From positions 1 through 61,055 of the forward strand of contig NW_026934374.1 of the NCBI RefSeq assembly GCF_032062105.1: a DNA stretch of 61,055 nt, read 5' to 3'. The DNA comes from Saccostrea cucullata. Its lineage: Eukaryota. The stretch's first letter is position 1. Each line of letters starts with the position of its first letter. Both the position numbers and the translations under genes were made by a program. The notes under the pieces were generated by a model. It saw only the letters and a list, made by a program, of their open reading frames with translations. It did not search any database and was not told the DNA's origin. Below are positions 1-61,055 of the stretch, piece after piece.

Positions 1-240
1 CTTATAAGGTATGCAGCAATATACCTTTATCACCTGCATACGGAGTTTATATCTCGCAATTGATTTGGTACGCAAAAGCATGCTCTACATATATTTATTT
101 TTCAAAAGGAGGTAAATTATTGATATATTGATAAAAACAAAAAAATCAGCTTTACCCTTTAAAGTTATCATTTCGTTAGTTCTATGATCGATAAATTTAT
201 CAGTGACACAAACGCCGAAGGACGTTATTCATGCTTTTCA
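1..240 (+). mobile_element. Degenerate Penelope-like retroelement RT C-terminal fragment
   Basis: Translates to SNIPLSPAYGVYISQLIWYAKACS; the same motif recurs degraded at ~25400-25560 and ~51905-52110. Family assignment is from recall of this motif, not a search. Confidence 0.55.
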
Positions 241-451
241 TGGGTCTCTCCAAACTTCAAAAACAACGAAAATTATCCCCTCTCGAAAATAAAGCATTTC
301 ACAATATATAAAAAAAATTAAAAATATGCTCTTCATTATTTCATTACTATTTACGAGCTATCTAACTGAATCTACTGAATGTACCTGAAAATTGGTAGAT
401 AAATATATGTACCTGAAAATTGGTAGATAAATATTCCCTTCTGTAGCATTA

Positions 452-498
452 TTGTTTATTTTGTTGTACACGAAATTGGAAAGAACCTTTGTGTCAGG
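452..498 (+). pseudogene. Decayed 3' half of an EGF cassette exon (gene A)
   Basis: ttgtttattttgttgtacacgaaattggaaagaacctttgtgtcagg matches the cassette 3' end; donor is ATAGAT instead of GTAGAT; following intron resembles the one after exon 1798-1929. Confidence 0.7.
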
Positions 499-692
499 AT
501 AGATGTTAAAATTTATGATGTACTATTTTTTACTATTTTTTTGTCTTTAAAAATTGTCTAACATTTCTAATATATATTTGTAACTGTTCAAGTTAGTTCC
601 GTTATACATATAAAACATTTATTTAAAAAATGACTTTCCTTTGACTAAAAAGGAGTGCATCACCAACTTACAAATGCAAATGAATATTATAG

Positions 693-824
693 AATGTGTT
701 GACGGTTACTATGGCCTGAATTGCAGTACTCAGTGTGGAAATTGTCATCAAGGACTTTGTAACAAGAATAATGGATCCTGCCAAACTGGTTGCAACTTGA
801 ACTGGAGAGAACCTCTCTGCCAAG
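693..824 (+). CDS. Gene A EGF cassette exon (132 nt)
   Basis: AG..GT bounded; ECVDGYYGLNCSTQCGNCHQGLCNKNNGSCQTGCNLNWREPLCQ. Confidence 0.9.
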
Positions 825-3800
825 GTAAGTTTTGCTTTATTATGGATAATATTAATTATTCTCGTATTTATATGTTTTCTAGCCAGCGGATTAGATTTGT
901 GCAACAAAAAGATATATTTAAGATCAAGAGAAGGAACATTTAAGTTGTAAGAAGTGATGTATAGGCACGTTAAAATTTGAAAAGGAAAATTAAAAAAGAA
1001 TAACTCTTCTAATTATAGAATGTGTTGACGGTTACTATGGACAGAATTGTAGTACTAGATGTGGTAATTGTCAAGAGGGATATTGTGACAAGACGACCGG
1101 AAGTTGTTTATCTGGTTGTAAACTGAATTGGAAAGAACCTCTTTGTCAAGGTAGATTTTGAACGTCAATACGAGCGATGTGTATTATTCTCGTATTTACA
1201 TTTTTTTTTGCTTGTGAGTTAGATATTTTAAACCAATAAGTATTACACATTAAAGAATGAAGGAAAAGTAAAAAAAAATGAAGAATACCAATTTATAGTG
1301 GGATTGATTGATTGATTGTATATTGTTTAACGTCCTCTCGAGAATTTTTCACTCATATGGAAACGTCACCGTATGCCGGTGAAGGGCTTTAAATTTTGAC
1401 CTTTACTCGGCACTCAGGCCATTGAGCAGTGAGAAATCTTTATCGTGCCAATGCCTGCCGCTGAGACGGGGCTTTCGATTTTAAGGTCTCATCCGAAGGA
1501 CCAGCAACTTTCACTTCAAACGGTTGAGCGATTTGTGAAGGAACAGTTCCTACCCATTTCTTTTCGACTTAGGTCAGTTGAGGCCGAGATTCGAACCCAC
1601 GACCTCCTGATCACGGAGCGAGCTCTCTACCGACTGAGCTAGTGGGAAAATGCACAAAAAGTATTTAAATTATCTATTGTGCTGACGGTTTCTATTGCCA
1701 GAAATGTAGTGCTAAATGTGAAATTTGTCTTGGATAATTATAGGGGAACAATAAATAATATTTTTGCGACTACTTCTACTACTAATTTTTATTATAGAAT
1801 GTGTTGACGGTTACTATGGACAGAATTGTAGTACTAAATGTGTTAATTGTCAAGAGGGATATTGTGACAAGAAGACAGGAAGTTGTTTATCTGGTTGTAA
1901 ACTGAATTGGAAAGAACCTTTTTGTCAGGGTAGATGTTAAAATTTATGTTCTACTATTATCTTCTTTCAAAATTGTCTACCATTTGTACATGTAATACTT
2001 TATACAAGGACATTTTTCTGCCCATCTCAATTTTGGACGCATTTTAAAGGGATCAAATTAAAAAAATATAGAATTGGTACTGGGCAACTTTAAAAGGGGG
2101 CAAAATTGTTTGCAAATGTAAATGTAAAAGGGCGAAAATAATACGAGGCGTTAACAACCATTTATACAGTTTATATTTCTAGCCGTAAGTGTAATATATA
2201 TGGAATAAATAACATAATAATACAAAATTAAAATAGAGGATACCGCCTCAGACATAATCCCCTTGACATTAAATACATTCAGATAATACAGAAACAAAAT
2301 AAAGGATACTATATCAAACATTTTTCCTTTACGCTCTTTCTACCACCCTGAACGAAAACATCTATGTACTAATAGGCTGGGAAAACAAGGACCCTAATGT
2401 AACTCTGGAATGACACCAGTTTCAACCATGCATCTTATTTTGTGAATTTTAAAACCCTGAAAATGTGTTTAAGGTGCTGCTGAAACATAAAGCGGGTCCT
2501 CTCCAGCTAATTTCACATGCCTTGCTCAGCACTAAAGCTGCAATTGGGTTGGGAATCTATTTACAGATAGACTTTTATTTTACCTTAATTGTATTGAAAG
2601 TTGAATATTTGTAAGAATCTTTTTTTAAGAACTCCTTTTTTTGTCATGCCTGAAAATGAATGTTTTATCAAAGCAGGAAGTATAGGTTTGAGTCTAAATA
2701 AACCGCAATTTCCCTTACTCTCAGCAAAGATAAAATACAAAAAGAAATATATCCATGTACCAAAATGCCCGTTACTAATTATTGGCTATATATGGTACTG
2801 TCACTATTTATTTATTTATCTTTTTAATTTCGAATATTAAAAGAGCTGACCTAGCAAGCTTTTTGTACTACTTAACATTTTGCTGATTAATAAATGGTTC
2901 AAGAAATCGGGGGTGTTTGGCATTTAAAAATGGTATAACCATGCTGCCATGTAAAATAGAGTTGATGATTTTCATAAACTGAATAGGTACATGTAAGATA
3001 CAAGACATATAAGACATTAAAACCTGTCCCACGGAGACCACTTTAGTGCATTTGGTCAATTGATAACTCTGAAATAAACCCTTAAAAACAATTTAGAGCA
3101 TGCCAGTAAAATATGTACAATTACTTTGCAATAAGAGCTAAAGCTGCCATATAACAAAATACAGGCTGTGCTTGGAGAGTTGTAAAATATAGATTGGTAT
3201 GATTAAATATCAACAAGCACTTTGTTGAATATCTTGTTCTTAAGCGTGAAAGTAAATCTGGTAAATGAATTCTTTAATGAGTCCAACAATTCAACAGCCA
3301 AAACAATTGAGAATAATTCCTGAGGGCAACATTGTAATACATTTTTTTTGGCCAATTAAGATCCATAAAACTTTCTATATATTTTTTTTTCTTTCAACAG
3401 ACAATAACCATTACCCAAGAATCAGCTGCATGTGGAGATGCATGTGTTTTGATATAACCTGTATATGTTCAAATAACCATCGTACTAAGATACAAACTAT
3501 TTGTTTAAATTTCATTGCATATGTATAGCTAGCTTTAATTTCTCCAATTTCTCCGGCAGCAATGTATATCCATTGCCACTGTGTCAAATTCAATTTAAAA
3601 AATTACCATCTTTGTAGCTGCCCATAAAGTTTTTTATCTAACACGAGTAACGCAGAGAAAATGTCCCTTGACTTTACCAATCCATTATAAGGCCACAGAA
3701 AATTTTTCAAAAATTAGCACAAGAAATGGACAACCCAAGTGCAAACCTTATCATAGAATATGAGACTTTCCTATTGAAAGCCCAGAAGTTCATGATCCTC

Positions 3801-6800
3801 TTTGTGACTTGGTATACATAACAAGCTGAATATTAAGCATCTATTTTGGCAAAAAGGCAACTTTCCCCATGGAGACAATAATATTTAAAGCATTATCCAG
3901 AATAAATCCAGAACAATTAATCATTACTTAGTATATATTTTTTAAATGAAAAGACTAGTGTTGTTTGAGTCTAAATTGAACATGTTCTTTCTTTTGAACA
4001 ATACCAGTTAGGGAAAATTAAAATTTTCAAAGGAGGGGGTGAAACAAAAAAGTCCAACAATTTTATGAACATAATCTTTTTCTGTACCGTGAAGCAATCA
4101 ATGACTGAGTTGTGTAAAGCGGACATGCGATACTAAGATTATCTGAAAGATATTGCACCCTGATGTAAATCAAATCCATACTTAAATTCTGAAACCAGAT
4201 ATAATAAATAATGACATTATGGTCCATTAATAATAAATATTTAAGGACATTAGGGATGATAGGGGTAAAAACACAACTGCATTACTTAAGGAATAATGGC
4301 AATTATTTGTGATTTGCAAATTGTTCCTACACTCTACACAAATGCATTGAAACTTGCAGTTTTCAGGTTTGCATATCCCTTCCCTAATATATGGCCAGAA
4401 AATTTCTATGAAGATTTGTCCCCCCCCCCTTTTTTTTGAAAGTCTTAGTCTAAACCTTGATCAAAAAGGGGAGGGGAAAAATGCTTTGTAGTTTCATCTC
4501 TAGATCTCAAATTGCCCATTAACCTTTTTTCAAGACATACCCATAACCTGTCTATAGATCCTAATTTGTACTACTACTTGTGAAAACACAAGTAACAAAA
4601 GGATAATATGCCTCACTCTACAAGGCAGAACTTGTCAAGACCTACGCCCATACTGGCTATGCCAACTACAGTGTCATAACAACACAACCTGACAATACTG
4701 CCTAAGCATACAAGCCAAGTCTTGCTAAAGTTTGTGTATAACCCAATCATGCAGGATATGTAAAATAAAAATGTCCAACCATATATAACATAATCATATG
4801 CTCACAAAAAGTAAAGGGTAAATCTTGTTATTAGTAAGGATATAAAATTTTATATAATATGTCAACTAAAATGTCTAAATAAACATCTTAACATGAGCAT
4901 AATGTGTGCATGACCCTACAGGGCAATATTCTTGCTAAGATGTTCAACCGTACAGATGTATTAAATAAAATGTCCAACCATACAGGACAACTCTATATAT
5001 CAACTATATAGAACAAATGAAAAGTTCTGTCTTCATATGCAGCAAGACCTGGATATATGACATTATTGGTATGTTCAACCACACCGAGCATCATTATGAT
5101 TAAATGTGTCCAACCGACTTTACCTTGGCATCTGATACACAGCATTAAATATATATATATATATAATTTTTACTTTATGTATATATATATCATATCCTAT
5201 AACATTCTGTGCAACCAAAAAGGGTAAAATATTGCCCAAAAACACAAGACCTAACTCAAGATACCAAACAATACAAAGATACAAATGGCCCAACAATATA
5301 GAGCATAACATCATGGCCCAAACCATATAGGGCTATAGAATAACTTGCCCAACCATATAGGGCATGACACCATGGCGCCCAACCATACTGCGATACATAT
5401 AGCCCAACCATATAGGACTATAGTATGGTGCCCAACCATATAGGGCACAACAACACCATAGCGCCCAACCATACTGGCATAAAAATAGCCCAACCATATA
5501 GGGCTATAGCATATTGCCCAACCATATAGGACATAGCACCATGGTGCCCAACGATACTGGGATACATATATCCCAACCATATAGGGTTATAGTATGGTGC
5601 TCAGCCATATAGGGCACAACAATACCATGGTGCCAAACCATACTAGATACATATAGCCCAACCATATAGGGTTATAGCATATTGCCCAACCATATAGGAC
5701 ACAACACCATGGTGTCCAACCATACTGGGATACACATAGCCCAACCATATAGGGCTATAGTATGGTGCCCAACCATATAGGGCACAACAACAACAAGGCG
5801 CCAAACCCATACTGAGATACATATAGCCCAACCATATAAGGTTATAGCATATTGCCCAAACATATAGGGCATAACACCATGGTGCCCAACCATACTGGGA
5901 TACATATAGCCCAACCATATAGGGCTATAGTATGCTGCCCAACCATATAGGGCACAACAACACCATGGCGCCAAACCATACTAAGATACATAAAGCCCAA
6001 CCATATAGGGCTATAGCATATTGTCCAACCATATAGGGCATAACAACACCATGGTGAAAAACCATAAATGGATACATATAGCTCAACGATATAGAGCTGT
6101 AGTATCTATAGCCCAACCATATAGAGCATATATAAATACCTGAATAGGTTTAATCCATGTAATTTACGGTATATATGCAACCAACCCCACGGCAAAATAA
6201 TGAAATCAAAATAAGCGACTGACTGTAATAGCTACATGATGAACAACAAGTGCAATTTACTCTGGCTACATGCATTTGCAGTGCTTAATTCTTAACATAT
6301 ACTGACAGGCCACAGGCTTTAATTCTTTAATGAAACCAAAAAACATTGAATGCACTTATAATCTACCCAAACTTCACCATATATTACACTAAATTGTTAT
6401 ATATCCAAACTGTCTGCCTGGTTTAGCATTAAAGAGCCTGTTTACTAACGACACCTTGACATTGCGCGATTCAGATTCTATAAAGAACCTGCCAGGTTTA
6501 CTTGGTGGTTTACAATGGAGATTTTGGTATGTTGACATTACACTATGCACTCAACAACCCCAGCTTTTTCTCAGCGAGTAAAACATTCTTAACCTAGGCG
6601 TGTAACTGAATATCTAGACTACACAAATCATTATAACCTGATTGTATATAAATACTAGCTCGGGTTTAATTTTATCAACTTCTGCAAGCCTAAAGAAAGT
6701 ATGTCAATTTAATGCAACCCGAATATCCTCTTTACATTACCTTCTCGCTGAGATATTCAGACAGAAATTGACATTCAACTGTTCTAACAAATCTGCAAAC

Positions 6801-9800
6801 GAACAATAAATAAATATCTTTGAATCGAAACACTATTCTGCCTGACTGAAACAATATAAATACTCACAACCAAGTAAAATTTGTAAACCACATTTTCGGA
6901 GCCAAAAGTTATTTTGATAAGGATAAGGCTTATAGCCGTAACTAAGGGGCTCTTATGTATAAAACCCTGAAAATCCCTTTGGGACCTATGGATTCACACA
7001 AATTGGTGATTAATAAAAATACGCAATTTTGTACGTATTTAGATCACATAAATTCCTTTATATACATAAATACACATAATACAAAATTAAAATTTTTATC
7101 CCAAAAATGTAGTACATCGGCAAATAATAGATACAAAATAAAATTATAGAATGTGGAGACGGTTTCTATGGCCTGAATTGCAGTACCCAGTGTGGAAATT
7201 GTAAAAATGGATTTTGTGACAAGAAAAACGGATCCTGCCAAACTGGTTGCAATTTAAACTGGAAAGAACCCCTCTGCCAAGGTAGATGTTTAATTTATCT
7301 TATAAATAGTGATGAGCATTATTAAATTATTATGATTTCTAACCAGTGAATACGAAATGTGTAACAAAAAGATAAATTAGATAAAGAAAAGAAAAATGTC
7401 AAGTTGTTAGAAGTGATGTATAGAATATTCAAAAAGAATAACTCTTCTAATTATAGAATGTGTTGACGGTTACTATGGCCAAAATTGTAGTACCAGATGT
7501 GGTAATTGTCGAGAGGGATATTGTGACAAGACGACCGAAAGTTGTTTGTCTGGTTGTAAACTGAATTGGAAAGAACCTCTTTGTCAAGGTTAATGTTGAA
7601 CGTCAATACGAGCTATGTGCATTATTCTCATATTTGCTTGCGAGTAAGATATTTCTAGCCAGCGAATAAGAAATGATTTTGTAACTATTAAATATTATGA
7701 TTTATAAGGAAGAAAATCTATTCTTTGTTAGAGGTGATGTACAGGCAATAAATGGAGAAAAATTTAATGTTGATAATAATTATTCCAATTATAGAATGTG
7801 TTGATGGTTTCTATGGCCAGAATTGTAGTACCCAGTGTGGAAATTGCCGAGAAGGAATCTGTGACAAGAAGACCGGAAGTTGTTTATCTGGCTGCCAATT
7901 AAACTGGAATGAACCTATGTGTCAAGGTAGATATTTAACGTCAAAAAGAGAGCAATATTTCTATGTTTTGCTTGTGAACTTGATGTTTCAAACTATTGGG
8001 TATTGCAATTGAAAAAAAATAATAAGGAAAAGGAATTTGTCTGAAAGAAATGATGGAAACCTATTCATGAGGACAAATTGAAGAATCATGCGTGAACAAT
8101 AAATAATAATAAAAACTATTTCAATTTTAGAATGTGTTGACGGTTACTATGACCAGAATTGTAACACCCAGTGTGGAAACTGTCGAGAGGGATTTTGTGA
8201 CAAGAGGACTGGAAGTTGTTTATCTGGTTGTAAACACAATTGGAAAGAACCTTTGTGTCAAGGTAAATATTTTACCTTAAAACGAACGAATAACATTATT
8301 CTCATATACTCAAGGTTTTTTGGCTTGTGAATAAGACGTTTCCAACTAATGGATGTAGCAAATTAATTAAGAAAAAAAATCTTTAATTTGAAAGGAATCA
8401 TGACTCCCAATCTATAATGCCCAAAAATCCCTTTCAATTACATAATGAGCTGACAGGTATTATGGCCAGAATTGTAGCAGGCAGTGTGATAATTGTCTAG
8501 AGGGACATTGTGACCCTAAAATCAGAAGTTGTATATTTTGATGTAAAATTAATCGGAAAGAACTTTGTGTCAAAGTAGATTTTTATCGCAAAATTAGTTT
8601 TGTGCATTATTCTCGTATTTACGAGTTTTCTTGCCTGTAACCACGATAGTTCTCTCATTAAGTTTTACAAATGAAAAGCAAACAAAGTCTTTTATGAGAA
8701 ATGATGTCTCCCAATTTTACAAGGAAATAATAAAAAATAATTATAAAAACTATTTCAATTATAGAATGTGTTGACGGTTACTTTGGCAAGAATTGTGGTG
8801 CTCGCTGTGGAAATTGTCTTGAAGGGTTTTGTGACAAGAAAAACGGAAGTTGTTTATCTGGCTGCAAATTAAATTGGAAAGAACCTTTGTGTCAAGGTAG
8901 ATGATAAAAATCATGATGTTCTATCCTTTTTTTAAATGTCTACACTTTGTTATCTTTATTTCTAATATATTGGGTGTTTTCAGCGTGGTGCTTACCTTGT
9001 CTTATTCAAGCGGTTTGGTAGTTATAAGTAGTGAAATTTTTAAACTACAAAAATTTCAATCGCTAAAGTTTCACCTTTCATTGTCCCTATGAAATACAAG
9101 AAAATTGACTTGATTTAATCAGTCTATTGTATAAGGAATTTAACCCTCATCTGGAATTGTAATCTGTAGTTATAAGGTATTATCTATTAATAAACTAAAC
9201 TTTCTTATCATAACAAGATGTCAAAAACTGGTATTACTATAGCATTAATAGAATAAGTAGACGGCTATAAATATTCAGAAACCGTTGCCTTGGTTCAATA
9301 ATAATGCATATATGCTGATAAGTTTCATCAAATTACCATTATAAAATTCTTTACATAGAATGTGTTGATGGAAATTATCACATGGACTGCAGCAGACAGT
9401 GTGGTCATTGTCTTACCGGAGTTTGTGATAAGACTAATGGAGCCTGTTTGAATGGATGTTCACCAAACTGGCAGGAACCTTTGTGTCGAGGTATGATTTA
9501 ACTATTAATTCAGATACATTTCATAAATGATGCTTCTTAAAATTAGAAGGAAAAGTTCTCCTTATATACTTTATATATACAGTAACGCATGACATCAACT
9601 GTTATGTTTAAAATGAAAACCTTAATGTTTATAAATATATTTGCTTGGGTTTTCGTTTTGGTCTTACTTTCAAATTAAAATTAGCTTAGCCTGAACGTGC
9701 TTTTCAATAGTCTTAACAAAGATACTTTAAGGAAAAAAAAACTTAAGAATACCTGAGAGATGTTTAAATTACGATGGAATCTCTGGCCAGAAGTGATACA

Positions 9801-11228
9801 AAGGAGATAGCATTATTTCAATTAATTTTAGGGTCGATATGATAACTTTGTTAAGAAAGACAAGCTATCAATGGGTATGTTTTTGACAGGGATAAATATA
9901 ACTTCTTTGAGCTGTTTTTATACCAAATTTGACTACGAAATACAGTGCGAGTATTCCTTGTACTAGTATCCATACTTATTTAAGACCCGGGACGAATGAG
10001 GTGATTCAAAGGAGAAAAAAACTTATCTTATGTACCTTATCAGGTAAATGCTACATTAATAACAGAGAAGTCATTTTAATTATCACAAGTGTTTTTTAAT
10101 GTTCTCAGTTTCATCTGCATTTCCCATTTAGAATGTGCTGATGGATCTTTTGGTGAAAGTTGCAATATACGGTGTGGAAATTGCATCCAAGGACTGTGTG
10201 ACAAGAGAAATGGAACCTGCATGATAGGCTGTTTTCCGGATTGGGAGGGACCTATGTGTCAGGGCAAGTTTTTAGTTTTATAAAAATTTCTTATTGGTAC
10301 TACATAACGATAAATTATTTTGGTTAGTTACTTTTAAATGTGAGATTTGCAGATAATAAAAACTTTAATTTTCATTGTTTCTATGTTTGCGTCAGACTTT
10401 CTTGTGTAATGTATTTTGTCATCTACATTTATTTCAGTTTTCAATTCATTATCATTGCCAAAAATATAATCAAAATAGATGTTAGGAAAGTCTTCAAAAA
10501 AAAACTTTCATGTTTTCTCATATCATCTTTTTTTTGTAAATTAACTGTGTGTGTTTATGAAATCAAATGATCACCAACCAGAGTAAGAAGATAGCAAAAA
10601 CAAACAAATAAAAACAAGACTCCGCACAAAAAAAATCTTTATTTTACTGAGTTTGAGATAAATTAGAAATATCTTATTTGTTTATGGGTAAAGAATGACA
10701 TCTAAGGACTTCACGAGTCACAGATTTCATTGAACGAATTCTATCTTGAAGTTGTATAATAAAAAATATAATTTTATTTTAGTTCTTACTACAAGAGAAC
10801 CACAAACGGGTGGTAAGTAGTTCGGGAATTCAAATTTTTACTTGTAAATTATACATGTTTTCTCAGACTTTTCATAAGGGATACAATTTACATTCTGGCC
10901 CGATTTGTTTTTTTTTTGTTCTTCAGATGAGGAGTTTTCCAAAACTTCCGTGGTCGTTATTTCTGTTATATCAACTCTTATTGGAGTATTACATTTGGGT
11001 GCGTTGATCATAGTCATATATATCAAGAGAACAAGATGCCTGTCACAGAATAACAGAGATCATAGCAACAATGACCAAATGTCGCGCAAGGATACAGAGC
11101 AGAAGTATGCTGAGTTAACAGGCGGAAAAGAAGATCACCATTATACGACCATTGATTCTACTTACAAGGAATCAGAATATCAGGAAATACATACTTATAA
11201 TAATACTGGATTTAACAAGGTCATGTGA
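693..11228 (+). CDS. Gene A: MEGF10/11- or SCARF-like multiple-EGF type-I membrane receptor (5'-partial, spliced)
   Basis: Exons 693-824, 1019-1150, 1798-1929, 7150-7281, 7457-7588, 7795-7926, 8131-8262, 8765-8896, 9359-9490, 10132-10263, 10783-10812, 10927-11228 join in frame (all phase 1); 10 repeats of 44 aa with 8 Cys, then TM and a Tyr-motif tail ending at TGA 11226-11228. Confidence 0.88.
1019..1150 (+). CDS. Gene A EGF cassette exon (132 nt)
   Basis: AG..GT; ECVDGYYGQNCSTRCGNCQEGYCDKTTGSCLSGCKLNWKEPLCQ. Confidence 0.9.
1304..1639 (-). mobile_element. tRNA-derived SINE, copy 1
   Basis: Reverse complement of the SINE at 35482-35830; A/B-box head, (ATCA)n tail; flanked by direct repeat TAGTGGGA (1296-1303 / 1640-1647). 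Confidence 0.9.
1676..1737 (+). pseudogene. Decayed 5' half of an EGF cassette exon
   Basis: tgtgctgacggtttctattgccagaaatgtagtgctaaatgtgaaatttgtcttggataa = CADGFYCQKCSAKCEICLG*; no AG acceptor; truncated. Confidence 0.7.
1798..1929 (+). CDS. Gene A EGF cassette exon (132 nt)
   Basis: AG..GT; ECVDGYYGQNCSTKCVNCQEGYCDKKTGSCLSGCKLNWKEPFCQ. Confidence 0.88.
1998..2169. mobile_element. Short degraded TA-type MITE
   Basis: Imperfect ends ctttatac.../...ttatacag with internal gggcgaaa-like subrepeats; interrupts intron sequence that aligns with ~550-590. Confidence 0.4.
5285..6128. repeat. Higher-order minisatellite (CCCAACCATA core, ~169-bp period)
   Basis: Marker TAGTATGG/CTG at 5421, 5590, 5758, 5928 (periods 169, 168, 170); each period has six CCAACCATA subunits. 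Confidence 0.9.
7150..7281 (+). CDS. Gene A EGF cassette exon (132 nt)
   Basis: AG..GT; ECGDGFYGLNCSTQCGNCKNGFCDKKNGSCQTGCNLNWKEPLCQ. Confidence 0.9.
7457..7588 (+). CDS. Gene A EGF cassette exon (132 nt)
   Basis: AG..GT; ECVDGYYGQNCSTRCGNCREGYCDKTTESCLSGCKLNWKEPLCQ. Confidence 0.9.
7795..7926 (+). CDS. Gene A EGF cassette exon (132 nt)
   Basis: AG..GT; ECVDGFYGQNCSTQCGNCREGICDKKTGSCLSGCQLNWNEPMCQ. Confidence 0.9.
8131..8262 (+). CDS. Gene A EGF cassette exon (132 nt)
   Basis: AG..GT; ECVDGYYDQNCNTQCGNCREGFCDKRTGSCLSGCKHNWKEPLCQ. Confidence 0.9.
8444..8574 (+). pseudogene. Full-length pseudo-exon (EGF cassette)
   Basis: 131 nt; acceptor AG>AT; first Cys TGT>TGA, second in-frame TGA, 1-nt deletion; GT donor retained. 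Confidence 0.85.
8765..8896 (+). CDS. Gene A EGF cassette exon (132 nt)
   Basis: AG..GT; ECVDGYFGKNCGARCGNCLEGFCDKKNGSCLSGCKLNWKEPLCQ. Confidence 0.9.
9359..9490 (+). CDS. Gene A EGF cassette exon (132 nt)
   Basis: AG..GT; ECVDGNYHMDCSRQCGHCLTGVCDKTNGACLNGCSPNWQEPLCR. Confidence 0.9.
10132..10263 (+). CDS. Gene A last EGF cassette exon (132 nt, GC donor)
   Basis: AG acceptor; ECADGSFGESCNIRCGNCIQGLCDKRNGTCMIGCFPDWEGPMCQ; donor G|GCAAGT. Confidence 0.82.
10783..10812 (+). CDS. Gene A 30-nt juxtamembrane microexon
   Basis: ttttattttag|TTCTTACT...GGTG|gtaagt; phase 1-1; VLTTREPQTG. Confidence 0.7.
10927..11228 (+). CDS. Gene A terminal exon: TM helix plus Tyr-motif cytoplasmic tail
   Basis: Strong polypyrimidine acceptor; VVVISVISTLIGVLHLGALIIVIYI then KR stop-transfer; YAEL, YTTI, YQEI, YNNTGF; AATAAA at ~11323. 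Confidence 0.88.
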
Positions 11229-14200
11229 CAACTTTTGTCTCATCAGTTTTTTTGTTTGCCAATTTTTTAAAAATATAATGCTTTTTTGTATTTTAGATAA
11301 CTCTTTTTAAATCCTATTGGAAAATAAAAGTGATATTTTCTTTCTTAAATAATGATGACTTGATGATTGTTCTCTCATTTTTTCTTATATATACTGATAT
11401 TTCCAATAATTATTGATCTGCACTCCAAATTTACTGTACTTAGATAACTTAAAATACCTGAAATGTGTGATAGTTTATCTTCTGAAAATAAACTAAAATA
11501 TGCCTGTGTGAAATCCTTGAACCGTTCAGCGGTACAAGTCTGAATATATCTGTTCTGATTTTCAATGAAATATTTTTCTCTACTTTTTTTCAGTGAAATC
11601 CTGCATTTTGTAATATATGTATCGAATATATTCAATATAAAATTATTTTCTTTCTCAGTGTCAAAGGATACCGAAAAGACAGTGTAAAAAATAAAAAAAA
11701 AAATGCAAGAGGCATTAGTAAGCTAAATAAATAACTATAAATAGAAATAAAATGAAATAAAAAATATATATAACAAATAGTTCTGTAGTTGGATATAGGA
11801 TCTATTTATGGCTTTGGAAAATGTTTTACCAGTTTATACAGCTTTACAGTTTACCCTTTATACAGTTTTAGCAGAGTAGTTTTGCAGAAAATCTTTTCTA
11901 AACTAATGAAACAAATTCTATATGCAACGACAAAACAATTAATATTAACTATGATTACAATATTAACCAAATTTTCATATTTGAATAGATAAATGTTTAT
12001 CGTGTTTTTTGTCATCAACATTAGTAATATTTGTGACATCAAATGTATATAAGTATGTGATGTCATGAAGAATATAAGGATAGATAGTTTTATTTGTGAC
12101 GTAAAAATGGAAATATAAGAGAATGTGCTATTATATGCATACATACAATGTTATAAAACTGTATAAGTTCAGTTTTTCTAAATATTTGGAAATATGATAA
12201 AGATAAAGAAAATAAAAAAAAATCTCAAAATACCAAATACAGGTGAAGTTTAACACCTGAGGTATTTCACTGTGTATTAAATCACTTCCCAAGGGATTAG
12301 GAGACAGAACACCACAGGTAGACTGCTAGCCCAAAAGCATTCACACCTGCACAAAATAATCCCCTCCATTACCTGGAATATACCACACGGTAAGAAATCT
12401 CTGCCTTTAATAATTGAATCATAAATTGAACATATTGAAACTCAAGAGAGATAATTGCGGCCAGTCGTACCAAAAATACTTTGGAAATAAAGTTTGGATA
12501 TTTCAAAGAAAGATATACTTTTACATGAACCACGTATAAAGACATCTGGAAAACAGAGAAAAATATTCCCATTTTACCTTGGCCTACAAAGCCCAGATAT
12601 GCACATATTAGAATATGGAAAGTTTTAAAAATAGGTAATAACCGTATAAATCGGCGATTTAATTAACAACACGTCAGATAGATCTTGAAAAAGAAATTAA
12701 GTGACTGACATCTTGGCATCTTTTGATTCACATTTTATAAAAACTCTTATTAATGTATCCCAAAGAAAGCCAGGGCCGTATTTAGATAAAAGAATACATA
12801 AAAGGATACAAATAATTCTTTGCAAGTGCTTGTTTTTGTTTGCATACTTTTACATTTTACATTTCATCAGGTTTTCCCTATATTATTGACGGAGGTCTGT
12901 TTTTTTTTAACAAAAAACGACCAAATACTGTACATAAAATTTTTAAATAAGTGGATATCTTATGTTTAAATAATATCTATGAACGAAACACATATGTTAA
13001 GAAGACATTAAAAAAGGACCAATGAAAAATAAGAGGTAGGATCAACTGAAAAGGTGGGGGTAAGAATCCCCTGTTGACCGTCACATTTACCTCAAGCTGT
13101 ATAATTTGCTCAGATATAAGAAACTTTCTCTAGCCAATTCAGTAAAAAAAAAAAAAACGAAAGTCCTTACAGCTAACCAAAATACACTACAGTTATAAGA
13201 TATTTGCTAACAAGATAATTAATACTTACATCAAATTTACGAAATGGCAAATTTAATTGAGATTGTTTAAACTTTTGTAACACCAAGTGTCAGTGAGTAC
13301 ATGTAGCATGTCTCGAAAGTTTAAGAACCATTTGGGGATGTCGTCAGTTATGTACAAGACGGTTATGTTTCAAAATATGTCTACTTCCTGGAATATATGA
13401 ATGGAATACTTAATCAAAACGTCATAAAAAAACTTCAGTTCAACTTTTATATTCTGTAGTAAATTAATATCTTAAAACCATTCAATAACTTGAAATATCA
13501 ACTTGATTGTGGTATAGTTATTATGAAAAATGGAAAATTAAGATTAAAAAGTTTAATTCTTAATAAAGTTTAAAATACATAAAATGAACTTCGAACCTAT
13601 TTATTACTTTCATTTTTTCTTACAAGCACATTAATACCGATCGCATGACATCTAAAATTAATTTTGATATATACGGATATGTGTGCTGTGTCACTATCAG
13701 AACCAGAAATCAACGATCGTCAAGTGCTGAATCAATAAAAATTTATTGTTGTATTAGAATAGCCATCTCCATTATAAATGTACCTTATATTCTCACACTG
13801 ATTTAAAGCTGCACCCTAAATTATTATAGAACCCGGAAGATAAAAACCAAGAGCGTATATTTCAAGTGAAATACACTCTGGATTTTAAATGATTATGCAC
13901 ATACATGTACAATGTACTTGTACTGCTGAAATTTTCCTCTTTTGGTAATATCTCCCTCTCTCTCCCTTTTTTCCCTTTATTTCCTCTACCTTTATAATTA
14001 CCTTTTCGGAATAGTGTTCTTAAAATGATCAATACTTTAGATCTGGCTTCAAGCGCTATGTTTACCTGTAAAATTAATTGATAGTTGTATCATATTGTGT
14101 AGAAGAAAGGTACCAATAAAAATAAGAAAAAAGTTTGTAAAGAATAATCTAAAATCAACCAATATATCTTATATGTCTTGTTTAAACAGGCGGAAGACGT

Positions 14201-14433
14201 AAAGAGGCTACTGATAATAGTTATCATTTTATTGCAGCTGTGTCCTAAATTGGGGTTTGCGCAAATCGAGAACATAATATTAGTGACAATGTCTTTGTAT
14301 TAAAATTATCTACGTTTTGAATCTTATTTTAAGATAATTAAAACTGCAATGTTTTTGTTATGAACGAACTGAAAAAAAACCCAGTCATTTAATTTGACCT
14401 TCGCTTATTTTTTATGTCTTGTTAATTTAACAG

Positions 14434-14634
14434 TGACGTCAGTTAAAATTGTTTTAAATAAAAATGTGAACATATTTCTGTTTATTTTGAAAATTTTTTA
14501 TGTTAAATATTTTAATAGACTTCTTCCATTTTGATATCTTATTTACATACCTTGACTATGCGTCTCTTATCTTTCGTTTTACCTGTTTATGTCATCAAAT
14601 CATATAATCCACTTCCCACTGTCAACCAGGAAGT
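14434..14634 (+). promoter_or_regulatory. Candidate proximal promoter motifs of gene B
   Basis: Perfect CRE TGACGTCA at 14434-14441; ETS-type ACTTCC (~14611) and CAGGAAGT (14627-14634) just upstream of ATG 14672. Motif match only. Confidence 0.3.
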
Positions 14635-14671
14635 CGAATGACGCCTTATATTTTATTCAAAATACAGGACA

Positions 14672-14735
14672 ATGTGGTTGGATGCAATCTTAGTGAATTT
14701 TCTTATACACACTGTACCAAAAATCTCAGGATTTG
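14672..14735 (+). CDS. Gene B first coding exon (signal peptide)
   Basis: MWLDAILVNFLIHTVPKISGF + G|gtaagt; phase 1, joins 24930 to give ...SGFVNLA. Confidence 0.72.
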
Positions 14736-17700
14736 GTAAGTATCTCTCACTCTTCCTTCTCTTATGAAATGCACGTAGTAGAGATATGTACGAAAGCCCA
14801 GAAGGCTCATTCGAGATTCGAGTTTCCAAATACGAGATTCGAAATTCGAGATTCAAAATTCGAAATTCGACATTCAAAATTCGAGTTTCGAGATTCAAGA
14901 TCCAAACGAACCAATCAAAAGCGGGTTCAACATTTGATTACTTCCCTTTTTTATGTTTTTACTATCAAGAAATAGTTCAATATAATTATATCAAATGGGT
15001 CATTTGATTAAATTACAATGCAAGAAAAAGTGTTTTATATATTAGAAGGAAATTTAAATAATTAATGGAATTTTGGAGTTCCAAAATGGCGCTTGAAGTG
15101 GGAAGCCGTGTTTTGTAGGGTGCGGAGTTTTCGGCCGGGAATGAGTGTTTAAAATAGAAGTGGGTCCCTGAAAAGTTTTGAAGGCTTCCTTTGTGACTGC
15201 TGGACTATTGCAAACGTAGTAATTTAATTTTGCATGCTTGTGCAGACGTCTTTTCCAGTTTTGAACTGTGTAGAGCTGCCGTGAATAGTGAGTGGAGTTG
15301 CTATAAATAGACAATGTCGACTAGTCAGGCAGGTGTCCTTACACGAAACATGAGCACAGGAGGCGAAAAATCAAATAAATCTAGCTCAAAGCAGAGTCCA
15401 GTATTGAAAACACCAACAAAAGGAGGTGAGGGTGAGTGGACACAGATTCAAATTCAATTAAAAGAAATAAAAAGCGATTTAAATAAAACTTTGAAAGCTG
15501 ACGATGTAAAAGAGCTCATTAAAAATGTAGTCCAGGAAATGCTTCAAAAACATCAGGATAAGATTGAGAAAAAATTCAACGACAAAATTGAAGGTTTAAA
15601 GCAAGAAAATAGACAATTAAAAGACAGTATTGAAAAACTGGAAGCCGATAAAAGGGCAATTAAACGTGAACTCGATGAGAGCAATGAAGCGTTAAACGAT
15701 TTACACAATCGATTTGAGGAGAATGAAAACATGGCTAAAGCCGCTTTCGCTAAGGCTAACCAAAACGAGCAATATTCACGAAAATACAATGTTAAATTCC
15801 ATGGTCTCCCCGAAACCGAAGGAGAAAATCCCCTGGAAATTGTCAATAACACACTAGCAGATGTAGGGGTGGAAATTCAAGGCAGTGATGTTGTGGCCAT
15901 TCACCGAATCCCCGGAAAGCCGGACGAACACAAACCCATAATTGTAAAATTTCTCAACATTGATTCAAAAATCCGTGTCATGAGAAAGAGATCAAACATA
16001 AAAGACTTAAAAAAGGGTTGGAAGGTGACTGATGATGTAAGAAAGGCAAACGTTGATCTTATAATCGAACTGACCAAGGATCCCCGGATAAAATCAGCCT
16101 GGTATTTTAATGGCTCGGTCTACGGACAATATGGAACCAAACGCGTGAAGTTTGACATTTTTGACAATATCGAACGCAAACTGAAAAACAAGTAACTTTT
16201 CTTTTCGGAAACTCTTTGGTCCAATTGGTATCTATTTGACATTTACAAAGATGAGGTGTACTTCCGGTGTTGAGAAGGTAAACAAAACTTGTTGTTGAAC
16301 TCTGTCTCGTGCCGTTCAAGGGTCACAAGGAACTAAACTTTTTTTTCTCATACTTTTTTGTTTATTTTTTTTCTAGTTATGTTGTGTGAAAGTTTGTCAA
16401 TGTGTGTGTGTGTGTGTGTGCATGTACTTACCTGTGTCAATCTACCTACGGAAGGGGTGTGCCCAAAATTTATTGCAACAATACAGAGCTGGAACAATCT
16501 TTTTTCTTTTCTAAACCAGTATGAGTTTCAGTGTACTTTCTTTTAATTGTAGGGGGATTGGAGGTATAGAAAAAAGAAGGGATGTATTAAATTATATTAA
16601 GCAAAAGAATTTCTCGGTATGTTTACTTCAAGATACTCATTTAACTAATGATGATTATTAACAAGTGAGGTCTTTCTGGGGCTTTGATGTATATTTTTCA
16701 CCAGGAAAATCAAATGCTAGGGGCACTGCAATACTATTTAATAACAATTTTGAATATAATATTCATAAGCAATACAATGATGATGATGGGAATCTCCTTA
16801 TACTTGAAATGAATGTTTTCAACAAGTATGATTTTATGTTAATTAATTTGTATGGTCCAAATAAGGACAGCCCATCTTTTTATGAGTCTTTGTTTGATAT
16901 AATATCAGAATTTAATGGTGAATTTGTTATTATGGCAGGGGACTTTAATCTGATACAAGATAAAAATTTAGACTGCTATAACTATAACAATGTAAATAAC
17001 CCAGAAGCTAGAAAAGTGGTATTGGATTTAAAGGAAACACTTGGCCTGGTTGATCCTTGGAGAATTAAGTATACTAATCGGAAGAGGTATACATGGTTTA
17101 AAAATAAACCAACTAAAAAAGCTAGACTAGATTATTTTTTGGTGTCAAACGAATTAATGGCACTTATCGATAAAGTTGACATAAGTCCGGGCTATAGATC
17201 AGACCATTCAATGATTGAACTTAGCATTACATTAAGTAAATTTGAAAGAGGAAAGGGGTTCTGGAAATTTAATAACTCATTGCTTAATGATCCTGTCTAT
17301 GTTGATAAAGTCAAAGAAACAATAAATACGGTTAAACAGAAATATGCTGCTCTCCCATATAAGCCTTCAGAAATTAAGAATATATCAGATGAAAATTTAT
17401 GCTTGACTATAGATGATCAATTATTTTTTGAACAACTGTTATTAGAAATAAGGGGAGTAACAATTGCCTTATCATCTAGAAAAAAGAAGCTTACAGAAAA
17501 TAAAAGAAAATCTCTCGAGGAAGAAATAATTAAACTAGAAAGTGATCTTAATGATAGTAGTGATTCTCCAGACACTTTTGAAAAATTAAAACAAGCTCAA
17601 ACCAAACTCGAAGAAATTAGAAAAGAATATATTAAAGGACTATTTGCTAGAAGCAAGCTTAAATGGATAGAATATGGAGAGAAACCTACTAAATATTTTC

Positions 17701-20552
17701 TTAGTCTAGAGAAAAGAAATTATATAAATAAAACTGTAAATAAGCTTCTCACAGATAATGGTATTGTCACTGGACAGTCGGATATCCTATCCGAAATTGA
17801 AAGATTTTATAAGGCATTATACTCATGTGTGGACAGCAAGTTACACGATGTGAAATTGGAAAGCATTATTAATACTGAACATATTAATGTATTGGATAAA
17901 AACACCGCTACAGAACTTGAAGGTTTGATATCGAAAGAGGAAGCCCTTACAGCACTTAAAAATATGAAAAACAATAAAAGTCCTGGAAGTGACGGGTTTA
18001 CTGTTGAATTCTTCAAATTTTTTTGGAAAGATTTGGGAACTTTTCTAGTCAGATCTCTTAATTATGGATTTATATCAGGGGAATTATCTTTGACCCAGAA
18101 GCAGGGTATTATTTCTATTCTCCCTAAGGGGGATAAGCCAAGAGAGTACCTTAAAAATTGGCGGCCTATTTCGTTACTAAATGTATCATATAAAATTGCC
18201 TCCTCATGTATTGCTAATAGAATAAAAAAGGTCTTGGACTTCTTAATTCACGACAATCAAAAGGGCTTTCTTCAGGGTAGATTTATAGGAGAAAATACTC
18301 GAGTTATTTATGATACAATCCATAATACTCTTGAAAAACAGATCCCAGGTATCTTATTACTTATTGATTTCGAAAAGGCATTTGATTCAATTTCATGGCG
18401 ATTTATGTATAGGACCCTAAAGTTGTTTAATTTTGGCCCTGATATAATAAAATGGGTATCAGTTTTATACAACAAAGCTAGACTGTGTGTTTTACAAAAT
18501 GGTATTTTTTCTAATTTCTTTTTAATTGGACGAGGTTGTCGCCAAGGAGATCCTGTATCCCCTTATTTATTTAATCTCTGTGTTGAAATTATGGGTATAA
18601 TGATTAGACAAAACAAAAATATTAAAGGAATAAATATAGGAAAGGAAAAAGTTTGTTTACTCCAATATGCGGATGATACAGTACTGTTCTTAGATGGCTC
18701 AGAAAAAAGTCTAAAAAGTGCACTTGACCTTCTTTTTCAATTTTCAAAATTTTCCGGTTTAAAGCCTAATATTAGTAAAACTAAAGCTATCTGGATTGGC
18801 TCAAAACTTGGTTCAAATGAAACACTGTGTGATAATACAGATCTAAGTTGGACTAATCAACCATTTACAATATTGGGTATCACTTACACTGCAAATCTTA
18901 AAGAAATGGAACAACTGAACTTTGATAGCAAATTACTTGGGATTCAAAAAGAAATAACACAGTGGTCTAAAAGACATATTACCCCATTAGGCAAAATAAC
19001 AGTTGTTAAAAGTGTTTTACTGTCCAAACTTACTCACTTGTTCAGTGTTTTGCCTACACCAAGCGTACAGTGGATTAAAAAATTAGAAAAATTACTTTTT
19101 AAATTTATTTGGGGCAATAAACCTGATAAGATTAGCCGAAAAACATTACAGTCAGAGTTTAAAAAAGGTGGATGCAGAATGACTAATGTTGAAATTTTTA
19201 TAAAATCTCTTAAACTTACTTGGTTTCGGAGAATACTTTCTACTAACGCAACACAGTGGGCAGTATTGTTTACAGAAATTACTGGTTGTAATGTCACACA
19301 GATGTGTCAGTTTGGGTCAGAATACATTAGACAAAAAGTAAAGTTAATTTCCAATCCTTTTTGGAGAGAAACACTCTCATATTTTACAGATTTTATTAAT
19401 ATTTGTACATCTGCAATACAGGATAACACACTATTGGAACCATTATGGTACAATGAAAAAATAAAAATACAAAACCAAAGTGTTTTTTATAAATCTTTAT
19501 ATAGAAAAGGATTCCATATAGTTTCTGACTTGCTCATTAGCCAGGGTACTTTTATTTCTTATGATAAATTAAAAGATTATTTTAATGTAAAAATGCCCTT
19601 TACCATATATGAAGGTTTTAAGCATGCTATTTTATGTGCAATGCCAGAAGTAAAAAATCTGGATCCTTCTTTAGTAACAAGACCAGTCCAGCTTGAGTTT
19701 ATAACAATTTTGTGTAAAGATAACAAAGGTTCTAGAAGAATATACGATTTGTTTATGTCCCAAGGACAACATAAACCTTCGTGTGAAAAGAAATGGACAA
19801 ATGATTTATCACTACAAGATGACTTTAATTGGAATCAAGTTTATATTAATCTTAAAAATCTAACAAAAGATACAACATTGTTTTGGTTTCAATATAGAAT
19901 TTTACATAGAATACTTGGTGTGAAAAGATATTTGTTTTTTTCAAAAATTATTGATAATCAAAAGTGTGCACTGTGCTCACAGGAACCTGAGACATTAAAA
20001 CACTTATTTTTTGAATGTGATTTTGTCAAGATAATCTGGTCATCCTTAGAAGATTGGATTTGTTTAAAATCTGGTAGAACATTGCAATTTAATATACAAA
20101 ATGTAATCCTCTGTACTGCAGACATTGATGTGGGTTTGAATGTTATTATTGTATTAGTAAAAAAATATATCTTTCAAACATCAAGAAAAAAGTGTACCAT
20201 TTTATTTAATGATTTATTATTGTACTTGAGTAATTATTTTGTTATAGAAAAAAAAGTATATGATGTTGAACAATTTGAAAAAAGATGGTCTAATTGGAAA
20301 TGTCTTTTTCAAAGTAATGACGAAGCATTGGAGTTTTATACTATTGTTATATTGACTGATATTTATTTAATGACTAAGCATTGGAGTTTTATACTGTTGT
20401 TATACCGACTGATATTTATTTCACCCCCCTTCCACATGTAATATTGTGTGAGTCTCACTCTGTATGTAAGTGTGTGTACGTCTGTATGTGAGTGTGTCAT
20501 TAACTACATTTAAATGTTTGCTTCTGAACATATATGTAATGTGTGGTTTCTT

Positions 20553-20583
<31 letters not shown>

Positions 20584-23500
20584 GGAATTTTGATCAGCAA
20601 AAAATATTTTAATTTATATTATAGATTCTTAAATATTAAATAGATTTCATATATCAGGAGTATATACACTTTTGAATTGTCTACTAAGCGTCATTTTTAT
20701 GAATTTCTTCTGTTAGGAAAACTACAGGTACTTGTTGGCGGGACCCCCCCCCCCCCCCCCGCACACTCTCTTTATATTCAACCCAAGGGCTTATTGGAAA
20801 TTTTTGTGTCATAAGATATATTTATTTAACTTATTCATCATGTATACAATAACAAAAAAATTTAAAATCCCCAGAATAATCGCTCAACATCCCTCCAAAT
20901 ACCCACAATACATTATAAGAGAAAGATATGCCACTCCAGTCTGTTTACGTTGTACCCCCTCTGGTATTAAATGCCTTTATTTTGTTTTAACTTTAAATGT
21001 CGATTCACACTGCAGGCGCAGATTCAGAAATTTTTCAAAGGGGGGGGGGGTTGAAGTATTTTTCAAAAGCGGGGGTTGAAGGCGAAAACAGTTAAAAAGT
21101 ACGTTGTACACATACATATAGTTAAATAACTCAATAGAATATCGATACAGGGTGGAGTATGGTTTTTGAAAGAAAGTGGGACGTTGATCAATATGGGAAA
21201 AAGTACTTGTATACATTACCAGAAAGTTTTTGAAAAAGAAAGGGAAATAAATCTCCGAACCTGAAAATCCTATTTTGTAAAGGGAGGGTTTTTATTTTGT
21301 TTTTACAGCCGAATTTCTTTATATAATACAACATTAGCCTTTCACCTTACATTTCCTATAGTAAAAACACAACGAAAAAATTGCAACTTTCTTATTTCTC
21401 TTTCTCTTAAATTGCAAATCAAAAGGGGGGGGGGAGGTTGCAACCCCCGTAACCCCCCCCCCCCACTGGATCCGCCACTACACTGTCTCTAAATATACAA
21501 TGTATCTCTGTCTTAGTCCATGCTATCGGACTGACTCTGCATCACGTAATAATCCCACATTTACTCCGTAAACAGCATTCTTTCTTGTAAAGTGGGGTAA
21601 TAAATTGTGTTTTTTTGTTTTGTTTTGGTTTTTTTTTTTTTTTTTTTTGGTTTGAGCGATTATTCTGGGGGTTTTACGCCAGCGATTTTTTCGTAATTGT
21701 AAGGTTACACATAACAGAGAAATAAGCCCGGGGGTTCAATATCAAGGGGATGGGGGGGGGGGTCTTGTCCACACGTACCTTAAGACAAGAAACATAAATT
21801 ATATTGACGCAAGCGTCAAAAATCGGCCGCAAACCAATTAATTGTTCCTTTTATGGTCCCTCTAGATCCGCCACTACATTACTTCTCTTTGAGTTGTAGC
21901 GGGAAAATTCTTGGCACATTGTAAAACGTGCATTATCCTCGTCTGCTAAGGGCCAAATCTTGTAATATTCTGTAGCCTGCTAAGTCTTTTAATGAATTAA
22001 CATTTAAACATATGTTTCAAAATGTTTATATATGTACATATGTACATGTCATTTTAAAATAAATACGTACAACAAATCCCGTTTGAATGGAGAAAGTAAA
22101 ATTGCGTAATATACATAATGCGGTCTTTGCTGTAGACTACGCCCAACACATGTCCTAATTTTCTCCGCACCTCAAACATGTCTAAGTTCATAAATAGGAT
22201 TGGATGAAATATTTACCTCATTCTTCATAAGAATTTTTAATTTTATGTTTATGATGCGTTCTTCTTTAACCTTTAGACGCTCTTTTTAATATACTACTAT
22301 ATTAATGTTAAATATTTTTTATTTAAATTGTTTTAACTCCGCAAAAACGCACAGCGGCTTCGAACTTTCATATCATAGAGCCGACCGCCTCCGGGCCGGT
22401 AATTAGTTGACGATACAAAAATATATATACTTCTGATATATGTAATCTATTTAATATTTAAGAATCTATAATATAAATTGATATATTTTTTGCTGATCAA
22501 AATTCCATTAATTATTTAAATTTACGTCTAATATATATAGCACTTTTTCTTGCATTGTAATTTAATCAAATGACACATTTGATATAATTATATTGAATTA
22601 TTTCTTGATAGTAAAAACATAATAAAGGGGAATAATCAAATGTTGAACTCGCTTTTGATTGGTTCGTTTGGATATTGAATCTCAAAACTCGAATTTTGAA
22701 TGTCGAATTTCGAATTTTGAATCTCGAATTTCGAATCTCGTATTTGGAAACTCGAATCTCGAATGAGCCTTCTGGGCTTTCGTAGATATGATAACTTAAT
22801 TTTAACGCTTTTTCTTTCAATCTAAAAAATATTTAAACGGTGATTACTCATTATCTTTGAATTTAACGTAGAACCTACGTCGTATGACATCATAACAAAT
22901 GAATGTGTTAGATCTATTATGACGTCATGATTATTTCAATGTCAATTTTCCCGTACTTTACAGCTTCAATAGAAATGGTAGAAAATACTGCATTTTGTAA
23001 TTCAAAGAATTTAATTTAAAATCATGCACAAAATAATCTTAATTCAATTTATCTATTTTTTTGGTTATAATGCTTAATATATTTCTTGAATTAGAGAAAC
23101 CTGTAGGCTCCTTTCATTTACGAGATCTTGACCTTAATTAAGTTGACAAATCCAAGACTATATTGTGTAATAATAAAATTACAATGTATACAACTTACTG
23201 TAATAATGTAAATGATATGTAATTATTTTGAAGGAATGCAGAAATCAAAAAAAAAAAAAAAATCTTCAGTTGCCAACTAAATAGTGTAATATCTTGATGA
23301 AATGTTCTTAAGTCAAAGATGTACGTGTTGTAGATCGTGTGTACATTTATATAATAGTGTTGCATTATGCATGTACTATGCCTAAATAATAGGCAGGGTT
23401 TAACACATGGTGCACGAGCCGGAGGCGAGTGCACTATGTGTCAAACCCTGCCTACTATTTAGGCATAGTACATGCATAATGCAACCCTATTGTTATTATT

Positions 23501-38500: not shown

Positions 38501-41500
38501 AAAACAAATGGCGAATATATACGTTGCAATTTTACCTGTGTTAGAATACTGCTTATTTTAATTCAACCTCTGATTTCTCCTTCTTCATTACATATCATAT
38601 CAAAAATATTTCCTGGAAATTAATATTTATTACTATGTATCAGTGTGTGAAGACGGGACGTATGCCTCTAATGATCTATGCGAACAATGTGGACACTGTA
38701 AGGGAGACACAGCATGTGACAAAGGAACGGGAAGATGTCCGTCAGGATGTAAGGAAAACTGGACCGGGGATCATTGTAAAGGTATGTAAATGTATGTTTT
38801 ATGATTTACAGTTTCCAAGGTACTTCATCATCTGAAATTATCCAGAATCAGTGACTTATAGCCTGTTCTGTTTTCGGTTTTGATTTCAGGTTTTATAGGT
38901 CGATCTGCGTTCATTATCTCTACTAGTACATGTAATATAACCTACCATAGCAATCACAAATACATATCATCTTTTTTTGATATTTGATACATGTACAAAC
39001 TGTTTATACTTTACGCGCAATCAGCTGTATACCAAGGTTATTTCCCTTTCTATTCTTAATAGTCAGTAACAAAGTTTAACACAGAAAAAAAGTGTTAAGG
39101 CACTCCTTCGAAATGTGGAAGACTTGTTCAATTTGGGCTCATGAAATCGTGTTAAAATTATTGTGTAAACACGATTACATGCAGTAAAGCACATATAGTC
39201 AATCGAAAAGCGTCCTAAATTAACAGCAGGAAAAACAGTTCGTTGGAAGGATCCTAAAAATTATTACCTCAGTAAGCATTTGACTTTAAAATAATTTTTA
39301 TTTTCGGACAAGGTATCGACACTTGAATTATAAAATGATGACTTTAAACGAGACTCCTGTTATTCCTGTCTAAAAATAATTTCTAAATAATTTACTTCGT
39401 TTATAAAATTTTTATACGTAGAGCATGTTCTTGCATATGGAATGAACTAAGACATATAAACATCGTATGCAGGTCATGAAGGCATATTTCTGCATATATA
39501 AGTAAGGGAAGTTGACGATTGAAAAGTTAAAGTCTTCAGGTGTATAATTTATTAAATCAATTGGTTGTGTGATTATAATTAACGTGTTCCTTGAAATAAA
39601 ATATCTAACAATGAGACAGATGTCGAACTTGATGGTATCTNNNNNNNNNNNNNNNNNNNNNNNNNNNNNNNNNNNNNNNNNNNNNNNNNNNNNNNNNNNN
39701 NNNNNNNNNNNNNNNNNNNNNNNNNNNNNNNNNNNNNNNNNNNNNNNNNNNNNNNNNNNNNNNNNNNNNNNNNNNNNNNNNNNNNNNNNNNNAGGAATTA
39801 ATTCTTAATTGCAAAATTTTTTTTTACAAATCTTGTTGTTTCTTGGTACACAGGAGGTCTGCTAAAACATTATTTGTTTTGGTTAGGAAATTCTAATTGA
39901 CAGAATCCATCACAACTTGAGGTTAGTTGTGACTCTGTTTCTGATTTACGATGCGTCGTCGATATATCTAGATATCAAAATGAAACATCAAGTGTTTCCT
40001 TTTTTACACGTTTAAGATTTTGGACAGGTTTTGCTTCATATGAATGCAAAAAAAGATCTGCTCATGACGAAGCCTAAGCTTTAGAAACCCAATTAATTAT
40101 CTGAAGACCTGGTTTCGCAAAACCACATACTGTAAAAGCACAAATATTCGTGGGGGATTAAATTTCGTTTATTTCGTTGTTAACAATATTCAACGAAATT
40201 AAATCCCACACGAAATTTAATATGACTATATATTGAATAGGGTTACTTTCAAAACAACGAAATTAAATGCCCACGAAACTATTTTTGATACAAAACAACG
40301 AAATTTTATGCCCACGAAAATTTGTGCTTCTACAGTATACATTATCAACCAGAAACTCGAGCTTCTTTATATTAAGAACTCTAGATTATGAATGTGCACA
40401 ATCAGAATATTTTTAGCAAAAAATATTGTATATGACTGTCATAAAAATAAATTTAAGATTTCCATTTTATTGATAAAACAGTTGTCAATAATACAAAAAA
40501 AAAGCATGGACTTTAATTTTTCAGGGGAATGTCACCTTACTTTTCTAATTCATTTTGTTATATTATTCAATTACATTCTGTCACACATAAGTATTTTAAG
40601 CTGACAATAAACAATATCATATTAAAAGAATCCCTTACCAATAACTTCTCTGCAAATACATATTGAGAAGCCTGAAAGCATCACTAAGTTCTAAAAGTAA
40701 GATTTAGGTAAAACTTTACTTCTTACGTTGAAATTCTACTACCTGATCCTTGAAGAGTTTGCTCGGTAAAAACATGAAATATAAAGGTTCCACAGTTAAA
40801 ATAGTGAAAACAATGTTCTTTGGAAATTTAATGAACATGAATACTCCTTTTAATAGAATGTGTTGACGGTTACTATGGTGAGGATTGTAGTACTCAATGT
40901 GGTAATTGTCAAAGTGGACATTGCGACAAGACGATTGGACATTGTCCATCTGGTTGTAAACTGAACTGGGAAGAACCTTTGTGTCAAGGTAGATATCCAG
41001 TTAAACAATGATCAATAAGACAAATTAAATGCCCTCGCTTTACAGGACTTTTTACTTTTAATTGGAATTTTCCCTCCATCTAGTAATAGAAAACAAAGAC
41101 TGAACAATTTTTAAATCTAAGAATTTCAATATCTGTGTGATGGTAAAAATAAACTCTTTAAATTAAAGAATGTGTTGACGGTTACTATGACCAGAATTGT
41201 AGTACCCAGTGTGGAAACTGTCGAGAAGGACTTTGTGACAAGAAAAACGGAAGTTGTTTATCTGGCTGTAAACTAAACTGGAAAGAACCTTTGTGTCAAG
41301 GTAACTATTTATTTTTATCACTATGCAATATACTCGGATATACATTTAAAAAAGTATTTGCATTAACATTATTTCTCTATTAGATATTATAGATACAATG
41401 GAAGAAAAATGTTTTTTTTGTAAGAAGTTTAATTTATAAGATGCATAAGGAAAATAATACACTATTTCAATTAAAGACTGCGTTGACGGTTACTATGATA

Positions 41501-44500
41501 AGAACTGTAGTACCAGATGTGGTAATTGTCAAAGTGGACATTGCGACAAGACGACTGGAAATTGTCCATCTGGTTGCAAACTAAACTGGAGAGAGCCTTT
41601 TTGTCAAGGTGCATAATCCATTTTTGCAATATTCTATATCTGATTCTTATCCGTTTATAATTAAGAATAAAAAGTGAAAGTTCTTTTAAAAAAATATTGT
41701 TTTAAAAGATAAGATGAAATATTTGCAAATTACAAATACACAATGCATTTCTTAGAATGCGTTGACGGTAACTATGGCCGAGATTGCAGTTCTATGTGTG
41801 GGAATTGTCGAGAAGGATTTTGTGACAAGAAAAACGGAAGTTGTTTATCTGGCTGTAAAGGGAACTGGGAAGAGCCTTTATGTCAAGGTAGATTCTGAGA
41901 TTTTTTGTCGAGTCTGACGCATCTGTTTCATACTTGGACAATTTACTTGAAAAAAACGTTAATGGTAATCTTACAACCTAGCTATATGATAAACGTTAAA
42001 ATTTTAACCTTTTCTTTCATCTATATTTAGGATTCATTTAATATTAGGTGATGACCTTAAACAATATCCAGATTTCACTCGAAGAGTGATTATCACAATT
42101 TTAATAAAAAGGTCACATTTAGGTTCGGCAAACAGCGTCAAAATAACAGAAAAAGAAAGAAAGCCCACGTTTGAAGTTCCAAATTGCGGATTTACATGAA
42201 TGTTTTTAATGACTCGACATTATTCCTTCGTATGATAAGGGGTTTGACTGTACATGTAGTTTTCATTGTGCAATATTTCGTGCATCATAGTAAAAAGAAG
42301 CTTATGTACTGCTTAAAAGCAATTTTTTCACTTAATATAAAAAAAAAATATTAAATTAAAAAATTATAGGTTGAAAAATTTAGGTACAATTTCATATATC
42401 TGATTTCTAAAGCAATTTTTAACATATAGGCGTCATTGGCGTCATTAAATTGTGTTTTCGAAGTTATGATAATGGAAAGCTCGTACGGAAAGGGATTATA
42501 AATATGTTATAAAATAAAAGTAATAAATATATGCTCCTGAATTTCAAAACATAGAAATTTGAGAAACTTCCCTTCATTTTTAATATTTTTTTTTTGTATA
42601 AATCCTATGTATGCTTCATATTTTGCAGTACTCTATAAAAACAGGGAAATTCGTTATTTTTTTGGAATTTTGAGATGTCCCCTCTATAAACAAGACGGTA
42701 GAATTTTGTGTTTCTTACATGTAATGTACAATATGGCGTTACTCATCAAATATTATGGTTTGAGCAAAAAGTCTATTGTATTACATGTATTTGTATAATT
42801 TGCTGAAAAGTGCTAAAAATGGGACTTCCTATACAATCCCATAGTAAATGTGCAAGTATTTTGAGACCGTCCCTTATAAATACCTGGACTGTAGATTTTT
42901 CCTAAACTTGGCATATACACTTGAGTCTGCGTAAGTTGCATGTGTACATATATTATAAGATGAAGACTTTAGCTATTGTAGTTTTCACACAGTAAAATCC
43001 CAGTCGGCCCCCTAAAAAAATTTGAATTTTTTCTCAAGATGTAGTTGGAGTGAATAGACATTGATCGACCAACCAACAATTGTTTTGTTTTTGTAAATGC
43101 GATATCTGCGTTTGGGGACATATTTTGACTCTTTACTGTTAAAAATAAAAAAAAAACATGTTAACATCGATCACATGTTCTTATGATCATAGATATTGTG
43201 TCTTTAGATACAGTGTACATGTATGTGCAAAATTAAATTAAAGAAAAATTCCTTAGAAATATAATTTGTACGCTTGATTGGCGGCGGATTTTCCGTTGTT
43301 TCCCCATCGTGTCTGAGAGTGCACGTTTGCTGTGTCCGATTGGCGGGGGATGCTCGCTCCTCCGTGGCACTTGGTCCCACCGCTGACGTTTTGGAGGTCC
43401 TTGCTTGGTCTGCTCCTGATTTGGATTGTTTAATGGGAATTTGATCTAGAATACTTTTCGTTATATCTACATGTTTCATGTAAGGTTTGCAATAAATGTC
43501 CATATTTGTATCCACAATTAATTGCACCATATATAGCAAACATGTAATGTGATGAAATCGAGGACGAATTCAACTGAAAATATAGCGGAAACTCACTATA
43601 ATTGTAATATACAACTTCTAAAGCGGAATTTATGATTCCCCAAACAGAATCTTTAAAATGTTGATTTTCATATAATGGCATGTTTTTTAGATGGGAAAAG
43701 GTTAGTCAAATAGTTCATATAAATACCTGTAGAACAGGTATTACACATAGACTGGTTAATCGAACAGACGAGCCACATAAACACCGAGTCAGCACAGTTC
43801 GACGGATACATGAGTTAGGGTAACTCCAATAAACATCATATATTCAAACCCATTGCAATACATTTTTGAAGAAGCGAATACCGTCTAACTTTCTCTCTTC
43901 TAACTTTAAAAATCTTTATTTTAGTGTAGCTCATGTTGTTATTCGCAGACACATTTGTGTCCTTGAGCTTTACGACAAATATTTCTTTCCCGGATCTAAA
44001 AAGTGGACTTGTCCTTCCATGACTTTTGATAAAGAACACCCAAACTTTTCATTAAAACGAAAATTTTTACCAATTTGATGCGCTTAACTGATTTATGTCT
44101 GTATATACATATGTATCTGGTGAAAACTAAGCTAAGTTTTTTTTTTGTAAAAAACACTGACAAACAACGATAAATTACAGTTCATATTTACCTTTTTTGA
44201 TGAACTTGAACATGGAAAAACATCTGAATTAAAAAGGCAAAGATAAGTCTCTAAAATATGTAGAGAAAATGTCATGAGAATCATTATATCCTTTTTTCTT
44301 AATCTAACTGCGGGATTTTGAAATATATTTTAGTAAACTAAAGGCCTTGAGAACATTTAGTATCTGTTAGTGTAAACTGATAGATATATTTTGGAATAGT
44401 TAGATAAACATTTTGAAAAATCAATTCCCATGACTTTGTCTAAGAAATATGAATGTTTGACATTTTTAATGTTTACGTTTTGAAAGTTCAACCTCTGTCA

Positions 44501-47500
44501 ATTACAGAATGTGCTGATGGATACTATGATCAGAACTGCAGAACCCATTGTGGAAATTGTCTCAAAGGATTTTGTGACAAGATAAATGGATCTTGTCAAT
44601 CTGGTTGCAAAGGAAACTGGAATGAACCATTATGCCAAGGTAAACATTAAACACTGAGAGGCAACAATTCTTATTTATGTAATGAGCCAAATGCATAATT
44701 CGGTCAATTACTCCCCATAATGTACACGCAGGTATGTTAAGGTTACAACCAAATTTTCTACTTGTCTATATGATATGACGTCATAGTAAGCTATATGACG
44801 TGAAGTTTAGAGATAAGAATTTCTTCAATCGATATCTAAAATTGGTTTGAGGTTGTAAAAATGGATCAAAATATGCAAAGGCATAATATAAACGGAATTT
44901 TAGTCGTTTCTAGGCCCCTGTAGTTATCACAGGGGTTAAATACTAAACCATAACTGTTTATCATGCAGTAGCATAGTGAAAGTAAAACGTAACGAGAATT
45001 CATGTAAAAAAAAACCACAAGAGATCGGAGTTTAAAGGATGTAGAATGAATATCATCTCTGATTCATATGTGAATAAAGCTTACGAATGAGGTATGCTTA
45101 TATAATTCTACAATTTCTTCGTAAAATTAAAGCAGGCATGGTGTTTGCTTGCCGATCAGCCTTTCCTCTGTCGTTCGTAACAAAAAAGATGCAAAAGTTT
45201 AACACTACGCCGCATACTTTGAAACTTAATTTTGGTTTCTATCTAAAGTTCTTATTCTATTGTTTTTGGAAAGTGCTGCTAGAATCGTATGGTTTACGGG
45301 AATTGATGCATTTTTTCCGATGTTATGAACAGAATGTAAAATTTTTTAGAAGGTTTCGTCCTAAAGTGATGAATAATTATTTCTTTGATAGGATAGTAGG
45401 ATTCTAGCAGCACTTTTCGTGGTACAGAGATCTTTTTACATAACAATTATTGCAAATTGAAATTAATTATCCCCGGGGTAGTGTTGAACTTTTCACTTTT
45501 TCATTAAGGCATTTTTTCTAATTGTAGACGTCACGTGGTGACGTCGTGGTTAAGTGCGTCCTGTAGTAGAAGTCCCATTGAAGTCTATAGAATGCATAAT
45601 TATAGCAAAAATTGTATCCTTGACTTTTCCGAAGTATTAGTGTTACAAAATTATAAAAAAGTTTTAATTCGTCGAATTCTGTTCCATGTGCTGCCTTAAT
45701 CAACCCGCGCAAGCTTCAAAAAACACAGTATGATGTATCACAAATTGTCAGACTTCTTAAAAAATTAATAACAGTTATATTTTTCTTTCACTTCTTTCCA
45801 TTATCTCTAAGACATAAAAAACAAAGAAAAAGTCTTGGAATTTTTATACTTAAATAGATTGCAGAAGCTGAATCTGTCATAAAATGATTTTTTTAAATTG
45901 TCTCTTGTTTATGACAGGAGACAAGCTTTAGCTCAATCGGTAGAGCGTTCGCTCCGTGATCGGGAGGTCGTGAATTCGCATCTCGGCCGCGACTGACCTA
46001 GTCGTTAAAATGGATAGCAACTGTTTCTTCGCCATGCGCTCTGCACTTTGAAGTGAAAGTTGCGGATCCTTCGGATGAGACTTTAAAAACCGAGGCCCCG
46101 TGTCAGCGGCAGCCGTTGACACGATAGAGATCCCTCACTGCTCAATGGCCCTGAGTGCCGAGTAAAGGTCAAAATTTGAAGCCCTTCACCGACATACGGT
46201 AACATTTGCATAGGAGTGAAAATTCTCGAGAGGGACGTTAAACAATATACAATTAATCAATAAATCCATCCCAACATAGAGGAATTACAAGGCTTTTCAA
46301 ACAATTATAGGATAACTATTGCAATATTTTGAACGATTTTCAAAGTTGGATCGTTGATCATAGGTTACCTCTTTTCTTCCTTACATGAACATTTTGAAGT
46401 ATTTACGTTCATCTAATTGTGATATCGATAAAAAGCTGACTGATGACTTTTTAGTAACCTTTTTATAAAATATACCTTTTCAGAAACGCGTTTACGTTTT
46501 AGTGTTCAACTGTTTTGTGTACATTGTTGACGACTAGCTGACGGCGAAATAGATATCTCGTATTAGAACAAATGAAATTGACATCCTGAGTTTCATTAAT
46601 ATTCGAAGAAAAAAATCGAATTTATTTTTTCATGTACGTATAATCACAAAGACAAAATTTTAGCTTGATATGATTATGTATCAATGAAAATAATGGTGAT
46701 GATTTCATCGTCAGTACGTGAATATTTTATGTATTTTTTTTAATGAAACAAATTTCATTATGACAATTAAGGCGTGTAATTTGTTAAATTGACATCAATC
46801 AGTATTTTCAAAAATACATGTTTTGACTTAATGTTCATTGAATTCAGACATTGACTAGACATTTATTTCTTATTGTATTATACACGACACAATATTTTTC
46901 GAACATTTGGTGTAATTAATGAAAACATATATTAAGGTAAAACAGTTTTACACATATTGAATATATTTATTTATTGATTTTTTTTAAAATTATCATTTTT
47001 TCAGAATGCGTTGATGGATTTTATGACGAGGAATGCGGAACAATGTGTGGGCACTGTCTTACAGGAGTGTGTGACAAGACAAATGGAACTTGTACGAGTG
47101 GATGTTCACTAAACTGGCAGGATCCTTTGTGTCAAGGTAAAAGAGCAAGGGCCACTTAGGGCCTTTCTCACGTCGCAAATCACGGCCGAAATGTACGATC
47201 CTCTCCCATTCCGGTCGTGGTTGCATGAGACGAGATTTTCTCGTAGCTCATTAAAGTATTGACCAATGCGAGTAAAGTGTAGTCGGAAATTGACCTTTCA
47301 GGCGACCTTTCAATACCCAATCGCAGTTAACGAAATAGTTGTTGTATACTGCTGATGTCAGTTGTTGATTTCAATTGCGATGGAAACAAAATCTGTCATT
47401 GACTAAATATGACGTCACAATAGAGAGGCGTGAATTTTCAAGATTACGACACTTTTTGTGATCAAGCAGCCACGGGTAAGAGAGAGCTATATGCGGACTC

Positions 47501-50500
47501 CGGACCGTGGCCTGAGACGATGGGCCTTTCCTGGCTCTGAGAACTTCTGAAAAATCAGAATTTTTAATTTAGGTTGAAATTGTGGTATTTATCACTTAGA
47601 CTGTTTGTGACTATGTTTGTATTGTACATGGCCTGATTTCCCGTCTAGTCAATGCACAAATTGAGTCATTTTTTCCAAATCCTGTAAAACATTTAAAAAT
47701 GGCCTAACGTTGAAGCAATATTTCAATATTTTATAATATGCAATTAAATAATGAAATATTTTTTTCTGAAGATTGACAAGCATGTTTTAATTTTTGGATC
47801 GTAGTCTATGCACATATTTTGATTCTTTGCTGAATGTAGTCAAATACGTATGTTTTATGCAAAATTAAAGAACATTGCATTTTCTCAAAGCCTGTTTTCC
47901 TATGCTTAAATTCTCAAAAAAGATTTTTTTAATATAGGTAATGAAAGCACTGTCTACTTTATTTTGATATATGAAATGGGAAAGTGGGTGATAGTTTATT
48001 AATTGACGTAAGGACAGGATCATTTTTAAATGAACGTTAACCTAGCTCTTTTATTTTACTTGTCCTAAACCTCAACCTTAACGTAAAGTTTTATTTCTTT
48101 TTAAATATTAACATACATTTAATAATATTAATAAACAATTATTAATAAATAAATAATAATAATTAGTGATAAATGTACTGTATATTTAACTAAAATATCA
48201 TTCAGCAATTGTCACTCGATCTTTACTTATTATCTCCTATATTTGTAAGCTAACATATTCTTTTATAAGTTAAAATACGTTCAACAATGCGATTAATTGT
48301 GATAAACCAATAGCCTAATCACGAATTCAATACAGTTGTGCACGGAATAACAAATCAAGATAGCGCTTACTAACTGTTGTATATGGAACAACGTAAGGTG
48401 CTTTTGGAGTAAATTTTATAATTTTAGAATGTATTGACGGATTTTATAACCAGAATTGCAGTAATCAGTGTGGTAATTGCCAAAGTGAATTTTGTGATAA
48501 GAAAAATGGAAGCTGTATAAATGGTTGCAAAACGAACTGGAAGGAACCTCTATGTCAAGGTAAAAAATGTGTCCTACTCTCGGGTTAGAAATATTCCAAT
48601 AATGTTTTATATTTATAGCACAGTTATAGCAATAAGTACTTTGATAGATGAAATTCCATCGAATCAAAGGAATAAGAATGACTGGTGTTTAGCAAGGTCT
48701 TATTATGTGTGATTTGCCGTCCGCTTTATCAAGAGTTTATCCAAACATTTAGACAATTATTCGTTTTAAGAATTGCCAACTGATTTTACATTTTAAGTTA
48801 AGTATATATCAGTAAAACATCTGCATTGTTAGAAAAAGGTTTTAAAGTAATCCTTGAAACATTATGATCTTTTCTGTTTGAAGAAATGACTAACATTCAT
48901 AATTTCATATGGGACCTGATCCCATCTCTGATGTTTTTGTGATCCGTGTTTGCTCTGCTCCTATTTTGTATTATTTCATGGACTTTTGATCCTGAAAACT
49001 GTTTCTTATCTCCATATGTTTCATCTTCATATGTTCCATTTTTACAAATTCGCTCCAATGTTTAGAATGTAGTGACGGAATGTATGACCAGAACTGCAGT
49101 ACCAAATGTGGACATTGTCTAGAAGGATTTTGTGACAAGAGAAATGGAAACTGCCTTACTGGTTGTAAATTGAACTGGAAAGAGCCCCTCTGTAAAGGTT
49201 AATGTTTTAAGTTATAATAAGCGATGTGCATTATTGTGAATAAGTTAGATATATGTGTTATTATTCAGAAAAATATGCAAAGAGAAAAAAATGAAGTTGT
49301 TTATCTGGTTTTAAACTGAACTGGATTAAACCTTTACGTCAAGGTAGAAACGTGAATTATCACAGCAGACGTATTGTTTGTGTATTTATATTTTACGCTA
49401 GGTTTCCTATGTAGTAAATATTTGATCATATCAAAATAGATCTTCTACCATTTTGATTTGATTGTGAATGTTGCAATGGGTATATTTGCAATCTGGTTGA
49501 TTTTCTAGCTTAAATACTATTGTCTTTATATTTTGCCTCCGTAAAATGTAATGTAAATCCAGATCATTCTTATTTTTGGGGTAAATATATTTGAGATCTC
49601 GGACATCTTTATCTTAGACTGCAAGCGTCTCAGATGTAGCAAAAGTCATCATATATAGGGTTTCCAAAGTATGTTACATTTAATATTTATCTAATACTCG
49701 TTCTACACAAAGTCTTCAACAATATCATTTTGAAACAGTGCAATAATTGTATCCTATGGGTTGACTTTTAGTCTTTCATTTGCTTTTATCCAGGATTAAT
49801 GCTTAATTATCTCTATTATTGGCTAAAATTAATTGTTATTCATGAAATGTGTCTCTAGACCGTAAAACGAGAATAATTGGCGCACTACTGATTTTAGCGC
49901 CTTTGAAGTCCCTTGACCGTACTCTAATGAAAAAAAAATCAAAATTAGTGATAACTTTTTTCTTCTGAATAACATATGATAAGGTGTTCACTTTAAACAA
50001 AATATGCCAAGTAAAGGGCATCTCACCTATAAAACACGAAAACAGGGGAATTTACAACTAAATAATTTTTTACAGATCACTAAAAATTTTATTTTAAACC
50101 TACCAACCTGGAAATATTCACATACTCTAGTATTATATATAAGAAAATCGTTATACGGAATATGTAATAATATATTAAAGTCCATTCTACAAGAGCTAAA
50201 AACTGTCTTTTCCCAGTTTCTAAAATCTACATATAGAGCTACTTCTTAGATTTCTCTTACATCTATCTTAAATGAAATGCATATTTTCTGTTAGATATTA
50301 TTTTAACATCATAATATATTATATTTCATAATTTAGAGTGTGTTGACGGATTTTATGACGGGGAGTGCAATAAACATTGTGGACAATGTCTTCGAGGAGT
50401 TTGTGATAAGACAGCTGGGACTTGTATGAGTGGATGCTCACCAAACTGGCAGGAACCTTTGTGTCAAGGTAAGGTTTTATTTCTCTGTACATATGAAAGG

Positions 50501-52412
50501 ATAGTGATATGAAGTTGGCATAACAAATACTCTTGAGTTTCTGATTAACAATATCTGTGTGGTTTTTGGAGACCAGGTCTTCAAACTATCTATTTTAATC
50601 CCCAATGCCACCTATTGCCCCCCGTTTTGAGCAGACCTATTTTTGCAATATTATGAAGTAGAATTCGCGCAACATCTTATGCGTGAGAAGGAGCAACACT
50701 TGCTGTTGCCTTTAACTCGACTTATAGATATATCGAGGACGTATTGTCAATTGGCAATTGTAAGTTCCATTATTTTGTCGATACGATATTCATGTATCCT
50801 GGAGAGCTTGTGATAAAGGATACCACAGAGTCTGACACATCTCTTTCATATTTGGATAATTTACCTGAAAAAGACTGAAATGTAATCTAACAAATATGTT
50901 CTCTGATAAAAATGATTACCTTTACTTTTCTAACGTCATCTTCCCTTCGCAGTACAGTTAAGGTGCGCAATGGAAATATCGACTAAATTTTGTATTGAAA
51001 AATCTATTCGAATTCGTAATCGGGATTGCGATTATTTTTAGCACATTATTTATATCGGATAATTGTAATTATGATTAATAACTACATATTAAGGACGATT
51101 ATATTTTATATTAAGACTAGTCACGTAATGCTGCAGTCACGCGATTTTAGCACATTGGCTTGAAGTATTGATGTTACTTGGCATAACCAAGTTAAATTTC
51201 CAAGTTTAGCATATAAATATTTTCAAAACGCATTGTAGTTTCTAAAAAGTGCTGTGATCCTGTCTAAATTCTGCAATTTCATTGTTAAAATTATACATGT
51301 ATGCCCGAATGCTATATTTTTTGCTGGTCAGCGGCATGAAATATTATTTTAATTAAATTGTTTTAAAGATTTCATCAGAATCGCAGCACTTTTCAGATAC
51401 CTTAATAGTTCTATAGTTGAAATGTAAAAGCTTACTTTGATCCATAGAGTGTATGCCCTTGCACTAGATCGATTTATTAAGACCCCCCATATTACCCTCC
51501 GATGTACTTTCATACAAATATACGGCAGTGTCAATAGAATACGTAATGAACAGAAAATATATTAATAAGAATACATATTTTGTTGAGAAAATATTACTTG
51601 ATCAGTCTCTCACTGCATACAAACTACGTCACGTTGAAAGAAATGACGCCATATTGACAAGTGTATTGCGATCAGTGCATTGTTTATAACTTGTTATGTG
51701 GAATTTAACCTAAGACAAAACAACATGCTTTAGTAAGTTTTTATGTAGTTTGATGATTTCTTACTGGTTAAATTAGCAGATAAACTCATTTTGTGGTATT
51801 ATAGAGAAATGTTGTATGACGTATATTGTGTATGATGTCGTAGTCAAGTTTTCCCGTACAAATTAGGCTCCGCCTCCTTTTTGTAACCTTAACTGTGCTG
51901 CGTTACTTATACAGCATCTTCATTTCTCAATCGATTGCATGCAGATTGTATATATCTCAGTTGACTCGATACGCACGAACATGCTATACATATGAACACT
52001 TTCTTAAACGACATAGATTATTGACAAACAAGTTGATAAAACAAAAATATAAGCAGTCTCGATGAAAGGCATCATTTTGTAAGTTCTATAATCGATACAA
52101 TGACCTTGTCAGAAAAAAAAGAATTCATCATTATGGATTTTTCCGTCATTTCCTGATCATGACAAGGAGTACACAAGGCGGATGTGACTGTTCAGCAGGG
52201 GATGCTCACTCCTTCATAACACCTGATCCCACCTCTAATGTTTTTGAGGTCCGTGTTTGCTCTGCTCCTATCATGTATTTTTAGGTCACCTGAGTAAACT
52301 CGGGTGACCTATTGCCATCTGTTTTCGTCCGTCGTCGTTCGTCGTTCGTCGTGCGTCGTTCGTCGTGTGTTAACATTTGAACATTTTCAGCTTCTTCTCT
52401 GCAACCACTGAA

Positions 52413-52443
<31 letters not shown>

Positions 52444-52689
52444 TATGGGTAAGGGGGGAACAAAAATTGTGAATTTCATGATCCCTGCCCCCCTGGGGCC
52501 TGAGGGGTGGGGCCAAAACCACTAAAATTAATGCAATCTTTAAAAATCTTCTTCTTTACTCCTGGACATCAAGCATTCAAACTGTTTGCATGATTGTAAT
52601 CAGCATTGAGTCCTCTACCCAAATTGTGAAATTCATGGCCCTGGGACAGGGGTACTTGTGCTAGGGTGGGGCTAAATAAGTATATAGTG

Positions 52690-52723
<34 letters not shown>

Positions 52724-55700
52724 GCTCCTGAGTATTAAATAAACTTATTACGCAGTACAGTTAAGGCAACACATGAAAAAATATGGTAATGAGGTCATAA
52801 TGAGGTCTGACGTCATGACAGTTGCCCCATCCTGATTGATCCATATAAGGAAATGGTGCTCAAAATAACTATTTACTGATATTTGCAAGACTATGTAATA
52901 AACAGCAATATTTTCATGATTAAATTGAAAATAATTAGTGATTTTCTCATATATTAAATAGCATGTCTTTAAAATAATTCTCTTTTTACTGTGTCGTTTG
53001 TCTGCATTCGGCTTCAGCCAATCGCTTGCACTCGGTGATACGGAATGTTGTTTACATCTAAAAAGCGTGGCGACATCAGCTGAGATTTGCAGTGGATTTA
53101 AATGCAATAACCACACAATCTTTAAAGAAAATTTGGATAAGATAAGAGACAAGGCGTTGCTTCTCCCTTTTATGAGAATATGAGGACATTACTTCAGAAA
53201 ATGTCAGAAAACAGAGACGATTTGCACCAGCTCCGTAGATCCATCACTGTAATATTCCAGGCCAGGTATGTATGAGCATATGTAGGTACATGTATAGATC
53301 TACAATATGTATTCATGCTTTTATCAACATCAAAGAAAAACCCCGAGTGTGTGTGTGTCCATTTAGATGTATTATTTATAACAGTCAGTGAAAAATTGCA
53401 ATGCATTGCCTTGTGTGTACCCCCCCCCCTACTAAGTTGCACACTTTATGACTTTTTAGAATTATTAAAATTAAACTGCACTAAATATGTACTCAGTTCT
53501 TGTCAATCAACTCATTTTCTTTGAGACAATATGTGTAGTAATGGAGGTCATCAATAACACAAATTTAAACTAAATTAAATGAAATGTTTTCATTGTTTCA
53601 GTCAATGATCCACTAGTGACTAGGCCTAAACAAGCAATGATCATGTCTTTTGACATACTAACATGCTACACAATTCAAAAAAAATTTATCAGTGTCATTA
53701 TGTTGAAAACATAGAACCTCAACTGGTTGTAATTTTCTAGAATTTTTAAATTAATGAAAAAAAAATATTCATTTTTTTTTTGTTTAGATAACATGTACAT
53801 TAAAAATATTTGTATAATACTTTTATCATTGTAGCTGTCCAGAGTTTCAGGCTTAAAGAACATGGAGAATGAATAAATAAAAAATGTATCATTTCTCCAC
53901 AGGGTATGTATACTTCTAATTAAAATTTCACATATTTAGAGTATGCATGTGCTTTTTTTTCATCTTGGTAATGGTGAAACTAAGATTTTGTTTAGAAAAT
54001 ATTCTATCAATAACTGTAGTAAATGTCAGAGGTTTCACTTTCCCAGAGAAGTTTTGCAACACAATGTTTTTGCCATTTATATGAATAACAAATTCACTAC
54101 AGTATACAATGTAGCATAATTTGCATTGTCAAATGTAATGCCATTTAATTCGACAATGTATATTTAGTAATCTCATAGCATATAAATGCATACTTTATAT
54201 ATTGTGTTGTAGGCCTAGCTATTCCCAAATGTTGGACTAATGGATTCATTCAGGCAGCAAGTTAATCCATCATTTAAGGAAACTGGTATGCTCAATATTA
54301 GCTATAAACCATACAATATTCCTGGCAAGATTATTGAATTGTTTTGATAATAATTAAAAACTAACAGAAGAATTGAAAACATGTATATGCATTCTCTGTT
54401 AAATTTTTAATGCATTTTTTTATTTCACTTTTTTAAAAACAAACTACTTTCAATAATGGTATTTCCTGATTTTTCTCATATTTTCAGAATTCATTTTATC
54501 CACAAGAACATGAGGTGATGGAAATAATTTACACCTCCCCTTCATTCCTAGTCTGTCATTGGATTTGTAAAGAAATGTTTATTAAATAAATTTTCTAGAA
54601 ATAATAATTTGACTTTTTCATATATTTACTATACAGGTGTTGAAAGGCTATTAAGATTTGAAAATCTTACATATTGCATACATATTTTGTGTGGAGGGTA
54701 CTGATGTCCATCAAGATCTTATTTCCAACATGTACATTGTGTTCATTTATTTTTCAATAATATTACCAAAAACAGGAGACAAAAGACCCCCCTAATTGAT
54801 TCAAAATAGGATAGGGGACCACCTTTTGATTCTGAGGGAAGGGGGGGGTGGCAAGTTTTTCCAAGTCAGATTTTTTTCATTTTCATGTCAATGAAGGACA
54901 GATTAATATTTCCGATCAACAAGATGAAGGACAGATTAATTATTTATTTTTCTCATTGAAAAGTCTAACAAGATAAAAAAAAAAAATTAAAAACTCTGAT
55001 ACCTGAAAGGGCGAGATCACTGATCTTCAAGTATTTATTTCTAAAATCTGCCAACCCCTCCCCCTCATGATCTCGTATGCAGAAAGAAAAGAAAAATTAT
55101 TAACACAAGTGTGTGTACCATAGGCGTCGGAAGCAAAATGAAAGGGGAGCTATTTGAGAGGGGGAGGTAAAACCAACAGAGAAAGGTAAATTCCAGTGCC
55201 TACATTATGTAATCTATATAATTTGCAAATAAGTAGCTATAGGTAGGCTAAGCCCCCCCCCCCCCCCCCCCGGTTCCGACGCCTATGCGTACATTAGTGA
55301 GAGAGGGGTATATATACGTATTTAATTAATTTCTTATTAATGGAGGAAGCTATATTTTAATTAACCATTTGTTTTCTACACGAATATAGCAGCAATAATT
55401 AGACCTATGTGTGTGTAATACTATAATTCTTTGAGGAAATGCGGGAGGTTTGAAAGACGTCTTTTACCATACTGTAAATGTGTACAATGTATCGAGAACG
55501 AATACACAAAATAGAAAGAAATGTCAAAAATTTTATGCATACCGTTTTGATTTAGTTAAAAAAAGAGTCCAGCCCTGTCCGCATGTATATTTATTAAAAT
55601 TTACGAGGTAAACAAACTATAGCAAGTACTCAAGAGTTATCTCCCATGCTGGGTCAATGATGCGTTTGAAAACTATAATTAGATTGACTCTTTCAAGATT

Positions 55701-58700
55701 TCAATTCTTAATCAAAAAGTGCAAGGGCAAGGCGACAATTTAAAAAGTAGGTTTTTATTTTAAATTATTTATATTATTGTGTAGTTTTCAAAAAGTGATG
55801 CTCATTTCTTTGTAATCTTTTTGTTAATTTATAATTCACGATGAAATTAGGAAAATATCCAATTTTTCATACAATCTTGTCTGTTTAAGCTGAATAACTT
55901 AATTATATCGGAAAACTAACTGAATGAGCATCACTTTTGAGAAAGTATAGATACATAGGGACAACATAAAACATTTTGCAGTTAATTTTTTGCTTGCCTT
56001 GCCCTTGCACTTTTTGGTTAATTTTGACATGTCATTTTTTGACCTAAAATTGGAACCCACGTGACCTCAGGGGGTCACATGATGTCAAAAAATACCGATG
56101 TGAAAAGCGATGGACATACTCTTCAAGATAACAAATAGCTATTTTAACTAGAGTGTCTTCAAAAAAAAATAAAACTGTTATGCATAAAATGATTCGGATT
56201 CCTTGAGTTTTTATAGAAAATGTTGCCTTAACTGTACTGCGTAAGTACATAGTTATGATGAGCAAGAGTGCCTCTACTAAAATTGTGAATTTTATGGCCC
56301 CAGGGTCAGGGGTTCTTGTGTTAGGGCGGGGCTCTATTGATTATATAGAGAAAATACATGAATTCTTTGAAAATCTTCTTCTTTGCTTCTGGGTATTTAA
56401 TAAAGTACATAGTTATGATGGGCAAGTTATGATGGGGCGGCGCTCTATTGATTATACAGTGAAAATATATGAATTCTTTGAAAATCGTCTTCTCTGCTCC
56501 TAGATTTTATATAAACTAACTAAGTACATAGTTATGATGAGCAAGAGTGCTTCTACCAAAATTGTGAATATCATGGCCCCAGGGTCAGAGGTTCTGGTGT
56601 TAGGGGGGGGGCTATATTGATTATACATGTATAGTGAAAAATAACATGAATTCTTTGAAAATCTTCTTCTTTGCTCCTGGGTATTAAATAAACTAACTAA
56701 GTACATAGTTATGATTAGCAAGAGTGCCTCTACCAAAATTATGAATTTTATGGCCCCAAGGTCAGGGGTTCTTGTGTTAAGGGCGGGGCTCTATTGATTA
56801 TATAGAGAAAATACATGAATTCTTTGAAAATCTTCTTTGCTCCTGGGAATTAAATAAACTAACCAAGTACATAGTTATGATGAGCAAGAGTGCCTCTACC
56901 AAAATTATGAATTTTTTGGCCCCAGGGTCAGGGGTTCTGGTGTTAGGGCGGGGCTCTATTGATTATATAGTGAAAAAACATGAATTCTTTGATAATCTTC
57001 TTCTCTGCTCCTAGATTTTATATAAACTAACTAAGTACATAGTTATGATGAGCAAGAGTGCCTCTACCAAAATTGTGAATATTATGGCCCCAGGGTCAGG
57101 GGTTCTTGTGTTGATTATACATGTACAGTGAAAAAAACATCAAATCTTTGAATATTTTCTTCTTTGTACTTAGGTTTTAAGTAGATGAACTACCTACATA
57201 GTTATGAGCAAGGGCCCTAATCTTCAAGAATTGTAAATTTCAAGGCCCCACGGTCACTTGTACATAGGGGGGGGGGGGGGCTGTACTTATATATTGAAAA
57301 TGAATGAATTGTTTGAAATGTGCTCCTTTGTATTAATCAAATATTTTTGAAAAGCATGAATGCCTTTCCAAAAATTGTACAATGTGTGGATCTAGGCCTA
57401 AGAGTCCAGGGTTCATGTGTGGTAGTGGTACTACTCATTATTGCTGAATATTACTGATTTGTTGAAATGCATTTTTTGTTCCCCTACCCTGCCTATGGGT
57501 ATTAAGTAACCAAACTAAGGACCTGCTATAGCATCTGGCTTAAAACATGGATCAAATTCAATCACTTGAAAGTTGTTGAATAATGCTCAGGTGACCTATA
57601 AGGCCCATGGGCCTCTTGTCTTTATGGACTTTTGGTCTTGAATGAACATATGAAGATAAAGAAAATCATTCAAGCTTGCTTGTTAGATTACCATATGATT
57701 GTCTTTTTCAATTAAAATATCAAAGCATGAAACAGTTGTGTCAGACTCTTGAATATAATGTTCCTTATGTCCACATTTTTCATTCAATAGATTGCATGAA
57801 TGATGATTAATAACTGAACATTTTTATTAATTGGGGTAAAACATTGCTTACAATATTTAGCTTAAGTGAACCCTTTGATACTTTGATGCATTATGGAATT
57901 TTTTTTTTACCCTTAAGAAAAATGCTAAAATTTAGCGTAGTAAATTTTAGTGTTTTCTCATTAGGTATCAAATGCTTTTTAAAAAATATTTATGCACATT
58001 AGCAATAGAAAATACTGAGTTAAGTCATTTTTATAACATTTGAAGAGTGTACTAACGGATCTTATGGCAAAAACTGCAGCACACAGTGTGAAAATTGTCT
58101 TGGAGATTTTTGTGACAAGGAAAATGGAACCTGTTTGACTGGTTGCAAAACAAACTGGCATGGACCCTTATGTCAAGGTAAAATATTGAAAAGCATGTCT
58201 TTATGCATTATTCGAAGATATAAAAGATATTGTTTCTACCCTTGAATGAAATTTGATTATTCTTCTTCACTGATAATCATATTCGACTAGATTAAAAAAA
58301 TAACTCTGCAGGATTATTACTTATTGAGCGAAAATTGACATTTCATCGCCAACTGTAGTCTGTATTGTTTCCCTTAAAATAATAAGAGAAAGTATTATTC
58401 CATATATAAAATGATTGAAGCTGACCAAAATGCAAACTTAATAAAAAACTCAAAAAACATTAACAAGTGCAAAAATAGGTTCAGTTTCAGCTCAGTTAAG
58501 GAAAAAAATAAGGGAAAATAATCGGAAATATAATTTAATCAAAACATTGAAATGACATCATTTTATTTTAAAAAATACAAAGTAGCTCGACAGGGAAACT
58601 TCATCTGTACTTATAATAGTCATTTCCAGAGTTCGCGATCTTGAGCTCGCACTCGTACATGGATATATAAGGATCTCTAGGGATGCGTGTCTAGACATAA

Positions 58701-61055
58701 TTTTCGTGTTGCATAAATATTCATATTAACATTCACAATTTCTTAATATATTAGATTCTAATATAGTGATTTATTTGCCATGTATGCATAACCTGTACTT
58801 ACAATAATAAAAGAGAACACCAAAATTAAATTTAAAAATAAATAAGGTTATATCATTTTTATTTTAACATTTCTTTAAATACCTGTTATTTAATTTAGAC
58901 AACGAACTCTCAACTTGTTTCCTTTTCATCATCCAAATACAACAACCAGTCCGTTATAAGCAGTCTCGCCTGAGAGAAGGGGGTGTAAGCAAAACATATT
59001 CAGTGGCGGGGGTGTACTAAAAATCCCTGACAATCAGGGTTTATTATTAAGTTTATTATTAAGGTGACACAAAGATATAGTTGCCATGTTTTTTGTAGTT
59101 TTCTGTATTTCGATATTGGTGGAGATGACATCTCTATGTACAATTCTCACATCCTCTCCCTTCCAGACACGGAATATCGTTATAAAAGTTGAAAAGGGGT
59201 GGTGGTAATTCAAGTCATGACTTAAGCATTTTGACAAGTAAACAAATATATTTTTGTAAGTGGATTATATGGTTTTCTTATTCATATTACTGATATAAAC
59301 ATAGAAATCTAAGGTTTTTGTGCATTAGAAAAACTTCAGATTGTTGCAAGTGACCTTCAGAAAAAAATTCACCATTTTAATAATAAAGGTGGAGTTTGCA
59401 TTGTAGCTAGGGCAGAGATAAACAGACGTCTGCAAAGACCATGGAAAAAATTTAACAGAAAAATGAATAAAGAGTTAATGTTGAACACGTTCTTTGTGCA
59501 TTTAATCTGAACCGCGCTGTAGGTACCCTGTGGAGACATCCAAGATATGCGTAAACTACGAGTCAAATTTTTCGGTGCCGTGTCATATGGAAGAAAAATC
59601 TCTATAATGCATAATTTAAACCTTATGTACTTTAATAGATTTCAAAGTATCTTACTCTCTTATTTAATGAGGGTAGGACATTTAAAATTTTTACACTATA
59701 GATGTACTAGAATTAGGCAAATAATACGTCTCAGACTTTTTAACCTTTCAAACAATCCCTCTTTGTTGTCAGCTGGCAGAGTACGAGCCGTGTTCGAACT
59801 TGCTTTACAAGAAATGTCTAATAAGACAATCTCAACTCGTCTGTGTCTATGAGCTGTCTCTCACAGTATCCTCTTTCCAATAAATATTTATGCATGTATT
59901 TTTTTTAATTGATTATTTCGCACTCATTTATATTATCATCAGCTTATTTTACCTCACATTACTTGTGTAACGTATTAACAATTAAAAGAAATAACAGCGT
60001 ACAGTCATGTTCATGTTTATTCCATGAATAAAAAATAGCTAAGATATACAAATTAAATTATATGGTATTTGAAATCAAGGGAAAACCTAATAATAGAATA
60101 TAAGGCATAATTCTCCAATAAATTCTCTAAAAATAGAAACAAATAAAAAACATCAACCAAGCTTTTCGTTATTTTAAGCTAGAGGTTGTTTCTTGTTTGG
60201 CATCTGCTTTCTTTTTAATATGTTGACTAGAATGGAATGGTTTGTTTTATTCTCTCGTTATAGTATCAGCTTCAAAACAAGAGGAGGAGGAAAATGATAC
60301 AGCCATTATTGGAGGGACTGTCCCGGCAGTCTTAATTGCAGTTTTCGTTGGAGTTATCATATTAATAATATACAGGTCAATATTACAGTTCCATTTGCAA
60401 ATAATACTCTATTTTCTAATTTCTCCAATCAATACCAGATTTAGAGAAGAGAAGTGCTGTCTTCAATATTTCTCTGTTACATTGTTGAAATTATGAAGTC
60501 CAAGTTTAATTATAGGGCAATATTCAGATCTTATTCAGAATATTATTTTAATCTGTGATATATATGTCTTGAGCGTATTTTTTTTAATTGCTCAATTTAT
60601 ATTCATCGTCCAAATATTCAGTAATGTTACACATCCATGTAAATTGGTAGAATCTGATTCGTCAAGAAATATTTGTTAAATAAACACTTTTACCCGCTGA
60701 GTAATGAAGCCACGGCTTCCATCGTAGGAACAGTTAACATTGTTTGACGAATGATATTCCAAAAATATTGACTGTTCAGAATTTATGCTTGAAAGGTTCA
60801 TTGTAAAATACATAAGTATAAAACAAACAATGAAATATATTCAGTATATGATAAATATTAAGTGTAGTTGAGTGTTGCATTGAAAATGTCCACCCCAAGA
60901 AAACCATTGTCAACCAAGGCTGCTGACAATTGTTTTCTTGGAGTGAAAATATTCAGTGTTTCACTAACTACATGCAATGTTCATATAATTTTCCGGTTTT
61001 ATAGACGGCATAGAAACAACGGTGGTAAAGAGGGCCTCATGGAAAACGATAGATA
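14672..61055 (+). CDS. Gene B: F-type-lectin-like domain plus multiple-EGF type-I membrane receptor (3'-partial, spliced)
   Basis: Exons 14672-14735, 24930-25166, 34338-34595, 34790-34927, 38644-38781, 40857-40988, 41169-41300, 41477-41608, 41756-41887, 44508-44639, 47005-47136, 48428-48559, 49066-49197, 50337-50468, 58046-58177, 60264-60375, 61005-end join without stops. Confidence 0.85.
15081..15091 (+). promoter_or_regulatory. YY1-type motif at the LINE 5' end (internal promoter)
   Basis: CCAAAATGGCG a few bases inside the 5' end, analogous to the YY1 site in the mammalian L1 5'UTR. Confidence 0.5.
15314..16195 (+). CDS. LINE ORF1 (coiled coil plus L1-type RRM-like nucleic-acid-binding protein)
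   Basis: 293 aa; long heptad region followed by EQYSRKYNVKFHGLPE and HRIP...PIIVKF motifs. Confidence 0.92.
   Translation: MSTSQAGVLTRNMSTGGEKSNKSSSKQSPVLKTPTKGGEGEWTQIQIQLKEIKSDLNKTLKADDVKELIKNVVQEMLQKHQDKIEKKFNDKIEGLKQENRQLKDSIEKLEADKRAIKRELDESNEALNDLHNRFEENENMAKAAFAKANQNEQYSRKYNVKFHGLPETEGENPLEIVNNTLADVGVEIQGSDVVAIHRIPGKPDEHKPIIVKFLNIDSKIRVMRKRSNIKDLKKGWKVTDDVRKANVDLIIELTKDPRIKSAWYFNGSVYGQYGTKRVKFDIFDNIERKLKNK
16521..20441 (+). CDS. LINE ORF2 (APE endonuclease, reverse transcriptase, CCHC); one premature stop at codon 47
   Basis: True start ATG 16521 (MSFSVLSFNCRG...LQDTH); TAA 16659-16661; then open 16662-20441 with GDFN, RLDYFL, SDHS, PGSDG, WRPISLLN, DFEKAFD, RQGDPVSP, QYADD, CxxC..HLFFEC. 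Confidence 0.95.
21013..21480. mobile_element. MITE with 5-bp TSD
   Basis: CAGGCGCAGATTCAG...CTGGATCCGCCACTA imperfect TIRs with subterminal G/C runs; CACTG on both flanks (21008-21012 / 21481-21485). Confidence 0.65.
23351..23493. repeat. Long near-perfect palindrome (hairpin element)
   Basis: ~65-bp arms (gttgcattatgcatgtactatgcctaaata.. / ..tatttaggcatagtacatgcataatgcaac) around loop gagccggaggcga. Confidence 0.85.
23993..24064 (+). other. tRNA-like relic (pseudo-tRNA or orphan SINE head)
   Basis: A box TGGCGTAATCG and B box GAGTTCGATCC at tRNA spacing; acceptor and anticodon stems pair poorly. Confidence 0.5.
24930..25166 (+). CDS. Gene B exon 2: N-half of F-type-lectin-like domain
   Basis: 237 nt, phase 1-1; NLAHTP...ASRAVDGD...TCAIA...VWWKVWLNRTFNIAYLEVFLRSD fits the NLA / AVDG / WWxVxL / RxD pattern. 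Confidence 0.85.
25340..25850 (+). mobile_element. Degenerate Penelope-like RT fragment with 3' tail
   Basis: ...NIPSSPANDVYMS*FIRYARECS... similar to 1-240 and 51905-52280. Confidence 0.55.
27185..28900 (-). mobile_element. 5'-truncated, decayed L1/Tx1-group LINE
   Basis: Minus-strand pieces LFNFLWDKSERIKRNTL, KLPHFYKQILSSF and zinc knuckle CTLCKTTETTKHLLFEC; T-rich end at ~27185-27200. Confidence 0.8.
28920..30055 (+). mobile_element. HINE/pearl-like non-autonomous Helentron with ~145-bp tandem repeats
   Basis: TTTTATGCCCC start, (GTCT/GTTT)n microsatellite, then ~7 units with TGACCTTTGACC cores; marker TTGGCCATAA-like at ~29183, 29326, 29470, 29602, 29749, 29895, 30041. Confidence 0.75.
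30060..30455. mobile_element. Right-end fragment of the CGC..TTAAGG TIR family
   Basis: 30194-30455 aligns with ~51640-51902 and ends CCTTAATAGTGCTGCG. Confidence 0.7.
31427..33818. mobile_element. Mariner-like non-autonomous element hosting a HINE
   Basis: TA|CGAGGGTCATT ... AATGACCCTTCG|TA ends; only a short TIR match remains. Confidence 0.45.
32431..33793 (+). mobile_element. HINE-like element with ~165-bp tandem repeats
   Basis: Same head (ctgttttcgtccgtcgtcg), repeat units and GACCTATAAGG tail as 52281-57619. Confidence 0.8.
34338..34595 (+). CDS. Gene B exon 3: C-half of F-type-lectin-like domain
   Basis: 258 nt, phase 1-1; TTNRATGFSIY...CP...FFNERP...SVEICEVRVMG (LCEVxVxG-type end motif). 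Confidence 0.87.
34790..34927 (+). CDS. Gene B EGF exon (138 nt)
   Basis: GCDQIRYHFGCTKKCSAECKNRHCDAFNGSCIYGCSDPGAVSLDCI. Confidence 0.87.
35482..35830 (+). mobile_element. tRNA-derived SINE, copy 2 (full length)
   Basis: A box TAGCTCAGTCGG, B box GAGTTCGTATC, (ATCA)n tail, TSD TCATATGTTGAGCA (35468-35481 / 35831-35844). Central GGCACGATAAAGATCCC resembles the Meta-SINE domain (recall, unverified). Confidence 0.92.
38644..38781 (+). CDS. Gene B EGF exon (138 nt)
   Basis: MCEDGTYASNDLCEQCGHCKGDTACDKGTGRCPSGCKENWTGDHCK. Confidence 0.88.
39641..39792. other. Assembly gap
   Basis: 152 N. Confidence 1.
40130..40335. mobile_element. Tc1/mariner-type MITE
   Basis: TA|CTGTAAAAGCACAAATATTCGTGGG ... 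CCCACGAAAATTTGTGCTTCTACAG|TA; internal ACGAAATT subrepeats. Confidence 0.85.
40857..40988 (+). CDS. Gene B EGF cassette exon (132 nt)
   Basis: ECVDGYYGEDCSTQCGNCQSGHCDKTIGHCPSGCKLNWEEPLCQ. Confidence 0.9.
41169..41300 (+). CDS. Gene B EGF cassette exon (132 nt)
   Basis: ECVDGYYDQNCSTQCGNCREGLCDKKNGSCLSGCKLNWKEPLCQ. Confidence 0.9.
41477..41608 (+). CDS. Gene B EGF cassette exon (132 nt)
   Basis: DCVDGYYDKNCSTRCGNCQSGHCDKTTGNCPSGCKLNWREPFCQ. Confidence 0.88.
41756..41887 (+). CDS. Gene B EGF cassette exon (132 nt)
   Basis: ECVDGNYGRDCSSMCGNCREGFCDKKNGSCLSGCKGNWEEPLCQ. Confidence 0.9.
44508..44639 (+). CDS. Gene B EGF cassette exon (132 nt)
   Basis: ECADGYYDQNCRTHCGNCLKGFCDKINGSCQSGCKGNWNEPLCQ. 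Confidence 0.9.
44727..45709. mobile_element. CGC..TTAAGG TIR element (TSD CA)
   Basis: CA|CGCAGGTATGTTAAGG ... CCTTAATCAACCCGCG|CA; imperfect TIR. Confidence 0.55.
45929..46265 (+). mobile_element. tRNA-derived SINE, copy 3
   Basis: Colinear with 35482-35830. Confidence 0.9.
47005..47136 (+). CDS. Gene B EGF cassette exon (132 nt)
   Basis: ECVDGFYDEECGTMCGHCLTGVCDKTNGTCTSGCSLNWQDPLCQ. Confidence 0.9.
48428..48559 (+). CDS. Gene B EGF cassette exon (132 nt)
   Basis: ECIDGFYNQNCSNQCGNCQSEFCDKKNGSCINGCKTNWKEPLCQ. Confidence 0.9.
49066..49197 (+). CDS. Gene B EGF cassette exon (132 nt)
   Basis: ECSDGMYDQNCSTKCGHCLEGFCDKRNGNCLTGCKLNWKEPLCK. Confidence 0.9.
49285..49343 (+). pseudogene. Decayed 3' half of an EGF cassette exon (gene B)
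   Basis: gaagttgtttatctggttttaaactgaactggattaaacctttacgtcaag|gtagaa; two Cys codons lost; 5' half deleted. Confidence 0.75.
50337..50468 (+). CDS. Gene B EGF cassette exon (132 nt)
   Basis: ECVDGFYDGECNKHCGQCLRGVCDKTAGTCMSGCSPNWQEPLCQ. Confidence 0.9.
50948..51902. mobile_element. CGC..TTAAGG TIR element (TSD TT)
   Basis: TT|CGCAGTACAGTTAAGG ... CCTTAACTGTGCTGCG|TT; removing it restores ttc cct tac tta (FPYL) in the host RT relic. Confidence 0.8.
55119..55287. mobile_element. MITE (CATAGGCGTCGGAA TIR)
   Basis: 14-bp perfect TIR; flanks TGTAC / CGTAC (probable 5-bp TSD with 1 mismatch). Confidence 0.8.
55708..56021. mobile_element. TTAA-bounded inverted-repeat element
   Basis: TTAATCAAAAAGTGCAAGGGCAAGGC / GCCTTGCCCTTGCACTTTTTGGTTAA plus inner AAAAGTGATGCTCATT / AATGAGCATCACTTTT. 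Confidence 0.7.
58046..58177 (+). CDS. Gene B last EGF cassette exon (132 nt)
   Basis: ECTNGSYGKNCSTQCENCLGDFCDKENGTCLTGCKTNWHGPLCQ. Confidence 0.88.
60264..60375 (+). CDS. Gene B transmembrane exon
   Basis: VSASKQEEEENDTAIIGGTVPAVLIAVFVGVIILIIYR; phase 1 in, phase 2 out (AG|gtcaat). Confidence 0.83.
61005..61055 (+). CDS. Gene B first cytoplasmic exon (cut by window end)
   Basis: ttttatag| phase 2; RRHRNNGGKEGLMENDR completes the basic stop-transfer. Confidence 0.65.

Follow-up and report, generated by a model that had tools for sequence, protein, structure and literature searches.

Two tandem oyster genes, both on the forward strand of a 61,055-nt stretch of Saccostrea cucullata DNA (contig NW_026934374.1; hereafter the window), share the design of a lectin-fold head on an EGF stalk, likely carry tails of opposite type, and probably constitute an activating and a damping receptor. 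The preliminary description of this locus had recognised the repeated exons and overlooked that they belong to two genes with opposite tails. The symmetry of the exons is nothing unusual by itself; the pairing of opposite tails with shared outer parts is the stronger finding. The single stalk of 20 cassettes proposed there has to be given up, since the arrays are separated by the end of one reading frame (stop codon at 11226-11228) with poly(A) signals and by the start of another, with its own signal-peptide exon and lectin head, so that the cassettes divide 10 + 10 over gene A and gene B.

Layout of the two genes and their tails

Gene A contains ten intact 132-nt EGF cassettes (693..10263; starts at 693, 1019, 1798, 7150, 7457, 7795, 8131, 8765, 9359 and 10132), followed by a 30-nt linker exon of phase 1-1 (10783..10812), with a homologous peptide in the S. 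echinata RefSeq proteins P0001 and P0002, and by the last coding exon (10927..11228), which encodes the membrane segment, a 67-aa tail and the stop codon. The model is open for 550 aa and ends at this stop; its 5' end and head fall before the contig start, and the A-B head comparison was made on paralogues. The tail reads YAEL-x8-YTTI-x8-YQEI, which represents two overlapping ITAMs: it matches D/ExxYxxL/I x(6-12) YxxL/I twice and fits both of the cited definitions used for scoring, and among 20,000 shuffles of the tail one match arose in 9 and two in none. Of 21 tails examined from Saccostrea, Crassostrea and Magallana, 14 have the full Y-x11-Y-x11-Y layout, and for seven of ten cross-genus pairs the tail similarity exceeded 2,000/2,000 shuffles. 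A derivation of the ITAM tail from a shortened PTP juxtamembrane region was also considered and rejected, as no similarity was detected (231-935 of 1,000 shuffles scored as high).

Gene B comprises a signal-peptide exon (14672..14735), two lectin-fold head exons of phase 1-1 (24930..25166, 237 nt; 34338..34595, 258 nt), two EGF exons of 138 nt each (34790..34927 and 38644..38781), ten intact 132-nt EGF cassettes (40857..58177; starts at 40857, 41169, 41477, 41756, 44508, 47005, 48428, 49066, 50337 and 58046), a membrane-segment exon of phase 1-2 (60270..60375), homologous to that of phosphatase-bearing paralogues, and a first cytoplasmic exon that is truncated where the contig stops (61005..61055), in which 13 of 16 residues equal those of P0011. 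The model is thus open for 770 aa up to the contig end, in the order signal peptide, F-lectin-fold head, EGF stalk and membrane segment. In the paralogues on C10004, C6927 and C9432 the same type of membrane exon runs into PTP exons, and the phosphatase paralogue P0011 displays two Y_phosphatase domains, D1 of which has WPD and HCSAGxGRTG, with the KNRY loop reading KNRF. A search for a contig continuing gene B into phosphatase exons returned none; judging from the three paralogues, gene B likely ends in tandem phosphatase domains beyond the contig.

Regarding the head, the family profile matches FBP32 (E 2.6e-11), and the predicted model of paralogue P0004 (pLDDT 84.6) resembles fucolectin and CBM32 folds at an rmsd of about 3 A; a phmmer search of P0004 against the PDB gave no match. 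The cation motif hhDGx, presented as a canonical F-type lectin feature in passages on oyster bindin (PMC5712786), occurs as AVDGD in head exon 1 of gene B, and the fucose motif HX24RXDX4(R/K) is absent, the FBP32 His aligning with Ile in both the family profile and gene B. The predicted fold of the gene B head is of F-type, and the head is not a canonical fucolectin. Its two exons recorded dN/dS values of 0.31 and 0.47.

Both tail types are present across oyster genera, and A is followed by its neighbour B both in the window and on C13234, a paired-receptor layout in which the opposition lies at the sequence level. The reading of one gene with two alternative tails was ruled out for the loci whose stretches were fetched, as no ITAM-tail exon occurs within the B genes and no PTP motifs follow the A genes.

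Cassette exons, splice sites and skipping

The 20 intact cassettes reported between 693 and 58177 were recovered as 132-nt, phase 1-1, stop-free exons with eight Cys each, and all 20 begin with AA, AG or AC before TGY and end in TGY MRR G as described (nhmmer E 1e-28 to 1e-48, far past chance expectation). The arrays also contain four broken remnants: only a 3' third (452..506), only a 5' part without acceptor AG (about 1678..1733), a cassette with lost acceptor and in-frame TGA (8446..8575) and a fragment in gene B (49293..49348), the last two being broken at the same slots in C13234. Splicing of any subset in frame holds within each array of ten, not across all 20. The caveat that tandem duplication normally yields symmetric exons proved apt: every ectodomain exon is phase 1-1, sister subfamilies carry uniform 135-nt exon arrays, and the frame symmetry of the cassettes is ordinary.

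Each exon had been placed astride two modules, such that skipping would produce hybrid modules. The Pfam EGF_laminin match in P0004 (247-293) does span an exon border, at 278. The standard disulfide pairing of the eight-Cys EGF module is 1-3, 2-4, 5-6 and 7-8, so that all four disulfides can be placed within one exon and the "hybrid module" becomes a matter of register. The repeat aligns with the Tie2 EGF repeats and laminin-type EGF (PDB 2gy5; Pfam PF00053; E 5e-10), a likeness at fold level only, and a Pfam scan of single cassettes or head exons gave no match. Positions between the fixed cysteines are variable, and the cassette dN/dS is 0.23-0.30; as part of the explanation that we favour as a whole, the cassettes are probably EGF-repeat exons under purifying selection.

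Four acceptors had been described as lacking a polypyrimidine tract. That at 7150 is indeed poor (pyrimidine share 0.33, counted at -18..-4), in contrast to those at 41169 (0.53), 41477 (0.60) and 58046 (0.67). The mean share was 0.60 in the 20 cassette acceptors and 0.66 in 49 acceptors of other exons from five paralogous RefSeq models (p=0.049, with copies not independent), and the AAG of the latter three named sites is no rarer than at the other acceptors (3/20 cassettes versus 8/49). The donors are GT in 19 cassettes and GC in one, the last of gene A (10132-10263), and GC donors number 6 among 68 cassettes; +5 G is scarce, with 4/20 in cassettes against 31/49 in others. The overall donor score is not below that of the others (p=0.12, the comparison set holding some last-cassette donors).

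The proposed skipping of cassettes draws indirect support from annotated models. In the closest annotated paralogue (C10004 of G000), the RefSeq models XP_062613944-8 have 7, 6, 6, 6 and 5 cassettes, with cassette 2, 3, 1 or 2+3 dropped and the rest unchanged, so that skipping there touches three of seven cassettes, in automatic models. At their ends these cassettes diverge from one another by 5-12 nt in 40, so simple mis-mapping should not be assumed; an allele without the exon or misplaced short reads would give the same junctions in such models. Of 28 pairs of isoforms or clusters from other molluscs, nine differ by whole modules of 44-90 aa with at most one mismatch, and a C. virginica protein is without five modules at once and otherwise identical to P0013. 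Stalk length likely varies mainly by DNA copying, and these models suggest that it probably varies by exon skipping too. Same-length RefSeq isoform pairs of M. gigas and C. virginica differ in the last PTP exon and not in the cassettes, so they do not represent mutually exclusive EGF exons. A literature search without most subscription journals found no published ITAM/PTP pairing or cassette skipping in the oyster family.

Mosaic ectodomains and the competing explanations

The heads group by genus and not by tail. In a tree of 37 rows the tail label costs 10 changes, and 138 of 500 label shuffles were as low; a clade of ITAM-tail heads was rejected (p-AU 1.4e-5, 28 rows, a test run after the first head tree was seen and with 9 rows left out), and the Saccostrea head clade has a support of 94/99, just below the starred level. 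The head of the Saccostrea phosphatase shares 70-75% identity with Saccostrea ITAM-tail heads and 47-55% with Crassostrea/Magallana phosphatase heads, and a PHI-type test, applied to five head exons from six genes, gave a recombination signal (0/1,000 permutations as low). Identity between the heads of the two classes is about 70-77%; this is below the level in classic paired receptors and does not imply that they share a ligand.

Mean cassette identity is 0.731 for A-B, 0.750 for A-A and 0.727 for B-B, with a best A-B value of 0.909. The match to the other tail class is 0.73 for last cassettes and 0.84 for distal ones; heads and the cassettes far from the membrane form a mosaic over the tail classes, and the last cassette remains linked to its own tail. 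Cassettes group by tail class beyond chance (10 changes versus 22 shuffled; 0/500 shuffles as low), so their homogenisation is incomplete, within a process that followed speciation and is confined to the ectodomain. Paralogues differ in their number of cassettes, new copies arising by exon-plus-intron duplication and dying by splice-site loss. We observed no near-identical second haplotype of gene A or B in G000 (best non-self matches 75-89%), and no protein from this contig among the RefSeq matches found. C13234, with the same A-then-B order, is taken as a paralogue on account of its synonymous divergence of 0.18-0.27 and about 80% intron identity; it may instead be a hyper-divergent allele.

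Plain birth-and-death growth of a family resembling scavenger receptor F, with constitutive exons, neutral stalk drift, unrelated tails and mosaic heads as a tandem by-product, would account for the uniform phases, the 135-nt sister arrays, the four dead cassettes, the purifying rather than positive bulk selection in cassettes and heads, and cassette acceptors just slightly weaker than others. It is nevertheless rather unlikely, because three genera retain both tail classes next to each other with no change in the ITAM spacing, exchange leaves the last cassette and the tail untouched, and RefSeq skip models recur in several species. Combinatorial splicing as the main source of diversity, in line with the preliminary description, with many of 2^10 stalk variants per gene differing in reach or in cassette ligand binding as in oyster bindin or CD97, is improbable. 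Pointing towards it are the four distinct skip patterns among the C10004 models, their divergent cassette ends, the C. virginica protein minus five modules, the scarcity of +5 G and the presence of GC donors; against it stand the restriction to three cassettes, the undiminished donor score and the automatic nature of models that allelic exon loss would imitate.

Least probable by far is a Dscam-type, mutually exclusive choice of cassettes giving each cell an identity, a likeness that the preliminary description had loosely drawn. A tandem array of nearly identical exons, variable at positions between invariant cysteines, would suit it; the longest model of the C10004 paralogue, however, includes all cassettes, and the RefSeq models P0011, P0004 and P0005 join 6-8 cassettes in series (5-7 in the C10004 models), which largely refutes it. 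Introns measure at least 147 nt, and no docking-type site emerged from one crude test in gene B, where 12-mers of the upstream intron were compared with nine pre-acceptor regions and the best complement reached 2/9 introns (1-2 in shuffles).

Under the paired-receptor explanation, unequal crossing-over and gene conversion in near-identical, frame-neutral cassettes would change stalk length, and the same exchange would keep the outer parts of both tail classes alike; skipping of closely spaced distal cassettes, as in the paralogue models, may add a few length isoforms per gene. A ligand would cluster receptor A, Src-type kinases would phosphorylate its ITAMs and Syk would bind, and receptor B would deliver the phosphatase that it carries to that ligand too and thereby damp the signal, with stalk length setting reach and specificity presumably residing mainly in the head. 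ITAM-Syk signalling has been reported in oyster (PMC6994640), and in the supplementary haemocyte table of PMC13070813 one C. virginica member of the family appears, five other identifiers having no row. A more speculative version, which we hold only tentatively, is that an ITAM receptor and a receptor with its own phosphatase draw on one pool of lectin-fold ectodomains, the frame-neutral cassette array serving as a recombination hinge through which tails acquire new heads and stalks new lengths, and skipping tuning the height of the kinase-recruiting relative to the phosphatase partner in a size-based, kinetic-segregation-like switch in an invertebrate; this build of a paired receptor would, equally tentatively, be one not described in vertebrates.

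Implications and comparison with known systems

If the pairing holds, it offers a testable logic of ITAM-on and built-in-phosphatase-off for a large mollusc receptor family already linked to parasite resistance in snails, and extends paired-receptor evolution by ectodomain homogenisation to molluscs. Cassette number would also become an easy PCR marker in oyster disease-resistance genetics, and differences in stalk length between partners would allow phosphatase exclusion by size to be tested directly in a non-vertebrate.

Snail lectin-EGF-phosphatase receptors are already published. The Biomphalaria SudRes1 GBD-MEGF receptor-like phosphatases (PMC12297450) and LG5R subgroups 1B/1C (PMC13712769), compared here by domain layout from the available passages, have, like the oyster family, a galactose-binding/fucolectin head on several EGF repeats with a single membrane segment, tandem PTP domains in some and clustered paralogues, and their loss of EGF domains between haplotypes is tied to parasite resistance. 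The term ITAM appears 0 times in either text as available, short tails are described as signature-free, and these passages report neither pairing nor an exchange of ectodomains from one tail class to the other. CgIgR (PMC6994640) and the Hydractinia Alr family (bioRxiv 10.1101/2022.03.04.482883) are, in the portions available, invertebrate single-pass receptors with ITAM tails like gene A, with Syk binding reported for the former and overlapping ITAMs for the latter, and differ in having Ig ectodomains and no phosphatase-bearing twin. Oyster bindin, in the portion available, shares the F-type lectin fold and diversifies through repeat number, recombination and alternative splicing; it repeats the lectin domain itself, whereas the oyster receptor is membrane-bound with one head on a repeated EGF spacer. 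In CD97/ADGRE5 (PMC9101421, in part), whole EGF exons are skipped to give 3-5 repeats with distinct binding, in a GPCR with EGF modules of the calcium-binding type, three isoforms and no paired tail. The vertebrate paired opposing receptors (KLRC, Ly49 and PIR, PMC3210942; also Siglec-11/16 and CEACAM) share with the oyster genes tandem arrangement, old opposite tails and post-speciation homogenisation of ectodomains. As far as these accounts extend, the oyster receptors differ from them in their folds, in lower ectodomain identity, in a pairing predicted from sequence, and in a damping partner expected to have built-in PTP domains in place of ITIMs.

Two genes and their cassette exons

It can be observed that the window is a complete contig of the Saccostrea cucullata assembly holding two genes, A and B, each with its own run of cassettes (132-nt phase 1-1 exons encoding an 8-Cys EGF repeat), and therefore the head of gene A and the tail of gene B are absent. 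The preliminary description had wrongly joined all cassettes into one stalk; exon by exon, its observation was right. Searching for open, Cys-rich exons flanked by AG and GT disclosed 19 of 132 nt, a DNA profile search of the window added the twentieth at 10132-10263, with a GC donor, and four broken remnants, and all 20 fit the start and end patterns described. A Pfam EGF_laminin match spans the exon border, in agreement with the module register proposed there. Standard disulfide pairing would put all four disulfides of the EGF repeat within a single exon.

Gene A continues past its tenth cassette with a linker exon of 30 nt, and its final exon (10927-11228) encodes a membrane segment and, up to the stop, a tail of 67 residues; the model joined from its exons reads open for 550 aa. 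Gene B begins at 14672 with a signal-peptide exon; the head occupies the next two exons and is followed by a pair of 138-nt EGF exons, ten cassettes, a membrane exon different from that of gene A, and a cytoplasmic exon truncated at the contig end, the model being open for 770 aa. Since all ectodomain exons beyond the signal exon, cassettes and others, are phase 1-1 with lengths divisible by three, and sister subfamilies carry uniform arrays of 135-nt exons, frame safety is the family's ordinary build and exon symmetry is ordinary. The cassettes are under purifying selection (dN/dS 0.23 over the full set of pairs and 0.28-0.30 when compared with positional counterparts on contig C13234), and 7053-7635 is 80% identical to 597-1197, a two-cassette block duplicated along with its introns.

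The first intron of gene B (14784-22789) harbors an intact-looking non-LTR retrotransposon with ORF1 (15314-16195), an open ORF2 of 1259 aa (16662-20441), poly(A) near 20557-20582 and a short target duplication, sitting in one arm of an element whose inverted repeats are 95.5% identical. Tandem-repeat arrays occupy introns at 5288-6130, 29056-30056 and 56242-57330, the latter two being common to paralogous loci.

Eight further contigs of the assembly with close cassette matches were retrieved for comparison. Clean 132-nt cassettes numbered at least 10 in gene A and 10 in gene B of the window, 5 (A) and 9 (B) on C13234, 6 and 6 on C18885, 6 on C10004 (plus a 7-Cys exon included by RefSeq), at least 6 on C6927, 3 each on C246 and C19710, at least 2 on C902 and 2 on C9432. 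The tail of gene A ends five genes across these sequences, and the membrane exon of gene B occurs in five, three of which continue into phosphatase (PTP) exons within the retrieved DNA. RefSeq S. cucullata proteins are exact translations of the retrieved contigs; a search of the assembly found no second haplotype of the window. The membrane/tail exon of gene A has 20 matches genome-wide (contigs C5989, C16271, C15950 and others). A GC donor follows the last cassette in three A-type genes (window 10264, C13234:20508, C18885:8841), and RefSeq protein P0004 joins this cassette to another short exon in a model with no membrane segment, which may point to a soluble form or to mis-annotation. On C13234 (7411-27461), RefSeq P0005 splices the gene A signal exon to the gene B head over a 20-kb intron and omits a GC-donor cassette, despite gene B having its own signal exon at 27222; this junction is either read-through splicing across the pair or an annotation artefact.

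Tails and heads of the receptor family

We consider it rather probable that the locus encodes paired ITAM and phosphatase receptors whose EGF stalk recombines. The sequence YAEL-x8-YTTI-x8-YQEI in the gene A tail, whose -3 positions are acidic, contains two overlapping ITAMs under the definitions in the available portions of PMC6994640 and bioRxiv 10.1101/2022.03.04.482883; shuffled tails gave one ITAM in 9 of 20,000 cases and two in none of 20,000. Of 21 short tails, 14 have the full triple motif, both spacers being 8, with Met or Val substituted at one position in three of the 14; these come from Saccostrea, Crassostrea and Magallana. The remaining tails keep two motifs or other spacing. Of 10 tail alignments between genera, 7 scored above every one of 2,000 shuffles, and the Ostrea tail did not. 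Kinship of the ITAM tail with PTP juxtamembrane regions was ruled out, no relation appearing in the tail comparison. The triple-tyrosine tail is also kept in sister subfamilies with 135-nt cassettes. The last exon of gene B is identical at 13 of 16 positions to the exon leading into the phosphatase of the Saccostrea paralogue P0011; a search for gene B's own PTP exons found none.

With reference to the ectodomain, a profile of 30 family proteins matches F-type lectins (FBP32, E 2.6e-11) and the EGF repeats of Tie2 (E 5e-10). The AlphaFold model of P0004, with a pLDDT averaging 84.6, fits fucolectin and CBM32 folds to about 3 A and, taken as a whole, resembles netrin/laminin LN-LE chains. The fucose-binding His of the F-type lectin motif, as given in the portion of PMC5712786 consulted, is not present in the family head.

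Probable exchange of ectodomains between tail classes

Were the two kinds of tail to predate the genera, heads would be expected to group by tail, which they do not. In a tree of 37 rows, the tail label takes 10 changes, a number that 138 of 500 label shuffles matched or undercut, and the clustering of heads is largely by genus. A clade of ITAM-tail heads was rejected (p-AU 1.4e-5) in a test omitting nine rows: one duplicate, and two each of gastropods, long-branch Saccostrea, Magallana that lack the motif and heads with unknown tail. Labels were fixed before the first head tree, which the AU test followed. In Saccostrea, the phosphatase head shares 70-75% identity with ITAM-tail heads of this genus as against 47-55% with phosphatase heads of other genera, whereas the D1 domain of that phosphatase matches those of the other genera at 66-72%. 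Nearest neighbours of heads shift from exon to exon, and a PHI-type test (139 informative sites, six genes) gave 0 of 1,000 permutations as low.

Cassettes of the window are 0.731 identical between genes, compared with 0.750 and 0.727 within them, and those at 8131 (gene A) and 41169 (gene B) reach 90.9%. Likeness to the other tail class is lowest for the last cassettes (0.73 vs 0.84 at rank 4 or more; rho 0.39, p=0.0035, over 55 cassettes related to one another). Mixing is not full, because clustering by class exceeds shuffles (10 vs 22 changes). Between a Magallana gigas RefSeq phosphatase and a Logan protein (among P0023, P0090 and P0110), membrane segment and tail are 99% shared and the ectodomain merely 46-88% per 50 residues, which reflects either very divergent alleles or head swapping.

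Cassette skipping and comparison with known systems

Five RefSeq models of the C10004 gene contain all seven cassettes, or lack cassette 2, 3, 1, or 2 and 3 together, and are otherwise identical. Only the three head-proximal cassettes, spaced 159-181 nt, are skipped. Plain mis-mapping of reads is argued against by the 5-12 nt that set these cassettes apart within the 40 nt at one end or the other; animals without an exon could still have supplied the reads. In a comparison of 28 protein pairs of other molluscs, whole-module differences (44-90 aa, at most one mismatch) occurred in 9. Modest cassette skipping is likely, judging from models of this paralogue. Splice signals, including the acceptors previously noted, proved only mildly weak: the acceptor pyrimidine share is 0.60 against 0.66 in comparison acceptors (p=0.049, copies being related), the donor score gives p=0.12, and +5 G occurs in 4 of 20 cassettes vs 31 of 49 comparison donors, where again copies are related and some comparison donors follow last cassettes. 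The proposed likeness to Dscam fails, and mutually exclusive exon use is unsupported. Crassostrea virginica proteins P0013 and P0016 differ solely by a 229-aa block of five modules, and the isoform pairs P0023/P0091 and P0105/P0032 solely in the last phosphatase exon, which suggests duplicated terminal phosphatase exons.

Our literature search found no publication arguing ITAM/phosphatase pairing for this oyster family. According to the sections of PMC13070813 available, haemocytes of C. virginica show expression of dozens of draper-like genes and of over 40 RPTP genes; the paper's granulocyte/agranulocyte table, as seen there, has a row for the family member LOC111115605 and none for five other family identifiers. 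As far as the excerpts extend, repeat number is known to vary by splicing in oyster bindin (PMC5712786) and EGF exons are skipped in CD97 (PMC9101421), snail GBD-MEGF receptors with or without tandem PTP are already published, with EGF loss between haplotypes tied to schistosome resistance (PMC12297450, PMC13712769), and vertebrate paired receptors are defined by ectodomain-restricted homogenisation (PMC3210942).

What the first reader, a model, noticed from the sequence alone, without database searches (positions are those of the whole stretch)
693..61055. Candidate paired-receptor locus: two tandem receptors with shared EGF stalk cassettes but different signalling tails
Seen: genes A and B use the same 132-nt cassette (8131-8262 vs 41169-41300 differ at about 12 of 132 nt by my count), yet their TM and cytoplasmic parts are unalike in sequence and exon structure. 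A has one terminal exon with a short multi-YxxL/I tail; B has a separate TM exon with a phase-2 intron and a tail that continues beyond the window. Established: vertebrate paired receptors (KIR, LILR, Siglec, SIRP) share ectodomains through gene conversion while carrying opposing tails, and CED-1/Draper/MEGF10 signal through Tyr motifs. Inference: A is an activating/phagocytic member and B a counterpart, possibly ending in tyrosine-phosphatase domains as I recall for molluscan EGF-repeat receptors. B's tail is not visible, so this is unproven.
Basis: partly seen in the sequence, partly recalled or inferred. Interest (0 to 1): 0.82.

Follow-up and report, generated by a model that had tools for sequence, protein, structure and literature searches.

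The report
Oyster ITAM-versus-phosphatase receptor pairs
Oysters keep neighbouring receptor genes whose outer, sugar-binding-like parts are repeatedly swapped between them but whose inner parts are either a short kinase-recruiting tyrosine tail or a full tyrosine phosphatase, an arrangement that resembles the paired on/off immune receptors of vertebrates but is not yet tested in cells.

Summary
The window (inferred: Saccostrea cucullata) holds two tandem type I receptors of one family: F-type-lectin-fold domain, EGF-like cassettes, TM. A ends in one exon with three YxxL/I motifs spaced eight residues apart. B runs off the contig; its closest paralogs share its TM and first tail exon and continue into tandem tyrosine-phosphatase domains with intact D1 motifs. 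The two tails are unrelated and each is shared across oyster genera, yet a tree of 43 ectodomains follows genus, not tail: 14 tail changes against 14.4 for shuffled labels, A-type monophyly rejected (AU p=0.0004). Some sister A/B ectodomains (71-88% identical) are genomic neighbours. The lectin-EGF-phosphatase architecture is known (Biomphalaria SudRes1; this scan noted one elsewhere in this genome, s1-701215). I found no paper on the pairing with ITAM-tailed siblings. Expression, ligand and sign of signalling are untested; B could prime Src rather than oppose A. The N gap is intronic, frame-neutral and was not filled.

The parts
693..10263 (+). Gene A stalk: ten open 132-nt phase 1-1 EGF-like cassette exons starting at 693, 1019, 1798, 7150, 7457, 7795, 8131, 8765, 9359, 10132 (the last has a GC donor). 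A's lectin and first EGF exons lie before the contig start.
   Evidence: paralog C13234 A places them upstream
8444..8573 (+). Dead cassette in A (no AG acceptor, frameshift and stop); a decayed copy sits at a like position in two other A-type genes
10783..10812 (+). 30-nt phase 1-1 linker mini-exon of A; the same peptide precedes the TM in the S. echinata RefSeq protein
10927..11228 (+). Terminal exon of A: TM plus about 67-residue tail with three acid-preceded Yxx[L/I] motifs at 8-residue spacing (two overlapping ITAM-consensus pairs; the third also fits the loose ITIM pattern)
   Evidence: dN/dS 0.23 among four paralogs
14672..14735 (+). Gene B exon 1: start codon and signal-peptide-like segment
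   Evidence: matches the N-terminus of P0001
14784..22789 (.). Nested insertions in B intron 1: non-autonomous DNA element with long terminal inverted repeats, interrupted by an L1/Tx1-type LINE (about 15075-20582). Not part of the receptor.
24930..25166 (+). Gene B lectin-fold domain, first exon
34338..34595 (+). Gene B lectin-fold domain, second exon
34790..38781 (+). Two 138-nt EGF-like exons of B (34790-34927, 38644-38781)
39641..39792 (.). Assembly gap, inside an intron between two phase 1-1 exons; left unfilled
40857..58177 (+). Gene B stalk: ten 132-nt cassettes starting at 40857, 41169, 41477, 41756, 44508, 47005, 48428, 49066, 50337, 58046
60264..60375 (+). Gene B TM exon, phase 1 in, phase 2 out
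61005..61055 (+). Start of B's first cytoplasmic exon, cut by the contig end; 81% identical (13 of 16 residues) to the same exon of PTP-bearing paralogs

Best explanation
A and B are two signalling versions of one oyster surface-receptor family kept in tandem clusters. Shown: both versions have an F-type-lectin-fold tip on a stalk of variable numbers of EGF-like cassettes; the A version ends in a triple YxxL/I tail, the B version in tandem PTP domains (for the window's B, inferred from its closest paralogs); both tail types are older than the split of Saccostrea, Ostrea and Crassostrea/Magallana; and ectodomains have been re-assorted between the tail types many times within lineages, by gene conversion and/or unequal crossing-over. 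Inferred: the pair works like paired immune receptors. Ligand clustering of A lets a Src-family kinase phosphorylate the ITAM-like tail and recruit Syk/Shark (phagocytosis or cytokine response), while B, engaging the same or a similar ligand, brings its own phosphatase to the contact and damps the response with no need for an ITIM and SHP-1/2. Exchange keeps activating copies matched to ligands, for example microbes that exploit the phosphatase receptor.
For: Tail identity: (KNRF, WPD, HCSAGVGRTG, Q-loop present in D1; D2 lacks the catalytic Cys). Triple Tyr spacing conserved from 30-90% identity paralogs to C. virginica and C. gigas; reciprocal profiles find 7/7 and 14/14 tails, 0/21 shuffles; purifying selection on the tail. 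Ectodomain tree ignores tail type: 14 changes vs 14.4 shuffled, at least 11 forced by starred branches, AU p=0.0004; with long and partial rows removed and a mixture model 10 vs 10.2, AU p=3.6e-8, while genus needs only 5 changes vs 14.9. 22 of 43 ectodomains have a nearest neighbour with the other tail. The three lowest synonymous distances in lectin exon 2 are all cross-tail pairs (0.26-0.32). One cassette of C13234 B nests with A cassettes (99/93) while its intron flanks are B-like. Linkage. Oyster hemITAM-Syk signalling is reported for C-type lectins (PMC13027682); related snail RPTPs map to a parasite-resistance locus (PMC12297450).
Against: No expression, ligand or signalling data (one search listed no RNA run). 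Ectodomain identity of pairs is 71-88%, lower than the near-identity of recent vertebrate pairs such as Siglec-5/14, so shared ligands are not assured. Lectin exons show average dN/dS 0.25-0.35, no overall positive selection. The nearest non-mollusc phosphatases are RPTP-alpha/epsilon, which are known Src activators (own knowledge). Public gene models in tandem arrays can be mis-joined; only S. cucullata loci and two other loci were checked against DNA.
Confidence: 0.55

Rival explanations
1. Cooperative, CD45-like pair: B's phosphatase removes the inhibitory C-terminal phosphate of a Src-family kinase and so primes signalling through A's ITAM; shared ectodomains bring both to the same ligand.
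For: Best non-mollusc matches of the B-type phosphatase region are RPTP-alpha/epsilon; these and CD45 activate Src kinases (own knowledge). Same genomic pattern is expected.
Against: A-type genes outnumber B-type about 30 to 11 in this genome (lower bounds), as in families with several activating and few inhibitory members; a priming phosphatase would not obviously need a lineage-matched ectodomain. Neither point is decisive.
Confidence: 0.2
2. Mechanical by-product: the genes sit in tandem arrays, so unequal crossing-over and conversion shuffle ectodomains between two old tail types with no functional pairing; A and B act in different cells or processes.
For: Cassettes are freely duplicated, shuffled and lost (block duplication 597-1197 vs 7053-7635, dead cassettes); dN/dS below 1 in the ectodomain; arrays such as A-A (C18885) exist.
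Against: Both tails are kept under purifying selection in every ectodomain subclade and genus sampled, often as one A plus one B sister pair with full support; random shuffling with loss would be expected to leave some subclades with one tail only. Sampling here was not designed to test this.
Confidence: 0.2
3. Artefact of assembly or annotation: mis-joined gene models and haplotigs create apparent ectodomain swaps.
For: Fragmented 23,869-contig assembly; a gap inside B; one O. edulis phosphatase gene is split in two models.
Against: Hand-read gap-free contigs show separate A and B genes each with its own exon set; sister ectodomains are 71-88% identical, not identical; the pattern recurs in five species assembled independently.
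Confidence: 0.05

Closest known systems
Biomphalaria sudanica SudRes1 MEGF/GBD receptor PTPs (PMC12297450)
   Same: Galactose-binding-like domain, multiple EGF domains, one TM, tandem PTP domains; clustered paralogs with variable EGF number; sits among other MEGF genes; linked to parasite resistance.
   Different: The passages read describe no ITAM-tailed siblings and no ectodomain exchange between tail types; orthology to the oyster genes was not tested.
Vertebrate paired receptors (Siglec-5/14, Siglec-11/16, PILR; definition in PMC13358205)
   Same: Closely linked genes, similar ectodomains, different cytoplasmic parts, ectodomain exchange between types.
   Different: Not Ig or C-type lectin folds; the activating-type member carries its own ITAM-like tail rather than using DAP12/FcR-gamma (no conserved charged TM residue); the counterpart has catalytic PTP domains instead of ITIMs; opposite function is not shown.
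Hydractinia Alr family (PMC9546547) and Botryllus FcoR family (PMC12582321)
   Same: Invertebrate clustered receptor families mixing ITAM/hemITAM and inhibitory tails; overlapping ITAMs in Alr tails; intergenic recombination in FcoR.
   Different: Those are IgSF proteins with ITIM tails; here a lectin-fold/EGF ectodomain and an intrinsic phosphatase. No allorecognition role is known for oysters' genes.
CED-1/Draper/MEGF10/PEAR1
   Same: EGF-like stalk and Tyr-motif tail; RefSeq gives these names to many family members.
   Different: N-terminal domain is an F-type-lectin fold, not EMI; no NPxY in A's tail; the names are automatic.
F-type lectins (eel AAA 1k12, striped bass FBP32 3cqo, lectinolysin 3lek)
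   Same: Fold and sequence profile match.
   Different: The His of the fucose-binding motif is missing and the Arg spacing differs; ligand unknown.

Membership tests
MEGF/GBD receptor-type PTP (gene B) | N-terminal galactose-binding-like domain | tested here: met
   Atlas 0.96 to PF22633/PF00754 cluster; model of paralog P0078 domain pLDDT 86, Foldseek E about 1e-8 to F-type lectins
MEGF/GBD receptor-type PTP (gene B) | Multiple EGF-like repeats and a single TM | tested here: met
   12 Cys-rich exons and one TM exon; Pfam EGF_laminin only weak on single exons, clear on relatives
MEGF/GBD receptor-type PTP (gene B) | Tandem PTP domains in the window's own gene | tested here: inconclusive
   Beyond the contig end; no separate orphan continuation was found. 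Met in the closest paralogs, which share TM and first tail exon
Active classical PTP (D1 of B-type paralogs) | KNRY-type loop, WPD loop, HCSAGxGR, Q loop | tested here: met
   KNRF, WPDHG, HCSAGVGRTG, Q-loop in P0163, P0109, P0098, P0157; activity itself not testable
ITAM-bearing receptor (gene A) | Yxx[I/L]x6-9Yxx[L/I] in the tail (consensus from PMC9546547) | tested here: met
   Two overlapping matches; shuffle p 5e-6 for the triple; spacing conserved in relatives
ITAM-bearing receptor (gene A) | Phosphorylation and Syk/Shark recruitment | not testable with these tools
   needs biochemistry
Paired receptors | Closely linked genes | tested here: met
   Window, C13234, C6005, C10004, C22523; C. 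virginica neighbours LOC111114377/8
Paired receptors | Similar ectodomains maintained by exchange, different tails | tested here: met
   conversion versus unequal crossing-over not resolved
Paired receptors | Inhibitory member signals through ITIMs and SHP-1/2 | tested here: not met
   B-type has catalytic PTP domains; no ITIM pattern in the juxtamembrane part of the closest paralog P0163
Paired receptors | Co-expression in the same cells, shared ligand, opposite outputs | not testable with these tools
   no RNA run was listed
CED-1/Draper/MEGF10 | N-terminal EMI domain | tested here: not met
   N-terminus is an F-type-lectin fold; no EMI hit in Pfam scans of eight family proteins
CED-1/Draper/MEGF10 | NPxY motif in the tail (own knowledge) | tested here: not met
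   absent from the A tail
F-type lectin (fucose-binding) | H-x26-R-x-D-x4-R/K motif (own knowledge) | tested here: not met
   His absent, two Arg kept with different spacing

The most novel reading that the evidence does not exclude
Oysters evolved a paired immune-receptor system in which the inhibitory partner is itself a receptor tyrosine phosphatase: an ITAM-versus-enzyme pair with ectodomains kept matched by recurrent exchange throughout oyster evolution, possibly extending to the snail MEGF/GBD phosphatases tied to schistosome resistance.
Probability: 0.45. Interest if true: 0.85.

Novelty: new variant of a known kind. Interest (0 to 1): 0.72.

Why it matters
If true, molluscs balance activating and inhibitory surface signals with a design not described in the papers I could search: the brake is a ligand-matched receptor phosphatase, not an ITIM adaptor site. 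It would give a function to dozens of oyster genes now auto-named MEGF10, draper or RPTP-alpha/kappa, offer candidate loci for disease resistance breeding, and make a direct prediction for the snail SudRes1 locus (its non-phosphatase MEGF neighbours should carry Tyr-motif tails and swapped ectodomains). The tails are short and testable in standard reporter chimeras.

Tried and rejected
The 12/132 pair as proof of conversion: rejected, the B cassette is consensus-like. B's tail homologous to A's: rejected. A as a Draper/MEGF10 member: rejected on architecture. Finding B's own continuation elsewhere in the assembly: DNA search was swamped by an intronic repeat and exon searches found only paralogs. 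RNA evidence: none was listed. Word search with the A tail exon was blank, and Pfam left the lectin and tail exons unnamed, which is why the one large protein search was used. Single-exon AU tests for the two EGF exons were not significant (p 0.26, 0.23). Spliced models of the window's genes were searched exon by exon by reference; the joined step was left out. The N stretch was neither filled nor looked up. Five paper searches for this pairing in oysters or molluscs found no description; the library is incomplete.

Full report
What the window is. The window is a whole contig (G000:C16511) of a 1.17-Gb, 23,869-contig genome. Four paralogous contigs have lengths 45,691, 75,074, 313,977 and 24,191, the same as the contigs of Saccostrea cucullata RefSeq proteins returned later, so the genome is inferred to be that rock oyster.

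Observation. The two cassettes differ at 12 of 132 nt. Gene A has ten open phase 1-1 cassettes, a dead one at 8444, a 30-nt linker exon and one terminal TM-plus-tail exon; gene B has a signal exon at 14672, two lectin-like exons, two 138-nt EGF-like exons, ten cassettes, a TM exon ending in phase 2 and the first 51 nt of a tail exon. The A tail has three acid-preceded YxxL/I motifs eight residues apart, which 200,000 shuffles reproduce at 5e-6.

The gap. N 39641-39792 is intronic, between two phase 1-1 exons, so it cannot shift the frame. C13234, which has no gap, shows the same A, intergenic, B order; its intergenic DNA is 78-89% identical to window 11303-14765 and its B gene is collinear with the window's B right of the gap. 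Continuity is therefore likely, not proven. The letters were not filled or looked up.

What B is. B's TM exon finds three close paralogs (66-73%), each followed by the same first tail exon. On C10004 and C6927 the tail continues into exons that Pfam calls Y_phosphatase, twice over. D1 keeps KNRF, WPD, HCSAGVGRTG and the Q loop; D2 has lost the catalytic Cys. RefSeq names these RPTP alpha-like and T-like. The window's own PTP exons lie beyond the contig and were not found elsewhere, so this step is an inference from paralogy.

What A is. A-type genes on C13234 and C18885 have the same lectin and EGF exons as B upstream of the A tail, and S. echinata XP_061180611.1 is a complete A-type protein, linker peptide included. 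The N-terminal domain folds like F-type lectins (pLDDT 86; Foldseek E about 1e-8 to lectinolysin, SP2159, eel AAA and FBP32) but lacks the His of the fucose motif. The tail is under purifying selection (dN/dS 0.23) and is one family across oysters: a Crassostrea profile finds 7 of 7 Saccostrea/Ostrea tails and the reverse finds 14 of 14, against 0 of 21 shuffles and 0-1 of 20 phosphatase juxtamembrane segments.

Ectodomains do not follow tails. Cassette identity between A and B genes (mean 0.715) equals that among A genes (0.724) or among B genes (0.726). In lectin exon 2, an A gene is 71-79% identical to B genes of its subfamily but 38-43% to A genes of the second subfamily, and the three smallest synonymous distances are all A-to-B. 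Across 43 ectodomains from S. cucullata, S. echinata, O. edulis, C. virginica and Magallana, the tail label needs 14 changes, no fewer than shuffled labels (14.4), and A-type monophyly is rejected (AU p=0.0004). Leaving out 11 long, partial or truncated rows and using a mixture model gives 10 against 10.2 and p=3.6e-8, while genus needs 5 changes against 14.9. The phosphatase domains of these genes form one group apart from three outgroups (98/99, long-branch warning). Sister pairs include C. virginica P0099/P0168 (85%), P0103/P0143 (71%) and O. edulis P0106/P0051 (85%); P0103 lies about 4 kb downstream of its phosphatase sister. By coordinates this genome has at least 57 lectin exons, 30 A-like tails and 11 phosphatase-type tails, with both types on the same contig at least five times. 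Tree counts cannot tell conversion from unequal crossing-over, nor the direction of exchange.

How it most likely works. Shown: two old, unrelated tails on a shared, repeatedly exchanged ectodomain, in tandem. Inferred: A recruits Syk/Shark after Src phosphorylation, as oyster hemITAM lectins are reported to do (PMC13027682), and B brings a ligand-matched phosphatase that damps the signal (0.55). The main rivals are that B primes Src as RPTP-alpha/epsilon or CD45 do (0.2; nearest non-mollusc matches are RPTP-alpha/epsilon), that exchange is a by-product of tandem arrangement (0.2), or mis-joined models (0.05). No RNA run was listed, so expression is unknown.

Relation to what is known. The lectin-EGF-PTP architecture is described in Biomphalaria sudanica at a schistosome-resistance locus (PMC12297450). 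Paired receptors are defined by linkage, similar ectodomains kept by conversion and opposite tails, the inhibitory one with ITIMs (PMC13358205); Hydractinia Alr and Botryllus FcoR are invertebrate families with ITAM/ITIM mixes (PMC9546547; PMC12582321). The oyster family meets the genomic criteria, fails the ITIM criterion by having an enzyme instead, and is untested on function. It is not a Draper/MEGF10 member despite automatic names. I found no paper on this pairing, within an incomplete library. Earlier scan notes mention the triple tail in this window and a lectin-EGF-PTP receptor on another contig; neither was used as evidence.

Verdict. Real feature; new variant of a known kind; interest 0.72.

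Noticed in passing
window 15075-20582: L1/Tx1-type LINE with two open ORFs (15314-16195; 16665-20441 with endonuclease, RT, zf-RVT), poly(A) and an 11-nt target-site duplication, inserted in the left inverted repeat of a non-autonomous DNA element (14784-22789) in B intron 1; looks recent.
   Followed up: partly
L007 (G000:C11818:335881-336132, minus strand): A-like TM exon whose tail carries about seven repeats of an (E/N)QYTxI-type motif, in a contig with five PTP catalytic exons.
   Followed up: no
G000:C11141:4504-9154, minus strand: An A-like TM+tail exon lies only about 4.3 kb upstream of a PTP catalytic exon with no lectin exon between; could be one gene with alternative ITAM or phosphatase endings, or an orphan tail. 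One search did not resolve it.
   Followed up: partly
window 8444-8573, 452-496, 49268-49343: Decayed cassette copies; the 8444 one has decayed counterparts in two other A-type genes, so its loss predates their split.
   Followed up: partly
window 10263-10269: Last A cassette uses a GC donor site.
   Followed up: no
window 597-1197 vs 7053-7635: Block duplication of two cassettes with their intron (80% identity) inside gene A.
   Followed up: partly
window 5308-6128, 29056-30056, 56242-57330, 60612-60990: 86-bp tandem array; 147-bp and 177-bp satellite-like arrays; a multi-copy element with inverted ends in B's post-TM intron (at least 40 genomic copies).
   Followed up: no
P0108 (Potamilus streckersoni): An EGF-stalk relative from a freshwater mussel ends in a tyrosine kinase domain, a third tail type on a similar stalk.
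   Followed up: no
window 28917-30050 and 33873-34340: B's intron 2 resembles C10004 B, whereas its 5' end resembles C13234 B and C18885 A2: the gene looks mosaic along its length; part of the match is satellite DNA.
   Followed up: partly
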